A model generated the notes under the pieces. That model had not been told where the DNA came from. It saw nothing but the letters and a program-made list of their open reading frames with translations, and did not search any database. Both the position numbers and the translations under genes were made by a program. This document shows positions 1 through 64,000 of a stretch of 64,000 nucleotides of DNA, piece after piece (position 1 is the first letter of the stretch; the number at the start of each line of letters is the position of its first letter). The DNA comes from an uncultured Staphylococcaceae bacterium (lineage in GTDB: Bacteria > Bacillota_I > Bacilli_A > RFN20 > CAG-826), in assembly GCA_964371305.1 (NCBI GenBank), contig CAYJLA010000002.1, forward strand, positions 6,236 to 70,235. Reading direction: 5' to 3'.

Positions 1-1
1 G

Positions 2-1087
2 TTAATTAGTTTAACGGTTACATCATGTGTTAATGATTCTGTGTCAAACCTTTCAAGCATCTCAGACAATTCAAGTACAACTGACGCTAATAAACATGAA
101 TGGAATGAAACAACAAAAAAACTTTTAATAGATAACTTTGGTGAAGTGATTCCGTTTATTAAATTGAACGATGAATATACAAGTGTGTATGATGAGGTTT
201 CTGGTGTTCTTGTTATTAGTGATTACGGTTCAAGTATAGTGAACGATTACAAATCTGTACTAGATGAAAGTGGCTTTAAAGAAAGAAATGTATTAGACAG
301 CGCATATTACGTTAAAGATTCTGCCATAAGTGACGATTCTGAACTTTCCACACTTCTTAATTACGCTAACGGAAATTATATCTCCATAAGACTAATTCCC
401 AAAACATCTTTTTCATTTGGGTGGCCAAACGAAATTATACAAGATGTTTTAAGCACTAATAACGCTTCAGATATTGATGTTCCGCAATATCATAACCTTG
501 GAATAGTTACATATGTTAAAGATAGCAGTGGTATTGTGATGGCTTTTAATAGTAATACTAATGCACTTGAAACATATAACGATTTATTGTTAGCTAGTGC
601 AGATACACATTGGGTTATTGATAGTGATTCTATTGAAGGAATTATGTATTCTTATGCACTTGATTTTAGTGAGCGTATTTCCATTAGCATTTCAAGTATA
701 GAAAAAGGGAGTTATATTATTTCTATAACAACTAACATAGTCAAAAAATCGTATGATTTAATTTCTGATACTTTTCCAACTAATGAATTAAGCATTCTTT
801 TCGGAGCAAGCAATTTAAATTTAATACCAAAACCAGAAAATATCGGTAATTTTGGTTATAAGATGAAAATTGATGAAGAAAATAGTTTTGTAGAAATCAA
901 AACAGCTACTGAAAAAATATCTATTAATACACTGAATAATTATAAAGATCTACTGATCGAAAGTGGTTGGTCTATTAATGAGATAGATAATGTAACAGAA
1001 GCAAAGAATGACAAATTCAAAAACTGTATAATTAAAATATATTTAAGTAATAATTCGTTGGCCATTAAATATAATAAAATAAGTTAA
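2..1087 (+). CDS. hypothetical lipoprotein (5' end truncated by window edge)
   Basis: Frame continues to window start; N-terminal LISLTVTSC lipobox in frame; TAA stop at 1085-1087; no recognisable domain. Confidence 0.6.
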   Translation, partial: LISLTVTSCVNDSVSNLSSISDNSSTTDANKHEWNETTKKLLIDNFGEVIPFIKLNDEYTSVYDEVSGVLVISDYGSSIVNDYKSVLDESGFKERNVLDSAYYVKDSAISDDSELSTLLNYANGNYISIRLIPKTSFSFGWPNEIIQDVLSTNNASDIDVPQYHNLGIVTYVKDSSGIVMAFNSNTNALETYNDLLLASADTHWVIDSDSIEGIMYSYALDFSERISISISSIEKGSYIISITTNIVKKSYDLISDTFPTNELSILFGASNLNLIPKPENIGNFGYKMKIDEENSFVEIKTATEKISINTLNNYKDLLIESGWSINEIDNVTEAKNDKFKNCIIKIYLSNNSLAIKYNKIS

Positions 1088-1092
1088 ATAGT

Positions 1093-1986
1093 TTATTTTT
1101 CACTATTAAATATATATTCATCAATTTCTTCTTGAGTTAGAGAGTTTAATAATTGCTTTGGGTTTTCTAGATAACTTTTGAATAATTGAATTGTTTTAGC
1201 ATAATAAAAACCATGCGCAATTCTTTCATCAATTGTCATTGATAGTGGCAGAATTTCTTTTATCACAAGTTCATCATTTATTACTAAAGGACGTTTTGAT
1301 ATTTCACCAATTGTAAGAAATATTGAGTTAGTTCCTCTATTAGTTAAGTGGTGATAGCTAGCATTTAATTTTATTGAGCCTAAATTAGATATAAATACCG
1401 ATGAGTAATTCATATCAACTTTTGCAAGTGATTTTGGATACCACCCCCTATAATCTAAAAAGTTCAGAAAGCTAACTAAAGTTCTTACTAAAAAATGAGG
1501 CAATCTAGATATCGCTTTTAATTCTTGTGTTGACGGATCTAACTCAATTTCACGATTTTTGATTACTTCATGCACAATTTTCTCATGGACGCTTATAAGG
1601 GACTCGTTCTTGTCAAAATACATCATTGCCATTGCTTCACGAGCCGAATCTTTAAATTCTTTCTTTATTACAAATGATAAAGAATAATTATTTCTCTCGT
1701 AAAACTTTTTACCTTGTATAAAGTAATTCATTTTCGGTCTTAAAACGAGAGTTCTTAAAATTGCAGCTGAAACAATATGAAACGTTGTGAATCGCTTCGA
1801 CTTATCGGTAACACCATCATTTAATTCTTGCAACAAGTTATTTATTGCATCCATAGTTACAAATTCTTCAATGTATCCTTCATTGTCGCATCTATTTGGA
1901 TACATGCAACCCATCATGATATTTAGTGGTGGTTGATTTTTTAATCTTTTGCCATCATAACGATCGCCAAACTTTCTCTTTGCCAT
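1093..1986 (-). CDS. stand-alone 2-oxoacid dehydrogenase E2 / CAT-like acyltransferase catalytic-domain protein (putative)
   Basis: N-terminus MAKRKFGDRYDGKRLKN... typical of free E2-catalytic-domain proteins of Firmicutes; likely start is the internal ATG at 1986 (GGGAAG RBS-like upstream) rather than ORF-track start 2043. Confidence 0.5.
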   Translation of the reverse strand: MAKRKFGDRYDGKRLKNQPPLNIMMGCMYPNRCDNEGYIEEFVTMDAINNLLQELNDGVTDKSKRFTTFHIVSAAILRTLVLRPKMNYFIQGKKFYERNNYSLSFVIKKEFKDSAREAMAMMYFDKNESLISVHEKIVHEVIKNREIELDPSTQELKAISRLPHFLVRTLVSFLNFLDYRGWYPKSLAKVDMNYSSVFISNLGSIKLNASYHHLTNRGTNSIFLTIGEISKRPLVINDELVIKEILPLSMTIDERIAHGFYYAKTIQLFKSYLENPKQLLNSLTQEEIDEYIFNSEK

Positions 1987-2089
1987 TTCTTCCCTTTCGT
2001 TCAAAGTAAAACACACAAAACAAATCCGTTTTACAAGAAACACTTCTATTACGTTTATTTTACTTCAAAAATTAGACTAATAAAATACA

Positions 2090-2965
2090 CTATTTAAGAT
2101 TTGGGATTTCAGGGAATGGTCTTTCAATACCCAAAGATACCCAGTATATGGCTCCAGCCCCAGGACCTACATGTAAATACATAGATGGAGATAGTTGCGT
2201 TTCAATATATTCAAAGCGACCAATTCTTAAAAATAAATATTCTTTTAGGTTATCAACAGGAGCTTTGCTATCTGAATAACCCATAATAATAGGATATAGT
2301 TTATTAACAGGATATTTTTCCATTTCATTTACGATTATATCAAAAGCTTGTTTAGTGCCACGTCCTTTACCTGCGACTCCGCCTTGACCATTTGGGAAAT
2401 AAACAACAGGTTTAAATCTTAAGAAGCTACCTAAAATAGCTTCCATTCTTGAAAGTCTTCCACCTCTATATAGATGATCAAGACTATCAACAATTGAATA
2501 AATATGAATATGTGTGCACAACTCTCTTAAATAATTAGCTAATTCAGCCAATTTCATTGCATCGCGAAGTCTTACTGCTTCCCTTGTTAATATTTCAAAA
2601 CCACCAACAAACAGCTTTGAATCAACAATTTCAATATGTTCATAATTTAACATTTCTTTAGCAAGTATTGCAGATTGATAAGTTCCAGAAGCTAAACTAG
2701 ACATTGTTATACAAAGTATCGCGTCGCCGCTTGTCTTTGCTTCTTCAAACACTTTCAAAAACATATCCGGTGAAGGTTGAGAAGTTTTTGGTAGTTTTTT
2801 AAGCCCGGCTATCATAGGAATAAATTCATCTATAGAAACATCAACATTATCTTGATATGACTTATCAGTAAAATTTATTGAAAGGGGAACGATTGTAATA
2901 TCTAGTTTTTTAGACATTTCTGGTGAAATGCAATTAGCGCTGTCTGTAATTATTTTTATTTTCAT
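2090..2965 (-). CDS. DegV family fatty-acid-binding protein
   Basis: MKIKIITDS... TSQPSP motif, length 291 aa, typical DegV/FakB architecture. Confidence 0.85.
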   Translation of the reverse strand: MKIKIITDSANCISPEMSKKLDITIVPLSINFTDKSYQDNVDVSIDEFIPMIAGLKKLPKTSQPSPDMFLKVFEEAKTSGDAILCITMSSLASGTYQSAILAKEMLNYEHIEIVDSKLFVGGFEILTREAVRLRDAMKLAELANYLRELCTHIHIYSIVDSLDHLYRGGRLSRMEAILGSFLRFKPVVYFPNGQGGVAGKGRGTKQAFDIIVNEMEKYPVNKLYPIIMGYSDSKAPVDNLKEYLFLRIGRFEYIETQLSPSMYLHVGPGAGAIYWVSLGIERPFPEIPNLK

Positions 2966-3251
2966 CTAAGTAACCTCCTTAAAGATGTGTATTACTATTG
3001 TAGCAGTATTTTAATTTATATTATCACTACTATTATTATTAATATAGTAGAGAAAATATTTTTTAACTCTACTGTCAGTAGAAATCGTGTGTTAATCACT
3101 ATCTATTAGTATATATTATGCCAAAACTTTAAATTAAACGTATTAATAATGTGTTAATTATTTATATATTGAGCAAAGTTACAATTTAAAATAATTTTGC
3201 AATAATAATATAATTATTATATAATTGAAAAACGAAATAAGGACAATTATT

Positions 3252-4928
3252 ATGAATTTATATAAGAAAATATTTATTGCAACTACATTGTTAGTGTTAA
3301 CAAGTTGCGGTATATCAACAGAACTATCAAACAACACAAATAATAATACAAATAGTGATACAACATTTCCGGCAACTGATCCAAGTATATCGGTTAGCGC
3401 TGGTAATGTAAGTATACCTGAGGATGGTAACTCTATTCATTTAAAGGATAGCGGATCATCTACAAATTCAAGCAATGTTATCATAACTGGTGATAATATC
3501 GAAATAACTGAAATAGGCGAATACTATATTACAGGCTCTTTAAGTAATGGGAGTATTTTAATTACTGCAACCGTAGACTTAGCTGATATTTCTAATGATA
3601 CTGTAGTTTTGAACATTAACGGCGTAAGTTTAACCTCTAGTACAAAAACTCCAATTAACAGCACTTCTGATGCTAAATTAAAAATAAGAAAAGTTGAAGG
3701 GTCAACTAATATTATTACTGACAATAGAACTCGTTCAACCGATACACTATATGATTATAACAACAACGGTGAAGGTGCAATTTTTTCCAATAAAAGAATG
3801 GATATCATTGGACATGGAACACTACAAGTTAAAGGACTATATAATCATGGATTACAAAGTGACAAAACTATCGGTGTAAAAAATGGTAAGTTATACATTC
3901 AAGCATACAATGAAGCAATTAGAAGTGATGTGGGTATTCATGTTGGAGAGTACGATGAACAAACGAATGCTTTGGAAGGTGGATATGTACAAATTTCAAC
4001 AACAACTGGTCATGGTTTGTTTTCAAACGTTAAAACAAATGATGTTGTTGATGAAAGATTTGGGATTTATGTTTGGGATGGTGAATTAATTATAAATGCA
4101 ATAGAAGGTGACGCTATTAAAAGTGAAACCGATGTTTACATTAAAGATGGCAATCTTACACTGAGCACAAGCAACTATTATGTAGCTATTCAAGATCAAG
4201 AGATTGAAAAAGCTGGTAATGGCGATGCTATTCAAGCCGATTACGATTTAACAATTGATGGTGGTAACATTAACGTTGTAAAATCATATAAAGGTTTTAA
4301 AGCACTAAATATTTACATTAATGGTGGCACTCATAAAATAGTTTCAGAAGGTGATGGTATTGCAACAAACATATTGGCGGAAATGTCATCAAGCATTGAA
4401 TCAACAATTGTCATCGCTGGCGGAGTTACATCTATTTTGAGTTTTAAAGACGGCATGCAGCTTGAAAAAGGTGGGGAAATGACCGGTGGCACACTTGCCA
4501 TTTCTTCAGGAACTGTTGGTATCAAGTCGGATTTTAATAACTTTATAGTAACTGGCGGAACACTTTTTGGACAATTCAATCATATTATTGGTCGTGTGAA
4601 TTTTACGGGTACCCAAATTGTTAAAACTAGCTATTTAAATGTGAATACAACAAGTAACTTGGTCGAAGAAGGTTCATATTATGTTGCAAAACTTGACGGT
4701 ACAAATATATCACATGCATTACAGGTTGAACTAGATCTACAAAATCATTATGCAGACAATAAACCTGCATATGAATTAGCAGCTAAATATATGTTTTATT
4801 CGACACCTGGAATTAATGATGCGTACAGCATTCAAATTGGAAAATGTAGTAATCTTAGTGGACAAACAGAAATTATAAATAACTTATCATCTGGAGGAAC
4901 ATCAAGCGACTTTGTTCGTTTTAGTTAA
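3252..4928 (+). CDS. beta-helix carbohydrate-binding-domain lipoprotein (Cthe_2159/DUF4353-like)
   Basis: AAGGA RBS 9 nt before ATG 3252; LVLTSCG lipobox; repetitive G-x-x-I/V-x-I beta-helix-like rungs; resembles Cthe_2159-family proteins. Confidence 0.5.
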   Translation: MNLYKKIFIATTLLVLTSCGISTELSNNTNNNTNSDTTFPATDPSISVSAGNVSIPEDGNSIHLKDSGSSTNSSNVIITGDNIEITEIGEYYITGSLSNGSILITATVDLADISNDTVVLNINGVSLTSSTKTPINSTSDAKLKIRKVEGSTNIITDNRTRSTDTLYDYNNNGEGAIFSNKRMDIIGHGTLQVKGLYNHGLQSDKTIGVKNGKLYIQAYNEAIRSDVGIHVGEYDEQTNALEGGYVQISTTTGHGLFSNVKTNDVVDERFGIYVWDGELIINAIEGDAIKSETDVYIKDGNLTLSTSNYYVAIQDQEIEKAGNGDAIQADYDLTIDGGNINVVKSYKGFKALNIYINGGTHKIVSEGDGIATNILAEMSSSIESTIVIAGGVTSILSFKDGMQLEKGGEMTGGTLAISSGTVGIKSDFNNFIVTGGTLFGQFNHIIGRVNFTGTQIVKTSYLNVNTTSNLVEEGSYYVAKLDGTNISHALQVELDLQNHYADNKPAYELAAKYMFYSTPGINDAYSIQIGKCSNLSGQTEIINNLSSGGTSSDFVRFS

Positions 4929-4933
4929 GTTAT

Positions 4934-5656
4934 ATGGCGGGCTCATTTAAAAGAAAAGAACTAAAATACTTAGTAAATGATGTGCAAATGAAGACTCTTT
5001 TGGATGCGGCAAAACAATATACAGAATTCGATAAATTTTCAGTAAACGGAGAATTTTACCATATAAAAAATGTTTATTTCGATAATGTAAATAGCGATAT
5101 GATTCGCTTATCCGTAGGAAAACCAAAATTCAAAGAAAAAATTCGCGCAAGACAGTACGGTTTTGACGAAACACTTCCAATTTACTTAGAGTTGAAGAAA
5201 AAAATTCAAGGAATTGTGGTCAAAAGAAGAATATCTATTTCAAAAGATGACTTTACTAAATTTTGTATAGACAATACATTGCCAGAAAAAAACAAACCAT
5301 TAAATAAATTTATTTGCGAAGAAATTAAGTTTTGCATGCAAAAATTTGGTAAAATAATACCGATGATACAAATTAATTATGATCGTCTCGCATTATTCAA
5401 TAAAGAAGGTCAACCATATTTAAGGATGACATTTGATAAAAATTTGAAAGCGAAAAGAAAAAATATTGATTTTAAAGAAGGTGAAATGTATTATTTACTA
5501 GATGAAGGAACCTATATTGTAGAAATCAAAGTAAAAGATGCCACGCCTTTATGGTTGACAAAAGTATTAGGTGAACATCAAATTTATAGAGCATCGTATT
5601 CTAAATATGGTAAAGAATACCAAAATTTATATTTATTAAATGATAAGGAGAATTAA
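4934..5656 (+). CDS. VTC (polyphosphate-polymerase-like / triphosphate tunnel) domain protein
   Basis: N-terminal KRKELKYLV motif and ~240 aa size typical of bacterial VTC-domain proteins; 5 nt after upstream gene. Confidence 0.6.
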   Translation: MAGSFKRKELKYLVNDVQMKTLLDAAKQYTEFDKFSVNGEFYHIKNVYFDNVNSDMIRLSVGKPKFKEKIRARQYGFDETLPIYLELKKKIQGIVVKRRISISKDDFTKFCIDNTLPEKNKPLNKFICEEIKFCMQKFGKIIPMIQINYDRLALFNKEGQPYLRMTFDKNLKAKRKNIDFKEGEMYYLLDEGTYIVEIKVKDATPLWLTKVLGEHQIYRASYSKYGKEYQNLYLLNDKEN

Positions 5657-5659
5657 TTT

Positions 5660-6367
5660 ATGGATATGTTTAAATCAGTATTTGATGTATTTTCTGGAAC
5701 TCAGACTTACATCGCAATCGTTTTGGTTATACTAGTAGCATTATTGCTTGGTCTATTGATAGCGTTAGGTTACTGGTTCATTAATCGAAATAGTTTTATG
5801 AACAAGCAAGTTGCAATCGCTATAGTTGTTATTCCAGCTAGTTTGTCAATTTTTATGGCCTTATTTAACTTAAGAGCTACGGAGTTAGCAGTTTCATTCG
5901 GTGCTAGTATTTTGGTATCTGGATTATTCATAACAAGGTTTAGAAGTGCTCCTGTTGAAATACTTGATTTGGCGTTAATATCGTTATCTACATTTGTAGG
6001 ACTTGGTGCTGGATTAGGGTATATTTCATATGCTGCAATTGGTGCAATAGTTGTAATAGGTGCATATGTTGGTGTTTCTCACATTAAATTATTTAAACAT
6101 GATAACTGTGAAAAAGACGTTAGGATTTTGGTGCCAGAAAGTCTAGATTATGAACACTTATTTGATGATATATTTAAACAATATTGCGTAAGAAAAACTT
6201 TGGTTAAAACTAAGACAATCGATTATGGACAACTATTTGAGTTAAGATATATTGTAAAGTTTAAAAATAATATCAATGAAAGAGAATTTATTGATAAGAT
6301 TAGAATTTTAAATGGAAATATGATGGTTATTGTCGCTGCAAGAAACCTAAATGTAGTTCAAAAATAA
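5660..6367 (+). CDS. DUF4956 domain membrane protein
   Basis: 4 TM N-terminal half, TRFRSAP and LFELRY motifs, soluble C-terminal half; characteristic partner of VTC-domain genes. Confidence 0.6.
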   Translation: MDMFKSVFDVFSGTQTYIAIVLVILVALLLGLLIALGYWFINRNSFMNKQVAIAIVVIPASLSIFMALFNLRATELAVSFGASILVSGLFITRFRSAPVEILDLALISLSTFVGLGAGLGYISYAAIGAIVVIGAYVGVSHIKLFKHDNCEKDVRILVPESLDYEHLFDDIFKQYCVRKTLVKTKTIDYGQLFELRYIVKFKNNINEREFIDKIRILNGNMMVIVAARNLNVVQK

Positions 6368-6368
6368 C

Positions 6369-7433
6369 ATGGAAAATATTGAAGAAGTAAAACAGCAGAC
6401 AAGATTTCAAAAAGCAATTGCCTATCTATCAATTACATCATCTGGTATGGCACTTGGTCTTTTTGCAACACTTATTATCGGCGTAGTTATAAGTGAAGTA
6501 GGTAAAGCTATTGGATATGTTCCAATTGATCAAATTGGAATTATTTTAAAGTCGCTTATGGGCGCTGGAATAGCTTTAGGTATTGCTCTTACATTAAAAC
6601 AAAATAGTTTACTTGAAATAGTATCATGTATGGTTGTTGGCGCTATTGCTACATCACTTACATATAATGATACTTATCAATTCACATTTGCTTTAAATTC
6701 AAATGGCAATCCATTGATGGCTTATTTAGTTGTTATTATTACAATTGCACTTACTAAGTTAATTTTAATTAAAAAAACACCAATTGATATTATTTTGGTT
6801 CCTTTGTTATATGTAGTAATAGGTTCTTTAATTACGTTTGGATTAATTATACCAATTACAATTATTATTGATGGTATAGAGATATTTGTAAGCACTGCTA
6901 CAACATATCAACCGTTTTTAATGGGAATTGTAATTGCGGTGGTTATGGGTATGTGTTTAACTGCTCCTATATCTTCAGTCGCAATAGCAATAGCAATAAA
7001 TTTATCTGGTATTGGTGGTGGCGCAGCAGCAGTTGGTTGTTGTGTTCAAATGGTTGGTTTTGCCACCCAATCTGCAAGAGAAAATAACATAGGAAAAGTT
7101 TTGTCGGTAGGCATTGGGACATCTATGCTTCAGTACTCAAATATAATCAAAAACCCACGTATTTGGTTGCCTACAATTATTACTTCAGCAATACTTGGGC
7201 CGTTATCAACAACTGTCTTCATGTTAGAATCTTCATCTATTGGTGCTGGTATGGGAACTTGTGCTTTATTAGGTCCGATTCAACTTATTATTACTACTCA
7301 GAAAATCAATGTAGCACTTGCATGGAGCGGAACAATAGTTCTTTGTATTGTTGCACCAATCATAATGGTGTTTTTGCTTGATTTAGCACTGCGAAAAATT
7401 AACTGGATAAAAGAAGGAGACCTAAGATTATAA
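6369..7433 (+). CDS. polytopic membrane protein, PfoR / PTS-EIIC_2-like (putative)
   Basis: 354 aa, ~10 TM helices, glycine-rich GIGGGAAAVG loop; resembles PF13303 family; assignment tentative. Confidence 0.4.
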   Translation: MENIEEVKQQTRFQKAIAYLSITSSGMALGLFATLIIGVVISEVGKAIGYVPIDQIGIILKSLMGAGIALGIALTLKQNSLLEIVSCMVVGAIATSLTYNDTYQFTFALNSNGNPLMAYLVVIITIALTKLILIKKTPIDIILVPLLYVVIGSLITFGLIIPITIIIDGIEIFVSTATTYQPFLMGIVIAVVMGMCLTAPISSVAIAIAINLSGIGGGAAAVGCCVQMVGFATQSARENNIGKVLSVGIGTSMLQYSNIIKNPRIWLPTIITSAILGPLSTTVFMLESSSIGAGMGTCALLGPIQLIITTQKINVALAWSGTIVLCIVAPIIMVFLLDLALRKINWIKEGDLRL

Positions 7434-7446
7434 GGTCTCTTTTTTA
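7417..7446 (+). terminator. rho-independent terminator (hairpin GAGACCT/AGGTCTC + T-run), overlaps stop codon of 6369..7433
   Basis: 7-bp GC-containing stem 7417-7423/7433-7439, 9-nt loop, TTTTTT 7440-7446; A-rich on the other side, may act bidirectionally for pepT. Confidence 0.6.
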
Positions 7447-7477
7447 ATATTTAAATCAATTTTTGCAGATATTTTTA

Positions 7478-8674
7478 TTAAACTGCTGCGATTTGAAGAG
7501 CGATTTTAACTAAAATTTCCATTTCTTCAAGTACGGCATATTCATGACGAGAATGATGATTATAAGATCCAGTACCAAGATTAATCATAGGTACTCCTAA
7601 GTATGTTATTCTTGCCCCATCAGTGCCACCTCTTATCGGTTTAAATTCATATTTTAAATTAAGTATATCAAATGCTTTTTCTGCACACTTCACGACTTGT
7701 AAGTTGTCTTTTATGACTTCGTACATGTTTAGATATTGTTCTTTTACTTCATATGTAATCTTACTTGTTGGGTATTGATTTTGAATTTTATTAATACATT
7801 CAATAATTGCTTCAACTCTATTTTTTGCAAGGTTCAAATCATGATCTCTAATTATCAGTGAAAATTTTATTTCGTCACTGGTGCCATTGATGTCACATAA
7901 ATGATAAAAACCTTCTCTATTTTCAGTGTAAAAAGGAGTTTCTTTTGGAGGCAATATGTTTGCCAATTTAGAAAATACTTCAATTGCGTTAACCATTATA
8001 CCTTTTGCATCTCCTGTATGAATCGAAACGCCGGTAATTGTAATATCCATTCCGAAAGCATTAAAGTTTTCTATATTTATTTCATTGTATGCTCCTCCAT
8101 CAAAAGTGTATGCATACTTAGCTTTAAATAAATCATTATTAAAGTAATCTGCTCCTCTACCAATTTCTTCATCTGGTGTAAAAAGTATGTAAACAGTACG
8201 CCTTAGTTGTTGAGGTAACTTAACATACCGTTCAATGAAATCCATTATAATTGCGACACCGCACTTATCATCTCCGCCAAGTAACGTTGTTCCATCAGTA
8301 ACAATTAATGTTTTGCCAATATGATTATTTAATGTTGGGTAATTAATAATATCTATTTTGTATTCTTTATTCAAAGCAATATCTTGTCCATCATAATTTT
8401 CAATTACTCTTGGCATAACATTTTTACCACTAACATCGCTTGCAGTATCTACATGAGCACAAAATCCAATAGCGTCATATTTTAGATTTCCTTCAATAGT
8501 GCAATATAGGCGTCCATATTTATCTAAAATAGGAGTGAGGCCAAAATTTTTCAATTGTTCTAGCAAGATATTTTGTAAGACTAATTGATTCGTAGAGGAT
8601 GGTGTAGAAAGGCTATTTTCATCCGAAGTAGTATATATTTTTGTATATTTTATAAAATTATCAAGTAATGACAT
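7478..8674 (-). CDS. pepT: peptidase T (tripeptide aminopeptidase, M20B)
   Basis: Full-length similarity pattern to PepT (metal-binding His/Asp/Glu blocks, ~400 aa); GGAG RBS before ATG at 8674. Confidence 0.88.
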   Translation of the reverse strand: MSLLDNFIKYTKIYTTSDENSLSTPSSTNQLVLQNILLEQLKNFGLTPILDKYGRLYCTIEGNLKYDAIGFCAHVDTASDVSGKNVMPRVIENYDGQDIALNKEYKIDIINYPTLNNHIGKTLIVTDGTTLLGGDDKCGVAIIMDFIERYVKLPQQLRRTVYILFTPDEEIGRGADYFNNDLFKAKYAYTFDGGAYNEINIENFNAFGMDITITGVSIHTGDAKGIMVNAIEVFSKLANILPPKETPFYTENREGFYHLCDINGTSDEIKFSLIIRDHDLNLAKNRVEAIIECINKIQNQYPTSKITYEVKEQYLNMYEVIKDNLQVVKCAEKAFDILNLKYEFKPIRGGTDGARITYLGVPMINLGTGSYNHHSRHEYAVLEEMEILVKIALQIAAV

Positions 8675-8851
8675 AATGTATCTCCATTCTAATAACATTA
8701 TATCTTAATTTATGACATATATGTCGTATGTTTATTGTTATAATACGTTTCAAGAAAACAGTAACTAAAGTTATATAAAAGTTGTTTTATTAATTTATTA
8801 TTATTATTAAAGCAAAGGGCTTACTTAATGTACATTTAAGAGGATTGTAAT

Positions 8852-9601
8852 ATGAAGAATATTAAAATTAGATTTTCAACTTTATTGCTTATTGTGCCAC
8901 TTGTTGCAAGTTGTGGTGAAAGTATGACAACGTTGAGAAATCGTGCTTTAGAGACAATTGAAAATATGAATGAATGGAGCAGAAAGGGAACTGTTACAAC
9001 ATATCTTGATGTTGTTGATGAAGGCGCAATTATTGAAGAGGGATCCAGTGTTGATTTTGATGAGCTCGAGTATATAAATTATGAAATGTACAATAGTTTG
9101 GATGGAAACTATAAAATATATCAACAAGTATCTTATGATAGAGATAATTCAACATTATATATTATAAACTTTAACGAGTTTAGTGGGACTAATACCATCG
9201 CAAAAGAACAACTGGATTATAATGCTGCAAAGAATGATTTTATGGAATTGGCAAATGATAATAAGTGGACATATATTTTTGATAACACCCTGCATACATT
9301 AAAAGAATCACTTAATAATAGCGAGTTTGATTATTATCACGGCGATAATGAAGGTGGTTCAACATATGTTCTAAAAGATGAAAAAAATCATATGTTTAGA
9401 TATCAACCTGAAAATGAATATATATTTTATGTTGTAGATGGTGGTGCTGATTTTGTAGGCAATAATGATGATCAAACAACAGCTGTTATTTTAGATAATT
9501 TTGAAATTACTAATTCATTTCTTGATCTTGCTACAAAAAACAATGTATCAATAGAAGAATTCTTAAGTAATATTGAACAATATAACTTTGACACAAACTA
9601 A
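8852..9601 (+). CDS. hypothetical lipoprotein
   Basis: MKNIKIRFSTLLLIVPLVASCG signal peptide + lipobox; acidic Asn/Asp/Tyr-rich mature part. Confidence 0.6.
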   Translation: MKNIKIRFSTLLLIVPLVASCGESMTTLRNRALETIENMNEWSRKGTVTTYLDVVDEGAIIEEGSSVDFDELEYINYEMYNSLDGNYKIYQQVSYDRDNSTLYIINFNEFSGTNTIAKEQLDYNAAKNDFMELANDNKWTYIFDNTLHTLKESLNNSEFDYYHGDNEGGSTYVLKDEKNHMFRYQPENEYIFYVVDGGADFVGNNDDQTTAVILDNFEITNSFLDLATKNNVSIEEFLSNIEQYNFDTN

Positions 9602-9686
9602 ATAGTTGTACACATTATTTGAACTCAATTATACATATAACTTTATTTTTACTAATTATAATTGTATTATAATATACGGAAATATT

Positions 9687-10184
9687 ATGTGGAATAAAGA
9701 GAATTTAAACTTAATACAATTTAATCCTTACACTGAGATAAAAAACGTGTGGTTTTTATTAACCATTAAAAGTGGCGATAAATACAATTCAATGACTTGC
9801 TCCTGGGGAAGTACGGGCGTGTTATGGAATAAAAATGTATTTAATGTTTTTGTAAGGCACTCTCGCTACAGTCATGAGTTCATTGAAAGTGCTGAATATT
9901 TTACTATTTCTTTTTTTGATTTAGATAAAAGATCGATTTTGCAAGAATTAGGCACAAAAAGTGGAAGAGAAATCGATAAAATGAACATTAAAGGTATAAC
10001 ACCTATTGAAATAGAACCAGGGTGTATTGTCTATGAAGAGGCTTTTAAAGTAATTACATGTAAAAAATTACATAAAACTTTGATTGATATTTCATCACTG
10101 GAAGATATTAAAACTACATTTTACCCTAAAAACGATATGCATGATATGTATATTGGAGAAATTTTAAATATATACACCAAATAA
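9687..10184 (+). CDS. flavin reductase-like (FMN-binding split-barrel) domain protein
   Basis: MWNKENLNLIQFNPY... pattern typical of flavin reductase family; start moved to ATG 9687 (first 27 codons of ORF-track call are AT-rich, no RBS). Confidence 0.55.
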   Translation: MWNKENLNLIQFNPYTEIKNVWFLLTIKSGDKYNSMTCSWGSTGVLWNKNVFNVFVRHSRYSHEFIESAEYFTISFFDLDKRSILQELGTKSGREIDKMNIKGITPIEIEPGCIVYEEAFKVITCKKLHKTLIDISSLEDIKTTFYPKNDMHDMYIGEILNIYTK

Positions 10185-10195
10185 AGGAGATTTTT

Positions 10196-11902
10196 ATGTT
10201 TGATTTTATGAAAGAGTTTGATAAGTGGAAGAAATACTCATTAGAGGACGCTGACTTAATTAAAGAAATTGAAAATCTTAACGAAGTAGATAAAATAAAA
10301 GAACGTTTTATTAAAGATTTAGAGTTTGGTACTGCTGGTTTACGCGGGGAAATCGGTGTAGGCACAAATAGAATGAATATTTACGTTGTTAGAAGAACAA
10401 CACAAGCTCTTGCTGACTATGTTAATGAAAATTATACACAACCAAGTGTTTCCATTGCATATGATTCACGACATAAATCCGATTTATTCTCTAAAGAAGC
10501 TGCAAAAGTGCTTGTGGCTAACGGGATTAGAGTTTATTTGTATGATCGTTTAATGCCGACACCTTTATTATCTTGGGCAGTTAGATATTTTGAGTCTTCT
10601 GCAGGAATAATGATTACTGCATCACATAATCCAAGACAATATAATGGGTATAAAGCATACGACAATAATGGTTGTCAAATTGGCGAAGAAATTGCAAATG
10701 ATATACTTGCTCGCATTTCAAAATTAGATACGCTTAATAGCGCTAAAATAAAAGATTTTGATGAAGCAATTAAAGATGGTAGTATCACATACATAAATCA
10801 AAAATGTATTGAAGATTATTATTCATATTGTAAAGGTTTAATGTTTGATAACAATAAGACTAAAAATATTAAAATAGTTTATTCTGCTATGAATGGGTGT
10901 GGATATGAACCGGTGACAAAGTTATTTGACCAACTAAACTATAAAAACGTAGATATAGTAAAAGAGCAAGCGCATCCAGATGGAGATTTTACAACTGCAA
11001 ATTATCCAAATCCAGAAACAAAAGAAGCCATGTCGCTTGGTATGAAATATCAAAGGGAACTCAATAGTGATATATTCCTTGCAACGGATCCAGATTGTGA
11101 TAGATGCAACGCCAGTATAATGCATAACGACGAAATAGTTTTATTAAATGGAAATCAAATTGGAATAGTTTTATTTAATTATATCTATAATAGGCGTTTA
11201 GAGGCGAAAACTTTACCTAGTAAACCGTTTATCGTAAAAACAATTGTATCGACTGATTTGGTGTCTTTAATTGCGAAAAAACGTGGTGTGGAAGTTATTG
11301 AAACACTCACAGGGTTTAAATATATTGGTGAGGCGATTGAAGATTCAATTATTGACGGTCAAGGAAGAGAGTTTATATTCGGTTTTGAAGAATCGATTGG
11401 GTTTTTATCTGGAACGCAAGTAAGAGATAAAGACGCTGTTAATTCTACATTATTAATTGCTGAAGCCGCTCAATACTATAAAGACCAAAATAAAACATTT
11501 ATCGATGTATTGGATGAACTATATAAAGAATTTGGCTATCACATTTCTCATACAGAAGCATTTAGTTTTCCTGGGCTAGATGGAATGAAAAAAATGGACG
11601 CTATTATCGATGCTTTTAGGAATAAATTTATTAATAGTGTAATGGATTTAGAAGCGTATGAAGATTATTTAACTTCCAAAAAATATTATAGAGATGGACA
11701 TAGCGAAGATATAAATTTACCTAAATCAAATGTCTTATCATTTTACTTTAAGGGTTGCAATAGAGTGTTAGTAAGGCCATCAGGCACAGAACCTAAACTA
11801 AAAATATACTTTATGGCGTGTGGTGAAAACCTAACTAGCGCTAACGAAGCATTGAACCACTATAAAACAATATTTGAAAATATTGTTAAAACATTTAGTT
11901 AA
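10196..11902 (+). CDS. pgcA: phosphoglucomutase / phosphomannomutase family phospho-sugar mutase
   Basis: GTAGLRG, TASHNP active-site serine loop, 568 aa; AAAGGAG RBS. Confidence 0.85.
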   Translation: MFDFMKEFDKWKKYSLEDADLIKEIENLNEVDKIKERFIKDLEFGTAGLRGEIGVGTNRMNIYVVRRTTQALADYVNENYTQPSVSIAYDSRHKSDLFSKEAAKVLVANGIRVYLYDRLMPTPLLSWAVRYFESSAGIMITASHNPRQYNGYKAYDNNGCQIGEEIANDILARISKLDTLNSAKIKDFDEAIKDGSITYINQKCIEDYYSYCKGLMFDNNKTKNIKIVYSAMNGCGYEPVTKLFDQLNYKNVDIVKEQAHPDGDFTTANYPNPETKEAMSLGMKYQRELNSDIFLATDPDCDRCNASIMHNDEIVLLNGNQIGIVLFNYIYNRRLEAKTLPSKPFIVKTIVSTDLVSLIAKKRGVEVIETLTGFKYIGEAIEDSIIDGQGREFIFGFEESIGFLSGTQVRDKDAVNSTLLIAEAAQYYKDQNKTFIDVLDELYKEFGYHISHTEAFSFPGLDGMKKMDAIIDAFRNKFINSVMDLEAYEDYLTSKKYYRDGHSEDINLPKSNVLSFYFKGCNRVLVRPSGTEPKLKIYFMACGENLTSANEALNHYKTIFENIVKTFS

Positions 11903-13820
11903 GAGATAACTCTTTGTTATAAATATTTATTTGAGAATCTAAATCTAAAGTTTCAAATTGAGACATGTATAATTCATAGTACTTGTCTCTTTTTTTCATT
12001 AAGTCAACATGGCTTCCATCTTCAATGATTTGTCCTTTTTCCAACAAGAGTATGCGGTCAGAGTTAATTATTGTTGAAAGTCTATGTGCAATAACAATAG
12101 AAGTTCTTCCAACAAGAATTTCTTTAATGGCATTTTGTATTTGAGTTTCGCTTTCTTGGTCTATGCTACTAGTTGCTTCATCTAAGATTAGTATTTGTGG
12201 ATCACGTATAATAGCTCTTGCAAAAGAAACTAATTGTTTTTGTCCAACGCTTAATTTACTTCCATGATCTTTTATAGAAGTTTCATATCCGTCAGGCTGA
12301 TTCACAATGAAGTCGTGTATTCCGACTATTTTTGCAGCTTTAATAACTTCTTCTTTTGTAGCATTTGGTTTTCCATAAGCAATATTATCAAAATATGTTC
12401 CACTAAATAAAACAGGAGTTTGTTGAACGTATGCAACGTTACTTCTTAATTGACCAACAGACATATCTTTAATAGAAGTACCATCAATTGAAATAAGTCC
12501 TTTTTGAATGTCATAAAATCTACATAGTAAATTAACAAGAGTCGTTTTACCACTTCCAGTTGTGCCAACAATAGCCATGGATGAATGAGATTTAATTGAT
12601 AAGTTAAAGTTTCTAAATATATTTATGTTTTCTACATAGTTAAAGTCAACATCCTTAAATTCAATGTCTCCATTCATCTTAGTGTGTAGTTCAGATTTTG
12701 GTGCGAATATTGAACCATATTTATTAATGACTTCCTCGCTATCAACAATTGCAGGTTTTGTGTCAAATAATGTAAGTAGTTTTTCTGCACTTGCTTGTGC
12801 TGTAACAAATGAAGCATTGATTTCTGATAAAGTCGCAATAGACATATATACTGTTTTTGAAAAACCAATAAATAAAACAAGATTCGCTATTTCGTCAGCA
12901 GCACTTACTCCGCCTCCCGTAATAGTAAACCATGCAACTAAAACAATTAATGCATTAGTTAAACCAGCAACTATTTCAACCGTTGGTCTAAAAAACGCTC
13001 TTGTATTGTAACCTTTTCTCAGACTAACTCTCATATTCTCAGTAATCTCTGCACATTCGTCAAAACATTTTTCTTCAATCGAAAGTGTTTTGATTGTTGC
13101 AATACCATTAATGCATTCGCTTACCCATCTAATAAAATTGCTATAGTTATTTCTCGCAGTTCTAAAATGCTTAAGCATTGTACGCTTAAGTAATGGCGAA
13201 ACAATAATAATCACTGGAGATAAACTAAATGCAATTAATCCAAGTTGCCATGAAACAGAGAACATTGTTATTGCAATGAATGCAATGTCGGCCATTATCC
13301 ATACGAAATGAATTGCAGAGTGTGCAAATATTTCGGCAACGGTCGAAGCATCACTTTGAAGTCTAGCTATTATCCAACCTGCAGGTGTAGTATCGAAATA
13401 GGAGTATGATAAAGTTTGAATGTGTTTAAAACCCTCATATCTAATTGATCTAGTTATGTGAATTTCAAGTTTAAACATGTATTTAAAAGATAAGAATATA
13501 AAAAAGCATTTAAAAATCATTGAACCAACCAAAATTCCTGCAAAACCCCATAAATTTATTCGAAAATTGATTCCAAATATCAAATTGACATTGATTATAA
13601 AGTCATCAATTCCTGTACTTAATGCTAGTGCATCTTCTAAAGATTTAATAGCAGAATTTAATAGCATTGGATTCAATGATGAATCATAAAATGCAGTTAC
13701 TAATAAACCGAAAATGCATATTAAAATATATGGCCATTTTTGCATGGCAAAATGGGCAACTCTAATGTAAGGCCTTAAGTTTAATTTACCTAGTTTGGTG
13801 TCTAAATCTTCTCTATACAT
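11895..13820 (-). CDS. ABC transporter permease/ATP-binding protein (type I exporter half)
   Basis: 6 TM N-terminal domain + Walker A GTTGSGKTT, LSVGQKQ signature, ILILDEATSSID Walker B. Confidence 0.85.
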   Translation of the reverse strand: MYREDLDTKLGKLNLRPYIRVAHFAMQKWPYILICIFGLLVTAFYDSSLNPMLLNSAIKSLEDALALSTGIDDFIINVNLIFGINFRINLWGFAGILVGSMIFKCFFIFLSFKYMFKLEIHITRSIRYEGFKHIQTLSYSYFDTTPAGWIIARLQSDASTVAEIFAHSAIHFVWIMADIAFIAITMFSVSWQLGLIAFSLSPVIIIVSPLLKRTMLKHFRTARNNYSNFIRWVSECINGIATIKTLSIEEKCFDECAEITENMRVSLRKGYNTRAFFRPTVEIVAGLTNALIVLVAWFTITGGGVSAADEIANLVLFIGFSKTVYMSIATLSEINASFVTAQASAEKLLTLFDTKPAIVDSEEVINKYGSIFAPKSELHTKMNGDIEFKDVDFNYVENINIFRNFNLSIKSHSSMAIVGTTGSGKTTLVNLLCRFYDIQKGLISIDGTSIKDMSVGQLRSNVAYVQQTPVLFSGTYFDNIAYGKPNATKEEVIKAAKIVGIHDFIVNQPDGYETSIKDHGSKLSVGQKQLVSFARAIIRDPQILILDEATSSIDQESETQIQNAIKEILVGRTSIVIAHRLSTIINSDRILLLEKGQIIEDGSHVDLMKKRDKYYELYMSQFETLDLDSQINIYNKELSLN

Positions 13821-13832
13821 ATTAATCCTTTA

Positions 13833-15617
13833 TTAAATCCTTGATTGCGCTTTGTATACCTTAGCGTAAAGTTTATTATTTTGAAGTAGTTGCTCATGAG
13901 TTCCTAATTCACTAATAACGCCATTATCTAAAACAACTATTTTATCAGCATCTTTTGCAGTAATCGACCTCTGAGTAATTATAATTGTTGTTGCCTCTTT
14001 TTTATGATTTTTGAGTGATGTTCTAATCATTAAATCGGTTTTTGCATCAACTGCACTTAAAGAGTCATCAAATATAATAATAGGAGAATTTTTTAATATC
14101 GTTCTTGCCATTGCGAGTCGTTGCTTTTGTCCTCCTGATAATGTAATTCCTTTTTCACCAATTTGAGTTTGGTAACCCTCAGCAAACTCAGTGATTGAAC
14201 TATGTACTTGAGTAATATTTGTAGCTTTATATATTTCTTCTAATTCAATATTGTTGTTCATAATTTTTAAGTTATCGTGAACTGATCTTGAGAATAAAAA
14301 TGGCTCTTGTAAAACGGTTGAAATATTATTTCTTAAGTGTTTTTTAGAAATATCTTTTATGTTTATATCATCTATAAATATATCCCCATCACTTACTTCA
14401 TATAAACGCGTAAGAAGGTGTGCTAATGTTGATTTACCTGAACCAGTTCTACCCATAATAGCAATAGTTTCTCCGGGCTGTATAATAAGGTTCAAGCCAT
14501 TTAGAAAATATTTATTATCATCAGAAAACATGTATTTAGCATTTTTAAATTCAATTTTACCAGCTATGATAGGAGTTTTACCACTATCAATATCTTCCTT
14601 CGGGCAATCAAACAACTCATTCATTCTATCAACAGAAACTTGGGCTCTTGCATATTCAGTAAGTGAAGAAGCTGTATCGCGAATTGGCCATACAATAAGC
14701 GTTGCAAAAGTAGTTGAAATAGCAAGCGTTCCAAGTGAAATTACACCTGTTAAGGTTAAATAAATTGCAACAATTTCAACAAGAATCACTTCTGCAAATA
14801 TAAATAAATCGTTAGTTCCAGCAAATAGCGCTCTAACATGTGCCCATTTTAGGAACTTACTAGAATAATCATCTAAAGATTTGTCAAAGGCTTCAAGCTC
14901 CTTTTGTTCGTTATTATACGCTTTAATAAGACGAATCGAATTAAGTGAATCATCAATTTTATCTGTTACTATACTTTCGGATTCATCAACTTTACGATAA
15001 AGTTTCTTCACTTTCTTCATCGTGTAATAGGCTTGGATAAATAAAAACGGGACTAGCACAATAGTTGAAACGGCAATAACCCAATTGGTCAGCATTAAAA
15101 TAGTAAATGAGCAAATAAATATAAAAAGTGTGTATGTTGTAGCGATAAATCTTTGCACAATAAAGTTTCTAAGTACAGTTTCATCTCTCATGCATACTTG
15201 AAGAAGGTCACCATTTTTTCTTGTTTTTAAAAACTCATATGGAAGGCGCTCTATGTGATAAAACAGCTTTAGTTTTGCGTTCACTGAAATTGTTGAATCT
15301 ATTTTTCCAACTAATGTCATTCTTATTATATTAGTTATGGCGAGTAAAACTGCAAAAACAACGACCCCAACTGCTAGGATCCATTGATTGTTTAATATAA
15401 AATCAGTACCACCTAATAATGAAATAACAAACATACCTATTATCCCTTGCTTGTCTGGATATACAATATCTCCAGTAAATGAATCAACAACAACTTTTGT
15501 CATAAATGTAGATAACAAGGTTAACAATACAAAAACGAATAGCAAAATTATCTGCGCTAGGAATACCTTCCTGCATCCCTTTGTTAAATCATACATAAAA
15601 GAAAAATAACGTTTCAT
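13833..15617 (-). CDS. ABC transporter permease/ATP-binding protein (type I exporter half, partner of 11895..13820)
   Basis: TM domain + GRTGSGKST Walker A, LSGGQKQR signature, IIIFDDSLSAVD. Confidence 0.85.
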   Translation of the reverse strand: MKRYFSFMYDLTKGCRKVFLAQIILLFVFVLLTLLSTFMTKVVVDSFTGDIVYPDKQGIIGMFVISLLGGTDFILNNQWILAVGVVVFAVLLAITNIIRMTLVGKIDSTISVNAKLKLFYHIERLPYEFLKTRKNGDLLQVCMRDETVLRNFIVQRFIATTYTLFIFICSFTILMLTNWVIAVSTIVLVPFLFIQAYYTMKKVKKLYRKVDESESIVTDKIDDSLNSIRLIKAYNNEQKELEAFDKSLDDYSSKFLKWAHVRALFAGTNDLFIFAEVILVEIVAIYLTLTGVISLGTLAISTTFATLIVWPIRDTASSLTEYARAQVSVDRMNELFDCPKEDIDSGKTPIIAGKIEFKNAKYMFSDDNKYFLNGLNLIIQPGETIAIMGRTGSGKSTLAHLLTRLYEVSDGDIFIDDINIKDISKKHLRNNISTVLQEPFLFSRSVHDNLKIMNNNIELEEIYKATNITQVHSSITEFAEGYQTQIGEKGITLSGGQKQRLAMARTILKNSPIIIFDDSLSAVDAKTDLMIRTSLKNHKKEATTIIITQRSITAKDADKIVVLDNGVISELGTHEQLLQNNKLYAKVYKAQSRI

Positions 15618-15719
15618 ACAAATGTTATTTTAGTACTATTACCAATTTAATCAAGATTTATTAATATTAATTTTAAATTAAAACTTTATTTGACAATAAC
15701 GAAGTTATATAATTATTTT

Positions 15720-16478
15720 ATGAATAAGTTATTTTTTGGACTGACTGCGTTAATTATTGTTTCTTTAACTTCCTGTGGAACATACTATGGAAGAAGCATT
15801 ACACATGACGAATTTAAAAGTTTGTTACAAAAACAAAGAACGACATTTTATGATTTGGAGAAAATACCACCTGAGGGCGGTTACTTGTTTGAAGAGGTTA
15901 TACAATCGGAAACGGATGAAACACTTAATTACAAACATAAATTGCATACTGCTTATTCCAATACAACATCAAAACTCATGTACACATATGAACAACACGA
16001 TAGGTATGGAAAAAATAATGATACAATTACTAAAACTTGGCGATATGTAAATGATGACAATAAATTTGTAACAGCTGTTAGTCATGAAAATAGTGACATG
16101 ATTATAAAACGGTATTGGGAAATTGGAAATTACGATGAAAATTATGTTCGAGAAGCTTTTAAAATTGAATTGACTCGTTTTTATAATACTTTGATTGAGC
16201 ATGTTGACAATACAAATAGCACAAAGTCGCATGCAAAAGCTGAACATTATGTAAATGGATTATCCGCATATTCTTTTCTTGAATATACAAATTCTAGTAA
16301 ATATAGTGTTGAGGCAGAAATCACATCTTCTTCACCATCTAAAATTGAAATTAAAAGTACTGATAATGATGGAGCAACCTCTACAGAAAAGCACGAATAT
16401 TATTATCAAAATGTTGCTATAAATTTACCTGACTTATCAACATATGCAATGGATTTAGGTGGTTATGTTCCAGAATAA
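15720..16478 (+). CDS. hypothetical lipoprotein
   Basis: MNKLFFGLTALIIVSLTSCG lipobox; ORF-track start 15690 is a TTG; ATG 15720 preferred. Confidence 0.6.
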   Translation: MNKLFFGLTALIIVSLTSCGTYYGRSITHDEFKSLLQKQRTTFYDLEKIPPEGGYLFEEVIQSETDETLNYKHKLHTAYSNTTSKLMYTYEQHDRYGKNNDTITKTWRYVNDDNKFVTAVSHENSDMIIKRYWEIGNYDENYVREAFKIELTRFYNTLIEHVDNTNSTKSHAKAEHYVNGLSAYSFLEYTNSSKYSVEAEITSSSPSKIEIKSTDNDGATSTEKHEYYYQNVAINLPDLSTYAMDLGGYVPE

Positions 16479-17019
16479 CACGCGCAAGCATGAAATAATT
16501 AGATTTGTTATTATTGGTCTACTAGCAACTGCTATAGACTATATATTTTATTCTTTAACATCTTTTTTGCTAACAACTGCAGGAATGGAATCAAGTTCTA
16601 TTTGGGTTACTGTGATATGTACGACCGTTGGTTTTACAATATCAGTTATAGTTAATTATTTATTATCTGTTTCATTCGTTTTCAAATATGCAATGAAAGT
16701 AGAAAAAAACAAAACAAGTATTCATTTTTTAACTTTTATTGTATTAGCATTAGTTGGTCTATTTATTGGTATTGGTATAATGCTTGCGTTTAAATATTCT
16801 ATTTTACCAACTGGTATAGATATAGATGCATGGGCAACACCTGAACTACAACCTGGAGAAAACTGGTTAGTTGCTATTTTATCGACCCCTACATTATATT
16901 TATTTACTCTTGCTTTTGCAGTCAAAACATTGCTTGTTATGGTATTTAATTATGTAAGTAGAAAGAAGTTGTTGTTTAAAGAAATAACAAATGTTGAAAA
17001 TGAAAACAGTACAGTTTAA
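16459..17019 (+). CDS. GtrA family membrane protein
   Basis: RFVIIGLLATAIDYIFY... 4-TM GtrA-like pattern; start ambiguous (GTG 16459 inside AGGTGG, ATG 16465); overlaps upstream gene by 20 nt. Confidence 0.6.
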   Translation: MVMFQNNTRKHEIIRFVIIGLLATAIDYIFYSLTSFLLTTAGMESSSIWVTVICTTVGFTISVIVNYLLSVSFVFKYAMKVEKNKTSIHFLTFIVLALVGLFIGIGIMLAFKYSILPTGIDIDAWATPELQPGENWLVAILSTPTLYLFTLAFAVKTLLVMVFNYVSRKKLLFKEITNVENENSTV

Positions 17020-17581
17020 AAATATATTTTACGATGTTTGCAAGATATTAAACGAAAATGAGATCCTTGCTAGATATGTTGTTGAATTAAAAGGGAAAAA
17101 AGTCGTTTTTGTTTATCACAAACATTTTAATGACTATTTATCTGATTTAAAAAAATTAAAAAAATATGGAATACAAATTCCTAAAATTATTAAAATAGAT
17201 AAAAAAAGCAATTTAATCATTCAAGAACATATTGATGGAATTAGTGTATTCGATTTATTAAAGAATGAAGACTTAGGTGATAAAGTTTTCAATGAAATAT
17301 TTATGATTTATAAGTTTTGTCGTTTTTCAAATATTAACCTAGACTATTCTCCTGATAATTATTTATTTGATGGAAAACGTTTATTTTATACATCTAATTA
17401 TTATGGCGTATTTGAACAAGATGAATCTTTTGAAGATAAGGGCATTTATTATTGGTTATATGGTAAAATATATACTAAGTTGTTGATTGAGCGTGGTTTT
17501 GAAATTAATAAAACTCGATTATTGACCGACCAGGAAGCTAGAAAAAAAGCCATAACAACAGCATTGCTGTATTGGCAGTAG
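16991..17581 (+). CDS. small atypical protein-kinase-fold protein (Bud32/Kdo-kinase/RIO-like, putative)
   Basis: 196 aa; VVFVYHK (beta3 Lys?), IQEHIDG hinge-like, NINLDYSPDNYLF catalytic-loop-like D-x4-N; no canonical DFG; overlaps GtrA gene end. Confidence 0.35.
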   Translation: MLKMKTVQFKNIFYDVCKILNENEILARYVVELKGKKVVFVYHKHFNDYLSDLKKLKKYGIQIPKIIKIDKKSNLIIQEHIDGISVFDLLKNEDLGDKVFNEIFMIYKFCRFSNINLDYSPDNYLFDGKRLFYTSNYYGVFEQDESFEDKGIYYWLYGKIYTKLLIERGFEINKTRLLTDQEARKKAITTALLYWQ

Positions 17582-17587
17582 GAAATT

Positions 17588-18541
17588 ATGAAAGAAAACA
17601 CGATATTATTTGGATTAAATGCGAATAAGACTATAACTAAAGAAGTGTCCAATATTTTAGGCATGGAACTTGGAAAAGTTGATATTTTAAGATTCAATGA
17701 CGGTGAAATTATAACTAAAATTATTAGTCCAGTCAGAAAAAAAGATGTATTTGTGATTCAATCAACATCTGCCCCAGCAAATGATCATATAATTGAGTTA
17801 TTATTATTTATCGATGCTTTAAAAAGAGCTGATGCACACACTGTAAGTGTTATAATCCCATATTTTGGTTACTCAAGGCAAGATAGAATTGCCTCTCCAG
17901 GCGAACCTATATCTGCAAAGATGATAGCGAATATGCTTACTAGCGCTGGTATTGATAGAGTCGTTTCAATAGATTTACATACATCTCAAATTCAAGGCTT
18001 TTTCTCATGTCCTGTTAACGATTTGTCTGCGATTCCATTATTTGCTCAATATCTTAGTAAATTTTTAGAGAATAATAGTGTTAAATTAAGCGATGTAGCT
18101 GTTGTTTCGCCAGATCACGGTTCAATAAATAGAGCTAGAGATTTAGCAACTTTATTGCCTGAATCGCAATTAGTAATTGTAGACAAAAGAAGACCTAAAC
18201 CTAATGAAGTTGAAATTACTAAGTTAGTCGGAAATGTAAAGGATAAAGTTTGTATTATAATTGACGATATTGTTGATACTGCTCAAACTTCTATCAATTC
18301 AGCAAGAGAATTAAAGAATCATGGTGCTAAAATCGTTATACTTGCTGCGACACATGCTGTTTTTGATAATAAATCTTTAAACGATATATTTAGTAGTGAC
18401 ATTTCTACGCTGGTCGTTACAAACACAATAGAAAAGCAAATTGATTCAAGAGTAATATATTTATCTGTTTCCGAAATGATTGCTGATGTAGTTAGTAAAA
18501 TTATGAATAATCATATAATTGATGATTATAGCGTCAAATAG
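17588..18541 (+). CDS. prs: ribose-phosphate pyrophosphokinase (PRPP synthetase)
   Basis: Full-length Prs pattern incl. PRPP-binding loop; 317 aa. Confidence 0.9.
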   Translation: MKENTILFGLNANKTITKEVSNILGMELGKVDILRFNDGEIITKIISPVRKKDVFVIQSTSAPANDHIIELLLFIDALKRADAHTVSVIIPYFGYSRQDRIASPGEPISAKMIANMLTSAGIDRVVSIDLHTSQIQGFFSCPVNDLSAIPLFAQYLSKFLENNSVKLSDVAVVSPDHGSINRARDLATLLPESQLVIVDKRRPKPNEVEITKLVGNVKDKVCIIIDDIVDTAQTSINSARELKNHGAKIVILAATHAVFDNKSLNDIFSSDISTLVVTNTIEKQIDSRVIYLSVSEMIADVVSKIMNNHIIDDYSVK

Positions 18542-18645
18542 TATGAAGAAATCTATGCTTACAAAAAAAGAAGTAATAATATTTGCAATATGTCTTGTAT
18601 TATTGATAGTATTGAGTGTTATGAGTTTTGTCATAACATTCTAAA

Positions 18646-18685
18646 CTGTGTTGCCCTTGCCTCACCACAGTAAAAAAACAAGGAG
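18646..18685 (+). promoter_or_regulatory. candidate preQ1-I riboswitch (H-type pseudoknot) controlling queT translation
   Basis: P1 CUGUG(18646-50)/CACAG(18666-70), 15-nt loop containing CCUUG that can pair with CAAGG of the A-rich tail UAAAAAAACAAGGAG which carries the SD; closely resembles T. tengcongensis preQ1 aptamer tail ...AACAAAACAAGG. Confidence 0.55.
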
Positions 18686-18691
18686 AATAAA

Positions 18692-19198
18692 ATGAATAAT
18701 AGAGATTTTGTTCGCAATGTCGTTACAAATGGCGTTATTGCGGCGTTGTATTTTACAATTACAGCACTTACAGTAGGTATATCCTTTTTAGGAATTCAGT
18801 TTAGATTTGCTGAAATACTGGTACTGTTGTGCTTTTTTAATAAAAAATATATTGTAGGAATAACAATTGGCACAATGCTCGCTAATACTCTTTCACCAAT
18901 CACCATGTACTGGGATATGTTATTTGGAACACTTGCAACTGTGATTTCATGCTTGTGCATCATGTATTCTAAACAATTGCTTGTTGCGCTAATTTTCCCA
19001 ATAGTATTTAATGCCTTTATAGTCGGTGCTGAATTATACTACATTATGCAGTTGCCATTCTGGATTAATGTTGGTTATGTAGCTCTTGGTCAAACAGTTG
19101 TACTTGCGATCGGATATATTGTATATATGACAACTATGAAACAGCCATACTTCCAAAAAACTATTGGCGCTGACCAAAATTTAGAATTCAAATTTTAA
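18692..19198 (+). CDS. queT: QueT family queuosine-precursor transporter (putative)
   Basis: 168 aa, 5-6 TM small membrane protein immediately downstream of preQ1-like element; same locus as tgt/queA/queH. Confidence 0.55.
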   Translation: MNNRDFVRNVVTNGVIAALYFTITALTVGISFLGIQFRFAEILVLLCFFNKKYIVGITIGTMLANTLSPITMYWDMLFGTLATVISCLCIMYSKQLLVALIFPIVFNAFIVGAELYYIMQLPFWINVGYVALGQTVVLAIGYIVYMTTMKQPYFQKTIGADQNLEFKF

Positions 19199-19289
19199 TG
19201 TAAATATTTTTATATAACTAATTGCTCTTTTTTCTTTAAACGTGATAATTACGAGATTATTTCTTGATTAATAAGTTTTTATCTTTTTA

Positions 19290-19336
19290 CAAATATGTGC
19301 AATGTATTTGCAATGCACATATTTGTAAAGTATAAT
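19290..19336 (+). promoter_or_regulatory. sigma-A promoter (TTGCAA-17-TATAAT) embedded in a perfect 12-bp inverted repeat operator CAAATATGTGCA-N12-TGCACATATTTG
   Basis: -35 19308-19313, -10 19331-19336; IR arms 19290-19301 and 19314-19325; directly upstream of antitoxin gene. Confidence 0.6.
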
Positions 19337-19353
19337 GAAAATAGGTGAAATTT

Positions 19354-19608
19354 ATGAAAACAAAAAATATAACATTAAGAATTGATGAAGACATAAAAGA
19401 AAAGGCTGATGCACTTTTTAAAGAACTTGGTATGAGTATTAATACAGCATTTAACCTATTCTTAAAACAAAGTATAAGAAACCAAGCATTTCCTTTTCCA
19501 ATAACTAAGAAGGCGCAAGAAATCGCTATGATAGAAAATGATGATACAGAACTTGATTTGACCGAAACATTCAAATCACTTCAAGCGATGAAGAAAAAAA
19601 GTAAATAG
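19354..19608 (+). CDS. RelB/DinJ family antitoxin (ribbon-helix-helix)
   Basis: NITLRIDEDIKEKADALFKELGMSINTAFNLFLKQ classic DinJ/RelB N-terminus; AGGTGA RBS 5 nt before ATG 19354 (ORF-track start 19345 is GTG within RBS). Confidence 0.7.
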   Translation: MKTKNITLRIDEDIKEKADALFKELGMSINTAFNLFLKQSIRNQAFPFPITKKAQEIAMIENDDTELDLTETFKSLQAMKKKSK

Positions 19609-19627
19609 TTATGTTATAATAAAATAA

Positions 19628-20035
19628 ATGAAGACATATATTATAACAGCAAGCTTAATAGTGTTCTCGTGTGTTCTTGTCGCAGCATATTCAATTTTTA
19701 ATGTCATTTTTCCTTATTGCGAATCATTTTCTTCACCAAATGTCAGCGAAATTACAAATTACTCGATAGTGTATAGGCATGATAATCAAGAGGAAAAAGT
19801 TGAAGCAGAGATAGATTTGCTACTTGAATTTTTTGAAAAGTCAAAACCGACACGCAAAACAAGCTATAATGATTACCCAAACACTAATTCTTATTATGAA
19901 GTTAAAATTAATTTATCAACGAATATATATACATATTTTATTTATCAAAGTTACTTTAGTGTACTTTTAGAAAAACCTTATTATGGTGTATTTAGTATTT
20001 CGCGAGACGTTCTCGAACTATTAAAGCATCCCTAA
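19628..20035 (+). CDS. hypothetical membrane-anchored/secreted small protein
   Basis: 135 aa, N-terminal hydrophobic segment; no toxin-like features; no SD. Confidence 0.4.
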   Translation: MKTYIITASLIVFSCVLVAAYSIFNVIFPYCESFSSPNVSEITNYSIVYRHDNQEEKVEAEIDLLLEFFEKSKPTRKTSYNDYPNTNSYYEVKINLSTNIYTYFIYQSYFSVLLEKPYYGVFSISRDVLELLKHP

Positions 20036-20052
20036 TATTTACATAAGTATAA

Positions 20053-21218
<1,166 letters not shown>

Positions 21219-21219
<1 letters not shown>

Positions 21220-22244
21220 TGGACATTTCTTTATTTGATTTTAATCTGCCAGAAGAATTAATATCCCAAAACCCTTCTATTAAAAGAGATGAATCTAAAT
21301 TACTCATCTGCAATAAGAAAGAACAAACCTTGGAAGATAAGCGGTTTTTTAATATTATTGATTATTTAAAAAAAGGCGACATACTAGTCAGGAATAACAC
21401 AAAAGTTTTGCCTGTAAGACTTTATGGAGTGAAAAAGATTACTAATGCAAAAGTAGAAGTAGTTTTATTAAAAAACATTAAAGATGATATTTGGGAATGT
21501 TTAGTTGGTAATGCCAAAGTTGTAAAAGTAGGGGTAGAAATCTCTTTTGGTAATGATGACTTAGTGGCAAAATGTATCGAAACAAAAGACGAAGGAATAA
21601 GAATATTAGATTTTTCTTATAACGGTATATTCGTTGAAATATTAGATAAAATTGGAAATATGCCATTACCGCCTTATATAAAAGAGCAACTAGTAAGTAA
21701 TGACCGCTACCAGACTATTTATGCAAAGCATATAGGAAGTTCTGCTGCACCAACAGCTGGATTTCATTTTACTGAAGAATTAGTTAGACAACTTGAATTA
21801 ATGGGTGTAGAGATTCTGGATATAACATTACATATAGGATTAGGCACTTTTAGACCGGTAAAAGTAAATAATACAGATGATCATATTATGCATGAAGAAG
21901 AATTTGAAATGTCAGCGGAAGTAGCAACAAAACTTAACGTGGCAAAAAGCGAAGGAAGAAGAATTATTGCTGTAGGAACAACAAGTGTTAGAACCTTAGA
22001 AGCTATATATTCTAAATATGGCACTTTTATAGAAGCCAAAGAGTCAACAAGTATTTTTATCTTCCCTGGTTATACATTTAAATGCGTTGATGCCATCATT
22101 ACTAACTTTCATCTTCCAAAGTCCACACTCATTATGTTAGTTTCAGCTTTTTTAGGAAGAGAATTTGCTTTAAAAGCATATGAACATGCAATCGAGAATA
22201 AATATAAGTTTTTTTCGTTTGGAGATAGTTCGTTTTTGTATTAA
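21219..22244 (+). CDS. queA: S-adenosylmethionine:tRNA ribosyltransferase-isomerase
   Basis: MDISLFDFNLPEELISQNP N-terminus and full-length QueA pattern; start overlaps tgt stop. Confidence 0.9.
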
Positions 22245-22246
22245 TT

Positions 22247-22879
22247 ATGGAAGAAAAAATAAATTATCATAAGCAAATGCTTAAACAATTAGAAGCAATA
22301 GGGAATAGTAAACCAACAATTTTATTACATGCTTGTTGTGGTCCGTGTGGAGCATATCCAATTGTCTTATTGTCGATGTATTTTAAAGTTACAGTATATT
22401 ACAATAGTGAAAATGTGTATCCAATCGACGAATACAATAAACGCTTTTATGCACTAGAATCATTAATAAATCAATTAAATGAAGAAGGCAATGATGTTAA
22501 ACTAGTGAAAAAAGTTACATACATGTATGAAGAATATGAAAAACACTTAGATTTAGTAAATGATCACAGAGAAGGTGGTAGTAGATGTAAGTTTTGCTAT
22601 AAAAAAAGAATGGAAGAAGGGTTTCATTATGCAAGAGAGCATAATTTTGATTACTATACGACTGTAATGACCTCTTCTAGGCAGAAATCTTCTCAAGTAA
22701 TGAATGAGATAGGAAACATACTTAAAGTCCGTTATAAAGGTGTTAATTACCTTAATAGTGATTTTAAGAAAGATGATGGAATCATAAAAGGAAACGAAAT
22801 AGTTTCTAGATGTAACATATACAGACAAAATTACTGTGGTTGTAGATATTCATTACAAGATAGAAAAAACATAAACTAA
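22247..22879 (+). CDS. queH: epoxyqueuosine reductase QueH (DUF208)
   Basis: LLHACCGPC motif, 210 aa, additional Cys residues for Fe-S; adjacent to queA. Confidence 0.8.
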   Translation: MEEKINYHKQMLKQLEAIGNSKPTILLHACCGPCGAYPIVLLSMYFKVTVYYNSENVYPIDEYNKRFYALESLINQLNEEGNDVKLVKKVTYMYEEYEKHLDLVNDHREGGSRCKFCYKKRMEEGFHYAREHNFDYYTTVMTSSRQKSSQVMNEIGNILKVRYKGVNYLNSDFKKDDGIIKGNEIVSRCNIYRQNYCGCRYSLQDRKNIN

Positions 22880-22968
22880 TAATTATATTATTTTATATAA
22901 TATAGGCAAGTGTTTTTTATATAAAAAATTTGTGAAAACGTTTTCATAATAAAAATCATTTTTATGTG

Positions 22969-22997
22969 TTGATTTTATATTTTTATATGTCTAATAT
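22969..22997 (+). promoter_or_regulatory. putative sigma-A promoter TTGATT-17-TAATAT for small gene 23050..23271
   Basis: hexamers at 22969-22974 and 22992-22997. Confidence 0.4.
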
Positions 22998-23049
22998 ATG
23001 ACTGGTTAATTTAAATATTAACCTTAAAGTAAAGAAAGGAGAGAGGACA

Positions 23050-23271
23050 ATGAAGTATTATTCATTAACAGGAGTTGTTGCTGGACAAACTATTCAATTT
23101 AGAAAAAAGTTTAAAAGAAGAAATGACGCAATTAACTATATGTTTAAATATTATGGTAATCATTACTTAGGTAATTTAACTGTTGAAGATACTATTGAAA
23201 TTAAAAAGCATAACGTAGAATATGTTTGCAATCAATACAATAGATTTATTATCTCTAGATCACTAGCATAA
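23050..23271 (+). CDS. hypothetical small basic protein (73 aa)
   Basis: Strong RBS AAAGGAGAGAGG; own promoter and downstream hairpin terminator; no recognisable domain. Confidence 0.5.
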   Translation: MKYYSLTGVVAGQTIQFRKKFKRRNDAINYMFKYYGNHYLGNLTVEDTIEIKKHNVEYVCNQYNRFIISRSLA

Positions 23272-23295
23272 TATGAAACATTATAATCAGTAACC

Positions 23296-23336
23296 AAATC
23301 CCTATAGACTAAAATTTATAAGGGATTTTTTATTTG
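23296..23336 (+). terminator. putative terminator hairpin AAATCCCT/AGGGATTT + T-run
   Basis: 8-bp stem, 17-nt loop, TTTTTTATTTG tail. Confidence 0.4.
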
Positions 23337-23577
23337 TTTTAAAGCGTGTTGTTATATTTATTGAGAAAATCTTCTCGTGGATTCTATTAAATTACAAGAT
23401 TTTTCTCTTTTCTAGACTGCGATTATTATCTTTCTTATTAAATTTGACAATTTTATTTAAAAATGTTTCAATAAAATTAAATTAAAAGGTTAATATATAC
23501 ATATATATATATGTATATTAATATAAAATTGCCCTAATTACATGAACGGGATACAAATTAGTTAAGGAGAAAACTAA

Positions 23578-24372
23578 ATGAAAAAACTTATATATTTGTT
23601 GATGGTTATGGTACTAATTGGATGTACACCAGAAAATATTGGACCTGTTGAAAAAAATTTGATTATAGAAATGGTTGAAAAACAAAAGGAAAATGCGGTA
23701 GACAATACATCTTTTGGATTTACACACTTTGATTATTCTAACGTAGGGACATTTAATAATTCTCATACTGAAGTAATAACAGGAATTGACGGAACCATCA
23801 TTACAGCAAACAAAAATCAGTTATATTACTCTGAAGCTAGTCTATATAATCACGATTATAAACAGTATTTTTATGATGAAGATTCGAGTTATTTTTATAT
23901 ATTAACTGGTAATGAAGAAGATGGAACATATTCTGGCACTAAACAATTGATGAATAAAGCAAGTGCCATTAATTACGTTGATGACAATACTACCTTTAAT
24001 AACGACTATGATAAGTATATAAGCTCCTTTGATTTTATACTTAATATACTAGATACTTATGATGCATATTTTTATAGTGAAAATGGCCGCCTTGGTTTAG
24101 ATGAAGTAAATATAAGTAAAGAATTTGACTTAGTTATTAACCGTCAAAATGAAATTTCATATATTATTCGCTTTAGTAATGAACAAGTCATAAACGTTAT
24201 GAGTTATATGTTGGATGAAAATGATAAAAGAAATAATACAATTTTTTCAAACGAAATAAATGAATGCATCCGTTTTTCGTATATGAACTTAAATGCAGAC
24301 TTTAAAAACATTCTTCAAACCGATCCTAGTGAACTACTTAAATACAACATAACCGATATTACTGTAGAATAA
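23578..24372 (+). CDS. hypothetical lipoprotein
   Basis: AAGGAG RBS; MKKLIYLLMVMVLIGCT lipobox. Confidence 0.65.
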   Translation: MKKLIYLLMVMVLIGCTPENIGPVEKNLIIEMVEKQKENAVDNTSFGFTHFDYSNVGTFNNSHTEVITGIDGTIITANKNQLYYSEASLYNHDYKQYFYDEDSSYFYILTGNEEDGTYSGTKQLMNKASAINYVDDNTTFNNDYDKYISSFDFILNILDTYDAYFYSENGRLGLDEVNISKEFDLVINRQNEISYIIRFSNEQVINVMSYMLDENDKRNNTIFSNEINECIRFSYMNLNADFKNILQTDPSELLKYNITDITVE

Positions 24373-24405
24373 AAAAATCGCAAGAATTATATCTTACGAT
24401 TTTTG
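24371..24405. terminator. bidirectional terminator between convergent lipoprotein genes
   Basis: A7-ATCGCAAGA-loop-TCTTACGAT-T5; one C:A mismatch in stem. Confidence 0.45.
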
Positions 24406-24434
24406 TAGCAAGTAATTAGACAAATACTATTAAA

Positions 24435-26270
24435 CTAAGCCACACCAAGAACAATAGGGGTGTTGTTTGTTGGAATGTTTTCAGGTATATGTTCTCCTGT
24501 ATTTTCTGTATATAGAAACGTTTTTACATCTTGAATACTTGAGTGTATATTTTCGATATAAGAATGGTATTGAATGCCAACATTATCATCTTTAACAATC
24601 ATTTCTATGGTATTAGTAAAACCTATGGTTGGGCTCCCCCCCTTTTGACTAATAGAATATAATTCTTTAGTTCCAAATACATGATTACTAATGCCGCTTA
24701 AAAAATATGAAGCATTAGCTAATTCAACACTTATGTTAGTTGTAGTTGTTGTATCATTGTTGTCAATCATGATATTTACTTCAACTTGTTCACCTCCATC
24801 AATAAAATTAACAGTTGATTGAAACAAACCATCACCAAACCCAGCAATTTCTATGCTTTCAATCTCTTCAACTGAAAATATGTTGTTGCTATAAGTTATA
24901 TTGTTATATATAGTGTTAAATGCATCCGTTTCTGTTTTATACAACAATTCTTGAGTCATTATAAGTGCATCGTGTATATAACCGCTAGTAGTGAAGTCTC
25001 CTCCTATATCATAGAAATGATTAGTAAAATCAATTATTTCTGTATTTTGCTGCATTAAATATGTGTATAAACTTGAATCATTAGTAATTTCTGTAACACT
25101 TTCTGCGTTAGCGTCGTACAATGGTAAATCGTCGCTATCTGCTGGCGGAGTAAGCATAGTAATAAGTTTTTCTATTGCAATATACGAGTTGTGGACAGTT
25201 TCGTATTCGTCAACAGGTCCTTCATCGTCAGTTACACTAGGTATTGGTATTTGACTAACACTGCCTTCATTTCCAAAACCACCTGTAATTGGTATGCTCG
25301 AAAGTGATACAAATTCATCAGTGTCAAATTCGATATTCAATGCTTCATTATATGTTGTTAAAGGTCCGTTTTCCTCAACTAGTTTGTCATACCTTTCTTC
25401 ATTAGTTGTTTTAAGTTTGTCTTTTAATAAAGCGGCACCTGCAAGCATTTCATCATCAGAGGTATTTCCGTCTCTATTTGTAAATTCTTCATCATGTATT
25501 TTGCCATCAGAGAAAACCTCCGCATAAAATGAGTCAAAACCATCTTTTTCCGAATATGTAAATAGTACATTTTTCATAGTAGCAACATTAAAGTATAAGT
25601 GCTGAACTGATTTCTCTTCATTTGTATTAGTTTCTAAAGTATAAGAGAAACCATAGTTAGTTGTAGAATAATCAAATACTTCAAAATAGATATTAACTGT
25701 ACCCTCTAAATCATCTGCAATAGGAACATTCATGGATTCCAAAAACTCTCTTTGATCATAAGTTGTGTGCGAAGTTAGCAAATCTTCACCGTCAAACCCA
25801 GTAATAGTGAAGTTTGTAAGTATGTTTTTAAACGCTGTGAGTAATCCATTAGCATTTACGTTTGATGAAGCAGTAACAGTAGAATTAATGTTATCAAATG
25901 AATAGCTAAATGCTTCATCACCCAATTGTCTCAGAGTTTCTTGCGTTGCTTTTGCAACAACATAATAGACAGAAAGGTACCCCTGATATAACACCTGAGC
26001 ACCACTGCTATCATAAAATTCTCCATTTTCGTACATGTAGTCCATGAATGATGAAACACTATCGAATATGTTATCAACATTCTTCTTTGTGTCAATTGCA
26101 TTTGAACGTCTTGTCTTGGTTGCATTTTCATGGTTTTTAGTAAGTGCAGTGTTTGTTTTGTCGATCATTGCGATACCACGTTGAGCATCTGTTTGCGTAG
26201 GATTGCACGATGCCAGTACAGTAAGAGATAATGCCGCTAATGCAAGCGATGTATAAATTCTTTTTTTCAT
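24435..26270 (-). CDS. large hypothetical lipoprotein (611 aa)
   Basis: MKKRIYTSLALAALSLTVLASCN lipobox; Asn/Thr/Asp-rich mature protein. Confidence 0.65.
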   Translation of the reverse strand: MKKRIYTSLALAALSLTVLASCNPTQTDAQRGIAMIDKTNTALTKNHENATKTRRSNAIDTKKNVDNIFDSVSSFMDYMYENGEFYDSSGAQVLYQGYLSVYYVVAKATQETLRQLGDEAFSYSFDNINSTVTASSNVNANGLLTAFKNILTNFTITGFDGEDLLTSHTTYDQREFLESMNVPIADDLEGTVNIYFEVFDYSTTNYGFSYTLETNTNEEKSVQHLYFNVATMKNVLFTYSEKDGFDSFYAEVFSDGKIHDEEFTNRDGNTSDDEMLAGAALLKDKLKTTNEERYDKLVEENGPLTTYNEALNIEFDTDEFVSLSSIPITGGFGNEGSVSQIPIPSVTDDEGPVDEYETVHNSYIAIEKLITMLTPPADSDDLPLYDANAESVTEITNDSSLYTYLMQQNTEIIDFTNHFYDIGGDFTTSGYIHDALIMTQELLYKTETDAFNTIYNNITYSNNIFSVEEIESIEIAGFGDGLFQSTVNFIDGGEQVEVNIMIDNNDTTTTTNISVELANASYFLSGISNHVFGTKELYSISQKGGSPTIGFTNTIEMIVKDDNVGIQYHSYIENIHSSIQDVKTFLYTENTGEHIPENIPTNNTPIVLGVA

Positions 26271-26538
26271 TAAGTAGTTCTCCTTAATTTAATAATCGAT
26301 TTAATTATATATTAACTAATTACTTTTTACAACGAATAGTACCATGATTGCGAGTAACTATGAATTTAACTTCCATTAGTTGTGGAATGTACAACATTAA
26401 CAAATGGATAGAAGTTGTTTATGCAATTTGTAGATAATTTATAGATATATATTAATTTATAAAGACAATTAAGCATCATGAATTGCGTGTGTATTCCTTT
26501 TAGACTATAATTTTCTTAAGAAAGAAACGAATTTACTT

Positions 26539-27480
26539 ATGAAAAAAATTGTTGTGTTTGGATCATTTATTTATGACTTAGTTACTAGTATGAATCGTTT
26601 TCCAAAAGCTGGAGAATCCGTAATTGGAACGACATTTGAGTCTTTTCCTGGGGGGAAAGGTGCTAACCAGTGCATTGCAGTAAAAAGACTCGGTGGCAAC
26701 GTAGAAATGATTGGTAAAGTTGGAAACGATGAATATGGCAAAAAGTTTATTAATATATTTAAAGAAGAAGGTATTGATGTATCTTCAATAGAAGTTTCCC
26801 AAACAAAGTCTACAGGAGTTGGAAACATCCAATTAAATAAAAAAGGACAAAATAGAATATGCGTTATTTTAGGCGCTAACTTAGATTTCGATTCCGACAA
26901 TTTAGAAAAAAACAAGAAGATTATTGAGAATGCTGATTATTTCTTAACACAGTTTGAAATGGATATTGAAATAACAAATTGCGCAATTAAATATGCAAAA
27001 GAAAAAGGGTTAGTAGTAGTTGTTAATCCTGCACCAGCTAGAGAAATAGATGATGAAATAGTTCACTTAATTGACTATTTAACACCAAATGAAACTGAAT
27101 TGGAGTTCCTTTCTGGTATTAAAATCAATTCAATCGAAGACGCTGTGAATGGGTGCAATGTATTAATAAAAAAAGGTGTGAAGAATTTAGTAGTTACACT
27201 CGATAGCAAAGGATGTCTTTATGTTTCAAAAGAGAAATCATTTTTAGTTCCTGGATATAAAGTTGATAGAATAGATTCAGTAGGTGCAGGAGATTCTTTT
27301 AATGGCGCATTAGTTGTATCTCTAGCAAATGGAAAGAATATTGAAGAGTCTCTTAAGTTTGCAAATGCAATGGGGGCACTTACAGTAACTCAAAAAGGCG
27401 CAATACCATCATTGCAAAAAATTGATGTAGTTAATGAGTTTGTTTGCAATAATAAAAATCTAGAAATTAAATATTTATAA
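26539..27480 (+). CDS. rbsK: ribokinase (PfkB family sugar kinase)
   Basis: GGKGANQ and VGAGDSF motifs, 313 aa. Confidence 0.8.
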   Translation: MKKIVVFGSFIYDLVTSMNRFPKAGESVIGTTFESFPGGKGANQCIAVKRLGGNVEMIGKVGNDEYGKKFINIFKEEGIDVSSIEVSQTKSTGVGNIQLNKKGQNRICVILGANLDFDSDNLEKNKKIIENADYFLTQFEMDIEITNCAIKYAKEKGLVVVVNPAPAREIDDEIVHLIDYLTPNETELEFLSGIKINSIEDAVNGCNVLIKKGVKNLVVTLDSKGCLYVSKEKSFLVPGYKVDRIDSVGAGDSFNGALVVSLANGKNIEESLKFANAMGALTVTQKGAIPSLQKIDVVNEFVCNNKNLEIKYL

Positions 27481-27508
27481 AGAATTTTTGTAAATATATT
27501 TTCCGTTA

Positions 27509-27545
27509 TAGTTTTGTCTACCTTTATAGCAGTTTTGTCATATTT
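27509..27545 (+). promoter_or_regulatory. direct-repeat cis-element copy 1 (tAGTTTTGTC-N12-gcAGTTTTGTC), candidate response-regulator operator
   Basis: Near-identical copy at 53768..53804; related copies at 34440..34473, 44139..44154, 29141..29175, 26413..26444. Confidence 0.5.
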
Positions 27546-27610
27546 TTTTATGCAAATGCTACCAATATAATAAACATATAAGCGTTTACATGCAAAAATA
27601 AGGAGAAAAT

Positions 27611-29095
27611 ATGAAGAAAACAAAACTATTAGTTTGTAGTGCTTTAGTTGCATTACTCGGCGTCACAGTTTTTTCAAGCAGTGTTACAAATAAGAACGTT
27701 ATTGGAACGCATGCTGCTGTTAATTCATCATTTGTAGAAGGTGAAGATAGAAAATTAGATAGCTTAACAGGAAGAGAAAATTTAATTGATGAAACTTTAT
27801 TTGATTACCAAGCAATTGAAGGTGCACACACATGGCAAAATAAAGATGTATTGAGAGTCAATATGAGCAATATTGCAGCAACTCAAAGAATTTATGGTGT
27901 AGCACCTAAATTAAATAGAGTAGGTAGATTAGGTGTGCTTGCCATAGAACTCAAGAGTTCAAATGGAGTAACTTTGTCTGATTTAAATATTAAATACAAT
28001 CGTGGAACATCACCAACTTCATATACTAATGTTACATTAAATTTTGCAGATGCAGTTGATGGTAATGGTAATCCATTGCCTGAAATAACAAATCAATGGC
28101 AAACAATATATATCGATGCAGTTGATTCATTAGATGAAAGTTATTCTGACATTGCTTCATTCATTGGCGATGGAGGTGGTGGATACAGTGATTTCAGTAT
28201 TCTACCAACTCAAGGTACAACTGGAAATCTAGACATCAATTACATTTGGTATGAAATAGAACAAGGATTGGGTTATTACAGCACCGGTGATGTTTATCAA
28301 ATTGACAACTTTGATGGTAGAACAAGTGTTAGTGATGCAACAGGATCAAATGTTTATTGGAGAGATTCATGGGCTGGCGGTACTATCGCTCCTAATAGAG
28401 TTATTTTATACAATACATCTTACTCAGTAGCTTCTCTTACTAATGGTAACGCTGACAATAAATATGGTAACTTAGCAATTAATGCATTTATTGGTAGTAT
28501 TTCAGAAGTAACGCCAATTTATACAACAAACAATGTAGATTTCTTTGAAGGTACTGCTGTTGCGTGGGCTAATTTAAGAGATCATAATAATGTGGAATTA
28601 GGAAGTATTTCTACTTCAGGTTTTGCGACCAAAGTTATTAATTTTGCAAATAGTGGCATTGAATATAGTAATATGGTCGGCATAAAAATTACTGGTTCTA
28701 GCGGTGTAGCAATTAATGAAATTTATTTTACTGGAGAAAACACTGCGGCTAAAGGAATTAATGATTTAGTTGATTATTTATTGCTTGAAGACACAGATGG
28801 CCAATGTAACACAAAGTTCAATACAGCTAAAACAATGTACTTAGGATTAAGTGAAACCGATAAAACTACATTTACAACTGGAACTGATAGAATTGCAGAA
28901 GCCAGAGTTCGTTATGAAGCTTGGGCAACTCATTTAGGACAAAGTGCATACGATGCATCTGAAGTCTTATTAGGTGCACAAGGTGAAATGAATACTAATA
29001 ACATAATTGCGGCTATTTCAATAATTAGTTTGGTAGGTACTTCAAGCATAATATTATTTGTATTCTTGAATAAAAGAAAAACTGTAAAAAGATAA
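27611..29095 (+). CDS. secreted surface protein, paralogue family A, C-terminal TM anchor + KRKTVKR tail
   Basis: Sec signal peptide; shares EDRKLD, APKLN..G..GVL.I.L.S and IDNFDGRTSVS blocks with 29256..31226; C-terminal hydrophobic helix plus basic tail. Confidence 0.6.
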   Translation: MKKTKLLVCSALVALLGVTVFSSSVTNKNVIGTHAAVNSSFVEGEDRKLDSLTGRENLIDETLFDYQAIEGAHTWQNKDVLRVNMSNIAATQRIYGVAPKLNRVGRLGVLAIELKSSNGVTLSDLNIKYNRGTSPTSYTNVTLNFADAVDGNGNPLPEITNQWQTIYIDAVDSLDESYSDIASFIGDGGGGYSDFSILPTQGTTGNLDINYIWYEIEQGLGYYSTGDVYQIDNFDGRTSVSDATGSNVYWRDSWAGGTIAPNRVILYNTSYSVASLTNGNADNKYGNLAINAFIGSISEVTPIYTTNNVDFFEGTAVAWANLRDHNNVELGSISTSGFATKVINFANSGIEYSNMVGIKITGSSGVAINEIYFTGENTAAKGINDLVDYLLLEDTDGQCNTKFNTAKTMYLGLSETDKTTFTTGTDRIAEARVRYEAWATHLGQSAYDASEVLLGAQGEMNTNNIIAAISIISLVGTSSIILFVFLNKRKTVKR

Positions 29096-29103
29096 AATAG
29101 TTC

Positions 29104-29131
29104 AAAGGGCCGATTAGTTTCGGCCCTTTTT
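29104..29131 (+). terminator. rho-independent terminator GGGCCG-loop-CGGCCC + T5
   Basis: GC-rich 6-bp stem 29107-29112/29121-29126. Confidence 0.7.
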
Positions 29132-29255
29132 ATATTAATTTGCAGTTTATTATGCTATTAATGCAGTTTTATGCCATTTATACAAAAGGAAAAGATTGAT
29201 ACAATTTTATTATCGAACAATAGATAATGTTTTAAAATATAAAGGAAGGTAAAAT

Positions 29256-31226
29256 ATGAAGAAATTACTTGTAGGTTTAGGTCTTCTAGGTACATTAGTT
29301 ATTTCGGCAGTGAGTTTCCCTCTAGAAACAAATGCAGCTGGGAAAGAATTTGATGTAGATGAAGATAGGATGCTTGATGATTTCAAGCATGAAGTGCTTG
29401 AAGATACTTCACAGTTTAGTTTAGTTGATGCAACTGGAAACTATGATTACAATAGCGCTAGTTATTTAGATGTTAATATAAACAATAACAACAATACTGT
29501 TAACACAGCTATTTATAAAGCTGCCCCAAAATTAAACACAATGGGAAAAACAGGCGTATTGTCGATTACATTACGTAGTATTGATAGTAGTGTTTCACTG
29601 GCGGATTTAGATTTACATTATAGAGGTGCTAGTGATAAGGACAGCGACACTCTTGCAGTTAATCTTGCTGAAGCGCGTGACCAAGATAACGCAGCGCTAG
29701 ATGAAATTACAGCGAGTTGGACTACTATACACATATCCCCAATGAATTCAGTTGAAGATCAGGCTTATATAAATGGGTATGTTGGTTTGCACCTAGTCGC
29801 TAAACCTAATTTAATTGGCAAATTATCAATTAAAGAAATGTGGTATGCCGAACAGCAAGGAAGTCCATTCAATGCATCTAGTGGAGTTTATCCAATTGAT
29901 AATTTTTCTGGAAGAGAGACTGTTTCTCAAACAAATAGCGAATATCCAAATACATGGTGGAGATTTTCTCATACAGGTGTACTAGCCTCAAACGGCTTAA
30001 CACTTAATGGTGGTACTTATACGGTTGCAAGTGATTCACGTGGTAATGGCGATAATGCACACAGCAATATAGTATTAACGCTCAAAGGCGGTGAAATGGA
30101 TGAGATAAAATTCGTTTATGGTGATGTAACAAATGGATATACATATTCAAAACCATATGCATGGAATGAATTAAAAAATAATGCAGGATCTACATATCCT
30201 AGTATCACTACTCAAGAATTTTATGGTTATATAATTAATTTTGATGCTACTGGTATTGAATCAAACATTGCAGGCATAATGTTAACTGGAACAGGTGTTA
30301 CAATAAAAAGTATATTCTTCACAAGTGAAGCTCCATTAATTCCGGCTACAGAATTTCCTAGAATGAACGCTGATAGTAGGAGAGTGTTTGAAGATTTTAA
30401 TCGCGATATAGTTGGAGCAACAACAACATATATACCAAATACTCCTACAGCAACCGCAGGCGATTTATATTACATTTTATCTTATAGTGGAAGTGAATCT
30501 TTAGCTATGGAAGATAATGCATTAGTATTTGATGGAACAAAATCTCCAGGAACTACAATAAACTATAAATCAAGTGGTAGTCGAAATAATAATGGTACTT
30601 ATCCGTTTGTTGTTTTTAAGATGAAGGGTACTGATGGTGCTAGCTTGAAAAACTTTAGTTTTACAACAATTGATGATAGTGGTAATACAACTGAGCCAAA
30701 ACTATTTAATGAGTTATATAGTGATGTGCAATACAATATACCTGATTTTGACGCGATAGATTATCCATACACCACTTCAGATGGCTGGATGTATATAATC
30801 ATTAATCTAGAATATAGTGGATTCCCAGCAGGATGTCATGGTTTTGACTTCTATTACAGTGGCCCTGGTAAGCTTTATATAGATGAAACATTATATATGA
30901 CAAGAGCAACCGCTGCAGTTGAATACACTGATGTAGTAAGTAGTCTAGAGACACAAAGTGACGTAACTTTGCCAGAAATTGAATATAGTTTAGTTGATCA
31001 ATTGACTATTGGCGAAACTGTTGTAATTAATCCAACATTCACAGATGACATGACTAGTAGTGAAGAAATCACAACTGTCATAAAAGTCAAACATAATGGT
31101 GAATACATTGATTTGACTTCAGAAAATTCTTTTGTTGTTGAACAAGGTAGTTATATAATCATAATCATTGCGATCGATAATAACAATAATACAAATATCT
31201 TGAAACTTTATAGGGAGGTAGCATAA
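29256..31226 (+). CDS. secreted surface protein, paralogue family A (no C-terminal anchor)
   Basis: Signal peptide ...ETNA/AGK; conserved blocks shared with 27611 and 37153 proteins (DNFSGRETVS, EDFNRDIVG). Confidence 0.6.
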   Translation: MKKLLVGLGLLGTLVISAVSFPLETNAAGKEFDVDEDRMLDDFKHEVLEDTSQFSLVDATGNYDYNSASYLDVNINNNNNTVNTAIYKAAPKLNTMGKTGVLSITLRSIDSSVSLADLDLHYRGASDKDSDTLAVNLAEARDQDNAALDEITASWTTIHISPMNSVEDQAYINGYVGLHLVAKPNLIGKLSIKEMWYAEQQGSPFNASSGVYPIDNFSGRETVSQTNSEYPNTWWRFSHTGVLASNGLTLNGGTYTVASDSRGNGDNAHSNIVLTLKGGEMDEIKFVYGDVTNGYTYSKPYAWNELKNNAGSTYPSITTQEFYGYIINFDATGIESNIAGIMLTGTGVTIKSIFFTSEAPLIPATEFPRMNADSRRVFEDFNRDIVGATTTYIPNTPTATAGDLYYILSYSGSESLAMEDNALVFDGTKSPGTTINYKSSGSRNNNGTYPFVVFKMKGTDGASLKNFSFTTIDDSGNTTEPKLFNELYSDVQYNIPDFDAIDYPYTTSDGWMYIIINLEYSGFPAGCHGFDFYYSGPGKLYIDETLYMTRATAAVEYTDVVSSLETQSDVTLPEIEYSLVDQLTIGETVVINPTFTDDMTSSEEITTVIKVKHNGEYIDLTSENSFVVEQGSYIIIIIAIDNNNNTNILKLYREVA

Positions 31227-32533
31227 TGTTTAATATAAAATTAAGACATATAGCGCTTGCAAGTGCTTGTTTACTAATCACAAGTTGTACTTCAGTACCA
31301 ACTGATACAACTAATTCAAGTACTGTAAATCCAAGTGTTGATCCATCAACATCAACTACAGATGAAACTTCAACGCCTAGTGTAACTGACCCTAGTATTT
31401 CCATACCTAGCGTAACTGATCCTAGCACTCCTACTGAAGAAGGATTTAAGAATTTAGATGTTAATAATTATGGACAAATTAACTGGTTTGGAAGAACGTA
31501 TTCTGAAGGTGGAAAAGAATATTTCCATTATTCTAGTAGTGGGTTTGAAGTTAAATTTTATGGTACAAGACTAATTGCTACTATTGGCGCAACAGAACAT
31601 AACAGTGATAAAAATAGACCATACATTGCTGTTTTTATTGATGGAGAAGATGATCCACGAAAAGCAACTACAATTGCGCTTGATAAAGCAGAAGGCGATT
31701 ACATGATTGCTGAAAATTTAGAAGAAGGATTTCATACTATAAGAGTATTAAAAATAAGTGAATCACAATATAGTAAATGTTATTTGAAAAGTGTATCGAC
31801 TGATGGAGAATTTTATACTCCACCTGCCAAAAAAGAAAGAAAAATTGAAGTTTATGGTGCTTCAACCACATGTGGTTTTGGAGTGTTTGGTTTAACTGGT
31901 CCTGAAGCGTTTAGAACAGAAACTGAAAGCTCATTATTCTCATTTGCTGGATTAACTTCAAGAGTTTTTGATGCTGAATATAATTTAGTTAGTGCATCTG
32001 GTTGGGCGATTACACAAAATAAAGCATCTGATGGTGTTTCTATGTTAGATGCATACGATCAAGTAGATTTAAAAAATCCAATGCCTTGGGACTTTGATAG
32101 GTTTGTGCCTGATTTAGTAATGATTAATTTAGCTACTAATGATTCAGTATATATTGATGATGCACCAACCATTGAAGAACGTGAAGCAAGAGAAACAAGA
32201 TACTATAATGGATATATTCAATTCATTGAGAATTTAAGAGCAGCTTATGATAATCCTGAGTTACCTGTCTTAATGATATATGGATTCTTAGATGATCAAG
32301 GTGTAGAAGGGCCTATTAAAGATATAAAAGCTCATTATGCTGCAAAAGGTGACGCATACGTAGATTTTCAGAAAGTTTATAAAGCTAATGCAACTGATGG
32401 ATTTGGTAGCAGCTATCATGCCTCAGCGCTTACTCATATTAGATCAACAGATGTAGTTGTTCCAAAAGTGATTGAGTTAAAGGATAGAGAGTGGGATATA
32501 GTTCACGAGAACATAACAACTCCAAAACTATAA
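31226..32533 (+). CDS. SGNH/GDSL-type esterase lipoprotein with N-terminal beta-sandwich (CE2-like carbohydrate esterase, putative)
   Basis: LITSCTS lipobox, Ser/Thr/Pro linker, block I-like YGASTTCGFG, block III-like NLATNDS; assignment by motif resemblance only. Confidence 0.45.
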   Translation: MFNIKLRHIALASACLLITSCTSVPTDTTNSSTVNPSVDPSTSTTDETSTPSVTDPSISIPSVTDPSTPTEEGFKNLDVNNYGQINWFGRTYSEGGKEYFHYSSSGFEVKFYGTRLIATIGATEHNSDKNRPYIAVFIDGEDDPRKATTIALDKAEGDYMIAENLEEGFHTIRVLKISESQYSKCYLKSVSTDGEFYTPPAKKERKIEVYGASTTCGFGVFGLTGPEAFRTETESSLFSFAGLTSRVFDAEYNLVSASGWAITQNKASDGVSMLDAYDQVDLKNPMPWDFDRFVPDLVMINLATNDSVYIDDAPTIEEREARETRYYNGYIQFIENLRAAYDNPELPVLMIYGFLDDQGVEGPIKDIKAHYAAKGDAYVDFQKVYKANATDGFGSSYHASALTHIRSTDVVVPKVIELKDREWDIVHENITTPKL

Positions 32534-32547
32534 AGTTGTAATTTATT

Positions 32548-32573
32548 AAAGGCAGATTTTCTGCCTTTTTTTA
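32548..32573 (+). terminator. rho-independent terminator AGGCAG-loop-CTGCCT + T7
   Basis: stem 32550-32555/32561-32566. Confidence 0.7.
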
Positions 32574-32735
32574 TCTCTTTCGTAGCAAATGTATTTTAAT
32601 AATATATAACTACGAAATGCATTATTATTAGATTATAAATCAACAATGTTAGGAAATATAACGAAGTTGTTAGGTTAAACTGCATATGTGTTAACATTTG
32701 TTTACTATAGTAAACTTTGTTGTTAATCTAAGTTT

Positions 32736-34442
32736 ATGAAAAACATATATAAACTATTTATTCTCATGTCACTAGTATTAACGGGGTGTAATAGTGTCAC
32801 ACCAGATAATACTGTGTCAAATTCTATAGATCCAGCACCTAGCGAAGAAATAAGTGTTACAACGCCATCAACAACAGATAAGCCACAAATGAAACAGTCG
32901 TATTTAGAAACAATAAATGTTCCATCAGAGATTGAACTTCTTGAGGGAATCACTCTTGAAAGCAATGGCATGAATATACCTGTTATGAAAGTAATGGTTA
33001 ACGATTCTCATGTATTTGAATATCCTGAATCAACAAGAATTGAATCTGGGTACTCGATTGTGTCCTTAGAAGGCAAAGCTACTCTTACATATACATTTAA
33101 TTATGATGTCAATAACGATACAGTTGTATTACCTAGTGATTATAATATTGTGCCTACAGTTGAATCAAATAAAAAAACAGTAAGTTTTGAAATATTTGAC
33201 CCAGGCTATTATGTTATTCAACCAAATAATGATATTTATAAAGCTATACATTTATTTGTAGAGCAAAAAGTTCAAAAAACGACATTAGACTTTGATGATC
33301 CAAATTTAATCTATTTCGGACCAGGAGTTCACAATAAAGATAACTCGCCTTATATCAATGATAAAAACTTTATATCGGTCAAAAGTGGACAAACTATATA
33401 CTTGGATCATGGTTCATTCGTTCAAGGAAGAATACAAGGTTATCAGGTTAATAATGTTACAGTCACTGGTGGAGGTGTATTCGATGGAACACCTTTCAGT
33501 AGAGAAGATGTAATTGTTCCAGTTTCATTTTCAAAAAGTCATGATATTCTTGTTGAAAATATATACTTAATAGATCCAGCAGCCTGGACGCTTCAATATA
33601 ATTTTGTTTGGAATTCTTCAATCAAAAACGTAGCCATTATTTCAAGTAGAGCAAATGGAGATGGCGTAACTTTGCAATCATGTGAGAATATAACTGTTGA
33701 TAATGTATTTGCAAGAGGTTATGACGACAACTTAGTCGTCAAAAATTACGCTTTTCCTTATGGAAATACTGATCCAAATAGTGTTGGGCATTCAAACAAT
33801 ATAACTTTTACAAATTGTGTTCTGTGGACTGACCTAGCTCAGTCAATAGAAATAGGCTATGAAACTTTAGGTGAAGAACTTAGTTATATTACTTTCGATA
33901 ATATCATTATATTAGCTGCTAATCACAAACCAGCAATTTCTATTCACAATGGTAATAGTGCTTTAGTGCATGATATTATATTCAAGAACATAACAGTTGA
34001 GTTTGCAAACATGGGAATGGGAGATGGTGCATACAATAAGGAATTGATAGATTTTAGTTCAATTTATTCAGCGGCATTTTCTGACAAGGCTCAAGGACCG
34101 ACTAAAGTCGGTAATATAGAAGGAGTTCTTGTTGAAAACGTTTTAGTTAAGGAAGTAAGAGAAAATTTAAATATTGAAATTAAACTTTACGGACAAAAAG
34201 ATACAAGAGAAGATTTCAAGGGCATTGTTTCAACTGTAACTGATATCGAATTTAAAGACATCACAATCAAAAATGAAAAATTGACGCTTGGAACGGCAAA
34301 TATTAATGCAAATCAGTATGCAAGTAATTATCGTTTTAGTAATAGCGATAATGAATCCACAGGAAGCTTGATTATATACGAAATCTCTAAAGAAGATCTT
34401 TTGAATTACACAAGCGAAGCAATAGTTAGTATTTTTAAGTAG
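32736..34442 (+). CDS. right-handed beta-helix (pectin-lyase-fold) glycoside-hydrolase-like lipoprotein
   Basis: LVLTGCN lipobox; NVTVTGGGVFDG, RANGDGVTLQSCENITVDN, GYDDNLVVK rungs reminiscent of GH28/GH49/GH87 beta-helix enzymes; family not assignable. Confidence 0.5.
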   Translation: MKNIYKLFILMSLVLTGCNSVTPDNTVSNSIDPAPSEEISVTTPSTTDKPQMKQSYLETINVPSEIELLEGITLESNGMNIPVMKVMVNDSHVFEYPESTRIESGYSIVSLEGKATLTYTFNYDVNNDTVVLPSDYNIVPTVESNKKTVSFEIFDPGYYVIQPNNDIYKAIHLFVEQKVQKTTLDFDDPNLIYFGPGVHNKDNSPYINDKNFISVKSGQTIYLDHGSFVQGRIQGYQVNNVTVTGGGVFDGTPFSREDVIVPVSFSKSHDILVENIYLIDPAAWTLQYNFVWNSSIKNVAIISSRANGDGVTLQSCENITVDNVFARGYDDNLVVKNYAFPYGNTDPNSVGHSNNITFTNCVLWTDLAQSIEIGYETLGEELSYITFDNIIILAANHKPAISIHNGNSALVHDIIFKNITVEFANMGMGDGAYNKELIDFSSIYSAAFSDKAQGPTKVGNIEGVLVENVLVKEVRENLNIEIKLYGQKDTREDFKGIVSTVTDIEFKDITIKNEKLTLGTANINANQYASNYRFSNSDNESTGSLIIYEISKEDLLNYTSEAIVSIFK

Positions 34443-34473
34443 AATAATCTACCTTAATTGCAGTTTTATCAAC
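34440..34473 (+). promoter_or_regulatory. direct-repeat cis-element copy 3 (ATCTACCTT-AATTGCAGTTTTATCAAC)
   Basis: Aligns with 27509..27545 and 53768..53804 copies; immediately upstream of 34523 gene. Confidence 0.45.
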
Positions 34474-34522
34474 TTATGGTTATTTACTAAATATGAGAAA
34501 ATTAAAATGTGAAGGAGTTTTT

Positions 34523-37126
34523 ATGAGCAAAATTACCAAAAAAATATTATTATCAAGTCTTTTATTATCAAGTTTAATCATTGTTGGATGTAGTCCAACT
34601 GTTGATGTTACTGATTCTAATGACAATTCAAATTCAACCGTGACTCCTACCGAGCCGGTTGTAAAAGATGTAGTAAGTACAACTAAGTTGGTTACCTATG
34701 ATGGGCCACAAGTGCTAGAATCTTCCTCTCTTGTTGATATTAAAGTAAATGACACTGAACTATTTGTTTATGAAACAAGAGTAAATCATAACAGAACATT
34801 TTCTTTTGTTGAAGTAGACACTGTTGCGCCAGTAGTAATTTTTGATTTTGAAGGCACAGTTAGTTTAGATCTGACTTTAAAAACTGGAGAAACTGTCGAT
34901 TCAGTCGTTGTAAGGCCTCTTGATTTTGATGTTGATGCTACATTTAGTGGCAGTAGTATAAAATTTGATATTTCATATCCTACAACTTATATTGTTGAGT
35001 ACAATGGATTGACCGACAAGGCAATTCATATTATCGCGAATCCTATAGAGGAAAATCCATTAACAGAAGAAACTGCTGATGTATATATTGGTCCTGGTGT
35101 ATATTCTGCTGGTGCAATACCAGTACAAAGTAATCAAACTGTATATATTGCTGGTGGTGCTGTTGTATATGGTTCTCTTAGGGGAGAAGGTTTAGAAAAT
35201 GTTACGCTTCGCGGTAGAGGTATTATTTCAGGTGCAATATATGAAAGACAAAGCGAAGCACAATTTACAATACCAGTTGAATTTAGACATTCAAACAATA
35301 TAACAATAGAAGGCCTAACATTTCTTGATCCAGCTGGATGGACAATTTTACTTTACAATGCCAACGGTGTAAACATAAATAATATTAAAATAATGACAGC
35401 TAGAGCTAATGGCGACGGCATTTCTATACAAGGGTCTAAAAATGTAACGGTTGATGGAGGTTTTGTTAGAAGTTGGGATGATTCTCTTGTTGTAAAAGCA
35501 GTTGGTAATTATTCAACTGAAAATATATTAATTAAAAATGTATCCGTTTGGACAGACTTAGCACAATCTTTAGAAGTCGGTTACGAAACAAACGGTGACT
35601 ACATTAAAAACGTTACATTTGACAACATTACAGTGTTTCATAATTTTCATAAACCAGTAGCCTCTATTCATGTTTGTGATAAAGCTGATGTAAGTCAAAT
35701 TACGTTTAAAAATATTACAGTTGAAGATGGAGAATTACTTGGAGATGATAGAAATAGTGATGAAGACGATTTGTTGTTTGATCTAACAATTAAATTTCAT
35801 CCATCATGGTCTGTAGGTGCAGGCTCATTTGGTACAATAAAAGACGTATTATTTGATAATGTTAAAGTTATTGAAACAGCTTCAGAAAACTTAATTTCTA
35901 AAGCAGAGGGCGACTCAGCAAGCTCAAATATTGATGGTGTTGAGTATAGAAATATTGAAATTGAAGGCGGTGCAGTTAAGTCATTAGAAGATTTAAATTT
36001 TGTTAAAAATGATTATGTTAGTGATGTGAAAGTTACATCAAATAGCACGACTACTGGAGCTACTCCAATTAGATTATATGAACTAGACTTAAAAGACGAT
36101 TTAGTGAACATAACAAAAACCCCTACAATAGCTCAAGAGGGTGTTCAAGTACCTGAATTTGCAATCAGTAAAGGTGAGCTTCCTTTCATGGGTAGTGAAA
36201 TAGAATTTAATGGTGAAGTTAATGCATATCGTTCCGCAGGTATTACAAATTCAACTCCTGGAAGTGATGGAAGTGGTAGTTTTGCACAAACTGGATACGA
36301 AGCCAGTAATGTTGTAGATGGCGATAGAAATACTATGTTTAAGTCAAAGGACTTCAGTGATGTAGAAAATGAATTTGCAAATCTTGAAATTACCTTCTCT
36401 GAAACACAATATGTTGGTGTTATTCGTCTTATGTTACCTGAGGATAATACATATAGTTATGATTTCATGATAGAAGTTAGAGCTAGACGCGTTGTAGATG
36501 GAGAAGAAAAAGACACATTTTCAAGAATTCTTGCAAGGACATCATATTCAATATCTCCTGCAACAAATAATATAGTTGATATTAAAATAAATCCTTATAC
36601 ATATAAAGCGTTTGAGTTAAGAATGTTCAAACTTGATTCAGTTATGGCGCAAGATAACATTTCTTTAAGCGAAGTAAAATTCTTTGGTCCTTCAATATCA
36701 CACAACAAAGCTATAGTAGATTCTACTCCTTATAGTGATGTTTATGTTCCAAGCAATTTAACTGATGGAGATACTTCTACTTATTATGAAGCATCAAGTT
36801 TCCCTGGATACGTAGTTATCGATTTAGGTGCTGTATACAATGTAAAAGTCGTTACTTTATCATTACCAAGTTCTCTTGCTTGGGGCACTAGAACTCAAGA
36901 AATAGAAATGCTTGGAAGCGATTCAAACGTAGCTTATACAAATTCAACCTCGTTTACTCAATTCCAAGAAAAAACAAATTGTATTTTTGATCCAACTACT
37001 GGTAATAGTGTGAAATTCGAATATGAAAGCGGAGTTTCGCTGAGATTTTTAAAAGTTGTGATACATTCAAATGATATACTTGGCAACTATGGCGGGCAAT
37101 TGTCTGAAGTTTCCGTGTTTGCGTAA
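34523..37126 (+). CDS. beta-helix glycoside-hydrolase-like lipoprotein with two C-terminal F5/8 type C (discoidin) domains
   Basis: GAAGGAG RBS before ATG 34523; LIIVGCS lipobox; catalytic-domain paralogue of 32736 protein (RANGDGISIQGSKNVTVD, SWDDSLVVK); discoidin-like NVVDGDRNTMFKS...LSEVKFFG and LTDGDTSTYYEAS...LSEVSVFA. Confidence 0.55.
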   Translation: MSKITKKILLSSLLLSSLIIVGCSPTVDVTDSNDNSNSTVTPTEPVVKDVVSTTKLVTYDGPQVLESSSLVDIKVNDTELFVYETRVNHNRTFSFVEVDTVAPVVIFDFEGTVSLDLTLKTGETVDSVVVRPLDFDVDATFSGSSIKFDISYPTTYIVEYNGLTDKAIHIIANPIEENPLTEETADVYIGPGVYSAGAIPVQSNQTVYIAGGAVVYGSLRGEGLENVTLRGRGIISGAIYERQSEAQFTIPVEFRHSNNITIEGLTFLDPAGWTILLYNANGVNINNIKIMTARANGDGISIQGSKNVTVDGGFVRSWDDSLVVKAVGNYSTENILIKNVSVWTDLAQSLEVGYETNGDYIKNVTFDNITVFHNFHKPVASIHVCDKADVSQITFKNITVEDGELLGDDRNSDEDDLLFDLTIKFHPSWSVGAGSFGTIKDVLFDNVKVIETASENLISKAEGDSASSNIDGVEYRNIEIEGGAVKSLEDLNFVKNDYVSDVKVTSNSTTTGATPIRLYELDLKDDLVNITKTPTIAQEGVQVPEFAISKGELPFMGSEIEFNGEVNAYRSAGITNSTPGSDGSGSFAQTGYEASNVVDGDRNTMFKSKDFSDVENEFANLEITFSETQYVGVIRLMLPEDNTYSYDFMIEVRARRVVDGEEKDTFSRILARTSYSISPATNNIVDIKINPYTYKAFELRMFKLDSVMAQDNISLSEVKFFGPSISHNKAIVDSTPYSDVYVPSNLTDGDTSTYYEASSFPGYVVIDLGAVYNVKVVTLSLPSSLAWGTRTQEIEMLGSDSNVAYTNSTSFTQFQEKTNCIFDPTTGNSVKFEYESGVSLRFLKVVIHSNDILGNYGGQLSEVSVFA

Positions 37127-37152
37127 CTTAATAATTTAAAAGGAGAAAGTTT

Positions 37153-40062
37153 ATGAAAAAAATTACATTTGGACTAATCAGTTTACTTGCAACCCTTGGG
37201 TTAGTGTTCGCAACTAACGCAGGTGATGCTACAAAAGTAAGTGCAAGAGATTATGATGAAAATTATGACGTTTGGTTAGATGATCTTTCCGGAGACACCC
37301 CTGCAGGAACATTAACAAACGGTGCATTTAATAAAGTGCCATATTTAACAGCACAGGCAAGCGGAGATTTTGGAAAAGATCCAAACGAAGCGCTTTATAA
37401 AGCGGGTATTGGTAGTTTTACTTTTTCGAATTCAAAAGAGGTAACTTTATCAATGAGAATTGGAAATGAAGGAGCACTCAGTTTAGGTGATTTATCTATT
37501 GCGATTAGAGGTGGCGATTCATATGTTCCATATGCTGTTACTTTTGATACTTTATTTACTACTGATGGCGAGTCTATGCCAGCACTTACAAATGAATTTC
37601 AAGATTATACTATAAGTTGGACAACTTCACTTGAAGGAACAGAAATGTACACAGTTGCATCAACTGGAGAACTTTCAACTGTTAATGTTTTATCATCTGA
37701 AATGGTTGGCATTCATATATATTATTCAGGTGAAGGAGATATGACTACACCGTTAGAAATTTCTTCAATTAAATCTGGATCTACTGTAGTCGATGACTTT
37801 AATAGAACCGATGTTAGTTCAACAGTTGGTTGGTCTGGATGGTGGAGAGGTAGTGTTGGAACTATAGTTAATAAGAGTATTCATTTAAATCAAAATGATT
37901 CACAATATGATGTATATGATGATTCAAAGACTGACTTTAGTGGAGTAGTTGTTCTCATAAGTGGTGATAGTACAGGCGTATCTTTTGCAGTACGCAGCAA
38001 CAGTGCGTATTCTTCGTATATCCCATACCTAGATATAAAAGATTACGATAATAATACTGTTGAATCACTAAGTAATGAAAAACAAGCTATTTATATAGAT
38101 GCAGAAAATACATTTTCAATTGTAGATGACATTACAGGGGTTAGCATAAGAGCTGCTACACCAAATGTACATATTTGGGGTATATTTCTTTCAAACAACG
38201 AATCTACACCTGCTGATGTTTCATGGCCGTCACTTGATCTAAAAAACGTGACGTATTTTGATGATTTTAACCGCGCAGATAGAAATAAATTTGAGACGTC
38301 TTACGATGCTTCTCAAGCAGCCTTGACTGATGAAGATAAACAACACGGAGTCGATTATAATATCGCATACGAAGGTGCTGACTATGTTAGTTTAATAGAC
38401 GAAGCTCTTGTTTTTAAACCAAATAATGGTTCTCTTGTAAACTATGGACATGGTGTAAAAACTGATGTTTCTAATAATGATTATTTAGTATTTTCAGTTA
38501 AAACTACTGAAAACGCTACACTAGATGGTTTTAGAGTTAGTATTGGTAACGATATACTATGGGCAAATCAATTTATGTCTGGTAATCAGTTACCAGCAGC
38601 ACAAATTGGGCAAGTAGGATATCCATTTATTGATGGTGAATTTACATGGTTGATTATTGATTTACATCAACATGAAATTAGTCCAAGTAATACAATGGTT
38701 TTCTATTATGAATCAGGTGTAGATGTAACTGGTAATATAGTCATCGACCAAATATTCTATACTAATGCAAAAGACGACTTAAACACCACATCAAGAGTTG
38801 GAATTGAAGAAACTACATATAGTCTTGATGCAGCTAAAGATTTAGGCACTTTTACTAGCACTTTAATAAAAGATACTGTACTTGTCGAAATGGATATGAC
38901 AATTACAGGAACAACTAAAATCGATGGACTAAGTTTAGTCGTTGGCGGAACGGAACTTACTTTTGCTAGTGGACTAATTAACCAATTTGGTGAAGTTATT
39001 CCTACTGAATATAGCGATGAAACATTCAAAGTTACAGTAGACTTATTAGCAAACGGAATCACTTTAGTAGATGGTGCTTCAGTAGTTTTGAAAAATAATA
39101 CAGTTGTCGCAGGAGGAACACTTACTGTTGCAGCAACTTTAAAAGATAGAGTTTTACATAATGTAAGAAATATCATTGCTTCTACAAGCGTTGATACATC
39201 TGGTTATGTTTATGGTGGAGGAATTGATCTTACACAATTGCAATCAAATCTTATTGAATTTAATGTAACTTCCACAAGTGATGTTGTTGATGGTATTTCA
39301 TCATTGAGATTAGAGTTTGTGACCGGAGAATTCTTATTCTTAAATACAGGAACTGTTTATAATCAATATGGAGAATTAATTTCAACAAATTTAATAGCTG
39401 GAGAAAATTCAATTGTTATTGATTTAACGGCTTCAGGAATAGATGTAAATTCAATTAAAGGAGCAGGACATTTTCATGCTGGTGGATGGGGACCTGCTGC
39501 TACCCTTACAGTAGAAATTAATGAAGTTAGTTATAGAAACCTATCTCAAGATGTTACAGAGTTAGAACAGTTTAAAAAATATGATATTGTTGCACCAACT
39601 GTTTCTATGTTTGAAGTCAGCGGATCTACAACCGTAGGAAGTGAATTAACAGTTACTTATAATATAAATGATGATGTTAGTCTTGAAGAAAACCTTACTG
39701 TCAAAGTAATAGTATCTTATGGTAGTGGTATTACATACATGGAAGAAAACATAACTTCAACAATGAAGTTTACTCCAACTGTAGCGCAGGACTATACATT
39801 TACAATTACTGTTACAGATGAAGCGGGCAACGAAGTTGAAGTAGATAAAGTTATTAATATAACTGAAGCAACTACAGAACCTCCAATCACTTCTGAACCT
39901 AGTGTCGGTGAATCAACTACAATCGGTTCAACATCAACTGGCGGCGGGAATAATGAACCAGTTGATAATACAATGTTAATCGTTATACTTTCTTCAGTTG
40001 GTGGGGTTATCCTACTAGGTGGCGTTATATTCTTTGTGATTAACAAAAGAAGTAAAAAGTAA
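37153..40062 (+). CDS. large secreted surface protein (969 aa), paralogue family A modules, C-terminal TM anchor + KRSKK tail
   Basis: Signal peptide ...ATNA/GDA; repeated DDFNRTDVSS / DDFNRADRNKFE modules; Thr/Ser/Pro stalk then hydrophobic helix and basic tail. Confidence 0.6.
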   Translation: MKKITFGLISLLATLGLVFATNAGDATKVSARDYDENYDVWLDDLSGDTPAGTLTNGAFNKVPYLTAQASGDFGKDPNEALYKAGIGSFTFSNSKEVTLSMRIGNEGALSLGDLSIAIRGGDSYVPYAVTFDTLFTTDGESMPALTNEFQDYTISWTTSLEGTEMYTVASTGELSTVNVLSSEMVGIHIYYSGEGDMTTPLEISSIKSGSTVVDDFNRTDVSSTVGWSGWWRGSVGTIVNKSIHLNQNDSQYDVYDDSKTDFSGVVVLISGDSTGVSFAVRSNSAYSSYIPYLDIKDYDNNTVESLSNEKQAIYIDAENTFSIVDDITGVSIRAATPNVHIWGIFLSNNESTPADVSWPSLDLKNVTYFDDFNRADRNKFETSYDASQAALTDEDKQHGVDYNIAYEGADYVSLIDEALVFKPNNGSLVNYGHGVKTDVSNNDYLVFSVKTTENATLDGFRVSIGNDILWANQFMSGNQLPAAQIGQVGYPFIDGEFTWLIIDLHQHEISPSNTMVFYYESGVDVTGNIVIDQIFYTNAKDDLNTTSRVGIEETTYSLDAAKDLGTFTSTLIKDTVLVEMDMTITGTTKIDGLSLVVGGTELTFASGLINQFGEVIPTEYSDETFKVTVDLLANGITLVDGASVVLKNNTVVAGGTLTVAATLKDRVLHNVRNIIASTSVDTSGYVYGGGIDLTQLQSNLIEFNVTSTSDVVDGISSLRLEFVTGEFLFLNTGTVYNQYGELISTNLIAGENSIVIDLTASGIDVNSIKGAGHFHAGGWGPAATLTVEINEVSYRNLSQDVTELEQFKKYDIVAPTVSMFEVSGSTTVGSELTVTYNINDDVSLEENLTVKVIVSYGSGITYMEENITSTMKFTPTVAQDYTFTITVTDEAGNEVEVDKVINITEATTEPPITSEPSVGESTTIGSTSTGGGNNEPVDNTMLIVILSSVGGVILLGGVIFFVINKRSKK

Positions 40063-40080
40063 GATTATTTAATGTTTATA

Positions 40081-40106
40081 AGGAGCAATTTTTTGCTCCT
40101 TTTTTA
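40081..40106 (+). terminator. rho-independent terminator AGGAGCAA-tttt-TTGCTCCT + T5
   Basis: perfect 8-bp stem. Confidence 0.7.
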
Positions 40107-40166
40107 TTGACAAACTACTAAAGTATTTTTGTTTAAATATGAGTTAATAAATGGTAAAATAAATAT

Positions 40167-41381
40167 ATGTATAAAATGATTGTAATTGATGATGAAATCA
40201 TCGTTAGAAGAGGTATTAAAGAAACTATCGATTGGTCTAAACATAATGTTGAAATAATTGGAGATGCTTCAAACGGCCAGGAGGGATATGAACTTATTAA
40301 AAAGTTGAATCCTGATATTGTTATTACTGATGTGAAAATGCCGATTTTGACAGGAACTGAACTTGCAACTAGGCTAAAAGACGATGGTTTTAATGGAATA
40401 GTTATTATTATTTCTGGCTATAAAGATTTTGAATATGCAAAAAGCGCTCTTAGTGCAGGTGTGTTTCAGTATTTACTCAAGCCATTTGCTAATCGTGAAT
40501 TAGAAGAGTGTGTAAACGATGCAATCAATAAACTAAAAGAACGTATGAAAACTGAAAATATATTAGATGTTTTTAGTAGTTCAAAGATAGACTTGAATAG
40601 TAAATTGTTTAGAGACATTGTTAGAAAAAATTATGCTAATATCGATGATATAAGAAATATGTTTGTAATTTCCAATATTGATTTCTTTGATGAATACTGT
40701 ATCGTGATTGGTGTTTTGGATAAAATTGACGAACATTTTTCAAGTGATAGAAAAATGATAAAGTGTATAGATGATGCATTTAATGATCATGAAAATCAAT
40801 ATTTGTTAGGAGTATATCATAACAGAGTCGTCATGGTTACAAACCTTGAACACGATCTAATTATTAAACTTCTTGAGAACGCTTTTAAGCATTTTGAGTT
40901 AATAACTAGCGAATTTACATTTTCTTTCGGTATGAGTGATTCATCCAATACCTTTAGTAACGCTAATGAGTTGTATGAACAAGCAAAAAATATTGCAGAA
41001 AATAAATTATTTACTACTTCTAATTCAATATTAGATAATAGTGGTGAAACAAAAAAATATAAAAAGAATACAGTAGAAATTCTTAAAATAATTCAAACAA
41101 GATACAGTGAAAATCTCACTGTTAAAATTGTTGCTGAAGAAGTTTTGATTAGTGAATCATCGTTAATGCATTTACTAAAGGATGATTTAGGAATGACTTT
41201 CAATGATATTCTAACAACACACAGAATCAATGAGGCCAAAAAACTCCTCCTAAGTTCAAAATATAGAATAAATGAAGTCGCAAGATTAGTAGGATATAGT
41301 GATGATAAATATTTTACTGCTCTATTTAAGAAAAAAACAGGCTTAACTCCATCAAAATTTATATTAGCGAATGAACAATAA
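40167..41381 (+). CDS. two-component response regulator, REC + AraC-type HTH (YesN-like)
   Basis: IVIDDE...ITDVKMP phospho-acceptor region; C-terminal AraC HTH (GYSDDKYFTALFKKKTGLTPSKF). Confidence 0.8.
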   Translation: MYKMIVIDDEIIVRRGIKETIDWSKHNVEIIGDASNGQEGYELIKKLNPDIVITDVKMPILTGTELATRLKDDGFNGIVIIISGYKDFEYAKSALSAGVFQYLLKPFANRELEECVNDAINKLKERMKTENILDVFSSSKIDLNSKLFRDIVRKNYANIDDIRNMFVISNIDFFDEYCIVIGVLDKIDEHFSSDRKMIKCIDDAFNDHENQYLLGVYHNRVVMVTNLEHDLIIKLLENAFKHFELITSEFTFSFGMSDSSNTFSNANELYEQAKNIAENKLFTTSNSILDNSGETKKYKKNTVEILKIIQTRYSENLTVKIVAEEVLISESSLMHLLKDDLGMTFNDILTTHRINEAKKLLLSSKYRINEVARLVGYSDDKYFTALFKKKTGLTPSKFILANEQ

Positions 41382-43104
41382 TAAAAGTAAGAAATCAATC
41401 TCTGTTGTGCTATTTACATCTATTAGCGTTCTTTTTGTCTCAATATTTATTATAGTTGTTACAAGTGTATTTATAACTGTGAATATAGCTACTGGTAATT
41501 ATAGTAAGAATAATTTTACTACATCTGCAAACAAGGTTGATGATACATTATCCGAAATCTTATATTCAATAACAGCTACTCATGTTTTAACTTTCAATGA
41601 CGAAGGAATTTCTGAATTTTCATTAGTCGATGACAATAGTAAGCAAGTATATTTTGAAAATTTATATAAAAATGGGTCAATTAATAACGAGAATTATGTT
41701 GGTATGAGTTTGTACTTTGAAGATAAAACTTACATATCAAGTCAAGCCGTCCCCTTTCTTGGTAAAACCGAAATAGATGCAGTTAACAATAGTAGCAACT
41801 ACATGGTTTATGTAAGTACTATTTCTTCCAGTGATGAATCTATGATAGTTTTTGGTAAAAAAGTTCAATACTCATTAGCATCTGAATCAGTAGGGGTTGC
41901 ATTTTACTATTTAAAAGAGAGTGTTATATTAAAAGTTTTGGATTTGATTAATGTTGAAGGCTCCGAAACATTTTTGGTCACTAATGATGCTTATGGTGTT
42001 GCACATCCTAATGAGGAACTTAATGGAATTTACTTATACAATTTTGAATTTGCTAGGTATTTGGGCTCCAACTCAGTCGAGGAGTTTGGGAATTATAATG
42101 GTAAATATTCTATTTTTTCGTTAAGTTCTATGCACAAAACTAATTATGCATATGATTTAGACTTTACAATCGTGTCCGCAACTCCGTTTTACTCTGTGTA
42201 TGGAAGCATCATCATTACGTATTTGATTGTAGGTATTATCGCGCTTATTTCACTCGCACTAAGCATTACATTTGGTATTTTAATTTCTAAAAAAATAATT
42301 AATCCATTGATCAGTCTTTCACACAAGGTAGGTGAATATTCACCTTTACAAGACACAATATTAACTAAAGTAGTAGATAACAAGAACGAAGTATACATTT
42401 TAGAAGAATCTTATGATTTAATGATGGATAGAATTAGAAATTTAATGAACCAATCAATTCGTGATATGGAAACGAAAAGAAATTTAGAACTAGAAACTCT
42501 ACAAATGCAAATTAATCCGCACTTTTTATATAACACATTAGATGCAATTGCATGGATGGCCAAATTTAAAGATGAAAAAGACATCGAACAATTAGTAATT
42601 GAATTATCAAAGTTTTATAGAGTTTCGCTTCATAAAGGAGCAAAGTTTATTAAAGTAAGTGAAGAAATGGAAATTATAGACCATTTTATGAAAATAGAGC
42701 TGGTAAGATTTCCTAATAAATTTACGTATGATTTAAATATAGATGAAGATGTAAAAAATGCTCAAACTCTTAAACTTATATTACAACCTATAGTAGAAAA
42801 CGCAATCAAGCATGGATTAGCTTCACTTAATAGAATTGGACATATTGATATAACTGTCTCAAGAAGTAACGATAATATCATATTCATTATTAAAGATGAT
42901 GGTGTAGGTTTTGATTTTGATGATTCTTCGTTTTTGGATAGGAAAAATGATCCAAGCTATCATGGTGGCTATGGATTGTATAATGTACAAGAAAGAATAC
43001 ATTTAGAGTATGGTTCGCAATATGGCATTGAAGTTGATTCAATAAAAGATCGTGGAACAAAGGTTATAGTTAAAATACCATTTATATATCATTCTGTTGA
43101 TTAA
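41371..43104 (+). CDS. sensor histidine kinase (YesM-like; 2 TM + extracellular sensor + HAMP + His_kinase/HATPase)
   Basis: INPHFLYNTLDAIAW H-box, N/G boxes (IVENAIKHG, DDGVGF, GYGLYNV); overlaps RR stop by 11 nt. Confidence 0.8.
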   Translation: MNNNKSKKSISVVLFTSISVLFVSIFIIVVTSVFITVNIATGNYSKNNFTTSANKVDDTLSEILYSITATHVLTFNDEGISEFSLVDDNSKQVYFENLYKNGSINNENYVGMSLYFEDKTYISSQAVPFLGKTEIDAVNNSSNYMVYVSTISSSDESMIVFGKKVQYSLASESVGVAFYYLKESVILKVLDLINVEGSETFLVTNDAYGVAHPNEELNGIYLYNFEFARYLGSNSVEEFGNYNGKYSIFSLSSMHKTNYAYDLDFTIVSATPFYSVYGSIIITYLIVGIIALISLALSITFGILISKKIINPLISLSHKVGEYSPLQDTILTKVVDNKNEVYILEESYDLMMDRIRNLMNQSIRDMETKRNLELETLQMQINPHFLYNTLDAIAWMAKFKDEKDIEQLVIELSKFYRVSLHKGAKFIKVSEEMEIIDHFMKIELVRFPNKFTYDLNIDEDVKNAQTLKLILQPIVENAIKHGLASLNRIGHIDITVSRSNDNIIFIIKDDGVGFDFDDSSFLDRKNDPSYHGGYGLYNVQERIHLEYGSQYGIEVDSIKDRGTKVIVKIPFIYHSVD

Positions 43105-44092
43105 TTTTGCTGTGTAATTCAATTAGTGGTTTTTTGATAAAATATGCCATTTTAGCAGATATAATAATAGTAAACGCCATAATAATAATGTCAACAGAGA
43201 GAAAAATTATTATTAACATATTTGTATTGTAGTACTTGTTCTGTTCAGGAATTATTACAGTAAAATCAATAGCGTTAGTTAAGTTTATTTTTGAATATAA
43301 TTTTCCATTTAGATTACTAATCATTTTTTCACTATATGGATATGAAACATCATACATATCAATATCTTCACTAACTAAATATAATATTGATGTATTGTCT
43401 GAAATATATGTATTTCCGTTTTCAAAAAAAGTGTATTCAGATATGTCGAAAATCGTTGAGTATAAATAATTGGTGTCGTAGTCTGCAACGATATATCCTA
43501 TAACATTTTCATTGCCATCATATACCTTTAAAAATAGAGAAAGTAATCCCAATGAATCGTTATAAGGTTGCATTAAATAGTTGTTGGCAATAGCTTTATT
43601 TCTAATAAATATAGTTGATGTATCTGATGAACTTATAAAAGAAGAAAATCGCACAACTTGTTGTAGTTCAACTAGAGTTGCTGGGCCGCCAATTGAACTA
43701 CTTGAAACTATTCTATTATCGGTGGTGTATAAAGAGATTCCAAGTAAAGAATTATAGGTTACAGAAATCACATTTATATAATCTTGCGTTTCTTGATATG
43801 AACTAGATCCACTAATATAGTTTTTTATAATTTGGTTATTAGAAACTCCTTGTAAAGTAGAATATATAATTTGATTGTGCAGCTGAAATGAATTCGAAAT
43901 AACTTGAGTTTCACTCATAGTATAACTATCAAAATCTCTCATATAATAAAAATGCATGTTTACAATTGTAACTATTGTGATCAAGACAACAAAAAAAGAA
44001 ACAGCACTAATAAACAATGTTTTAACTTGAAAGCTTAATCTTTTAAACATAAGTACATTTAAAGTATAACAAAATGAAGTCAAAAACAACAA
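43082..44092 (-). CDS. sensor-domain-only paralogue of the adjacent YesM-like kinase (truncated after HAMP start; possible gene remnant)
   Basis: TM1 + extracytoplasmic domain + TM2 + FIKKPLIELHSKI aligns with kinase residues DFTIV...ISKKIINPLISLSHKV; no H-box/HATPase; 3' end overlaps kinase gene by 23 nt convergently. Confidence 0.45.
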   Translation of the reverse strand: MLFLTSFCYTLNVLMFKRLSFQVKTLFISAVSFFVVLITIVTIVNMHFYYMRDFDSYTMSETQVISNSFQLHNQIIYSTLQGVSNNQIIKNYISGSSSYQETQDYINVISVTYNSLLGISLYTTDNRIVSSSSIGGPATLVELQQVVRFSSFISSSDTSTIFIRNKAIANNYLMQPYNDSLGLLSLFLKVYDGNENVIGYIVADYDTNYLYSTIFDISEYTFFENGNTYISDNTSILYLVSEDIDMYDVSYPYSEKMISNLNGKLYSKINLTNAIDFTVIIPEQNKYYNTNMLIIIFLSVDIIIMAFTIIISAKMAYFIKKPLIELHSKINQQNDI

Positions 44093-44138
44093 TGAGTTGA
44101 ATATTGAATACTGTTTAAATAGAGCATGAATAAATAAA

Positions 44139-44154
44139 TGCAGTATTGTCTACC
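44139..44154 (+). promoter_or_regulatory. cis-element half-site copy (TGCAGTATTGTCTACC) upstream of sugar-binding protein gene, followed by extended -10 TGtTATAAT
   Basis: matches GCAGTTTTGTCTACC core of copy 1. Confidence 0.4.
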
Positions 44155-44224
44155 AAAAAACACTTTTTATAGTATTAAAAAGGCTATTTTGGGTTGTTAT
44201 AATACAAATAGGTAGGTAAATTAT

Positions 44225-45637
44225 ATGAAAAAATTAATTAAATCATTATTAATGTGTGGAGCAATGGCCAGCGTAATTGCGTTTACAACTGGTTGTAGCG
44301 AAGATGATGGAGTTGTTCAAGTAAGAATAGGGATGTGGCCAGCTGCACAATTAACACAAGACATAGCAATGTTTAACAATTGGAAAACTGAGTTCGAAAG
44401 AGATAATCCTGGATATGAAATTATTGCTGATAACTATGAATATGATCCTAGTACAGTAGTGGCCAAAGCTCAATCTAAAACGCTTCCTACGGTGTTTCAA
44501 ACATGGTTTACTGAACCAGAAATGTTAATAAACTCAAGATATATAAGAGATATTACTCCTCAACTTAATGAATTAGGTTGGCTTGATAAAATGGATGTAA
44601 AAATGAAAGACATTTTATCAAGAGATGGAAAAACTTACGGTGTACCAAGAGACGGTTATGGACTTGGTATGGTTATGAACTTAGAACAACTGGAGTTTTA
44701 TGGAATTTTAGAAGACCTAGATGGTGATGGAAAAATTGATATACATGATGAAGATGGTCAGCCGCTTTATCCTACGACTTTTGAAGAATTAAGGCAATTA
44801 AGTGTCGATATAGATAGTGCAAGTGATGGAATGGTCAAAGGTTCACTTATTTTATCCTCAAATAAAAATGGAGGATGGCAATTTTCTAATATAGCATGGA
44901 ATTTTGGTGCTGAATTACAAATAAAAAATAGTGAAGGTAAATATGTTGGCAATCTTGCAAGTGATGAATCAGTTGATGCATTAGAATATATACAAGATCT
45001 TGCCCAAAATGACTTATTACTTGATAATACCGCAGTCGTTTATAATGATTGGACAAGGTTTATTTCCGGACAAGTTGCAACTGCTTTTGTGGGAAATGAT
45101 GTTGTAGCAAATGCTGTTACGCAAGGTGGCGTAGATTTAGACAAGATAGCATTTGTACCAATGCCAGCTGGTCCAGATTCACAAAATGCATTGTTTGGTG
45201 GAACTCCTTATGTTTTTGCTAATAATGCTACTGATGAAGAAGTTATGGGCGCCTTAAAGTTTCTTGAATATATGGGTAGATCTCCAGAAGACTCTGATAT
45301 TGCAGAAGAGGCATTAGAAGAAGGAGCACAACTTTCACAAGCAAAGTCAATACCTATTTTGCCTTCAATTAAGCCATGGACAAACGATGAATATCTAACC
45401 TTAACTAAAAGTATTGAAGATAAGTACGTTAATGTAGAGATGGATTATTTTAAAGATTTCTATGATTCAATCTATACAATTAGACACGACGAAGAACCTT
45501 ATTTCACACAGGCAATGTATTCGTTGTTAGATAATTGTATACAAGAAGTTCTAGATGATCCATATTCAGCTAATGCTAAAACATTATTGGAAACTGCAAA
45601 CAGTCAATTTAACAACCAATATATGTCCAATTTATAA
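44225..45637 (+). CDS. sugar ABC transporter substrate-binding lipoprotein (family 1 SBP)
   Basis: AFTTGCS lipobox; 470 aa extracellular solute-binding protein pattern. Confidence 0.8.
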   Translation: MKKLIKSLLMCGAMASVIAFTTGCSEDDGVVQVRIGMWPAAQLTQDIAMFNNWKTEFERDNPGYEIIADNYEYDPSTVVAKAQSKTLPTVFQTWFTEPEMLINSRYIRDITPQLNELGWLDKMDVKMKDILSRDGKTYGVPRDGYGLGMVMNLEQLEFYGILEDLDGDGKIDIHDEDGQPLYPTTFEELRQLSVDIDSASDGMVKGSLILSSNKNGGWQFSNIAWNFGAELQIKNSEGKYVGNLASDESVDALEYIQDLAQNDLLLDNTAVVYNDWTRFISGQVATAFVGNDVVANAVTQGGVDLDKIAFVPMPAGPDSQNALFGGTPYVFANNATDEEVMGALKFLEYMGRSPEDSDIAEEALEEGAQLSQAKSIPILPSIKPWTNDEYLTLTKSIEDKYVNVEMDYFKDFYDSIYTIRHDEEPYFTQAMYSLLDNCIQEVLDDPYSANAKTLLETANSQFNNQYMSNL

Positions 45638-45649
45638 AAAGGAAATATA

Positions 45650-46609
45650 ATGAAAACAAACTCTCTTACTACTACTAAGACAGTTAAAAACAAGAGGCTT
45701 AAAACGTTGCTTGTTAAGAACTTATCTGGCTGGGCATTAATGTTGCCTGGCTTGATTTTGTTTGTTTTTTTTGTTTGGGGACCGTTAGCTGACAATATCT
45801 TGACATCCTTTTACTCAACAATTGGGTTTGAAAGAGTTGATTTTGTGGGTGTTGCTCAGTATGTACGGGTGTTCGAAGATCCAGAGTTTATAAACGCTTT
45901 AACAAATACCTTTGAATATCTTGGTTGGTCACTATTGATTGGATTTATTATACCTATTTTTCTTGGTTTACTTTTGTCAGAAGTTATTCATTTAAAGGGT
46001 TTCTTTAGGATAGCAATATATTTGCCAGCTGTTTTAAGCGGTGTCGCAACAGCAATACTTTGGGCATATATATTTGATCCAAATGACGGAGGTATGTTGA
46101 ATACAATACTTCAGTCGCTGGGATTACCAACATTAAAATGGACAGATGATTCCGATTTAGTAATTCCTTTGATTGTATTAACAATGACTTGGAAGGGTGC
46201 GGGGAGTACAGCACTTATATATTTAGCGAGTATGCAGTCGATTAATTCGAATTTATATGAAGCGGTCCGCATTGATGGGGCTAACGCGTTTCAAAGAATT
46301 AAAAATATTACTTTACCAAGTATTCTTCCAACTATTTCAACGTTATTTATTCTTCAAGTAATATCTATAATGCAAGTTTTCTATGAGCCTTTATTAATTG
46401 CAAAGGGATCACAAGCTTCAATGACATTGCTTTTACTTGGTTATAACTATGCGTTTGATAGCAAATACTCGGGTAGCGGAGTTGGAGGTTATGGTTTTTC
46501 TACGACTGGCCAATCATCGGCAGTAGCAGTCATTTTAGCTTTAATTATTCTTGGTCTTACAGCTGTATATTTTATAGTTCAACATTTCGTTAAGAAGAGG
46601 TATCAATAA
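45650..46609 (+). CDS. carbohydrate ABC transporter permease (MalF/UgpA-like)
   Basis: 6 TM, EAA-like loop region; operon position. Confidence 0.8.
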   Translation: MKTNSLTTTKTVKNKRLKTLLVKNLSGWALMLPGLILFVFFVWGPLADNILTSFYSTIGFERVDFVGVAQYVRVFEDPEFINALTNTFEYLGWSLLIGFIIPIFLGLLLSEVIHLKGFFRIAIYLPAVLSGVATAILWAYIFDPNDGGMLNTILQSLGLPTLKWTDDSDLVIPLIVLTMTWKGAGSTALIYLASMQSINSNLYEAVRIDGANAFQRIKNITLPSILPTISTLFILQVISIMQVFYEPLLIAKGSQASMTLLLLGYNYAFDSKYSGSGVGGYGFSTTGQSSAVAVILALIILGLTAVYFIVQHFVKKRYQ

Positions 46610-47532
46610 TGAAAATGTATAACAAATTATTGAGTAAGTTCAAGAACAAAGATAAAGAAACATTATTAACCAAAAAAGGTGGCGTTTTAACTTTTATTGA
46701 TTATAAACGTCCACTTAATAAATTTATATATATAATCATGATACTTATTCTTGTTAGTGTCGCTTTAACAGCGTTACTTCCAATATTTATATTACTTCTA
46801 TCTTCTTATAAAGGTCCGTCAGAGTTATATGCAATACCTTTTAATTTATTTCCACAAGCTTTTGATATAACAAAAATGTTTACTGTTTGGCAGGAAGTTC
46901 AATTTGAAAAGTATTTGTTCAATACTTTAATCGTTTGTTTTGGAGCTGCATTCGTTGGCGTAATAGTAAATGGATTGCTTGCATATTCAGTATCTGTGGT
47001 AAAGCCATGGGGACATAAATTTTTCTACATTTTAATTATGGCTTCGTATATGATACCTGGCATACTTTCAATTGTGCCATTGTATTCATCAATAGTTAAC
47101 TTATCGCTTACAAATACATATATACCTTTATGGTTTGTAATGGGAGCAAATGCATTTTATTTTATATTATTTAAAAATCATTTTGATTCAATTCCGGGTG
47201 CTCTTATAGAAGCTGCAAGGGTTGATGGTGCTAGTAACATAAGAATATTTTTTAGTGTAATTATTCCAATGTCTAAATCTATTATGTTACTTGTTGCAAT
47301 TTTTTCAATTACAACTGCCTGGAATGATTTCTTGCTGCCATATTTAGTACTACAAGATTCGAATATGCAAACAATTATGGTGTTGCTATATCAAAAATCT
47401 GGTGATGCACAATTTTCACCAGATAAATTATTAATGTTATCACTTATCTCAATTATACCTCAAATAATTATCTTTTTTGTGTTTCAAAAACAGATAGTAG
47501 GTAGTGCAATGAGTAGTGGTTTAAAGGAGTAA
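46609..47532 (+). CDS. carbohydrate ABC transporter permease (MalG/UgpE-like)
   Basis: 6 TM, EAARVDGAS EAA motif. Confidence 0.8.
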   Translation: MKMYNKLLSKFKNKDKETLLTKKGGVLTFIDYKRPLNKFIYIIMILILVSVALTALLPIFILLLSSYKGPSELYAIPFNLFPQAFDITKMFTVWQEVQFEKYLFNTLIVCFGAAFVGVIVNGLLAYSVSVVKPWGHKFFYILIMASYMIPGILSIVPLYSSIVNLSLTNTYIPLWFVMGANAFYFILFKNHFDSIPGALIEAARVDGASNIRIFFSVIIPMSKSIMLLVAIFSITTAWNDFLLPYLVLQDSNMQTIMVLLYQKSGDAQFSPDKLLMLSLISIIPQIIIFFVFQKQIVGSAMSSGLKE

Positions 47533-47536
47533 AATT

Positions 47537-49795
47537 ATGGGCAAAATTGCAACAAAATATTTAAAGGTTCACCCTTATAAAATTATTGAAGAAGGTTTTC
47601 ATGAAGAAAGAAATAGAGTGAGTGAGTCCTTGTTCTCACTAAGTAATGAATTCATGGGAATAAGAGGGAGTTTTGATGAAGGCAGCAGTTTGAAAACTTT
47701 ACGAGGAAGTTATTTTAATGGTATATACGACTACCCTTTAACGCCATCTCAAAAATCATATAAAGGGATTGTTGAAAAGACACATTTTATGGTTAACTCA
47801 GTAGACTATTTTAAAGTAAAGATACTAGCTAATGATGAAGTATTAGATTTAGGAAAAATAAATTTTGAAAACTTCTATAGAGAGCTCGATTTATTAAGCG
47901 GTTTATTGACTAGAAAGTTAACTTGGATTTTGCTAAATGGAACAAAGATCGATATTAAGTTCGAAAGATTTCTATCTTTAAAAAAATGTCATAGCGCATT
48001 TCAAAGAATAAGCTTGGTTTCAGATAAAAAAGTCGATATTTGCATTGATTTTTATCTTGATAGCAATGTTCTTCATTGGGGAAAAGATGTGTATCATACA
48101 ATGATTTCAAGCGAAAACACTTGTAAAATGATGTCTTTAAAAACAATGACTAAAACATCAAAACAAACTATCGTTTCATCATGTAAAATTGATACAAATA
48201 TAAATGTACATGAATTGGTTAATGAGGATTTATTGGTTGGTAAAAGATATAAGTTTACTCTTGAAAAAAACGAGCAGATATTTACAAGGTATGTCTCCAA
48301 TTATGTCGCTAGAAATGAAGAAGAATTATTGGTAAATATAGATTCATTAGCTATCAAGAATTTAAATGAAATTTCAAAGTCTGGTTTCGAAGAAGAATTA
48401 AATAACAATATAAAATATTTCGCTAATTTATATGAGCGTTCAGACATTGTCATTGAAGGTGATGATGAAGATCAACAAGGAGTTAGATATTGTATTTTTA
48501 TGCTTGAAACCACATATCATGGTTTTAATGAACTAGACAACATAGGTGCTAAAGGTTTGACGGGAGAAGCATATAGTGGTCATTGTTTTTGGGACTCTGA
48601 AGCGGTATGTTTCCCATATTATTTATTCAACAACAAAAAAGCGGCAAAGAACCTTTTAATGTTTAGGTATAATACTCTTGAAAAAGCTAAAGAGAGAGCA
48701 AAGCAACTTGATTGCGGCGGTGCATGTTATCCTATTGCAACATTAAATGGCGAAGAAGCATGTAATTTATGGCAACATGCATCAACTCAGTTTCAACCTA
48801 CAACTGCTGTGGCATATGCTATATACCATTATATGAATACAACGAAAGATAAAGCTTTTTTAAGAAACTATGGCCTTGAAATGTTATTAGAATGTTCAAA
48901 GTTTTTATTAGATAGAGGTCAATGGGATCAAAAAGGTACATCGTTTGGGTTTTATGGGGTAATGGGACCAGATGAATTTAAAGTAATGGTTAATCACAAT
49001 ACATATACAAATTATATGGCTCAATTTACTTTTCAATATACTTTGAAATGCATTAATAGATCTTCCTTAAAGGATAGTCTATTAAAAAAATGTGGCTTAG
49101 ATGCGAACTTCTTAGATAAAATATCAAAAGCTGCGAAAAGCATGAAAATATTATTTAATTCTAGGACGGGATTATATGAGCAAAATGAAGGTTTTTACAA
49201 TTTACCTCATATTGATATTCATGCAATTCCGCAAACTGATTTCCCACTATATTCTAATTGGAGTTATGACAGAATTTATCGTGGTGATATGATTAAACAA
49301 CCAGATGTTTTGATGTTTATGTTTTTATTCATGTCTAAGTTTTCAGATAAAGTAAAATTAGCTAATTACGATTACTACGAACCAAGATGCATACATGAAT
49401 CTTCACTATCTCCATGTATTCACTCAATATTTGCGTGCGACTTAAAAAAAGAAAATGAAGCCCTAGATTTCTTTGGATTTGCATCTAGATTAGATTTAGA
49501 TGATTATAATAGAAATACAAATGAAGGATTACATCTAACTTCTATATCAGGCGCATGGCTTAATATAGTGTATGGATTTGGCGGTCTTAGAAGTGACTCT
49601 GGAATAGTTTCAATTAACCCATCACTTCCAGCAAGATGGGACTCATATTCATTTAAATTTGTGTATAAAAGAGCTAAAATAACAGTCAAAGTAACTAAAC
49701 ATAAACTTTATATTTCGAATAATGGACAAGATGAATACATTTATATAGATGGCAAAAAGCTTTTAATTACTAAATATGTTGAAATAGATAGATAA
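47537..49795 (+). CDS. glycoside hydrolase family 65 disaccharide phosphorylase (maltose/kojibiose/nigerose/trehalose phosphorylase family)
   Basis: 752 aa; GH65 central-domain blocks incl. GEAYSGHCFWDSE; architecture N-domain + (alpha/alpha)6 barrel + C-domain. Confidence 0.8.
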   Translation: MGKIATKYLKVHPYKIIEEGFHEERNRVSESLFSLSNEFMGIRGSFDEGSSLKTLRGSYFNGIYDYPLTPSQKSYKGIVEKTHFMVNSVDYFKVKILANDEVLDLGKINFENFYRELDLLSGLLTRKLTWILLNGTKIDIKFERFLSLKKCHSAFQRISLVSDKKVDICIDFYLDSNVLHWGKDVYHTMISSENTCKMMSLKTMTKTSKQTIVSSCKIDTNINVHELVNEDLLVGKRYKFTLEKNEQIFTRYVSNYVARNEEELLVNIDSLAIKNLNEISKSGFEEELNNNIKYFANLYERSDIVIEGDDEDQQGVRYCIFMLETTYHGFNELDNIGAKGLTGEAYSGHCFWDSEAVCFPYYLFNNKKAAKNLLMFRYNTLEKAKERAKQLDCGGACYPIATLNGEEACNLWQHASTQFQPTTAVAYAIYHYMNTTKDKAFLRNYGLEMLLECSKFLLDRGQWDQKGTSFGFYGVMGPDEFKVMVNHNTYTNYMAQFTFQYTLKCINRSSLKDSLLKKCGLDANFLDKISKAAKSMKILFNSRTGLYEQNEGFYNLPHIDIHAIPQTDFPLYSNWSYDRIYRGDMIKQPDVLMFMFLFMSKFSDKVKLANYDYYEPRCIHESSLSPCIHSIFACDLKKENEALDFFGFASRLDLDDYNRNTNEGLHLTSISGAWLNIVYGFGGLRSDSGIVSINPSLPARWDSYSFKFVYKRAKITVKVTKHKLYISNNGQDEYIYIDGKKLLITKYVEIDR

Positions 49796-49801
49796 GTATT
49801 T

Positions 49802-51874
49802 ATGAAATTGATAAAGTTTGATTTTGATAAAGAAAAAATAAATTCTTATGGGAATATGTTTTTGATTGGAAATGGTCATATCGGCTATCGTGGTACTTTA
49901 GAGGAGTATCGTGCTAGCGAGTTTGTAGGTCTAAATATTGTTGGTCAATATGATCAATACGAAGATAAATGGAGAGAGTCTCTGAACGCCTTTAATCCTT
50001 TCTTTGTACATGTTAAAGGGGATCGATCTTTTTCAGTTCTTGAAAATAAACCTACTAACCATTGTATTGAACTAGATATCAAAAAAGCACTCTTTTCAAG
50101 ATTTAGTGAATATGATGAATTGATTATAACTTCCAAAAGGTTCGTTTCGCATAATAACCTGGATACTTTATGTATGATTTACACTGTTAAGGCTAAGACA
50201 TCTATCAGTTTAAAAGTTACTTTTGGCATAGATGAAAATGTATGGGACATAAATGGACCGCATTATAAATCAATTGAGCATGGTAGGAATGAAAACAAAT
50301 TAACAATTACAGGAATAAGCAATGAAGGAAAGTATATTAAAACAATTGCCGCATATAAATCAAATAAACCATTTAGGTATAAAAACGGTCTATTTGAAGT
50401 TGATACACAATTAAATAGAGATGAAGAAATCACTATAGAAGTGTGTTCACAAATTATCATCGGAGAAGAACAAAATAGACAAATCACATGCTATGATGAT
50501 GAGTTTGATGCGCATCATAAAATCATGGATAAAAAATGGGAAAACTGCGAAGTGGTAATTGATGGAGATGAAGAAAGTAGAAAATCTTTAGCGTATAGTA
50601 TTTATCACCTAATCATACTTGGAAACAATGAATATACTACGTCTATACCAGCAAGAGGTTTGTCGGGACAAACATATAAAGGTGCAATATTTTGGGATAC
50701 TGAAGTGTTTATGTTACCATTTTTTATACTGACAGATGTAAATATTGCGAAAAAACTAGTTCAATACAGAATAAATACTCTTCCAGGTGCATTAAGAAAG
50801 GCTAAAAGATTTAATTGTGATGGAGCCTTCTATGCCTGGGAATCTCAAGAAACAGGCGATGAAGCCTGCAGTTTGTATAATGTAAGTGATGCTATAAGTG
50901 GAAAACCTATTAGAACATACTTTGCAGATAAGCAAATTCATATATCAGGCGATGTTTCTTTTGGTATTATTCGTTATATTGAGGCTACTGGAGATTATAA
51001 CATTTTGTATGAGGGTGGTTTTGAAACACTCATTCAAATAACAAAGTTCTTTATCAATTATAGTGTATTTAATTCTCAAAAAGACAGATATGAAATACAC
51101 GACGTTATTGGTCCAGATGAATATCATGAAAGAGTAAATAATAACGCTTTTACAAATTACCTTGTTTACTTTACAACAAAGAAGATAATTGATTATGCTT
51201 CTTTACTCGAAGGAGACTATGTAAACAAAATCCTTAGTAAATGCGATTTAAATATAAATGCAGTTGAAAATTATGTTAATAAACTATATTTACCTCAGCC
51301 AAACAATGATAATGTAATTGAACAATTTGATGGCTATTTTGCATTAGAAGATGCCACTGTAAAAGAAGTAAGAAGTAGATTGAAAAACGAAAAGGAATAC
51401 TGGGGCGGAGAAAATGGCGTCGCCACTAAGACAAGAATAATAAAACAAGCAGACGTTATTGCGCTTATGGGAATGTTTCCGGAAGAATTCTCATACGAAG
51501 AATTAAAGGCGAACTACGACTTTTATGAACCATATACTGAACACGGATCTAGTCTTTCAGCATCTATGCATTCGTTGGTGGCGTGTAAAATTGGATATTT
51601 CGATGAAGCATATAAAATGTTTTTAAAATCTGCAACAGTTGACTTAGGCGAAAATCAAAAACAGTGGGCTGGAAGCATATACATTGGTGGCACACACCCT
51701 GCTAGCAATGGTGGTAGTTACTTATCTATTGTATATGGTTTTCTCGGAGTTAGGATAAATAGTAATAAGGTTACATTTGACCCACACTTACCTGATAATT
51801 TTAATGCTATTACATATTCTTATGTTGAGAATAACGTAAAAAAGACCCTAAAATTTATAAACAATAAACAATAA
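49802..51874 (+). CDS. glycoside hydrolase family 65 phosphorylase (second paralogue)
   Basis: 690 aa; GLSGQTYKGAIFWDTEVF block homologous to upstream GH65. Confidence 0.8.
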   Translation: MKLIKFDFDKEKINSYGNMFLIGNGHIGYRGTLEEYRASEFVGLNIVGQYDQYEDKWRESLNAFNPFFVHVKGDRSFSVLENKPTNHCIELDIKKALFSRFSEYDELIITSKRFVSHNNLDTLCMIYTVKAKTSISLKVTFGIDENVWDINGPHYKSIEHGRNENKLTITGISNEGKYIKTIAAYKSNKPFRYKNGLFEVDTQLNRDEEITIEVCSQIIIGEEQNRQITCYDDEFDAHHKIMDKKWENCEVVIDGDEESRKSLAYSIYHLIILGNNEYTTSIPARGLSGQTYKGAIFWDTEVFMLPFFILTDVNIAKKLVQYRINTLPGALRKAKRFNCDGAFYAWESQETGDEACSLYNVSDAISGKPIRTYFADKQIHISGDVSFGIIRYIEATGDYNILYEGGFETLIQITKFFINYSVFNSQKDRYEIHDVIGPDEYHERVNNNAFTNYLVYFTTKKIIDYASLLEGDYVNKILSKCDLNINAVENYVNKLYLPQPNNDNVIEQFDGYFALEDATVKEVRSRLKNEKEYWGGENGVATKTRIIKQADVIALMGMFPEEFSYEELKANYDFYEPYTEHGSSLSASMHSLVACKIGYFDEAYKMFLKSATVDLGENQKQWAGSIYIGGTHPASNGGSYLSIVYGFLGVRINSNKVTFDPHLPDNFNAITYSYVENNVKKTLKFINNKQ

Positions 51875-51895
51875 TAGAAAAAAACTAATAAGTTA

Positions 51896-52567
51896 TTAGT
51901 CTTTATTTTTCTTTGCTAGCGAAAGTTTTTCAATTATTTCAGGATCGTCCGATACATAATCAATATATGAAAATGCTAATCCGCCAATAAAATTGCCAAC
52001 TAGTGATAGACCTAATAAATATAGACCTTCAGGAGTAAAAAATTCGCCAGTAACAGCTAAATAAAAACTTGAAGCAACTACATGGTCAAATCCACATATT
52101 GCAAAAACCATTATAATTATGACAATTAATAAAACGTTATTTTTGAATTTCTTCATTTTTGATAGTGCACCAATTAATACGCCGCACATGATACCCATAG
52201 TAATTATTCCATACCAATCATCCGCAAATCTTTTATCTAAAACTGCAGAAAAGACACTTTCTAGCTCTGTGTGTAATCGTGTAGTCATCATGAAATAACC
52301 AAGCAAAAGACATCCAACAGCATTACCAAGGCAAACAAGTAAACATCTCCAAGTATATTCAAAAAAACTAAAATTTTCTCTTTGTTTAGGAACAAAACTT
52401 GTAAACAGATACAAATCATATTCGATAATAATCAAAATACCTACACTAAATAGTGCATATGCTACAACATCGTTTATGTTGTATGTTGCACCAAAAGCCA
52501 ATGCTCCTAGCCCAATACCTATACCGCCTAAAATACTTTTACTAATAAATTTTATCATTTTGTTCAC
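51896..52567 (-). CDS. small polytopic membrane protein, formate/nitrite-transporter-like (putative)
   Basis: 223 aa, 6 TM, CGFDHVVASS resembles FNT GFEHS(I/V)AN motif; tentative. Confidence 0.35.
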   Translation of the reverse strand: MNKMIKFISKSILGGIGIGLGALAFGATYNINDVVAYALFSVGILIIIEYDLYLFTSFVPKQRENFSFFEYTWRCLLVCLGNAVGCLLLGYFMMTTRLHTELESVFSAVLDKRFADDWYGIITMGIMCGVLIGALSKMKKFKNNVLLIVIIIMVFAICGFDHVVASSFYLAVTGEFFTPEGLYLLGLSLVGNFIGGLAFSYIDYVSDDPEIIEKLSLAKKNKD

Positions 52568-52740
52568 TCATTTCACTTTATAGAAACGTATATTATTATA
52601 ATAATATATTTTGTTATTATCAATAGCTTAATTATCAATTTTACTTTATCGATATAGTCGAAAGTATATGTATATTGATTGAAAAAATAATAATTTAATT
52701 TAAAATTAAAGTAGTCATTTATATTGAAGAGGGAACAAAT

Positions 52741-53715
52741 ATGGAAATACGAAGGAGCGTAGGGCTTAAAGAAATTGCTGCAGAATTAAACATAAGTATA
52801 AATGCAGTATCCAGAGCGTTGAGAGATTGTAGTGATATTTCTGAAAGCACTAAACAAAAAGTAAGGAATGCAGCTATTGAATTAGGTTATGTACCAAATG
52901 CAGTAGCTCAATCATTACGAAATGGCAAGTCAAAACAAATAGGTTTTGTAACAGACACTGTACTTAACCCATTTTTACCGGTGATGTCTGATATCATTTT
53001 GAACAAACTGGAAGAAATTGATTATGGTGGTGTTATTATACCTAATAAAACCGGATTTGATCGTAGCGTAATTGCAAAATGCATATCGCAAAGATTAGAT
53101 GCGATTGTAGCATTTGTTAAGCCTACTCCAGATACAATTGAGTGTGCTAGATTAAACAATTTAAAGATTGTATTTCTTGGAAAATGTGATGAACCTGACG
53201 TTGTAAAATGCGTTTACTTAGATACAATAAAAGGCGGTAGATTAGCAGGAGAACATTTTGTAAAAAATGGACATAAAAATCTTATATATGTATCATTAAA
53301 TGGCGCTGTTGGAAGTAAAAGAAGACAGGAAGGTATTGAAGGATTTGTTGAAACTTTCAATAGTCGTAATGGAGAGCAAATTAAGTTGGAAATTGTTAAG
53401 TTTGAAGAGATGGAAACTAGAGTTCCGGAATTGATAAAGCAAGGTTTTACTGGTATACATACACATAGTGATACAATTGGACTTATACTTGAAAAACATC
53501 TATCTAAATTAGGTTTAAAAGACGGAGTCATGATTATTGGTATTGATGGTGTAGGAAGACATTTATCAATTTGCGAAAAAATTAATTCTATTGTTGGAGA
53601 TTTTAATGAAGGTGGCGAAAAAGTTATAGAAAAACTCAAGTTAATTTTCAACGGCAAAGCTGATGAAGTTGGAGATACAATAATTGACGTAAACTTGATT
53701 TTAGAAGATCAATAG
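52741..53715 (+). CDS. LacI family transcriptional regulator
   Basis: N-terminal HTH LKEIAAELNISINAVSRALRD + periplasmic-binding-protein-like sugar-binding core. Confidence 0.75.
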   Translation: MEIRRSVGLKEIAAELNISINAVSRALRDCSDISESTKQKVRNAAIELGYVPNAVAQSLRNGKSKQIGFVTDTVLNPFLPVMSDIILNKLEEIDYGGVIIPNKTGFDRSVIAKCISQRLDAIVAFVKPTPDTIECARLNNLKIVFLGKCDEPDVVKCVYLDTIKGGRLAGEHFVKNGHKNLIYVSLNGAVGSKRRQEGIEGFVETFNSRNGEQIKLEIVKFEEMETRVPELIKQGFTGIHTHSDTIGLILEKHLSKLGLKDGVMIIGIDGVGRHLSICEKINSIVGDFNEGGEKVIEKLKLIFNGKADEVGDTIIDVNLILEDQ

Positions 53716-53730
53716 AAAGAAATTTAACTA

Positions 53731-53752
53731 AAGGTGCAGAAGCACCTTTTTT
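53731..53752 (+). terminator. rho-independent terminator AAGGTGC-agaa-GCACCTT + T-run
   Basis: 7-bp stem, tetraloop. Confidence 0.7.
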
Positions 53753-53767
53753 AATTTTTATAAATAG

Positions 53768-53804
53768 TAGTTTTATCTACCTTTATAGCTGTTTTGTCAT
53801 ATTT
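53768..53804 (+). promoter_or_regulatory. direct-repeat cis-element copy 2 (tAGTTTTATC-N12-gcTGTTTTGTC)
   Basis: 34/37 identical to 27509..27545; upstream of beta-phosphoglucomutase gene. Confidence 0.5.
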
Positions 53805-53865
53805 ATAATTTTAGCAAATTCATTATAATATTTTATGTATTAATTTATCAAATGAGGAGAAAATA

Positions 53866-54492
53866 ATGAAAGCATTTATATTTGATTTAGATGGTGTGTT
53901 GGTTCACACAGATAATTTGCATTACTTAGCATGGAAAGAAATTGCTGATAAACAAGGAATTGAGTTCAATGAAGAAATAAATAATCTACTTAGAGGTGTT
54001 TCTAGAATGGAGAGTTTAGAAATTATTCTTAGAAAAAGTGATAAAAAGTATTCTCAAGAAGAAAAAAATCAACTTGCAGAAGAAAAAAACAACGTATACA
54101 AGAAATATTTAGAAACTATGTCTCCTAACGATCTTGACTCCGGAGTCTTAGACTCATTAAATATTTTAAAGGAAAAAGGCTACATTCTTGCGATTGGTAG
54201 TTCAAGCAAGAACGCCGTTACTATATTGGATAAACTCGGCATCAAGGCAATGTTTGATGTCATTAGTGATGGAAATAATATTAGAAATTCAAAACCAGAT
54301 CCTGAAGTGTTCCTTTATGCAGCCACTAAACTAGGTCTTAGTCCTGAAGAATGCTACGTTGTTGAAGATGCTGTTGCAGGCGTTACCGCAGGAGTCAACG
54401 GCGGCTTTAAAGTAATAACGATTAATGATGCCTACAGCGATGATAGAGCAACATATAGACTAAAAACCTTTAATGAAATTGTCAATATTTAG
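53866..54492 (+). CDS. pgmB: beta-phosphoglucomutase (HAD superfamily)
   Basis: FIFDLDGVLVHTD motif I, HAD motifs; genomic context with GH65 phosphorylases. Confidence 0.7.
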   Translation: MKAFIFDLDGVLVHTDNLHYLAWKEIADKQGIEFNEEINNLLRGVSRMESLEIILRKSDKKYSQEEKNQLAEEKNNVYKKYLETMSPNDLDSGVLDSLNILKEKGYILAIGSSSKNAVTILDKLGIKAMFDVISDGNNIRNSKPDPEVFLYAATKLGLSPEECYVVEDAVAGVTAGVNGGFKVITINDAYSDDRATYRLKTFNEIVNI

Positions 54493-55366
54493 TAGGATTA
54501 TAAAATTTTGGGTCAGTGTTACTATTTATTTCCACATAAATCGCTGTTGAATCATCCGTCATTTTAAACCTAGGATATTTATCTAGAGTAGGGTCTTCAT
54601 TTTGCTTCTCTAATAATATATCAATATGATCTTTTAAGTTATTTGATTGTATGGATAAAATCAAATCATTATAGGTTTCGAATGCTTTCACAGTAGTTAC
54701 CAATTCAGCAAAGCCATCTGTCATAAGCAAAAAAGAATGAATTTGATTCAAATCAAAATATCTAGACTCTGCATTTTTTACTCCCATTCCGTTTGGATCA
54801 CATGTTTGATAGCCGTCTTCAGTATTTTTTAAAGAACGAACATGTTTAATTCTATCTTTAACTTCATCTGTTGATAATGCTTCAATCATTGATATGTTAT
54901 TTTCGTCTGCTCTTTTTTTTGCTAATGATATAGTTTCACTATCTAATATTGTAAGGGCTTCGGTATGAATTTCTTCCAAACTGTTATCAAGTTTTCGTAC
55001 TACAGCAGTACAATCGCCTAGTGTGAAAATTTCCATTTGCGTTGAGTTGATGTTTCTTGCAATTAGAATAGAGCAAGAAACATCATTATAACTACTTGGA
55101 AAGGTGGCTTGATTTCTTATATCACTCAAAGTATGTTCTAAACACGTGTACAATGATTGGTCTCTTTTTAATAAATATAATGGTAGCTTAGTCTTAATTT
55201 GATTAACAAACCACTCAGCATTAAAATATTTGTCACCATTAACTGGAGTTGCTCCATCAATAACAAAGGCATAACCATGTTTTTTATATTGGTCCACAAA
55301 TGCATCTTCATTTGCTCTATCTTTAGTAGAATAGGAAATAGATTTAGTCGCAATACACATAATCAC
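54482..55366 (-). CDS. PP2C-like (PF13672-type) serine/threonine phosphatase domain protein
   Basis: RANEDAF, FVIDGATP, LLMTDGFAEL blocks paralleling PP2C motifs; 3' end overlaps pgmB convergently by 11 nt. Confidence 0.5.
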   Translation of the reverse strand: MIMCIATKSISYSTKDRANEDAFVDQYKKHGYAFVIDGATPVNGDKYFNAEWFVNQIKTKLPLYLLKRDQSLYTCLEHTLSDIRNQATFPSSYNDVSCSILIARNINSTQMEIFTLGDCTAVVRKLDNSLEEIHTEALTILDSETISLAKKRADENNISMIEALSTDEVKDRIKHVRSLKNTEDGYQTCDPNGMGVKNAESRYFDLNQIHSFLLMTDGFAELVTTVKAFETYNDLILSIQSNNLKDHIDILLEKQNEDPTLDKYPRFKMTDDSTAIYVEINSNTDPKFYNPTKY

Positions 55367-56401
55367 CTACAAAACCAAAACCAATATTAAGGAGATAATC
55401 ATTAGTACTACTCCAATACTGATTGCGATAAGTTGCTTTACTAAGTCTTTTTTATTAAAACGGTTGATTATAAGGGAAAACGTTCCATAAACGCAGATGT
55501 TACCACCTAATAGTAATAAAATTAAAAATGCAACATCGTCAGCAACGAAAGAAGTTGATATTTGTATCGAAGTAACTATAAATCCAAGCAAACCTGCAAA
55601 AAACGCGATGACTTCAATGCTGCGCCATGTCGATGAATTAATTGCTTCAGTAACAACTTTAGTAGTTTTCTCTTGCGTCTCTTTTATCGCTTGTAAAGAA
55701 GCTACAAAATTTTTAGTAGTTTTATAATTCATTATTTTAAGTGCATAATTTTTACCTTTAGGGTTTTCATATTTTATTGCAAGAGCAACGCTCTTTAGAG
55801 CCTCTTTATAATCACCTTTATATGCACGAATTCTAGCGCATGTATCATAAAACTTTGCATATGATTCGTTTTGTATTATATCAGTTACCAAATCGATCGC
55901 TGAATCGTAATATTCTTCCAAAATTGTGACATGTTCAGGGTTGTAAAAATATAGATATTCAAAAATTGTGGCAAATAAATCACAAAAGACATGAACAACC
56001 CCAGAATGATTAGGTAAGTCATCAATGTTTTTTCTTGCAACTCTTAAGTATTTTTTGAACATATCGATATTTGTTGAATCGTGGTGGCCATTTTTGATTC
56101 TTTCCAATATAATCATTGACTCAATGTGTTTAAAAATCTTGTATTTTCCAGAAAATTCATCAGAAAAATATTTAACTAACTTTTCTCCTTCATCAAATTC
56201 GAGTAACGTCCTAAAGTGAATACTTAGCACATAAAAATATATGAATTTTTGATCAGCATCTAATTCTTTTTGAGAAAAGTATAAAATTTGTTGAATACTA
56301 TTAGCTTCATCAGTTGTAAGATTATTCGCTATAACAGTTACTTCTCTTTCAAATTCACGAGAGCTAAAATCTCTGCTTTTAATTTTATCAAATATTAACA
56401 T
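55367..56401 (-). CDS. hypothetical protein: cytoplasmic helical/TPR-like N-domain + 3 C-terminal TM helices
   Basis: TPR-like YDTCARIRAYKGDYKEALKSVALAIKY; C-terminal hydrophobic helices; stop abuts PP2C-like gene start; start moved to ATG 56401 (AAGGAG 6 nt upstream). Confidence 0.55.
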   Translation of the reverse strand: MLIFDKIKSRDFSSREFEREVTVIANNLTTDEANSIQQILYFSQKELDADQKFIYFYVLSIHFRTLLEFDEGEKLVKYFSDEFSGKYKIFKHIESMIILERIKNGHHDSTNIDMFKKYLRVARKNIDDLPNHSGVVHVFCDLFATIFEYLYFYNPEHVTILEEYYDSAIDLVTDIIQNESYAKFYDTCARIRAYKGDYKEALKSVALAIKYENPKGKNYALKIMNYKTTKNFVASLQAIKETQEKTTKVVTEAINSSTWRSIEVIAFFAGLLGFIVTSIQISTSFVADDVAFLILLLLGGNICVYGTFSLIINRFNKKDLVKQLIAISIGVVLMIISLILVLVL

Positions 56402-56745
56402 ACTCATCTCCTTATTTATATATACATATTATCACAATAACATATGTTTTTCTATTCAATATACATTATATGTTTACCTCAATAAAAATTACTCTAATTT
56501 CATGATTTTCTTGTATGTTTTTTTGTTAAACTTAGGAGCGAATTTAAGCAAAAAAATACTAAATTCATACATTAAAATTATACGAAAATAACGGTATCAA
56601 ATTCGCCAAAAAATAAAGAAAAAAAGCAAATATTTGCATGCTTAGTATTTAATCTTTGTGTATGTTGTAGTTACATGCTTTATAAATTGTTACCCTAAAG
56701 TATGTATAGTGTTAAAATTTTATTATAAATAAGTCACGATTTTAC

Positions 56746-56774
56746 TTGCATTAGCTATTGTGAATTAGTATACT
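56746..56774 (+). promoter_or_regulatory. S10 operon sigma-A promoter TTGCAT-17-TATACT
   Basis: hexamers 56746-56751 and 56769-56774. Confidence 0.6.
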
Positions 56775-56781
56775 ACTTTTG

Positions 56782-56903
56782 TATGTCGTCACGGAGAAGT
56801 GCGAGGTTGCTGATACACCCACAGGCGTTGTCATGAAGGGGGATCAGGGAATTCACATGGAGTGATACATGCCGCCTGAATAATGAAACAAGGAGGAAAT
56901 TTC
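56782..56903 (+). promoter_or_regulatory. GC-rich structured 5' leader of S10 operon (candidate ribosomal-protein autoregulatory leader)
   Basis: local GC far above genome background; CAGGCG...CGCCTG and CAC-GGAGAAG-GTG stems. Confidence 0.4.
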
Positions 56904-57215
56904 ATGGCTAAAGTTAGGATAATTAGAATTCGCTTAAAAGCTTACGAACACAAAGTATTAGATACAAGTGTTGTTAAGATCTTACAAGCAGCGAAATCTA
57001 CTGGCGCTGGTGTTGTCGGGCCAATTCCGCTACCTACGGAAAAACAAGTGTATACAATTCTTAGAGGTGTACATAAACACAAAGATTCACGTGAGCAATT
57101 CGAAATTCGTACTCACAAACGCTTAATCGATATTACAAATCCAACTAAGGAAACAATCGAAACCTTAAAGAAATTGGATTTACCAAGCGGTGTTGATATC
57201 GATATCAAATTATAG
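56904..57215 (+). CDS. rpsJ: 30S ribosomal protein S10
   Basis: [16 protein letters not shown]...; GGAGG RBS 8 nt before ATG 56904 (ORF-track start 56883 is upstream of RBS). Confidence 0.93.
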
Positions 57216-57225
57216 GAGGTAAAAC

Positions 57226-57933
57226 ATGAAAGCTATTATTGGAAGAAAAGTTGGCATGACCCAAGTATTCGCAGCAGATGGTTCTCAGTACGCAGTTAGT
57301 GTTATAGAAGTTTTACCAAATGTTGTCTCTCAAGTCAAAACACTTGAAAAAGACGGATATGAAGCGGTTCAAATTGGTTACGAAGTTAAAAAAGAATCAA
57401 GAGCGAACAAAGCTGAAAAAGGTCGCGTCGCAAAATCAGGCTTAGCTGTTGCAAAACACTATGTCGAATTAAAAGGTGATGAACTTAAAACTCTTAATGT
57501 TGGCGACACAATTGATGCAAGCATATTTGCAGCAGGAGATGTTGTTGATGTAATCGGAACTTCAAAAGGTAAAGGATTTACTGGCGTTATCAAAAGATAC
57601 GGTCACAAAATCGGTCCTAAAGCACACGGTTCCGGATATCATAGAGGTATTGGTTCGTTCGCAAACAACGGTCGTTGTAATAACCGTGTCTTACCAGGCA
57701 AGAAAATGCCAGGTCATCACGGACACCAAAGAAGTACAATTCTTAACTTATTAGTAGTAGAAGCAAACGCTGCTGAAAACTATATCTTAGTAAGAGGTGG
57801 CATTCCAGGACCTAAAAAAGGACTTATTCAAATTAGAAGCGCTGTAAAAGTTCAACGCAAAACAAAAGAAGTCGTTAAAGAATTAGTAAACACTGCTCCA
57901 GTAGTTGAGCAAGTAGAAGTGAAAGGAGAATAA
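57226..57933 (+). CDS. rplC: 50S ribosomal protein L3
   Basis: GRKVGMTQVF... conserved L3. Confidence 0.95.
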   Translation: MKAIIGRKVGMTQVFAADGSQYAVSVIEVLPNVVSQVKTLEKDGYEAVQIGYEVKKESRANKAEKGRVAKSGLAVAKHYVELKGDELKTLNVGDTIDASIFAAGDVVDVIGTSKGKGFTGVIKRYGHKIGPKAHGSGYHRGIGSFANNGRCNNRVLPGKKMPGHHGHQRSTILNLLVVEANAAENYILVRGGIPGPKKGLIQIRSAVKVQRKTKEVVKELVNTAPVVEQVEVKGE

Positions 57934-57935
57934 TC

Positions 57936-58571
57936 ATGGCCGAAAAGAAATTAAAAGTAGCAGTACTTAATATGAACGGCGAAGAAGTATCATCTCTTGC
58001 ACTTAATAAAGATGTATTCGGTATTGAAGTTAACAAACAAGTTATGTTCGATGCAGTTAAGGTATATCTTGCAAATCGTCGTCAAGCTACAGCAAAAGTA
58101 AAAAATCGTAGCGAAGTTTCTGGTGGTGGTAAAAAACCTTGGAGACAAAAAGGAACTGGTAGAGCACGTGCTGGTTCAACAAGAAGCCCAATTTGGGTTG
58201 GTGGTGGTAGATCATTCGGACCACGTGGTAACCAAAATTACAAAATTTCTCAAAACAAGAAAGAACATAGACTCGCTCTTAAATCAGCTCTTACATTAAA
58301 AGCTGTGGCAGGGTTAGTTGTTGTTGATAGATTGGAAATCGCAGAACCAAAAACTAAATTGGTAGCAAGTGTGTTAAGTAATATCAAAGTTACTTCAAAA
58401 GCGCTTGTTGTTACAGATGCAAATAATGCAAACTTAGCATTAGGCATCCGTAATATTAATAAAGTTAAACTCGTAAATAGTAATAATGTTTCTGTTTATG
58501 ATTTATTAAATGCTAAACAAGTCGTATTCGATTTAGAAGCAATTAAAAAAGTTATGGAGGTACTTGGATAA
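57936..58571 (+). CDS. rplD: 50S ribosomal protein L4
   Basis: conserved L4 pattern, operon order. Confidence 0.95.
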   Translation: MAEKKLKVAVLNMNGEEVSSLALNKDVFGIEVNKQVMFDAVKVYLANRRQATAKVKNRSEVSGGGKKPWRQKGTGRARAGSTRSPIWVGGGRSFGPRGNQNYKISQNKKEHRLALKSALTLKAVAGLVVVDRLEIAEPKTKLVASVLSNIKVTSKALVVTDANNANLALGIRNINKVKLVNSNNVSVYDLLNAKQVVFDLEAIKKVMEVLG

Positions 58572-58906
58572 TGGCTAAAAAAGAAAAAGTAGCAACCGGT
58601 TCATTCGGTAAGCCAACAATTAAAGATTTCGAAGTTATTAAAAAACCTCGTATAACTGAAAAATCTATGGAACTTATGCAAAACTTAAACAAAGTAACTG
58701 TTGAAGTTATGGATACAGCAAACAAAACTGAAATTAAGTTAGCGTTCCAAAGAATATTTGGTGTAAAAGTTGAAGATGTTAGAGTTGTTAACACTCTTGC
58801 AAAAGCAACAAGAAGGGGAGGACGTTATAATGGTCGTATCCCTGGATTTAAAAAGGCAATTGTTACAGTCGCTGAAGGACAAGCAATTGACCTATTTAAA
58901 GAGTAG
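58571..58906 (+). CDS. rplW: 50S ribosomal protein L23 (with ~16-aa N-terminal extension)
   Basis: KKPRITEKS...; TAATG overlap with rplD. Confidence 0.9.
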   Translation: MAKKEKVATGSFGKPTIKDFEVIKKPRITEKSMELMQNLNKVTVEVMDTANKTEIKLAFQRIFGVKVEDVRVVNTLAKATRRGGRYNGRIPGFKKAIVTVAEGQAIDLFKE

Positions 58907-58940
58907 TAAATGCTCTACTTATTATATATAGGAGAAAAAT

Positions 58941-59774
58941 ATGGCAATTAGAACTTACAAACCTACGACACCAAGTCGTAGAAACATGACTAATGCGACA
59001 TTTGAAGAAATCACCAAATCCACTCCTGAGAAATCTCTTACAGTAAGTCTTAAAAAGACTGGCGGACGTAATAACCGCGGAGTAATTACAACTCGTCACA
59101 TTGGTGGTGGACATAAAAGAAAATATCGTATTATTGACTTTAGAAGAAATAAGGATGGTATCATCGGTAAAGTACAAGCTATCGAGTATGATCCAAACAG
59201 AAACGCATACATTGCACTCATTGCTTATGCTGATGGTGAAAAAAGATATATTATCGCACCTGAAGGATTAGTAGTTGGTAATAAAATCATTTCTGGTGAG
59301 ACAGTAGATGTTCGTGTAGGTAACGCAATGTTACTTAAAAACATCCCAGAAGGTAGCGTTGTTCACAACTTAGAACTTACACCACTTAAAGGCGCTCAAC
59401 TTTGTAGAGCTGCTGGTACAAGTGCTCAAATCTTGGGTCACGAAGGAAAATACACAATCGTTCGTTTGGCTTCTGGTGAAGTAAGAAAGATTCTTGGAGA
59501 ATGTAGAGCAACTATTGGTAGAGTCGGTAATGCTGACTTCGCACTTATCAATAAAGGTAAGGCTGGTAAAACACGTTGGTTAGGTACAAGACCTACAGTT
59601 CGTGGTTCTGTTATGAACCCTAACGATCACCCTCATGGTGGTGGTGAAGGTAAATCACCAATCGGGCGTGATGCACCACGTACACCTTGGGGCAAAAGAG
59701 CTCTTGGTGTAAAAACAAGAAAAACAAAGAAAGCGTCATCTAAATTAATTATTAGACGTCGCGGCAAGAAATAA
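58941..59774 (+). CDS. rplB: 50S ribosomal protein L2
   Basis: conserved L2 incl. GGGEGK and [12 protein letters not shown]. Confidence 0.95.
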
Positions 59775-59793
59775 GGCAAAGGAGGAATAAAAT

Positions 59794-60090
59794 ATGGGAC
59801 GTAGTTTGAAAAAAGGACCATTCGTTGATGAACATTTAATGAAAAAGGTCGAAGCGTTAAACGCAAGCGGTCGCAAAGAAGTCATTAAAACTTGGTCAAG
59901 AAGAAGTACAATATTTCCACAATTCGTGGAACATACCTTTGCAGTTTACAACGGACGTGAACATATCACAGTTTATGTAACTGAAGATATGGTTGGACAC
60001 AAGTTAGGAGAATTCTCTCCAACTCGTACATATCACGGACACACAGGGCATACAGCTGAAGATAAAGCAGCTCACGCCTCAAAAAGATAG
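59794..60090 (+). CDS. rpsS: 30S ribosomal protein S19
   Basis: [11 protein letters not shown]... Confidence 0.95.
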
Positions 60091-60100
60091 GAGGTAAGTT

Positions 60101-60514
60101 ATGGCAACTAAAAAAGAAACAGCAACTAAAAAAGTAGCTAAAAAAGAAAAAGTTGAAGAAGTAGCCACAAAACCAATGGTTACTGAAGCAAGTGCAACTG
60201 CTTATGACTTACGTGTTACTCCTCGTAAAGCAAGATTAGTAATTGATTTAGTAAGAGGTAAAGACGTTAGCGTTGCACTCGGCATTCTTGCAAATACTAA
60301 TAAAGCAGCATCACCATTAGTCGCAAAGATCATTAAATCAGCTTGCGCTAATGCAGTTAATAACTTCGGTATGGATGCAAACAGTTTATATGTTGCAACT
60401 ATCTATGCTAATGAAGGTATTAGAATGAAAAGATATCTCCCACGTGCTAAAGGTTCAGCATCTGGGTTAGTAAAAAGAAACAGCCACATCACAGTAGTGG
60501 TAAAAGGAAGGTAG
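60101..60514 (+). CDS. rplV: 50S ribosomal protein L22 (Lys-rich ~28-aa N-terminal extension)
   Basis: core ...RVTPRKARLVIDLVRGK...; extension TKKETATKKVAKKEKVEEV. Confidence 0.9.
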   Translation: MATKKETATKKVAKKEKVEEVATKPMVTEASATAYDLRVTPRKARLVIDLVRGKDVSVALGILANTNKAASPLVAKIIKSACANAVNNFGMDANSLYVATIYANEGIRMKRYLPRAKGSASGLVKRNSHITVVVKGR

Positions 60515-60518
60515 TAAT

Positions 60519-61196
60519 ATGGGTCAAAAAGTAAGTCCAATAGGTTTGCGTGTAGGTGTTACACGTGGATGGAATTCAAGATGGTTTGCTGAAGGAAAAG
60601 ACTTCGCTACATTCTTAGGAGAAGACATTAAAATTCGTAGATTCCTTGTTAAGAGCCTTAAAGATGCGATGTTATCACATGTTGATATTGAACGCGTTAA
60701 AACAGATAAGGGTGTTGAAGCTAATGTCATTTGTCACGTAGCTCGTCCAGGTGTTGTAATCGGACAAGATGGTGCAAACATTAATAAAATTAAAAAACAG
60801 TTATCAAAACTCGTCACTGATGGAAACGTTAGAATGACAGTTGTTGATGTAACTAATCCAGATTTGGATGCTCAACTTGTAGCATATTGGATTGCACACG
60901 AACTTGAAAATCGTGCTAGCTTCCGTACAGTACAAAAGAAAGCTATTCAAAGAGTTAGAAAAGCTGGAGCAAAAGGTTGTAGAACAATCGTATCAGGCCG
61001 TTTAGGTGGTGCTGACATTGCTCGTGGCGAAGGATATAAAGAAGGTATTATACCTCTACATACATTAAGAAGTAACATTGATTATGCTACTGCTGAAGCT
61101 CATACAACATATGGTAGACTTGGCGTCAAAGTATGGATTTGTTTGGGCGATGTTAAAGATGAAAAGGTAGAAGCCAAGAAGGGAGAGCGTGAATAA
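60519..61196 (+). CDS. rpsC: 30S ribosomal protein S3
   Basis: [13 protein letters not shown]... Confidence 0.95.
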
Positions 61197-61609
61197 TGTT
61201 ACAACCAAAAAGAGTTAAGTATCGTAGACCTCATGGTATTAAATATGAAGGTAAAGCAAAAGGCGGTACTGAAATTAACTTTGGCGATTGCGCATTAGTT
61301 GCTTTAGAAGGTGATTGGATCACAGCTCGTCAAATTGAATCTGCTCGTAAGGTGTTAAGTAGAGCTACAAACCGTGCTGGTCAAGTATGGATTCGTATCT
61401 TCCCACATCTTGCAAAAACAAAAAAACCTGCTGAAGTTCGTATGGGTAGCGGTAAAGGTTCTCCAGAAGAATGGGTATCAGTAGTTAAAACAGGCCGTAT
61501 CTTATTTGAAATCGGTGGTGTTAACAAGGAAATTGCATGCGAAGCGCTTAGGCTTGCAGCATACAAACTTCCTATTAAATGTAAAGTAATCACAAAGGAG
61601 GTTAAATAA
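61196..61609 (+). CDS. rplP: 50S ribosomal protein L16
   Basis: [13 protein letters not shown]... Confidence 0.95.
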
Positions 61610-61611
61610 CT

Positions 61612-61812
61612 ATGATGAAGGTAGCTGAAGTAAGAGAATTCTCAACTGAAGAATTAAACGAAAAACTTTACTTCTTAAAAGAAGAGTTATTCAATCTTCG
61701 TCGTAAAAAAGCTGTTGGACAGCTTGAACGTGGTGAAGAAATTAGAAGAGTTCGTAAGGAAATTGCTAAAGTATTAACAGTTATCCGTGAACGCGAACTT
61801 GGAATCAAATAA
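61612..61812 (+). CDS. rpmC: 50S ribosomal protein L29
   Basis: 66 aa, conserved L29 pattern. Confidence 0.9.
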
Positions 61813-61826
61813 GGAGGATGATCAAG

Positions 61827-62111
61827 ATGGAACAAAGATTATCACGTACTACATTCCAAGGTGTTGTAGTCAGTAATAAATGCGACAAAACAATCGTCGT
61901 ATTAGTCGAAACTCATAAAAAACATCCTATGTATTCAAAAAGAGTTAAATATGCTAAAAAATATTATGCTCATGATGAAGAAAATAAGGCAAATATTGGT
62001 GATACAGTCACAATTATGGGTTGCCGTAAATTATCAGCCACTAAAAGATTCCGTTTAGTAAGTATTGATAAATTAGCAGTTAGCGATGTAAAAGCAGCTG
62101 CAGCTGAGTAA
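61827..62111 (+). CDS. rpsQ: 30S ribosomal protein S17
   Basis: start set to ATG 61827 (9 nt after AAGGAGG; ORF-track ATG 61818 abuts the SD). Confidence 0.9.
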
Positions 62112-62125
62112 GGAGGTAACAAAGT

Positions 62126-62500
62126 ATGGTTCAAAATGAAACAAATTTAATTGTTGCTGATAACTCAGGAGCAAAAAAAGTTCGTGTCTTCCGTTTATAT
62201 GGCGGAGGTAATCGTAAATCTAGTGGTATTGGAGATATCGTCTTATGTGCAGTTAAAGAAGCAATTCCTAATGCAAAAGTAAAAAAAGGTGATATTGTAA
62301 AAGTTATTATCGTTAGAACAAAGAAACACATTTTACGTGCTGATGGATCAAGTGTTAGGTTTGATGACAATGCTTGTGTCCTTATTAATAATGACGGAGC
62401 ACCAATCGGTACTCGTGTCTTTGGGCCAGTAGCTCGTGAACTTCGTGAAAAAGGTGAAGGATTTATGAAAATTATCTCCTTAGCACCAGAAGTATTATAA
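62126..62500 (+). CDS. rplN: 50S ribosomal protein L14
   Basis: [18 protein letters not shown]... Confidence 0.95.
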
Positions 62501-62512
62501 GGAGAACTAATC

Positions 62513-62821
62513 ATGAAAATTAAACAAGGTGATAAAGTAATCGTTATAGCTGGTAAAGATAAGGGTAAGGAAGGAATTGTTCAAAAAGTCCACCCACATG
62601 TTGAAAAAGTAGTTGTTGAAGGTGTTGCAGTTCGTAAAAGACATAAAAAACCAACACAACAAACTCCTGAAGGTTCAATCGTGGAAATGTATGCACCAAT
62701 TCATGTATCAAATGTTGCAATTATCGATCCAAAAACTAAAAAACCAACTAGAGTCGGTTATAAAGTCGTTAAAGACAAAAAAGTACGCTATGCCAAAAAA
62801 TCAGGCACAGTACTAGATTAA
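62513..62821 (+). CDS. rplX: 50S ribosomal protein L24
   Basis: [21 protein letters not shown]... Confidence 0.95.
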
Positions 62822-62835
62822 GGAGGAGTAAAACA

Positions 62836-63615
62836 ATGGTTGAAGAAATTAAAAAGACTACTGCAAAAAAAGCTCCTGCTAAAAAGGTAGCTGAAAAAGC
62901 AGAAACAACAAAAACTACAGCAGCTAAAAAAACTACAACAACAAAAACTACAGCAACTAAAAAAGCTCCTGCTAAAAAAGTTGAAGAAGTAGTAGCAGAA
63001 GTTAAGGTTGAAAAAGCTCCTGTTAAAAAGGCAGCAGCTAAAAAAGTTTCTAAAGGAAACAAAGTTGCAGCAAGAACAAACAGATTACATGAGAAATATA
63101 AATCAGTAATCGTTCCATTATTAATGGAAAAATATGGTTATAAATCAGTAATGGAAGTTCCTTCACTTAATAAAATCATTATTAATATCGGTGTTGGTGA
63201 AGCGACTCAAAACTCCAAATTACTTGATGATGCAGTTAAAGAATTAGAAGCTATTGCTGGTCAAAAACCAGTAGTTACTAAAGCTAAAAAGTCTATCGCG
63301 ACATTCAAACTTCGTGAAGGGCAAGCAATTGGTTGTAAAGTAACACTTCGTGGCATTAGAATGTATGAGTTCTTCGATAAACTCGTATCAATCCAACTCC
63401 CACGTGTTAGAGACTTCCGTGGCGTTAGCAAATCTGCATTCGATGGACGTGGTAACTATACATTAGGTATCAAAGAACAAGTTATGTTCACTGAAATCGA
63501 TTATGATAAAATCACAAAATTCAGAGGAATGGACATTGTAATCGTTACAACTGCCAAAACCGATGAAGAAGCATTCACACTCTTACAAGAAGCTGGAATG
63601 CCATTTGTAAGATAG
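62836..63615 (+). CDS. rplE: 50S ribosomal protein L5 with ~80-aa Lys/Ala/Thr-rich (histone-H1-like) N-terminal extension
   Basis: core from [28 protein letters not shown]...; no in-frame ATG between 62836 and the core; GGAGG RBS 9 nt upstream of 62836. Confidence 0.85.
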
Positions 63616-63627
63616 GAGGAATGATCA

Positions 63628-63813
63628 ATGGCAAAAACAAGTAAAAAAATACGTTGTGAAAGACCACAAAAATTTAAGGTCCGTGAATACACACGTTGTC
63701 AACGCTGTGGTCGTCCACATGCTGTCTATTCAAAATTCAAATTATGCCGTATATGTATTAGAGAATTAGCCTATAAAGGTCAAATTCCAGGCTTAAAGAA
63801 ATCATCTTGGTAA
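63628..63813 (+). CDS. rpsN: 30S ribosomal protein S14 type Z (zinc-binding)
   Basis: 61 aa, CQRC...CRIC. Confidence 0.93.
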
Positions 63814-63828
63814 AGGAGGAAAATAACT

Positions 63829-64000
63829 ATGATGTCAGATCCAATTGCAGATATGCTCACTAGAATTCGCAATGCGAATGCTCTAAGACATGAATCTGTT
63901 GCTATGCCTAGTAGCAAAATGAAAGTCGAAATCGCTAAAATCCTCCACGAAGAAGGTTTCGTTAAAGGATACAAAATTAGCGGTGAAACAAAAAAAGAAC
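63829..64000 (+). CDS. rpsH: 30S ribosomal protein S8 (3' truncated by window end)
   Basis: [16 protein letters not shown]... Confidence 0.9.

Follow-up and report, generated by a model that had tools for sequence, protein, structure and literature searches.

The locus considered here lies in a 64-kb stretch of DNA, referred to as the window, and is made up of four co-directional genes, coding for a lipoprotein of the Cthe_2159 family, a VTC-domain protein, a DUF4956 membrane protein and a PTS_EIIC_2 protein (Table 1). A previous sequence-only reading had described the first three as tightly packed with gaps of 5 and 3 nt, which is exact in the sequence, and had treated them as a trio. The three genes are as described, but the unit extends further: the EIIC_2 gene follows DUF4956 after 1 nt in the same direction, and the sole convincing terminator hairpin is found 3' of this gene, indicating that the unit is a four-gene operon. 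The EIIC_2 gene codes for a 354-aa membrane protein (PF13303, 261 bits).

Table 1. Features of the operon, with positions in the window.
Feature	Position	Strand	Basis
Promoter-like hexamers and Shine-Dalgarno sequence	3185-3243	+	Consensus scan, sequence
Cthe_2159-family lipoprotein gene	3252-4928	+	ORF call
VTC-domain gene	4934-5656	+	ORF call
DUF4956 gene	5660-6367	+	ORF call
PTS_EIIC_2 gene	6369-7433	+	Pfam PF13303, E 1.9e-77
Intrinsic-terminator-like hairpin	7411-7445	+	Sequence and RNA fold

The operon is separated from a divergent DegV gene by a 286-nt AT-rich gap. This gap contains promoter-like hexamers (TTTAAA/TTTGCA-17/18-TATAAT) that match the consensus at 10 of 12 positions, by consensus scan alone and in a region that is AT-rich. 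The lipoprotein gene has a Shine-Dalgarno sequence, AAGGA (3239-3243), 8 nt upstream of the ATG at 3252, and the DUF4956 gene has its own, AAGGAG. The VTC start lacks such a sequence, which together with the 5-nt junction suggests translational coupling between the lipoprotein and VTC genes. The terminator-like hairpin has the core GAGACCT...AGGTCTC followed by TTTTTT and overlaps the EIIC_2 stop codon; it folds at -15.7 kcal/mol (z -3.9), and none of 200 shuffled sequences was equally stable. No Rfam match was obtained anywhere in the window, which thus offers no rRNA or tRNA marker. Neither the four operon proteins nor the related module of Paenibacillus have an NCBIfam model, and the window proteins are singletons in clustering at 90% identity. 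A carbohydrate-utilisation region that includes a GH28 enzyme is also present in the window, more than 20 kb from the operon.

The first gene product is a lipoprotein of 558 aa with the lipobox LTSC and Cys19, as had been proposed from the sequence. It consists of a low-complexity linker rich in N, T and S, a long right-handed beta-helix (approximately residues 60-460) and, with lower confidence, a C-terminal beta domain. Its assignment to the Cthe_2159 family is confirmed by PF14262 (E 4.3e-46, 157.7 bits) and by right-handed beta-helix matches to 4PEU/4PHB. These structures are of Cthe_2159 of Clostridium thermocellum, a polysaccharide-lyase-like beta-helix protein of which the crystallised part is about half the length of the window lipoprotein. 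Binding of cellulose and polygalacturonate is reported for Cthe_2159 alone, which also resembles PL9 lyases (Close et al. 2014). The long members of the family carry an Asp/His/Glu ladder in the C-terminal half, recognizable as DDxxHSN, DDGIHAD, YEGIE, SDDGIN and GDGIDSNG. The window protein lacks this ladder: where conservation exceeds 90%, it has V227, G324, Q328, K347, K350, G367, A371, Q403, E405 and K425. Among 43 operon-linked partners, the ladder is kept in about 27 and missing in about 15, and on these residues the window lipoprotein is a "ladder-less" subtype, whose role may differ or be reduced given that the ladder is absent. The description of this protein as carbohydrate-binding is a family label only, and the conserved Asp/His ladder is missing. 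The window protein also differs from Cthe_2159 in being a lipoprotein that is operon-linked to VTC and DUF4956, and in lacking the ladder of most of its relatives. Of its seven nearest relatives, four are encoded directly after a VTC-DUF4956 pair and three stand alone.

The VTC protein is a soluble, single-domain protein of 240 aa with neither an SPX domain nor a transmembrane (TM) segment. It matches PF09359 over all 235 profile positions (1-235; E 5.4e-38, 131.3 bits against a cut-off of 23), which bears out the original assignment, and in Pfam the match is to the VTC model and not to the generic CYTH model. The public gene call is shorter (222 aa from M19) and loses the conserved N-terminal strand with R7, E9 and K11. 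The nearest homologues are 33-41% identical. In the PDB, yeast Vtc4 is matched at E 1.9e-4 with the single sequence and at 1.5e-14 with the family profile, the latter being better than the values for the non-catalytic Vtc2 and Vtc3 (1e-8 and 1e-6). In Vtc4, triphosphate and Mn2+ are held by K200, R264, R266, K281, Y359, R361, E426, S457 and K458, the last of which distinguishes the active Vtc4 from Vtc2/3, which are inactive. The first six correspond in the HMMER alignment to K11, R71, R73, K88, Y149 and R151 of the window protein. E426, S457 and K458 correspond to E197, S223 and K224 by invariant motifs only, the HMMER alignment of this region being non-significant and two residues out of register. 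All nine counterparts are invariant or nearly invariant among 36 bacterial homologues, and K224, the motif-matched counterpart of K458, is invariant. Like Vtc4, the bacterial proteins have Arg in place of the first glutamate of the CYTH motif ExExK, and they keep E9 in R-x-E-x-K, where Vtc4 has Thr198. With at least 598 matches among GTDB species representatives, for a scan pattern that the window VTC itself does not match, hundreds of Firmicute species carry what is, by its residues, a Vtc4-like catalytic domain with conserved tunnel positions. These conserved residues suggest a link to polyphosphate (polyP); no assay or functional study of any bacterial VTC-domain protein was found in the literature.

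The third protein (235 aa) is predicted to have five TM helices, N-out and C-in. By the positive-inside rule, its acidic N-terminus would lie outside, and its positive loops and an ACT-like C-terminal domain (beta-alpha-beta-beta-alpha-beta) inside. An invariant loop, R93-F94-R95-S96 (RFRS), is predicted to be cytoplasmic, on the same side as the VTC enzyme. The assignment to DUF4956 is less direct than the other two, as the PF16316 match (E 2.7e-5, profile positions 17-159 of 169) scores 24.4 bits against a gathering score of 30.6. However, phmmer yields matches at E 2.6e-32 to 1e-20, all carrying PF16316, with 30-38% identity over 84-95% of the length; 15 of 15 aligned relatives match PF16316; and every family-invariant residue is present in the window protein. 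Profile comparison also supports the assignment. These homologues and the conserved position after VTC establish membership despite the sub-threshold score, and the window protein is, on this comparison, a divergent member of a family of 6,597 clusters at 50% identity. An AF2 monomer is of moderate quality (pLDDT 69.5) with no pore visible. Searches of DUF4956 proteins against DUF202/VTC1 gave no match even at E<=5, and sequence searches of the PDB gave nothing meaningful (FliQ at E 0.4). Two apparent VTC-DUF4956 fusions (P0347 and P0364) were set aside as Rosetta-stone evidence, being truncated pieces of both domains with the look of a deletion or assembly artefact.

A relationship of DUF4956 with MgtC/SapB (PF02308) is also indicated. 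Comparison of the family profiles by hhalign (96%, E 2.8e-9) aligns 126 columns covering TM4-5 and the ACT-like domain, in the C-terminal half alone, and includes a G-rich helix (GLxxGxGxY). An MgtC profile built from 7 sequences was needed for this result, as hhalign against a single YhiD sequence was insignificant. The Pfam MgtC model gives weak matches in 7 of 15 DUF4956 relatives at E>=0.039 and in P0375 at 6e-4, and no match in the window protein. The MgtC C-domains 2lqj and 7qa5 were also matched at the level of structure. In both families, a membrane domain of several helices precedes an ACT-like domain (beta-alpha-beta-beta-alpha-beta) in the cytoplasm. In contrast, the N-terminal halves do not align, and the MgtC signatures E-R, G-L-R-T-H and D-P-x-R-x-A-A-Q-V, invariant in the MgtC alignment, are absent from the DUF4956 alignment, which has its own invariant motifs, RFRS and R-x-x-N-G-N; the RFRS loop has no MgtC counterpart. 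DUF4956 would thus be a remote homologue of MgtC/SapB and not a member. MgtC is known as a membrane-bound regulator, not as a transporter, and is tied to ATP and phosphate homeostasis.

The recurrence of the module was studied in 76 related loci for adjacency, in 81 loci for CotH and EIIC_2, and in 43 Cthe_2159-family partners. VTC and DUF4956 are adjacent in 72 of the 76 loci, with DUF4956 next on the same strand and with junctions that mostly overlap (stop/start) or are at most 20 nt long, so the two are recurrent neighbours in Firmicutes, as had been suggested. A Cthe_2159-family gene is present in the same operon in 35 of the 76 loci, in two gene orders, and this form of the module spans Paenibacillus, Enterococcus and many Clostridia. 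A lipobox is found in 35 of the 43 partners, and most of the others have a hydrophobic N-terminal segment that is consistent with a signal peptide or anchor. The suggestion of a cell-surface process gains support from these counts and from the nearest relatives of the lipoprotein. For roughly half of the VTC-DUF4956 pairs, no Cthe_2159-family or CotH gene lies within three genes.

CotH kinases had been named as frequent companions of the pair. CotH is indeed a recurrent partner, but a minority one in this clade (7 of 81 loci), either taking the same slot as the Cthe_2159-family gene or following it. The latter four-gene form, VTC-DUF4956-Cthe-CotH, accounts for four of the seven loci (L024, L028, L029 and L069), and the CotH representative of L028 has Fn3-associated and chitobiase-C domains. 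CotH also occurs with the module on an E. faecalis plasmid; a plasmid search returned only 4 records, indicating that the module is not typically plasmid-borne. The absence of CotH from the window holds, since no CotH-like ORF was found in any of the six frames of its 64 kb or in Pfam scans. EIIC_2 beside VTC-DUF4956 was found in the window only, and in none of the 81 other loci (phmmer, all locus ORFs); on this lack of co-occurrence it is probably not a functional member of the module, and the gene is most likely an operon passenger.

Other neighbours were also considered. In about half of the loci, the module is flanked by a divergent two-component system of the OmpR/PhoB class, which the window does not have. 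The best models for its kinase, PhoR-like PnpS and PhoR, score far below the cut-off and do not allow assignment to PhoR or another specific family. Other conserved neighbours that occur in some loci, among them NfeD/SPFH, SpoU methylase, RF-1/PrmC, DUF1385, OTCase, a YfbR-like HD protein, GGDEF-EAL and a topoisomerase, were rejected as partners because they reflect housekeeping synteny.

Taken together, the conserved core is proposed to be a two-protein machine, a soluble Vtc4-type tunnel enzyme with DUF4956 as its dedicated membrane partner. The reading preferred here, with a probability of roughly 0.35, is membrane-coupled polyP synthesis delivered to the cell surface. It draws on the conserved tunnel residues, the adjacency of VTC and DUF4956, the mostly lipobox-bearing third component and the predicted topology, with precedents in the eukaryotic VTC complex and in the PPK-independent extracellular polyP of Gram-positive bacteria discussed below. 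The VTC protein would dock on DUF4956 at the inner membrane face and, like yeast Vtc4, build polyP from the gamma-phosphate of ATP or of a different NTP. The polymer, or a product for which it serves as primer, would reach the outer face by way of a DUF4956 oligomer, either through it or along it, and there the membrane-tethered beta-helix lipoprotein may bind, organise or process it; elsewhere, a CotH kinase would replace or accompany the lipoprotein. Polymerase activity, the physical complex, translocation and the ligand of the lipoprotein are what we infer here, and translocation is supported indirectly, by the near-obligate membrane partner and the exported third component. Against export stand the lack of Vtc1/DUF202 similarity, the regulatory nature of the MgtC relative, the AF2 monomer without a pore and the missing secreted partner in about half of the pairs. 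In addition, bacteria tolerate cytosolic polyP, so that export is not required. The missing ladder of the window lipoprotein and the motif-only equivalences of E426 and S457/K458 also count against the reading.

In a close rival, only slightly less probable than the preferred reading, polyP is made under membrane control and stays inside the cell. DUF4956 would then be an MgtC-like anchor or regulator with an ACT-like domain that senses a small ligand, and synthesis would lower free ATP/Pi or build a phosphate and cation store under envelope or nutrient stress, with the lipoprotein being co-regulated or acting as an outside sensor that makes no contact with the polymer. The homology over TM4-5 and the ACT-like domain, the Pfam MgtC matches among the relatives and the role of MgtC in ATP and phosphate homeostasis all point in this direction, as do the pairs without a secreted partner nearby. 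The two-component system beside about half of the loci is also consistent with such control, but it is absent from the window and its PhoR-like matches are far below the cut-off. A cytoplasmic location of the product is preferred by the authors of a study on Streptococcus intermedius (10.1101/2024.04.20.589940). What a cytoplasmic product leaves unexplained is the consistent presence of an exported, tethered third gene, or of CotH, in the same operon, and the N-terminal half of DUF4956, with its RFRS loop, has no MgtC counterpart.

It is improbable, though conceivable, that the enzyme performs other triphosphate chemistry, as a tripolyphosphatase, an NTP triphosphatase, a CYTH-like nucleotide cyclase or the source of a short oligophosphate signal, with the ACT-like domain sensing the product in a membrane signalling switch. 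Small-ligand binding is common in ACT folds, and E9 in R-x-E-x-K partly resembles the metal motif ExExK of CYTH proteins. PMC9582702 describes diverse triphosphate substrates for the triphosphate tunnel metalloenzyme superfamily, which includes the VTC domain. However, the match to VTC over generic CYTH, the profile preference for catalytic Vtc4, the Arg in place of the first CYTH glutamate and the invariant, motif-matched counterpart of the polymerase-specific K458 speak against such chemistry. A chance placement of the lipoprotein upstream of an unrelated pair, with a usual role for its family in plant-polysaccharide binding or lyase-like activity, is very improbable. The ligands of Cthe_2159, the GH28-containing region and the three solitary relatives would fit it. 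Against it stand the adjacency in 35 of 76 loci, in two gene orders and across Paenibacillus, Enterococcus and many Clostridia, the 5-nt junction with its suggested translational coupling, the absence of the acidic residues that a Ca2+-dependent lyase-like site should have in its ladder, and the distance of the carbohydrate cluster.

Surface delivery can be extended to a more far-reaching and rather unlikely claim, that VTC-DUF4956 is a third bacterial polyP synthase: a PPK1/PPK2-independent synthase-exporter, analogous to the VTC complex but with an MgtC-like conduit, that would supply surface or extracellular polyP for beta-helix lipoproteins and/or putatively secreted CotH kinases. Current reviews and papers name PPK1 and PPK2 alone as bacterial polyP synthases and treat VTC4 as eukaryote-only. 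A 2026 preprint describes extracellular polyP at approximately 100 uM in the B. cereus group, formed independently of both PPKs and by a synthase still to be found; its authors report no VTC4 homologue, indicating that other routes exist. If the module makes and exports polyP, it would define a new bacterial polyP pathway, make the PPK-independent extracellular polyP of Gram-positive bacteria accessible to genetics and explain why the module is associated with CotH kinases and with the loci of cationic Pel biofilms. It would also give functions to DUF4956 (~6,600 clusters) and, within the Cthe_2159 family, to a large branch now labelled "carbohydrate-binding". Furthermore, it would be a mechanistic lead on the MgtC virulence-factor family, of which the proteins may handle phosphate polymers more generally. 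Tractable carriers of the module are found in Paenibacillus, Enterococcus, S. intermedius and C. perfringens.

Among known systems, the eukaryotic VTC complex (Vtc4/Vtc3 or Vtc2/Vtc1), which acts as polyP polymerase and translocase in vacuoles and acidocalcisomes, couples the same catalytic fold to a membrane channel. The bacterial module shares the PF09359 fold and the residues for triphosphate and Mn2+, and in both a small membrane protein of several helices is the dedicated genetic partner of the enzyme. In contrast to the eukaryotic complex, the bacterial enzyme has no SPX sensor and no fused TM domain, and its partner is the five-TM, ACT-like, MgtC-related DUF4956 instead of the three-helix Vtc1/DUF202. 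Since the module sits at the cytoplasmic membrane, translocation would mean export, unlike in eukaryotes, and the extracytoplasmic partners (the Cthe_2159 lipoprotein and/or CotH) have no eukaryotic VTC counterpart.

Within bacteria, the functions of VTC and DUF4956 had been called unknown, and the literature yielded gene-cluster notes alone. A cluster of cotH, a "polyphosphate polymerase" and DUF4956, in some cases with DUF4832, adjoins Gram-positive pel operons (Whitfield et al., 10.1101/768473). SIR_1594-1592 of S. intermedius is such a cluster; its DUF4956 protein has been described as having 4 TM helices and a C-terminal ACT domain, and its product as one that may stay in the cytoplasm (10.1101/2024.04.20.589940). 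The NELoc-2 locus of C. perfringens also carries the VTC and DUF4956 pair (PMC2879425). These loci and the window have in common the same pair and an exported partner encoded alongside it. The window differs from the pel-linked clusters in lacking CotH, DUF4832 and pel genes, its exported partner being the upstream Cthe_2159-family lipoprotein, and the VTC-DUF4956-Cthe-CotH form links the window-type and CotH-type variants.

The coordinates, gaps and domain guesses of the sequence-only reading were right, since ORF calls, Pfam matches and the measured junctions agree with them. The three genes for the lipoprotein, the VTC protein and the DUF4956 membrane protein are arranged as it described, but the transcription unit consists of four genes rather than a trio, with internal junctions of 5, 3 and 1 nt. 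The 1-nt gap joins the gene of a PTS EIIC_2 permease, which has no EIIA or EIIB nearby, to the operon. Promoter-like hexamers and a Shine-Dalgarno sequence (AAGGA) precede the lipoprotein gene, and a terminator hairpin with a T-run (z -3.9), the sole convincing one, overlaps the stop codon of the EIIC_2 gene. No EIIC_2 gene was found beside VTC-DUF4956 in the 81 other loci among the matches listed. The reported lack of a CotH gene was borne out by a search of the 64-kb window.

Coordinates of the four-gene operon, of other features of the window and of related loci elsewhere
Feature	Position	Strand	Details
Cthe_2159-family lipoprotein gene	3252-4928	+	558 aa; Pfam Cthe_2159, E 4.3e-46
VTC gene	4934-5656	+	240 aa; Pfam VTC, E 5.4e-38
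DUF4956 gene	5660-6367	+	235 aa; Pfam DUF4956, E 2.7e-5, 24.4 bits (below gathering score 30.6)
PTS_EIIC_2 gene	6369-7433	+	354 aa; Pfam PTS_EIIC_2, E 1.9e-77
DegV gene	2090-2965	-	divergent, upstream flank of operon
M20 peptidase gene	7478-8698	-	convergent, downstream flank of operon
First protein without Pfam family	41-1087
Second protein without Pfam family	8852-9601		249 aa; lipobox VASCG
Acyltransferase-domain ORF	1093-2043	-	316 aa
Queuosine block	18692-22879		QueT transporter, TGT, QueA, QueH
Unannotated gap in queuosine block	19199-20094		about 900 nt
Region of large Pfam-less ORFs	23578-40062		no match at E<=1e-5
Pfam-less ORF	23578-24372
Pfam-less ORF	24435-26270	-	611 aa
Pfam-less ORF	27611-29095
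Pfam-less ORF	29256-31226
Pfam-less ORF	32736-34442
Pfam-less ORF	37153-40062		969 aa
Disaccharide phosphorylase locus	40167-54492
Giant protein after ladder-less Cthe gene	L024:3393-8690		~1,740 aa
Giant protein after ladder-less Cthe gene	L028:11257-16479		~1,740 aa
Giant protein after ladder-less Cthe gene	L029:11221-16455		~1,740 aa
Giant protein after ladder-less Cthe gene	L069:11141-16309		~1,740 aa
E. faecalis plasmid cluster (L097)	LR962858.1:5977-11107		VTC-DUF4956-225aa-465aa-CotH

The G+C content of the window is about 30%, and the DNA appears to come from a low-GC lineage that is sparsely sampled and uses standard stop codons. No Rfam match at gathering thresholds was found across the whole 64 kb. 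The neighbourhood of the two proteins without Pfam family near the operon is rich in lineage-specific surface proteins. Between them, the acyltransferase-domain ORF matches no more than the C-terminal third of the catalytic domain of 2-oxoacid dehydrogenase acyltransferases (profile positions 139-231 of 232); lipoyl and E3-binding domains are absent, and it may therefore be a stand-alone acyltransferase-like protein. Further downstream lies a queuosine salvage and synthesis block, with no preQ1 riboswitch upstream of queT at the Rfam gathering score. It is followed by large Pfam-less ORFs, among which lie genes for a PfkB kinase, a CE2/GDSL esterase and a GH28 plus F5/8-type-C protein; the region resembles a pectin/glycan utilisation island that includes Pfam-less components. 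The adjoining disaccharide phosphorylase locus comprises a YesN/YesM-type AraC response regulator and histidine kinase, an ABC sugar importer, two tandem GH65 phosphorylases, a LacI regulator and a HAD (beta-phosphoglucomutase-like) gene.

When GTDB was scanned with one genome for each species, at least 598 VTC relatives came up. ORFs were called in the 80 loci closest to the window VTC among the matches listed, in one more locus (81 in total) and in the window, and were then compared by phmmer and clustered all against all; adjacencies were counted over the 76 loci whose VTC ORF is intact. Among these listed matches, DUF4956 directly follows VTC on the same strand in 72 of 76 loci, confirming the earlier view of the two as recurrent neighbours, and the junctions mostly overlap or span 20 nt or less. 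A Cthe_2159-family gene lies within three genes of VTC on the same strand in 35/76 loci among the matches listed, with VTC-DUF4956-Cthe as the commonest order; the order of the window, Cthe-VTC-DUF4956, recurs in L034, L056, L065 and L081. In reverse sampling, four of the seven closest lipoprotein relatives with usable context (P0147, P0152, P0173 and P0263, the last from an Enterococcus) directly follow VTC-DUF4956, and three stand alone. CotH proteins take the Cthe slot in Paenibacillus alvei and Fusibacter, and a CotH-like gene is present in 7 of 81 loci among the matches listed. On an E. faecalis plasmid (a 98-kb record), a CotH-containing cluster provides a genetically tractable test site for the module. 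A divergent OmpR-class response regulator and histidine kinase, to which no specific family could be assigned, adjoin about half of the loci among the matches listed and are missing from the window. Other recurrent neighbours were rejected as partners and read as housekeeping synteny. The neighbourhood counts thus define the conserved unit as VTC plus DUF4956, often accompanied by an exported protein of the Cthe_2159 lipoprotein or CotH type, or by one of each.

The Cthe_2159 partners beside VTC-DUF4956 are predicted to be exported and membrane-tethered. A lipobox is found in 35 of the 43 Cthe partners and a hydrophobicity test is passed by 39 of 43; most lipobox-free partners begin with a hydrophobic stretch that could serve as a signal peptide or membrane anchor. 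The window lipoprotein has a classic lipobox (LTSC, Cys19), and its AlphaFold model (55 sequences; pLDDT 80, pTM 0.82) is a long right-handed beta-helix at about residues 60-460, followed by a less confident beta domain. Most long family members carry an Asp/His/Glu ladder on successive rungs (DDxxHSN, DDGIHAD, YEGIE, SDDGIN, GDGIDSNG, LDYD). At the ladder positions, compared where conservation in long members exceeds 90%, the window lipoprotein has V227, G324, Q328, K347, K350, G367, A371, Q403, E405 and K425 instead, and it also lacks a central insert. In the absence of the conserved ladder, 'carbohydrate-binding' is therefore a mere family name for this protein. The operon-linked partners are divided in the same respect, about 27/43 with and about 15/43 without the ladder. 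The latter include those preceding giant CotH proteins, which form one cluster in rumen and gut Clostridia; the L028 representative carries, by Pfam, a divergent CotH kinase domain together with Fn3-associated and chitobiase-C domains. This four-gene form, VTC-DUF4956-Cthe-CotH, links the Cthe-type and CotH-type clusters.

The public gene call of the VTC protein (P0001) begins at Met19, giving 222 aa, and drops the conserved N-terminal strand F5/R7/E9/K11 with the equivalent of Vtc4 K200. Since this start loses the conserved R7/E9/K11 strand, and the 240-aa reading agrees with all homologues, the ATG at 4934 is the true start. This start has no Shine-Dalgarno sequence and lies 5 nt past the lipoprotein stop codon; translational coupling to the lipoprotein gene is therefore likely. 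The single window sequence matched yeast Vtc4 in the PDB (E 1.9e-4), and a profile of 36 bacterial homologues matched catalytic Vtc4 (E 1.5e-14) better than Vtc2 (1e-8) and Vtc3 (1e-6). According to the yeast VTC cryo-EM study, Vtc2 and Vtc3 are catalytically dead, with K458 as the one residue differing from Vtc4, whose triphosphate ligands are K200, R264, R266, K281, Y359, R361, S457 and K458 and whose Mn2+ ligand is E426. In the HMMER alignment the first six correspond to window K11, R71, R73, K88, Y149 and R151, all invariant or near-invariant across the bacterial alignment. E197, within an invariant M-E-I/V-K strand, and S223-K224, within an invariant S-K-Y-G motif, are putative equivalents of E426 and S457-K458 by motif only; the HMMER alignment of that region is non-significant and two residues out of register. 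These correspondences argue for a Vtc4-type tunnel enzyme with conserved substrate ligands. Neither an SPX domain nor a membrane segment is present in the window protein. In the alignment of VTC homologues (A1), a short conserved tail (...G-x-F/I/Y-C/S-A-COOH, as in GVFCA, GNICA and KYSA) is found at the C-terminus of many bacterial members; it may be a docking or modification motif, and the window protein lacks it.

For the DUF4956 protein, the Pfam score falls short of the gathering score, but the original domain call is backed by its homologues, which all carry PF16316 (E down to 2.6e-32), by its aligned relatives, 15/15 of which match the PF16316 model, and by the retention of every family-invariant residue. 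The family comprises 6,597 clusters at 50% identity, nearly all of 215-235 aa; two predicted proteins combining VTC and DUF4956 were taken as artefacts because both domains are truncated. The AlphaFold model (15 sequences; moderate, pLDDT 69.5) contains five helices (16-41, 49-70, 76-93, 101-118 and 122-141) and a C-terminal beta-alpha-beta-beta-alpha-beta domain. By the positive-inside rule, charge counts across the family fit an N-out, C-in topology, with the C-terminal domain and the invariant R93-F94-R95-S96 loop on the predicted cytoplasmic side. DUF4956 is a dedicated membrane partner, with its conserved basic loop and ACT-like domain facing the compartment of the VTC enzyme. Comparison with an MgtC profile (E. 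coli YhiD and six plasmid-borne MgtC/SapB proteins) gave 96% probability (E 2.8e-9, 126 columns) across the glycine-rich helix, last helix and ACT-like domain. The N-terminal halves did not align in this comparison and MgtC signature motifs are absent from DUF4956, which suggests a remote relative of MgtC/SapB rather than a member. No similarity to Vtc1/DUF202 channel subunits was found.

A tentative reading, with a probability of about 0.35, is that the VTC enzyme binds to DUF4956 and synthesizes polyphosphate at the membrane. A DUF4956 oligomer would then let the polymer pass, either through it or along it, to the outer face, where the beta-helix lipoprotein, and CotH in other genomes, would bind or use it. 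Polyphosphate at the outer face would fit the association with loci of the cationic Pel polysaccharide. The closest rival, only slightly less probable, keeps polyphosphate inside the cell and gives DUF4956 the role of a regulator or anchor resembling MgtC; it fits the DUF4956-MgtC homology and the many VTC-DUF4956 pairs without an exported neighbour, but leaves the exported partner unexplained. Other chemistry in the VTC tunnel, as a triphosphatase or in signalling, is improbable given the invariant polymerase-type lysine, a motif match. It is very improbable that an ordinary glycan-binding lipoprotein lies beside the pair by chance; the recurrence statistics speak against this.

The cotH-'polyphosphate polymerase'-DUF4956(-DUF4832) set has been described as an accessory group beside Gram-positive pel operons (Whitfield et al., 10.1101/768473). 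In S. intermedius, AlphaFold models showed a secreted CotH, a Vtc4-like tunnel with catalytic residues, and four TM helices plus an ACT domain; the authors left the role open and noted that polyphosphate might remain cytoplasmic (10.1101/2024.04.20.589940). C. perfringens NELoc-2 contains a CotH gene and two VTC genes (PMC2879425); the gene after each VTC gene carries the annotation 'tubulin/FtsZ, GTPase' and is probably a DUF4956 gene. Current papers list VTC4 as eukaryotic only. A 2026 preprint reported PPK1/PPK2-independent extracellular polyphosphate by an unknown pathway in the B. cereus group, from which, according to its authors, a VTC4 homologue is absent. Our literature search found no paper tying Cthe_2159 proteins to VTC/DUF4956 and no assay of any bacterial VTC protein. 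Neither the link between DUF4956 and MgtC nor the systematic association with Cthe_2159 proteins appears to have been described before in the searchable literature.

The original observation is confirmed, and its cautious hint at a polyphosphate- or nucleotide-linked cell-surface process is supported. The module is widespread and conserved but experimentally unexplored, and the member in the window is divergent, set apart by its ladder-less lipoprotein, the upstream position of the lipoprotein gene and the additional gene for EIIC_2. At 90% identity, every window protein looked up is a singleton among about 15 billion proteins, and the nearest homologues are only 41% (VTC), 38% (DUF4956) and 33% (Cthe) identical. 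The closest characterized relative of the VTC-DUF4956 module is the eukaryotic VTC complex, from which it differs in membrane partner, regulation and extracytoplasmic components.

Follow-up and report, generated by a model that had tools for sequence, protein, structure and literature searches.

A probable preQ1-I riboswitch of type II-like form in the queT leader of a poorly sampled Bacilli lineage

The queT gene considered here (18692-19198, + strand) lies in a cluster of preQ1-related genes within the window, by which is meant the whole 64-kb stretch of DNA that was analysed. It encodes a protein of 168 aa, the predicted S-component of an ECF-type preQ1 transporter, which matches Pfam family PF06177 with 122.4 bits (E 2.3e-35; cut-off 33.7). 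All of its 310 homologues belong to PF06177 as well, the nearest being 59% identical. Upstream on the same strand is prs (17588-18541), and downstream are tgt (20095-21219), queA (21219-22244) and queH (22247-22879), each recognised by Pfam, so that the cluster of queT, tgt, queA and queH reported in the initial annotation is borne out for all four genes. In the window, queT and tgt are split by a RelB-antitoxin-like gene (19345-19608, +) and a DUF5301 gene (19628-20035, +), both identified with Pfam, together with a promoter-like site at 19308-19336, and tgt, queA and queH are under no direct riboswitch control.

Several side observations concern this stretch and its surroundings. In most relatives, tgt begins approximately 20-40 nt past queT, without the RelB-like/DUF5301 insertion, and no RelE-like toxin partner was seen beside these two genes in the window. 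A 19-nt inverted repeat, TTTACAAATATGTGCAATG / CAATGCACATATTTGTAAA, occupies 19286-19329 with 95% complementarity and a 6-nt gap, and it overlaps the promoter-like sequence TTGCAA-17-TATAAT (19308-19336) just 5' of the RelB-like gene; its role is probably that of an autoregulatory operator or, failing that, of a hairpin that terminates the queT transcript. Elsewhere in the window, the S10/spc ribosomal protein operon starts at 56883-63615 (+), where S10, L5 and others were recognised by Pfam.

Related loci were obtained by an alignment-based scan with one genome per species, which gave 80 loci with QueT relatives, almost all of them MAGs labelled Bacilli, Erysipelotrichaceae/Erysipelotrichales, Coprobacillus or Acholeplasma-like/Acholeplasmatales. 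The gene order (orf196)-prs-queT-tgt-queA-queH is kept among these relatives, and the queT-tgt-queA-queH portion occurs in most of the 80. The tgt gene lies downstream of queT in 68 loci, mostly as its direct neighbour, and prs lies directly upstream in 49. The products of tgt, queA and queH carry out the tRNA insertion and maturation steps that consume imported preQ1. Pfam searches of about 58 ORFs in the window found no QueC, QueD, QueE or QueF, as had been claimed from the sequence, and no GTP cyclohydrolase I (folE); nor was an ECF energising module (ecfA/A'/T) that could serve QueT noticed there. The combination of tgt, queA, queH and queT is known as the 'Ap' preQ1-salvage variant, which is common in gut bacteria (PMC6593275), and QueT has long been predicted to be a preQ1 importer under riboswitch control (PMC5372724). 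The precursor salvage proposed in the initial annotation therefore fits the gene content, a reading whose extent is that of the 64-kb window.

The region between prs and queT holds a further candidate gene, a 33-codon ORF (18543-18644, +) for a single-pass hydrophobic peptide that has no Pfam match. The stop codon of prs is 104 nt upstream of the RNA element described below, and that of the 33-codon ORF ends 1 nt before it. This ORF is a possible upstream cistron, although whether it forms part of the regulatory unit is uncertain. A promoter scan found no dedicated sigma-70 promoter between prs and the element; a candidate picked out by eye, TTGAGT-16-TAACAT, matches at only 8 of 12 positions. 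Moreover, there is no terminator-like site anywhere in 18300-20200, and a transcription-termination mechanism was rejected on this ground.

Between prs and queT, nine related loci also have small ORFs (33-79 aa) whose products combine a charged N-terminus with a single hydrophobic helix. The small-ORF stop falls 1-5 nt before the element in the window and in locus L005 (3826-3948), and no more than about 45 nt from the queT match in eight loci that have no riboswitch (L001, L008, L013, L016, L024, L032, L056 and L057). The recurring ORF may encode a genuine micro-protein, or it may simply result from the AT-richness of the sequence. In addition, an 11-bp hairpin, GAGUGUUAUGA / UCAUAACAUUC, lies at about 18614-18641 (+) in the 3' end of the small ORF of the window, adjoining the aptamer, and is followed by no U-tract.

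As read from the sequence, the queT leader holds an RNA pseudoknot of about 40 bases at 18646-18683 (+). The stem CUGUG/CACAG, the loop with CCUUG and the tail with CAAGG that the initial annotation had described are all present where it placed them. The first helix, P1, is formed by CUGUG (18646-18650) and CACAG (18666-18670), with a possible sixth pair between A18645 and U18671. It encloses a loop of 15 nt, UUGCCCUUGCCUCAC (18651-18665), which can be divided into three parts by alignment and by comparison with published aptamers. The first part, L1, is UUGC (18651-18654), in which the leading UU is invariant in 58 of 58 relatives, as judged from the alignments A2, A3 and A4 described below, while GC is an insertion that varies by lineage, the L1 of relatives being 2-6 nt long. 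The second is the anti-Shine-Dalgarno pentamer CCUUG (18655-18659), which forms the 5' strand of the second helix, P2, and the third is L2, CCUCAC (18660-18665), of which the last two bases are AC. The tail 3' of P1 reads UAAAAAAACAAGGAG and consists of the A-rich L3, UAAAAAAA (18671-18678), followed by the P2 3' strand CAAGG (18679-18683), to which the loop pentamer is an exact complement. The P2 3' strand covers four of the six bases (AAGG) of the Shine-Dalgarno sequence AAGGAG (18680-18685), which is separated from the queT AUG (18692) by a spacer of six bases. All of these features lie on the + strand.

The duplex of loop with tail has a calculated energy of -6.9 kcal/mol, and the hairpin alone has an MFE of -6.2 kcal/mol with z = -0.68, which is not beyond chance when compared with shuffled sequence. 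When a longer leader is folded without pseudoknots, CCUUG can pair with CAAGG without P1.

Searches with Rfam at gathering thresholds gave no match anywhere in the whole window. In E-value mode, RF00522 (PreQ1) ranked at the top of 4227 Rfam families for the segment 18540-18720, with a match at 18641-18687 that scores 18.3 bits (E 0.12) against a gathering score of 39; the alignment spans the full model (positions 1-45), and the loop is passed over as a local end. The larger preQ1 classes, preQ1-II (RF01054) and preQ1-III (RF02680), had no match at E<=10 in the same segment. The gathering score of RF00522 was likewise out of reach for 20 orthologous queT loci, all of which visibly carry the motif, and single relatives scored 15.2 bits (L053) and 24.6 bits (L050). 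A control was provided by the yhhQ leader of E. coli K-12, a type III preQ1-I riboswitch that has been solved by crystallography (PMC10622847). Its aptamer (L081, 14175-14216), recognised by the stem-loop UUGGG-UUCCCUCAC-CCCAA and the linker GGUUAAUC, is not matched by RF00522 at E<=10 (Rfam 15). The model is insensitive to validated parts of the preQ1-I class. A score below threshold, which the initial annotation had named as grounds for refutation, was formally obtained, and it weakens the formal claim of a match to RF00522; in view of the E. coli control, the check was judged invalid here. Since the model misses a validated and crystallised aptamer, the score does not weaken the claim of a preQ1-I riboswitch, nor is failure at the gathering score a ground to reject candidates of this kind.

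The same motif was found immediately 5' of queT in 58 of the 80 related loci, where QueT identity is 38-56%. Its consensus can be written as NNGUG-UU-(0-4 nt)-CCUUG-(3-6 nt)-AAC-CACNN-(A-rich, 5-15 nt)-CAAGGAG. The 44 distinct leaders of these orthologues were used to build a covariance model, R1, in which only P1 is modelled and from which the window was excluded. On both strands of the 64 kb, R1 gave a single significant match, at 18644-18686, with 46.4 bits and an E-value of 1.8e-9; the runner-up scored 13.2 bits. When R1 was run over the window and the 80 loci together (675 kb, both strands), all 59 matches lay directly 5' of queT and none lay away from it. A metagenome scan was made with a sequence pattern for the loop only, and its matches were mostly due to chance: among the matches listed, one of 80 loci passes R1 and the other 79 are chance matches. 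The one R1-positive metagenomic locus, L155, has the order prs-motif-queT. R1 did not match the E. coli yhhQ region.

Two more loop variants of the same riboswitch were observed in sister lineages. One, UUC(U)UCCUCUGAAC, pairs with AGGAGG and occurs in L043, L048, L049, L065, L073, L074 and L080. The other, UUCGUUCCGCAGUAAC, is Tte-like and occurs in L050, L054, L060 and L072; it has CGCAGUAAC in common with the aptamer of T. tengcongensis (Tte), so that the L050 group carries the Tte loop core.

Conservation of the pairing was assessed with three alignments. In the MAFFT (A2) and model-based (A3) alignments, P1 was in register and the 5' strand of P2 was not, because the length of L1 varies. 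A manual, N-padded alignment of 38 distinct sequences, including the window, was therefore used for P2 (A4). Its P2 register was set by a sequence pattern for the loop pentamer, not by complementarity, and it leaves out 12 leaders with other loop variants (UUCUUCCUCUGAAC or the Tte-like UUCGUUCCGCAGUAAC). In A4, P1 and P2 together are paired in 97.4% of cells; sliding the partners by 1-3 columns lowers this to 23-58%. For P1 (A4 columns 3-7 with 25-29), 96.3% of cells are paired, and compensatory changes occur at three of the five pairs, in 41 cells, a level matched by none of 500 shuffles; the pairs that adjoin the loop (U-A and G-C) are invariant. For the P2 helix CCUUG/CAAGG, 98.4% of cells are paired. 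The initial annotation had staked its reading on conservation of this loop/tail pairing in orthologous queT leaders, and it is indeed conserved, with one compensatory pair: U-A is replaced by G-C in L041, L066, L071, L075 and L077, where CCUUG/CAAGG becomes UCUGG or ACUGG/CCAGG. The swap may have happened only once, since its five carriers are probably related to one another, and two other positions of P2 show wobble changes only. Of course, the 3' strand of P2 is also the Shine-Dalgarno sequence, which is constrained regardless of pairing, and the informative part of the helix is the conserved anti-Shine-Dalgarno pentamer in the loop. Outside the helices, the cytosine at the specificity position (C18665) and the first loop U (U18651) are invariant columns in A2 and A4, the A before this cytosine (A18664 in the window) is at least 90% conserved in A4, and the last three A of L3 (AAA before C) are invariant in A4.

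Against these results, the idea of a chance hairpin beside a strong ribosome-binding site in AT-rich DNA can hardly be maintained. It would account for the weak hairpin energy, the sub-threshold Rfam score and the predominance of chance among the loop-only metagenomic matches listed, and yet it leaves no place for an R1 E-value of 1.8e-9 with a gap of 33 bits to the next match, or for the recurrence of the motif at one and the same place in 58 of the 80 loci, given QueT proteins that share just 38-56% identity. It was regarded as refuted by the R1 score, the conservation across loci and the pair counts in A4.

A ligand-independent hairpin or pseudoknot, one that uses its anti-Shine-Dalgarno strand to tune queT translation or its coupling to the upstream cistron, is very improbable, if somewhat less so than a chance hairpin. 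Such a structure could be no more stable than shuffled sequence, as the hairpin is, and could adopt the pseudoknot-free fold in which CCUUG and CAAGG pair without P1; an upstream stop codon within 12 nt of P1 in 31 of 59 loci would also suggest translational coupling. It leaves unexplained, however, the invariant UU and the invariant C adjacent to P1, an A-rich spacer whose length is constrained, and the covariation of P1 beneath an invariant U-A/G-C top. Moreover, the conserved positions are those that make up the ligand pocket of solved preQ1-I aptamers (PMC11625349), and the motif was found only 5' of a gene for a preQ1 transporter.

The element is very probably a preQ1-I riboswitch of type II-like form that represses the translation of queT. 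Several features of the preQ1-I class are present, including a covarying P1 of about 5 bp, an H-type pseudoknot formed by P2, the specificity cytosine and the first-loop U, and to these can be added an A-rich L3 and the location in a queT leader. In solved preQ1-I structures, the A-rich L3 docks in the P1 minor groove (PMC11625349), and the specificity C and the first-loop U have their roles in the ligand pocket (PMC11625349, PMC10622847); by this analogy, C18665 is the predicted ligand-specificity cytosine. The preQ1-I reading of the initial annotation is thereby supported, in that the signature positions are conserved and P2 overlaps the Shine-Dalgarno sequence as would be expected of such a switch.

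Three types of preQ1-I riboswitch have been distinguished (PMC11625349). In type I, UU follows P1, UC precedes its 3' strand and two ligands are bound; type II, to which the riboswitches of B. subtilis (Bsu) and Tte belong, is marked by AC in place of UC and governs queCDEF or queT; and type III joins UU to AC, has a short loop of about 9 nt that is rich in pyrimidines, buries AAGG completely and is nearly restricted to yhhQ of gamma-proteobacteria. Type I, with its two stacked ligands, was rejected, since the window has AC rather than UC as its dinucleotide. With respect to type II, the element has AC at this place, lies in the leader of queT and has relatives of Bacilli type. It also has the UU, AC and AAGG burial of type III, but its loop is 15 nt long, its P1 contains two G-C pairs, and its gene is queT in Bacilli, not gamma-proteobacterial yhhQ. 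The L2 and L3 of Bsu length, together with the Tte-like tail and regulated gene, led to its being filed as type II-like. Compared with Bsu, the extra loop length consists of two more L1 bases and one more P2 pair. In hiding four Shine-Dalgarno bases, P2 comes closer to type III behaviour than to that of Tte, which hides two.

The mixture of traits raises another reading, in which the element would be a distinct preQ1-I subtype that combines type III hallmarks (UU with AC, a P2 strand rich in pyrimidines and complete Watson-Crick burial of AAGG) with a long, type II-like L2 and an enlarged L1. Its stoichiometry, or its preference between preQ0 and preQ1, could then be different. The conservation of both UU and AC and the 5-bp Watson-Crick P2 over C and AAGG speak for it, as these traits define type III, which has been reported almost only upstream of gamma-proteobacterial yhhQ (PMC11625349). 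In the same direction, the E. coli loop UUCCCUCAC has CCUCAC, as in the window, at its 3' end, and RF00522 fails on the whole clade. However, UU, a Watson-Crick P2 and an L2 of 6 nt are likewise present in the type II riboswitch of B. subtilis, and the shortest relatives (L047, L055 and L078, with UU-CCUUG-CCUAAC) are Bsu-like with one P2 pair added. P1 lacks the three G-C pairs that are conserved in type III, and R1 does not match the E. coli aptamer. A distinct subtype of this kind is accordingly considered quite unlikely, and the type II-like assignment is preferred.

Under the preferred type II-like reading, the mechanism may be pictured as follows. P1 (CUGUG/CACAG) would fold as a 5-bp hairpin, and abundant preQ1 would stack on it, forming a Watson-Crick pair with C18665 and a contact with U18651, with the A-rich tail then sitting in the P1 minor groove. 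The tail CAAGG would dock on the loop CCUUG to form P2 in an H-type pseudoknot stabilised by preQ1, and P2 would bury AAGG of AAGGAG, six bases 5' of the AUG, blocking 30S initiation so that less QueT is made. When preQ1 is scarce, P2 would open and queT would be translated. The identity of the ligand, its mode of binding and the OFF direction of this switch would be as in the solved Tte, Bsu and E. coli relatives, from which they are drawn by analogy.

The placement of the element within the operon may have a bearing on this mechanism. Among the 59 motif-bearing related loci, 31, including L018, L021 and L046, have an upstream long ORF whose stop codon lies no more than 12 nt before P1, with a mode of 6 nt, and in most of these 31 the ORF is Prs-sized, at about 300 codons. 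There is even an overlap between stop codon and P1 in L018 and L021. As the aptamer is intercistronic, a terminating ribosome would cover the 5' strand of P1 and unfold it, which hints that upstream translation is coupled to the switch. A bolder proposal is that the clade constitutes a separate preQ1-I subtype of uncultured Bacilli that Rfam misses, operon-internal and with sensing coupled to termination and reinitiation. Its traits may be UU with AC, a loop of 13-16 nt and a 5-bp Watson-Crick anti-Shine-Dalgarno helix, typically placed 5-9 nt past the upstream stop codon, the upstream cistron being prs or a Prs-sized ORF in most of the 31 loci and a small transmembrane ORF in the window and in L005. 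If it were true, each terminating ribosome would unfold P1 and sensing would not proceed via free 30S binding alone; the proposal is nonetheless unlikely, though slightly less so than the distinct subtype weighed above.

The value of the result lies mainly in annotation, and its biology adds nothing unexpected. The preQ1-I class is an already known kind of regulator, and control of queT by preQ1-I type II has already been published (PMC11625349); the instance in the window comes from a poorly sampled group of Bacilli. An importer that is shut off when preQ1 is plentiful, in an auxotroph-type set of queT, tgt, queA and queH, would be a textbook arrangement. At least 58 relatives in uncultured Bacilli of gut, rumen and sediment score well under the RF00522 threshold, and for this reason automatic pipelines leave them, like the element itself, unannotated. 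The tight placement of the aptamer against an upstream stop codon in many loci implies translational control that is internal to the operon.

Among known systems, the preQ1-II (RF01054) and preQ1-III (RF02680) riboswitches share ligand, association with the queT family and Shine-Dalgarno sequestration with what is proposed for the window element. Their folds are much larger, at about 80 and 100 nt with HLout pseudoknots, compared with only some 46 nt between the upstream stop codon and the queT AUG in the window.

The type III riboswitch of E. coli yhhQ (PDB 8FZA) resembles the element in having UU with AC and a pyrimidine-rich loop that ends in CCUCAC, as well as in burying the AAGG Shine-Dalgarno bases by pairing and controlling an importer of a Q precursor, the latter two being predicted functions in the window. 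It differs in its 9-nt loop, its G-C-rich P1 and an L3, GGUUAAUC, that lacks an A-rich 5' end, and in its gamma-proteobacterial host and yhhQ gene; its aptamer is also missed by R1.

Of the type II riboswitches, that of B. subtilis queC has the layout AGAGG-UUCUAGCUACAC-CCUCU-AUAAAAAA-CUAAGG (PMC10639078). It shares UU after P1 and a Watson-Crick P2 with the window, and both have a 6-nt L2 ending in CAC (CUACAC versus CCUCAC; PMC10639078) and an 8-nt, A-rich L3 (AUAAAAAA versus UAAAAAAA). The L1 of the window is 2 nt longer and its P2 1 bp longer. Whereas the Bsu riboswitch acts transcriptionally, through a terminator, on the de novo operon queCDEF, the element of the window has a Shine-Dalgarno overlap in place of a terminator and precedes a transporter gene. 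In general, the loops of characterised type II aptamers are 10-12 nt long, as against 15 nt here.

Finally, the Tte riboswitch (PDB 3Q50) is laid out as CUGGG-UCGCAGUAAC-CCCAG-UUAACAAAA-CAAGG (PMC10639078), and its published construct ends in ...UUAACAAAACAAGG (PMC10639078), which agrees with the resemblance between the tails that had been remarked on in the initial annotation; both tails end in AAAACAAGG. The two differ after P1, where the window has UU and Tte has UC, and in that Tte has a 10-nt loop, a partly non-canonical P2 and two buried Shine-Dalgarno bases, compared with 15 nt, five Watson-Crick pairs and four bases in the window. Both have a 5-bp P1 that starts with CUG and closes with CAG, with AC just ahead of its 3' strand; in both, the Shine-Dalgarno sequence falls within the 3' strand of P2 and the gene belongs to the queT family, and the translational OFF logic of Tte is presumably that of the window as well.

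Follow-up and report, generated by a model that had tools for sequence, protein, structure and literature searches.

Gene content and order

The window, i.e., the whole stretch of 64,000 nucleotides that was analyzed, carries between positions 26539 and 54492 the following genes and hairpins:

26539–27480, plus strand: ribokinase (PfkB; TIGR02152, 335 bits versus a cutoff of 300)
27611–29095, plus strand: SurfA, 494 aa, secreted, with a signal peptide and a hydrophobic tail as C-terminal membrane anchor
29104–29129: terminator-like hairpin after SurfA
29256–31226, plus strand: SurfB, 656 aa, secreted, a paralogue of the other two Surf proteins
31226–32533, plus strand: CE2 esterase lipoprotein, CE2_N beta-sandwich plus SGNH domain (Pfam CE2_N 1.3e-15 and GDSL; lipobox LITSC)
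32736–34442, plus strand: beta-helix glycosidase lipoprotein 1, 568 aa, without a CBM (lipobox LTGC; clan GH-N, GH28-like)
34493–37126, plus strand: beta-helix glycosidase lipoprotein 2, 877 aa, or 867 aa if translation starts at the second Met
37153–40062, plus strand: SurfC, 969 aa, with a signal peptide and a C-terminal membrane anchor
40167–41381, plus strand: YesN-like response regulator with AraC-type HTH (Pfam Response_reg 2e-23, HTH_18 2.3e-19)
41371–43104, plus strand: YesM-like membrane histidine kinase (PF06580 His_kinase 5.1e-25, HATPase_c 7.2e-12)
43082–44092, minus strand: conserved 336-aa membrane protein with Cache-like extracellular domain (weak dCache_1, E 7e-4)
44225–45637, plus strand: ABC solute-binding lipoprotein (Pfam SBP_bac_8 1.4e-20)
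45650–46609 and 46609–47532, plus strand: two ABC permeases (Pfam BPD_transp_1 each)
47537–49795, plus strand: GH65-1, 752 aa (all three GH65 Pfam domains)
49802–51874, plus strand: GH65-2, 690 aa (GH65 N-terminal and catalytic Pfam domains)
51896–52567, minus strand: formate/nitrite-transporter-family membrane protein (Pfam Form_Nir_trans 7.7e-23)
52741–53715, plus strand: LacI-family repressor (Pfam LacI, Peripla_BP_1)
53730–53749: terminator-like hairpin after the LacI gene
53866–54492, plus strand: beta-phosphoglucomutase (TIGR01990, 233 bits versus a cutoff of 189)

The genes that the initial annotation had listed for this span are all real, long open reading frames on the plus strand, and they form a sugar-harvesting cluster of a low-GC bacterium of gut type. 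The description of the span as same-stranded is correct for these genes but overlooks two minus-strand genes inside it (43082–44092 and 51896–52567). Likewise, the three surface proteins are present but are not consecutive: the order is ribokinase, SurfA, SurfB, CE2 esterase, the two beta-helix genes and SurfC, the esterase and the beta-helix genes separating SurfC from the other two. A gene for an ABC ATPase was not found in the locus.

The locus was compared with 84 related loci. Ribokinase, CE2 esterase and the formate/nitrite-transporter gene have a counterpart in none of the 84, and it is therefore doubtful that they are core parts; they are additions specific to the source lineage. The ribokinase probably lies outside the system and merely adjoins the locus, and the formate/nitrite-transporter-family gene is probably an insertion unrelated to it. 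The YesN-like regulator gene is kept in three related loci (L003, L004, and L086), which also have a minus-strand gene (322–333 aa) at the position of the Cache-like protein. The latter gene is convergent with the kinase gene, whose 3′ end it overlaps, and its product finds counterparts of 26–34% identity in L004, L006, and L028 (tblastn); it is possibly an accessory sensor. LacI genes occur in L001, L039, L047, L085, and L087. For the solute-binding protein a close solved relative was not found, and counterparts 34–59% identical to it adjoin the GH65 pair in most related loci; its predicted ligands are nigero-oligosaccharides.

The GH65 phosphorylase pair

GH65-1 is 50% identical over 735 aa to the product of the first gene of the tandem pair of Lachnoclostridium (Clostridium) phytofermentans. 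For GH65-2 and the product of the second gene the identity is 41% over 718 aa (versus 32% to BsGGP). It should be noted that the comparison proteins are those of the sister strain KNHs2131 rather than of the assayed strain ISDg, their orthology to Cphy_3314 and Cphy_3313 being presumed. Cphy_3314 is an alpha-1,3-oligoglucan phosphorylase and Cphy_3313 a nigerose phosphorylase (Nihira et al., 2014, as cited in PMC11442529 and PMC8950772), and oligoglucan and nigerose phosphorylase genes in tandem are a documented arrangement (PMC11442529). With the characterized ChGP, whose available sequence is damaged by OCR, GH65-1 shares about 45% identity.

The catalytic Glu and the phosphate-binding Ser-Ser/His residues, which the initial annotation had singled out for checking, are kept in both proteins: GH65-1 has the motifs GPDE (catalytic Glu), HESSLSP, and GLHLTS, and GH65-2 has GPDEYHE (Glu), GSSLS, and GGTH. 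Loop 3, the specificity loop, is in both cases of equal length and near-identical sequence to that of the L. phytofermentans partner. It is short in GH65-1, as is typical of maltose and oligoglucan phosphorylases, and long in GH65-2, which also has the W-E...F motif assigned to nigerose phosphorylases in a review of GH65 and is without the glucosylglycerol-specific Phe residues. From these features GH65-1 is predicted to be an alpha-1,3-oligoglucan phosphorylase (EC 2.4.1.334 type) and GH65-2 a nigerose phosphorylase (EC 2.4.1.279 type), although the identity to characterized-type phosphorylases of only 41–50% limits the substrate assignment.

GH65 enzymes and beta-phosphoglucomutase had been proposed to act here on alpha-glucobioses in general. 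Because of the synteny with the L. phytofermentans pair (L039) and the common loop-3 signatures, the sugar can be narrowed to alpha-1,3-linked glucose: nigerose is retained, whereas alpha-1,2- and alpha-1,4-linked disaccharides and trehalose are not favored. Oligoglucan phosphorylases of the GH65-1 clade use several disaccharide acceptors in vitro (maltose and kojibiose, MiGP also isomaltose), and thus the oligosaccharide that is imported could contain linkages other than alpha-1,3. GH65-1, GH65-2, and beta-phosphoglucomutase would together take imported nigero-oligosaccharides all the way to glucose-6-phosphate, and the locus has no gene for a further intracellular glycosidase.

The beta-helix lipoproteins

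The two beta-helix lipoproteins are paralogues (31% identity, E 3e-62), and the gene pair is also found in L004 and L087. The larger one consists of an N-terminal beta-sandwich, the beta-helix, and two discoidin/CBM32-like domains; of the two discoidin domains noted previously, the C-terminal one passes the Pfam thresholds, whereas the first is weak (E 0.008). Both proteins carry the Asp triad of clan GH-N, which is invariant across the family, and they fall in a glycosidase clan and not in a non-glycosidase family. Their Pfam matches to GH28 are weak to moderate, that of the 568-aa protein (21.5 bits) lying slightly below the cutoff of 22.9; this protein keeps the NGDG and DD motifs.

Sequence and structure point to different nearest families. 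By sequence the proteins are GH28-like (Pfam; CAZy for the orthologue Cphy_3310), whereas the predicted whole fold (pLDDT 92) is closest to GH49 alpha-glucanases: in Foldseek, GH49 isopullulanase and dextranases come first (E 4e-16 to 7e-14), before GH28 (9e-10) and GH87 (1e-5). A profile of the family matches both the GH49 N-domain (3.5e-8) and the GH28 catalytic coils (4.9e-13). Of the GH49/GH87 likeness initially proposed, GH49 thus stands as the nearest fold, and GH87 was rejected (1e-5 versus 4e-16).

The GH49-like fold raises the question of whether the substrate is a mixed-linkage alpha-glucan with alpha-1,3 bonds, such as alternan, nigeran, isolichenan, or alpha-1,3-branched dextran. 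The beta-helix enzymes would then cut alpha-1,6 or alpha-1,4 bonds, and the GH65 pair would trim alpha-1,3-linked glucose from the non-reducing ends. The whole fold and the match to the GH49 N-domain agree with this, as does the elongation of maltose, kojibiose, and, by MiGP, isomaltose by oligoglucan phosphorylases of the clade in vitro. However, the Pfam GH49 models do not match the beta-helix enzyme even at E up to 10, an alpha-1,6- or alpha-1,4-glucosidase or phosphorylase is encoded neither in the locus nor in its compact relatives, and oligoglucan phosphorylase, nigerose phosphorylase, and beta-phosphoglucomutase alone can fully catabolize only pure alpha-1,3 chains. We therefore regard a mixed-linkage substrate as rather unlikely.

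Purified Cphy3310, the L. phytofermentans orthologue of the beta-helix enzymes, was essentially without activity when assayed on 14 plant polysaccharides (PMC4230839, Table S11): on homogalacturonan it showed 17 nmol/mg/min, as compared with 175–463 for true pectinases in the same table, and on RG-I 2; the former is below the lowest activity class of that paper, and on arabinan and the other polysaccharides assayed the enzyme was inactive (PMC4230839). The trace activity on homogalacturonan was raised by esterase.

Surface proteins and esterase

SurfA–C are tandem CBM-like beta-sandwich proteins. SurfA and SurfB share 34% identity over 347 aa (E 2e-42), and SurfB and SurfC 24% over 613 aa (E 2e-16). 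SurfA has no Pfam or NCBIfam match, the sole family match of the Surf proteins being a sub-threshold one to DUF7908; the family evolves fast and is small (110 representatives among 1.84 billion). In SurfC there are at least three CBM-like beta-sandwiches, further repeats, and one Ig-like domain. Since the domains of its predicted model (pLDDT 92.7) match carbohydrate-binding modules, SurfC is a candidate surface glycan-binding protein, and the Surf proteins would have glycan ligands.

The best solved relative of the CE2 esterase is CtCE2 from C. thermocellum (2WAO, E 3e-23), with which the catalytic dyad aligns (Ser in GASTTC versus GDSITC, His in YHAS versus WHPS). We know of no role of a CE2 esterase on alpha-1,3-glucan, which counts against that substrate. 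The same is true of the conditions under which the L. phytofermentans cluster is induced, namely on cellulose, debranched arabinan, and corn stover, none of which is, to our knowledge, known to contain alpha-1,3-glucan. Because growth on arabinan is very poor, this induction may reflect derepression, or it may be a pointer to a plant-derived substrate.

The polymer could be other than a glucan: a heteroglycan or glycoconjugate with alpha-1,3-linked glucose, e.g., a plant cell-wall component, an acetylated bacterial exopolysaccharide, or glucosylated wall polymers. Its backbone, then not made of glucose, would be cut by the beta-helix enzymes, and its terminal glucose units would be taken off by the GH65 enzymes. 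The esterase, the induction on arabinan, cellulose, and stover, and the GH28-type catalytic coils would all fit. We nevertheless consider it improbable: a uronate, rhamnose, or arabinose pathway gene is present neither in the locus nor in its compact relatives, CE2 is missing from all related loci compared, GH65-2 and the nigerose-phosphorylase orthologue agree in loop 3, and Cphy3310 did not act on RG-I, arabinan, or any of the other polysaccharides assayed.

Conservation of the gene linkage

Among 80 GH65-1-type loci of named genomes, the GH65-2 type is adjacent in 69, beta-phosphoglucomutase is present in 64, and the ABC genes with both permeases in 74. A beta-helix gene lies within 10 kb in 31 of these 80, and in 22 of the 42 with full flanks. 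All six loci anchored on the beta-helix gene have the ABC importer and the GH65 genes, in the order beta-helix, Surf, ABC, GH65. The linked loci span Bacilli, Lachnospiraceae, Acholeplasmataceae, and Anaerolineaceae, and compact ones, e.g., L001, encode no candidate depolymerase other than the beta-helix enzyme.

This linkage bears on a further reading, in which the beta-helix proteins are common GH28 pectinases or rhamnogalacturonases that have binding proteins of their own and lie by chance beside an unrelated alpha-glucoside (nigerose or kojibiose) salvage operon. Indeed, the only sequence-level matches are to Pfam GH28 and the NCBIfam polygalacturonase/rhamnogalacturonidase models, terminator-like hairpins split the span into several transcription units, and Cphy3310 has its esterase-enhanced trace activity. 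But the NCBIfam scores are all far under their cutoffs (e.g., 47 bits versus 600), the activity is below the lowest class, uronate catabolism genes are absent, the gene order recurs in the 6/6 and 31/80 loci, and in L. phytofermentans Cphy3309, 3310, 3313, and 3314 are co-expressed and co-regulated. A chance juxtaposition is therefore highly improbable.

The beta-helix lipoproteins are thus candidates for an extracellular alpha-1,3-glucan depolymerase, an activity predicted from the fold and Asp triad, the lack of pectinase activity of Cphy_3310, and the linkage to ABC and GH65 genes. Against this role it has to be considered that about half of the loci with the GH65 pair are without a beta-helix gene within 10 kb (those of Enterococcus look like oligosaccharide-only systems), that Pfam and CAZy place the subfamily in GH28, which is pectin-active, and that we know of no member of the subfamily shown to cleave alpha-glucan.

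Proposed pathway

The initial proposal of a Gram-positive-type polysaccharide locus for an alpha-glucan, possibly alpha-1,3-linked, is supported by GH65 synteny, loop 3, and the clan of the beta-helix proteins. With the gene content, families, catalytic residues, folds, gene linkage, and L. phytofermentans correspondence established here, we think it reasonably likely that the locus harvests an alpha-1,3-linked glucan of the mutan or pseudonigeran type, e.g., from fungal walls or bacterial biofilms. The polymer would be held by SurfA–C and by the larger beta-helix enzyme through its discoidin/CBM32 domains, and the CE2 esterase, a step found only in the source lineage, may first strip O-acetyl groups. 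The two membrane-tethered clan GH-N glycosidases would then act as inverting hydrolases, with the conserved Asp triad in catalysis, and convert the polymer to nigero-oligosaccharides. Import would be by the solute-binding lipoprotein and the two permeases, with a presumably shared ATPase encoded elsewhere. Inside the cell, GH65-1 would trim oligosaccharides of at least three residues to nigerose with release of beta-glucose-1-phosphate, GH65-2 would cleave nigerose to glucose and beta-glucose-1-phosphate, and beta-phosphoglucomutase would convert the latter to glucose-6-phosphate. Regulation would be by the AraC-type two-component system, possibly with the Cache-like membrane protein, and by the LacI repressor. 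The locus thereby points to the beta-helix family as candidate cutter of the parent alpha-1,3-glucan.

Comparison with known systems

As judged from sequence, each gene in the core of the locus has its equivalent in the Cphy_3309–3314 cluster, and the type of locus is already known. Common to it and Cphy_3309–Cphy_3314 with the adjacent ABC transporter (L039) are the binding protein, two permeases, the oligoglucan-type and nigerose-type GH65, LacI, beta-phosphoglucomutase (49% identity), the GH28-annotated beta-helix enzyme (38%), and a CBM32/discoidin module. The present locus has in addition a second beta-helix paralogue, three CBM-like surface proteins, the CE2 esterase, the AraC-type two-component system with its Cache-like partner, and the inserted formate/nitrite-type transporter. 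It differs also in that its enzymes are lipoproteins, that its discoidin domains are part of the enzyme polypeptide, and that GH65-2 lacks about 70 C-terminal residues relative to its partner.

As compared with GH49 dextranase and isopullulanase (1OGM/1OGO, 6NZS, 1WMR/3WWG), the catalytic coils align better to GH28, and the gene neighborhood suggests alpha-1,3 products rather than alpha-1,6 or alpha-1,4. With GH28 polygalacturonases and rhamnogalacturonases (3JUR, 1BHE, 5OLP) the match spans only about 80–150 residues, and on inspection of the sequences the carboxylate-binding motifs GHG and RIK of GH28 were not found at the expected positions. From surface glycan-binding proteins of polysaccharide utilization loci and Gram-positive multi-CBM proteins the Surf proteins differ in being without an assigned sequence family. 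A second locus of L. phytofermentans, Cphy_1873–1877, encodes a GH87 endo-alpha-1,3-glucanase with CBM35/CBM6, the GH65 nigerose phosphorylase Cphy_1874, a GH31 alpha-1,3-glucosidase, an ABC transporter, and LacI (PMC9061262). Like it, the present locus combines an extracellular beta-helix alpha-1,3-glucanase candidate and CBMs with an ABC importer, a GH65 phosphorylase, and LacI.

Organization of the locus

A near-unbroken series of plus-strand ORFs runs through positions 26539–54492 of the window, which is low in G+C (about 0.28–0.35). Family scans confirmed every item of the gene inventory in the initial annotation, which needs adjustment in arrangement and detail. The three surface proteins are present but not consecutive, the third one being encoded downstream of the beta-helix genes; of the two discoidin domains described, one is clear and the other weak (E 0.008); and the genes listed are on one strand, as stated, but the span also contains two minus-strand genes.

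Genes of the locus (position, strand, assignment)
within 26539–54492, +, ribokinase (TIGR02152, above cutoff)
27611–29095, +, SurfA, secreted protein of 494 aa without family assignment
29256–31226, +, SurfB, secreted protein of 656 aa without family assignment
within 26539–54492, +, esterase (CE2_N plus GDSL)
32736–34442 and 34493–37126, +, two beta-helix proteins (568 and 877 aa) with weak to moderate GH28 matches, one with F5/8-type-C domains at its C-terminal end
37153–40062, +, SurfC, secreted protein of 969 aa without family assignment
within 26539–54492, +, two-component system (AraC-type response regulator and PF06580 histidine kinase)
43082–44092, −, Cache-like membrane protein, inside the span
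within 26539–54492, +, sugar ABC importer (solute-binding protein and two permeases)
47537–49795, +, GH65-1, 752 aa, adjoining GH65-2
49802–51874, +, GH65-2, 690 aa
51896–52567, −, formate/nitrite-transporter-family protein (Pfam 7.7e-23), between GH65-2 and LacI
within 26539–54492, +, LacI regulator
within 26539–54492, +, beta-phosphoglucomutase (TIGR01990, 232.6 bits versus a cutoff of 189.4)

No gene for an ABC ATPase was found in the locus (26539–54492). A lipobox is seen in the esterase, in both beta-helix proteins and in the solute-binding protein, and a hydrophobic anchor at the C-terminal end of SurfA and SurfC. Terminator-like hairpins 3' of the genes for SurfA, the CE2 esterase, SurfC and LacI suggest that there are several transcription units; a promoter scan yielded fewer matches than in shuffled sequence and was uninformative. 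The co-localization of regulators, a transporter, extracellular glycanase candidates and intracellular enzymes, with a linkage kept across 87 related loci, is that of a Gram-positive polysaccharide utilization locus. The closest relatives of its genes are from Clostridium sp. CAG:288, Coprobacillus sp. CAG:826 and Bacilli MAGs.

The flanking ORFs 24435–26270 (−, 611 aa) and 55367–56407 (−, 346 aa) are without Pfam family, and a PP2C-like phosphatase gene (54482–55366, −) overlaps the end of the beta-phosphoglucomutase gene by 11 nt. About 22 kb upstream of the locus, amid housekeeping genes, a 567-aa protein (3225–4928, +) carries a Cthe_2159 beta-helix carbohydrate-binding domain (Pfam 6.2e-46).

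The two GH65 phosphorylases

Loops are short in alpha-1,3-oligoglucan phosphorylases, as in maltose phosphorylase, and long in nigerose phosphorylases, as in the glucosylglycerol enzyme, a W-E-F motif being a further mark of the nigerose phosphorylases; genes of the two kinds often adjoin, and there is a division of labour in that the oligoglucan enzyme trims chains of at least three residues to nigerose, which the nigerose phosphorylase then splits (PMC11442529). The residues whose loss would have spoken against phosphorylase activity, namely the general-acid Glu and the phosphate-binding Ser-Ser and His, are kept in both GH65-1 and GH65-2, which are therefore predicted to be phosphorylases rather than GH65 hydrolases.

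In GH65-1 the N-terminal, (alpha/alpha)6 catalytic (1e-107) and C-terminal Pfam domains were all found, and its motifs GPDEF, HESSLSP and GLHLTS align to the general-acid Glu and the phosphate-binding Ser-Ser and His of LbMP (1H54). The closest solved structure is 6W0P (52% identity), followed by maltose phosphorylase. With its orthologue from Lachnoclostridium phytofermentans KNHs2131 (first GH65 enzyme of the related locus L039) GH65-1 shares 50% identity over 735 aa and a loop 3 of equal length and closely similar sequence (YPIATLNGEEACNLWQHAS versus YPIATISGKECCSLWQHAS), and at CsKP position 392 it has Ala, like the motif FAITQA of ChGP, the characterized enzyme from Caldicellulosiruptor. 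GH65-1 is approximately 45% and GH65-2 33% identical to ChGP, the former a rough and probably low value because the comparison, by frameshift-tolerant alignment, had to use OCR-damaged DNA from a paper supplement. Its short loop 3 and its relationships mark GH65-1 as a predicted alpha-1,3-oligoglucan phosphorylase (EC 2.4.1.334).

Kojibiose phosphorylase, the name of the best PDB match, was rejected for GH65-1, since 6W0P itself has a short loop 3 of the oligoglucan type (FPVATRNGKEACNLWQHAS). It is also without the W-E...T kojibiose motif and is 62% identical to the GH65-1 orthologue of the related locus L001, so that the name of this PDB entry is probably wrong. In the literature searched, the GH65 review (PMC11442529) included, no mention of 6W0P was found.

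GH65-2 has the N-terminal and catalytic Pfam domains (catalytic 4.6e-95), and its GPDEYHE (with the position mutated in 4KTR, E475Q), HGSSLS and GGTHPASNG align to BsGGP and CsKP. The C-terminal Pfam domain was not detected in GH65-2, which ends about 55–70 residues early. Indeed, the nigerose-phosphorylase-type enzymes of the window lineage have 683–691 aa (window 49802–51874; L001, 20962 onward; L085, 20660 onward) and lack these C-terminal ~55–70 residues of the L. phytofermentans orthologue (762 aa) and BsGGP (769 aa); the shortening, being kept across the lineage, is thus not an assembly artefact.

The closest solved structure to GH65-2 is the glucosylglycerol phosphorylase from Bacillus selenitireducens (4KTP). 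This activity was nevertheless rejected: the glycerol-binding Phe395 and Phe396, specific for the glucosylglycerol enzyme, are N and V in GH65-2, the motif is W-E rather than W-I, and the identity is 41% to the second L039 enzyme, the orthologous nigerose phosphorylase, versus 32% to the glucosylglycerol enzyme. With W-E at the CsKP 391–392 positions, F at the 417 position, and a long loop 3 of the same length as that of the L. phytofermentans orthologue (~70% identity), GH65-2 is predicted to be a nigerose phosphorylase (EC 2.4.1.279).

Judged against characterized phosphorylases, then, GH65-1 is of the oligoglucan and GH65-2 of the nigerose type; of the alpha-1,3/1,2-glucan that the initial annotation had envisaged, the kojibiose alternative falls away for GH65-1. 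We conclude from the sequences that the pair consists of an oligoglucan and a nigerose phosphorylase, which together with beta-phosphoglucomutase form a closed route by which nigero-oligosaccharides would be turned into glucose and glucose-6-phosphate. A further intracellular glycosidase was not found in the locus.

The counterpart in Lachnoclostridium phytofermentans

In L039, which is among the 80 loci of the GH65-1 scan described below, the genes for the binding protein and two permeases are followed by GH65, GH65, LacI, beta-phosphoglucomutase, GH28-like beta-helix protein and F5/8C protein, an order that matches Cphy_3314, 3313, 3312, 3311, 3310 and 3309 of strain ISDg. As cited in the GH65 review, Cphy_3314 is an oligoglucan phosphorylase and Cphy_3313 a nigerose phosphorylase, both characterized in 2014 (PMC11442529). 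The beta-helix gene of L039 is the orthologue of Cphy_3310, with like N-terminal anchor and following motifs.

Cphy3309, 3310, 3313 and 3314 belong to a single co-expression cluster. Their RPKM values rise about 4- to 10-fold on cellulose, debranched sugar-beet arabinan and corn stover; for arabinan, on which L. phytofermentans grows very poorly (OD 0.149), DESeq gives an induction of 23- to 42-fold (PMC4230839). It should be noted that this evidence pertains to the L. phytofermentans orthologues and that, with growth so poor, induction may be derepression instead of a specific response; slow growth, through derepression, or a contaminant could account for it. We know of no alpha-1,3-glucan in cellulose, debranched sugar-beet arabinan or corn stover.

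The beta-helix enzymes

The 568-aa and 877-aa lipoproteins are paralogues (31% identity) with abundant homologues (more than 1,500 clusters at ~50% identity in metagenomes, E ≤ 0.001; Bacilli, Clostridia and Haloplasmataceae MAGs). The first 521 residues of the 877-aa protein at its N-terminal end were modelled confidently with AlphaFold (pLDDT 92); the model starts with a beta-sandwich, after which comes a right-handed beta-helix. With this model Foldseek found GH49 first (E 4e-16 to 7e-14, TM ~0.6), then GH28 (E 9e-10) and GH87 (E 1e-5). The family profile matches the GH28 catalytic coils of 3JUR (4.9e-13) and, in GH49, the N-domain and first coils of isopullulanase (3.5e-8) and dextranase (6.8e-6); there was no profile match to GH87. 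Only part of the Pfam GH28 model is matched, with 41.8–44.6 bits by the 877-aa protein and, under the cutoff of 22.9, with 21.5 bits by the 568-aa protein, and the NCBIfam GH28 equivalogs score 21–49 bits versus cutoffs of 500–800. A GH28-type Asp triad, N267-G-D269-G plus D290-D291 (numbered in the modelled fragment, whose first residue is residue 40 of the 877-aa ORF), is invariant in 49 and in 12 sequences and aligns to NNDG and GDD of 3JUR.

Fold, profile and Asp triad together place the family in clan GH-N, between GH28 and GH49, and thus among glycosidases. Of the likeness to GH49 and GH87 seen in the initial annotation, the former holds at the level of the fold, where GH49 is closest; GH87 was rejected, its fold match being weaker and a profile match lacking.

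Boutard et al. (2014), following CAZy, list Cphy_3310 under GH28 (PMC4230839). The purified protein was essentially inactive on 14 plant polysaccharides, a set that did not include alpha-1,3-glucan: it acted on homogalacturonan at 17.4±1.9 and on RG-I at 2.1 nmol/mg/min, and the genuine pectinases in the same table, pectate lyases, reached 175–463 nmol/mg/min (PMC4230839, Table S11). By analogy with this orthologue, GH28 activity of the galacturonan type would not be expected, and proteins of the Cphy_3310 type are likely mis-annotated as pectinases. That the beta-helix enzymes provide the predicted endo-cleavage of alpha-1,3-glucan we regard as an evenly balanced proposition.

Surface proteins, esterase and possible sensor

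The three Surf proteins (SurfA–C) are paralogous to one another. SurfC belongs to a small, divergent family: an exhaustive phmmer search found 110 representatives among 1.84 billion proteins, and two word-indexed searches only 2 proteins. The esterase has a CE2_N beta-sandwich (1.3e-15) and GDSL (Pfam) and aligns with CtCE2 (2WAO; E 3e-23), including the Ser-His dyad. CE2 enzymes deacetylate hexopyranosides such as glucomannan, preferably at O-6, from which an acetylated glucan is conceivable, if speculative. By tblastn, no counterpart of the CE2 esterase, the ribokinase or the formate/nitrite-type transporter was found in the related loci.

The product of the minus-strand gene 43082–44092 has 336 aa, two transmembrane segments and a weakly matched Cache-like domain; the gene is convergent to the histidine-kinase gene, the 3' ends overlapping by 23 nt. 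A minus-strand gene of 322–333 aa has the same position in three related loci (L003, L004 and L086), and the protein may be a third, sensor-like part of the two-component system; no significant similarity to the sensor half of the kinase was detected.

Conserved linkage in related loci

An alignment scan with GH65-1, restricted to one genome per species, gave 80 loci, which were searched by tblastn with all locus proteins. ABC permeases are encoded in 74 of the 80, an adjoining GH65-2-type gene in 69 and beta-phosphoglucomutase in 64. A beta-helix gene lies within 10 kb in 31/80, and in 22 of the 42 with full flanks, a limit that undercounts the association, the window's own beta-helix gene ending 10.4 kb upstream of GH65-1. 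The bearers are Bacilli MAGs, Lachnospiraceae (Kineothrix, Anaerocolumna, Herbinix, Mobilitalea), Eubacterium album, Acholeplasmataceae and an Anaerolineaceae MAG; in Peloplasma, a gene truncated at the edge of the flank has a discoidin domain at its end. Conversely, loci fetched via beta-helix homologues had the same gene order in six of six cases (L003 and L015, being one contig, count once).

The common order is beta-helix protein with F5/8C, SurfC-type protein of 830–900 aa, binding protein and two permeases, GH65(s), beta-phosphoglucomutase; at the SurfC-type position of L085 only a 142-aa gene is called. The two-component system and the minus-strand Cache-like gene are optional between the SurfC-type and binding-protein genes. 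Compact loci such as L001 have no candidate depolymerase other than the beta-helix enzyme, and Enterococcus loci, consisting of importer, GH65 pair and beta-phosphoglucomutase only, look like those of oligosaccharide scavengers. Chance juxtaposition of the phosphorylases with true pectinases is contradicted by this conserved synteny as well as by the published inactivity of Cphy3310 (PMC4230839), and is most improbable.

Locus L087 (GCA_949740485.1, CATJIG010000226.1) has both beta-helix genes and a SurfC-type gene, with a single GH65 (766 aa) before beta-phosphoglucomutase; there, one phosphorylase may cover both steps. In five Peloplasma/Acholeplasmataceae loci (L047, L046, L051, L059, L061) the permeases are fused, an ABC ATPase gene is included, and 3' of the discoidin-bearing gene a ~1,160-aa protein with Listeria-Bacteroides repeats is encoded, which has only the third SurfC domain in common (SurfC 356–548, 29–34% identity); this domain may be a conserved functional module.

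Proposed pathway and comparison with known systems

Alpha-1,3-glucan is a major part of fungal walls and dental plaque. The bacterial depolymerases of this polymer known to us belong to GH87, and to our knowledge the source of nigero-oligosaccharides for the GH65 phosphorylases of anaerobic gut and soil Firmicutes has not been shown. In the best supported reading, which we consider rather probable as a whole, alpha-1,3-glucan would be captured and endo-cleaved at the cell surface, the nigero-oligosaccharides would be imported by the ABC system, and stepwise phosphorolysis would follow inside the cell; its intracellular part, taken alone, is highly probable. The substrate might instead be a mixed-linkage alpha-glucan cut at bonds other than alpha-1,3, which we deem unlikely, or a heteroglycan bearing alpha-1,3-glucose decorations, which appears more unlikely still. 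Both alternatives are weakened by the absence of an enzyme that would finish such products.

Under the alpha-1,3-glucan reading, the locus and its conserved relatives single out the beta-helix family as the likely missing depolymerase and the Surf family as the likely surface binder, both as candidates. What novelty the locus has rests on the predicted activity of these two families; in the literature searched, neither for the GH28-annotated, GH49-shaped family nor for the Surf family was a demonstrated activity found. The joint proposal, that the former is an uncharacterized endo-alpha-1,3-glucanase class in clan GH-N, that SurfA–C are new alpha-1,3-glucan-binding modules, and that with the phosphorylase pair they make up a widespread route, has in our estimate a little less than an even chance. 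If true, this would either give GH28 its first alpha-glucan activity or found a new family, and reduced-genome gut Bacilli, Lachnospiraceae and Acholeplasmataceae would feed on fungal or biofilm alpha-1,3-glucan. Cultured organisms and the already cloned Cphy3310 exist for testing.

At its core the locus is homologous to Cphy_3309–3314 of L. phytofermentans. Beyond this core, the window locus has a second glycanase, three CBM-like proteins, a two-component system and an esterase. Its overall logic parallels that of the L. phytofermentans locus in which GH87 is combined with nigerose phosphorylase.

Follow-up and report, generated by a model that had tools for sequence, protein, structure and literature searches.

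A conserved direct-repeat element at five promoters of a carbohydrate locus, the predicted operator of a YesN-like response regulator

Introduction

At the pBAD promoter, the araI1 and araI2 halves of the AraC site are direct repeats 21 bp apart, of which the proximal one overlaps the -35 box, and the strengths of the two halves can be unequal. The two repeats of the Pm promoter, which we take to lie at -70/-56 and -49/-35, are spaced by two helical turns, the proximal one being adjacent to the -35 region of a promoter that depends on its activator. These are homologous 15-bp direct repeats, each made up of a box A (TGCA) and a box B (GGTA) and each bound by one monomer of XylS, which contacts RNA polymerase (PMC5481539). 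In Caldicellulosiruptor, AraC-type two-component regulators (BxgRS, AxeRS and others) are associated with tandem repeats of 21- or 32-bp periodicity upstream of the promoters of CUT1 ABC transporters, and comparative genomics led to the inference that they are activators (PMC8579813). Experimental support exists for two YesN/AraC activators of Ruminiclostridium cellulolyticum, XydR and CuaR; autoregulation is absent for XydR, and expression of the cuaDSR operon is constitutive (PMC3572039, PMC10384115).

Here, we describe a pair of direct repeats that recurs at five promoters of a carbohydrate locus in the window (the whole 64-kb stretch of DNA that was analysed). Based on its co-localisation and co-conservation with the gene for a REC-AraC, YesN-like response regulator in the same locus, we predict that the element is the operator of this regulator, a reading that we consider likely. 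The motif sequence is new, while the type of element is well known and involves no new regulatory principle.

The resemblance to XylS and Pm lies in paired repeats of about 15 bp, in a 5' box (TGCA at Pm, TGCA/GCAG here) that is followed about one turn on by a 3' box (a putative one here), in the spacing of two turns, and in the position of the proximal repeat next to the -35 region. In contrast to Pm, the 3' boxes here differ between the distal (..ACC) and the proximal (..TAT) repeat, the host is Gram-positive/Mollicutes-related and has sigma-A type TATAAT promoters, and sequence identity ends at the TGCA box. The two regulators would also take their input differently, XylS through a small-molecule-binding N-terminal domain and the regulator described here through phosphorylation of its receiver domain. 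The 21-bp direct repeats, and the combination of a strong and a weak half at one of our sites (site D), recall araI1-araI2. Unlike at pBAD, neither a distal looping site (an araO2 equivalent) nor co-activation by CRP is evident in this locus, and here the input would be phosphorylation.

With the Caldicellulosiruptor systems the locus shares a kinase and a REC-AraC regulator, an ABC importer and glycoside hydrolases as predicted targets, and 21-bp tandem repeats upstream of the promoter. It differs from them in motif sequence and orthologous group, and the predicted regulon adds surface proteins, a separate beta-phosphoglucomutase promoter and beta-helix glycosidases. Conservation spans several orders here, compared with one genus there. 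Lastly, XydR, CuaR and XygR resemble the regulator described here in being response regulators with an AraC helix-turn-helix domain, and they activate nearby operons for polysaccharide degradation and import, the role predicted for it. The operators of these three regulators have not been defined at the nucleotide level, CuaR is longer (538 aa with a long middle region, against 404 aa here), and all three systems use an extra solute-binding protein as a third component, where the conserved neighbour in our locus is instead a Cache-like membrane protein without a kinase domain.

Results

The window has a GC content of 31.6%, and Pfam and NCBIfam searches place the carbohydrate locus at about 26.5-54.5 kb (Table 1). 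Within it, five promoters carry paired direct repeats of about 15 bp (TGCAGTTTTRT...). The element is a 36-bp repeat pair made up of a 15-nt half, a linker of about 5-6 nt and a second 15-nt half.

Table 1. Repeat elements, associated promoter sequences and genes of the carbohydrate locus. Dimer scores were obtained with the matrix built from orthologous loci only; offsets (bp) are counted from the first G of the proximal half to the first base of the -10 hexamer.
Feature	Position	Strand	Sequence	Context	Remarks
Site A	27508-27543 (halves 27508-27522, 27529-27543)	+	ATAGTTTTGTCTACC-N6-GCAGTTTTGTCATAT	before surface-protein gene 27611	dimer score 22.9
Site E	29142-29177 (halves 29142-29156, 29163-29177)	+	GCAGTTTATTATGCT-N6-GCAGTTTTATGCCAT	before surface-protein gene 29256	dimer score 27.0
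Site C	34439-34474 (halves 34439-34453, 34460-34474)	+	GTAGAATAATCTACC-N6-GCAGTTTTATCAACT	before beta-helix/F5-8C glycosidase gene	dimer score 23.1; distal half weak
Site D	44140-44175 (distal 44140-44154, proximal 44161-44175)	+	GCAGTATTGTCTACC-N6-CACTTTTTATAGTAT	before SBP-permease-GH65 operon (44225-51874)	distal half strong, proximal half degenerate
Site B	53767-53802 (halves 53767-53781, 53788-53802)	+	GTAGTTTTATCTACC-N6-GCTGTTTTGTCATAT	before beta-phosphoglucomutase gene 53866	dimer score 21.2
-10 box, site A	27566..27571	+	TATAAT		offset 37; TTTTTT at the -35 position
-10 box, site E	29200..29205	+	TACAAT		offset 37; TTTATA-17-TACAAT with TG extension in consensus scan
Candidate extended -10, site C	34494..34502	+	TGAGAAAAT		hexamer GAAAAT at offset 37; predicted from the sequence
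-10 box, site D	44198..44203	+	TATAAT		offset 37 from the proximal register
-10 box, site B	53824..53829	+	TATAAT		offset 36
cre-like palindrome	27577..27590		TATAAGCGTTTACA	6 nt past the -10 box of site A	separate from the repeat element
Ribokinase (rbsK)	26539
Surface proteins	27611-29095, 29256-31226, 37153-40062				no significant Pfam family
CE2 esterase	31226
GH28-like beta-helix proteins	32736, 34493				second with F5/8 type C domain
YesN-like response regulator (candidate cognate regulator)	40167..41381	+			REC, GGDEF_2-like linker, AraC HTH; 404 aa
YesM-like histidine kinase (cognate)	41371..43104	+			PF06580 His_kinase (5.1e-25), HATPase_c
Membrane protein	43082-44092	-			weak dCache match
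SBP and two permeases	44225, 45650, 46609
Two GH65 enzymes	47537, 49802 (47537-51874)
FNT channel	51896	-
LacI-family regulator	52741-53715
Beta-phosphoglucomutase	53866				bPGM equivalog, 232.6 bits

The GCAG-to-GCAG spacing is 21 bp in all five sites, at the lower end of the 21-22 bp proposed in the initial annotation, which had also described the element as recurring upstream of at least five genes; we find it at the promoters of 27611, 29256, 34493, 44225 and 53866. The two copies singled out there as near-identical, at 27509-27545 (site A) and 53768-53804 (site B), agree at 35 of 37 positions rather than the 34 first counted. The copy placed at 44139..44154, upstream of the SBP gene, stands as far as its distal half is concerned (score 16.4), but the proximal half of this site scores negatively (-5.2), its GCAG having become CACT. 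The proximal GCAG box is missing at the SBP promoter of the nearest relative (L067) as well, while the T-tract and the 3' AT are still in register; such a promoter may be weaker or may rely more on cooperative binding. At site C the distal half overlaps the stop codon of the upstream gene, and the true start codon of the glycosidase gene 34493 is likely to be that at 34523, which comes after GAAGGAG. Gene 29256 forms an operon with the CE2 esterase gene.

Alignment of 22 sites from the window and the orthologous loci described below, several of which come from related lineages so that the 22 promoters are partly non-independent, gives the consensus aGCAgTwTw..waCC for the distal half and TGCAGTTTTrTs.tAT for the proximal half. 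Four positions are invariant (22/22 each), namely A3 and C14 of the distal half and T7 and T15 of the proximal half, and G1, C2 and G4 are kept in 15-20 of the 22 sites despite the AT-rich DNA. The 5' box GCAG is strongly kept, and the 3' box at positions 13-15 is ACC in the distal and TAT in the proximal half; the proximal 3' box overlaps the -35 region, and its conservation may reflect constraints imposed by the polymerase. Both halves have the same orientation (direct, not inverted) in all 22 sites, and the element is no palindrome, matching its own reverse complement at 12-14 of 36 positions.

For cross-validation, a matrix was built from 28 half-sites of orthologous loci in other organisms only, and the window was scanned with it for pairs 20-21 bp apart. 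Since the matrix was trained solely on sites of other organisms, circularity is avoided. The four top-scoring dimers in the 64 kb were sites E, C, A and B, two of which (C and E) correspond to the related copies initially placed at 34440..34473 and 29141..29175, and the fifth dimer scored 12.8. Across 200 shuffles that preserved dinucleotides, pairs scoring at least 20 numbered 0.04 per shuffle on average (maximum 1), against the four observed. Among single half-sites, the four best in 128 kb (both strands) all fall in sites of the initial annotation and include the distal half of the SBP site. A census of 9-mers in all intergenic DNA ranks TAGCAGTTT and AGTTTTGTC just after the words of ribosome-binding sites (Shine-Dalgarno) and terminators. 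The exact sequence GCAGTTTTRT has three matches, all intergenic and all on the plus strand; with one mismatch allowed, the bare 10-mer shows no significant enrichment (23 matches against 15.6 expected). The signal resides in the dimer and the exact core, not in the bare 10-mer. A generic search for 11-mer direct repeats (12-34 bp spacing) missed the sites because their halves are too divergent.

The motif was not seen at other promoters of the 64-kb window. The copy tentatively placed upstream of rbsK (26413-26444) had to be dropped, as its scores do not exceed 2.2, and neither the region upstream of the regulator gene (40063-40166) nor that upstream of the LacI gene carries a site. Half-site scores of 9.7 at 40085 and 15.1 at 32552 were discounted, both lying within terminator hairpins. 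The glycosidase gene 32736 has no canonical site upstream and only one reverse-oriented half-site (GCAGTTTAACCTAAC, 32669-32683, minus strand, score 13.4); a reverse-oriented half resembling TTTTGCAGTAAAT also lies upstream of the orthologous gene in another locus (L073, about 2045-2065).

The position of the repeats relative to the promoter is nearly fixed. For 18 of the 22 promoters, the distance from the first G of the proximal half to the start of an exact TATAAT is 37 bp, and for two more it is 36 or 38 bp; the background in these loci is 0.00125 TATAAT per position. At site C, TAAAAT at 34503-34508 is an alternative -10 box. At site B, a second TATAAT (53804-53809) lies 37 bp past the distal half-site, and two overlapping promoter registers are possible there. 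Assuming a spacer of 17 bp, the -35 hexamer would begin at position 15 of the half-site, where poor hexamers are found (TTTTTT, TGTTAG, TTCTTT and similar). For a transcription start about 7 nt past the -10 box, the repeats would lie at about -70..-56 and -49..-35. Repeats in this position combined with poor -35 boxes are the layout of AraC/XylS class II activation. Of the AraC/OmpR-type tandem architecture invoked in the initial annotation, the AraC-type part agrees with the direct repeats and their 37-bp offset to the -10 box, but the OmpR part is unnecessary. The repeat period is 21 bp (in the window, L070, L067 and the glycosidase promoter of L004) or 20 bp (in Haloplasma-like loci), so that both repeats come to lie on one face of the helix.

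Sites E and B belong to separate promoters, because both come after intrinsic-terminator-like hairpins (a terminator at 29104-29129 before site E, and a hairpin/T-run ending the LacI gene before site B). A scan for sigma-70 consensus promoters was uninformative in this DNA of 32% GC (38 found, 49 expected) and listed only the site E promoter among the five; the other promoters, presumed to depend on the activator, escaped it owing to their poor -35 boxes. A reading of the repeats as RNA elements is excluded because an Rfam scan of the 64 kb gave no family at or above its gathering score and because the repeats lie upstream of the -10 box. At about 56.4-56.9 kb, a 475-bp GC-richer leader ahead of a run of short genes is likewise without an Rfam match.

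The repeat element itself does not match the cre pattern of CcpA (TGWAANCGNTNWCA). Of 20 motif-bearing promoters, four contain a match to that pattern with at most one mismatch (4 per 4.4 kb, where 0.46 would be expected), which suggests that catabolite repression through CcpA is layered over the activator at these promoters. The palindrome downstream of site A (Table 1) is a possible example of such a CcpA overlay; the other cre-like sites are in promoters of L002, L003 and L070. A perfect cre (TGAAAACGTTTTCA) is found elsewhere in the window, at 22933-22946.

Thirteen syntenic loci, with regulators 34-43% identical to that of the window, were fetched by a scan of a genome collection and by look-ups of exact proteins. 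They come from Haloplasmataceae, Clostridium sp. CAG:288, Erysipelotrichaceae, Acholeplasmataceae, Halothermothrix and metagenome bins, and share the order beta-helix glycosidase, surface protein, regulator, kinase, Cache-like protein (opposite strand), SBP, two permeases and GH65; some of them also contain a beta-phosphoglucomutase gene. For 11 of the 13, the fetched DNA covers a promoter region of the glycosidase gene, the SBP gene or both, and 10 of these 11 carry the dimer before one or both genes (L001-L005, L067, L068, L070, L072 and L073), the eleventh (L008) having a strong proximal half only. The glycosidase gene orthologous to that behind site C carries the same site in 10 other loci, and orthologous SBP promoters carry the dimer where site D has a single good half. 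In L006, L007 and L071 the regulator is present and no motif was seen; there, other genes follow or the transporter promoter falls outside the fetched DNA.

The converse comparison, with a matrix built from the window only, finds dimers scoring at least 16 in 8 of 12 orthologous loci, all on the strand of the regulator, against 2 of 58 paralogous YesN loci. Similarly, the core followed by a -10 box at 36-38 bp occurs 23 times in 273 kb of orthologous DNA, compared with 10 times in 1.06 Mb of paralogous DNA.

That the locus encodes a YesN-like REC-AraC regulator, as first annotated, is borne out by its Pfam domains: PF00072 (2e-23), PF12833 (HTH_18, 2.3e-19), PF00165 (HTH_AraC, 1.9e-14) and a weak PF17853 (GGDEF_2). 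The adjoining gene encodes a PF06580 kinase and shares an overlap with the end of the regulator gene. In the protein collection the regulator stands as a singleton, with nearest relatives at 38-43% identity. Identities in the DNA-binding domain are 44-63% among orthologues and 26-38% for paralogues, and those in the middle domain are 10-31%. The helix VSESYLMHLFK is found in orthologues only; the first recognition helix reads (V/I)SES(S/Y/H/F)(L/I)MH(L/V/I/M)(L/F)K in all of them and is different in the paralogues.

The units that carry sites adjoin the regulator genes and encode an ABC sugar importer and glycoside hydrolases, both here and in the orthologous loci. The first GH65 enzyme (GH65a) matches PDB 6W0P, deposited as a kojibiose phosphorylase, with 858 bits, and the closest entries for the second (GH65b) are 4KTP, whose deposition names just a GH65 catalytic-domain protein, and 3WIQ, another deposited kojibiose phosphorylase. 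Together with the beta-phosphoglucomutase, this pair points to a phosphorolytic alpha-1,2-glucoside pathway, and the predicted target genes (GH65 phosphorylases, beta-phosphoglucomutase and ABC importer) form one coherent pathway. Against PDB sequences, the beta-helix glycosidase gave only weak GH28/pectate-lyase matches, and its NCBIfam matches were far below cut-off.

An N-terminal signal peptide is present in all three surface proteins and a C-terminal hydrophobic anchor in two of them. The three have in common a domain of about 350 aa, 27611 and 29256 being paralogues (34% identity, E 2e-42), and in orthologous loci one copy always comes after the beta-helix glycosidase. We regard the three as candidate glycan-binding proteins. 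In 11 of the 13 loci (L001, L002, L003, L005-L007, L067, L068, L070, L072 and L073), the gene for the dCache-like membrane protein (about 300-357 aa, without a kinase domain) converges with the histidine kinase gene and diverges from the SBP operon; L008 stops short of this position, and L071 has the equivalent ORF on the plus strand. The protein has no significant similarity to the sensor domain of the kinase and may be a third sensing component. In two loci, an ECF-type sigma factor gene and a small downstream gene lie just upstream of the glycosidases (L070, 909-2534; L072, 562-1424), and the window has none.

Discussion

In proposing that the element is the operator of a regulon, we agree with the initial annotation. 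This reading is supported because all computational tests agree with it: the element is conserved in syntenic loci, it is rare in paralogous ones, its offset to the -10 box is fixed, and the DNA-binding helix of the regulator is conserved. On these grounds, it is very probable that the two-component activator encoded in the cluster docks at the repeats.

Who else might bind there? A genuine activator site could be bound by another factor encoded elsewhere, whether of the AraC family or of another response-regulator family, in which case the local YesN-like regulator would act on other sequences. Our view is limited to 64 kb of the genome, in which the sites may be more widely distributed, the assignment of the binder is based on co-localisation and co-conservation, and no motif was detected near the regulator-kinase pair that is retained in two distant orthologous loci (L006 and L007). 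We nevertheless consider another binder unlikely. The regulator-kinase pair is the only regulator conserved alongside the sites across the 11 loci, despite changes in gene order, whereas neither the LacI gene nor the ECF sigma genes found near some loci show such conservation. Moreover, paralogous YesN loci largely do without the motif, and the DNA-binding helix is conserved in step with it.

It is far less probable that the repeats are a structural promoter element accompanying strong -10 boxes, through phased T-tract curvature or a UP-element-like contact with the polymerase. In favour of this, a T-tract occurs in each half, and the halves recur with a period of 20-21 bp at a set distance from the -10 box. 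UP elements and curvature, however, do not require conserved G or C letters, and the best-kept positions of the motif are exactly such letters (G1, C2 and G4, and the distal C14). The motif is also confined to one orthologous type of locus and is not a general feature of promoters in the window.

We give even less weight to the view that the repeats have no present function and are a leftover of promoter duplication within the genome, or a chance product of AT-rich DNA. The near-identity of sites A and B would fit such an origin, as would the paralogy of the genes behind sites A and E, with which the promoters may have been duplicated. Against this, the shuffle controls speak against chance, the spacing to the -10 box is invariant, and the element is conserved before genes that are not paralogous (glycosidase, SBP and beta-phosphoglucomutase). 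It is also kept in organisms whose proteins are 35-55% identical, where neutral intergenic DNA would be randomised; protein identities of 35-58% exclude recent horizontal copying of one DNA segment. From the comparison across species, we regard this explanation as largely refuted.

Least probable of all is that the element is an operator of the LacI-family repressor whose gene lies immediately upstream of site B, since LacI-family operators are 14-20-bp palindromes overlapping the promoter or the transcription start, whereas the element lacks dyad symmetry and has its place upstream of the -35 region, and a tblastn search of 11 orthologous loci found no LacI homologue.

In light of the element being the probable operator of the YesN-like regulator, how might the system work? 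The membrane kinase would sense an extracellular alpha-glucoside or oligosaccharide and phosphorylate the regulator. The signal is probably a kojibiose-type alpha-glucoside, because GH65a is very close to 6W0P and GH65b has 4KTP and 3WIQ as its closest entries. Two molecules of the regulator would then occupy the two repeats, one each, with the two helix-turn-helix units of each AraC domain placed on the GCAG box and on the 3' box one turn away. The proximal molecule would recruit RNA polymerase (class II activation) and so make up for the missing -35 box. Five units would be switched on in this way: 27611; 29256 with the CE2 esterase; 34493 with 37153; the SBP-permease-permease-GH65-GH65 operon from 44225; and 53866. 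The regulator-kinase operon itself, which has no site upstream, is presumably constitutive. The lack of a site before 40167 matches the behaviour of XydR, which does not autoregulate, and the constitutive expression of cuaDSR.

A wider reading joins three propositions, and we put it forward tentatively, as it is doubtful that all of it will prove correct. In it, the repeats would be the first operator defined at the nucleotide level for a clade of YesN-type regulators that spans Erysipelotrichaceae, Haloplasmataceae, CAG:288-like and Halothermothrix-like lineages. The asymmetry of the sites (distal ..ACC against proximal ..TAT, with the proximal GCAG lost at the transporter promoter both here and in the nearest relative) would set a hierarchy of promoter strengths, and sensing would involve the kinase-less Cache-like membrane protein. 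If this were true, the regulon would define an undescribed foraging system for kojibiose-type alpha-glucosides, with novel beta-helix glycosidases and an uncharacterised family of surface proteins.

In addition to offering a precise predicted regulon and operator for an uncharacterised two-component system, the element ties at least 11 genes to one alpha-glucoside pathway, including those for three surface proteins, two beta-helix glycosidases, two GH65 phosphorylases and a beta-phosphoglucomutase. The operators of YesN/AraC response regulators are poorly defined experimentally, and the invariant geometry and wide conservation of this one make it a convenient system in which to study the contacts that an AraC-type regulator, once phosphorylated, makes with DNA and RNA polymerase. 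The motif can also aid the annotation of such loci in metagenomes.
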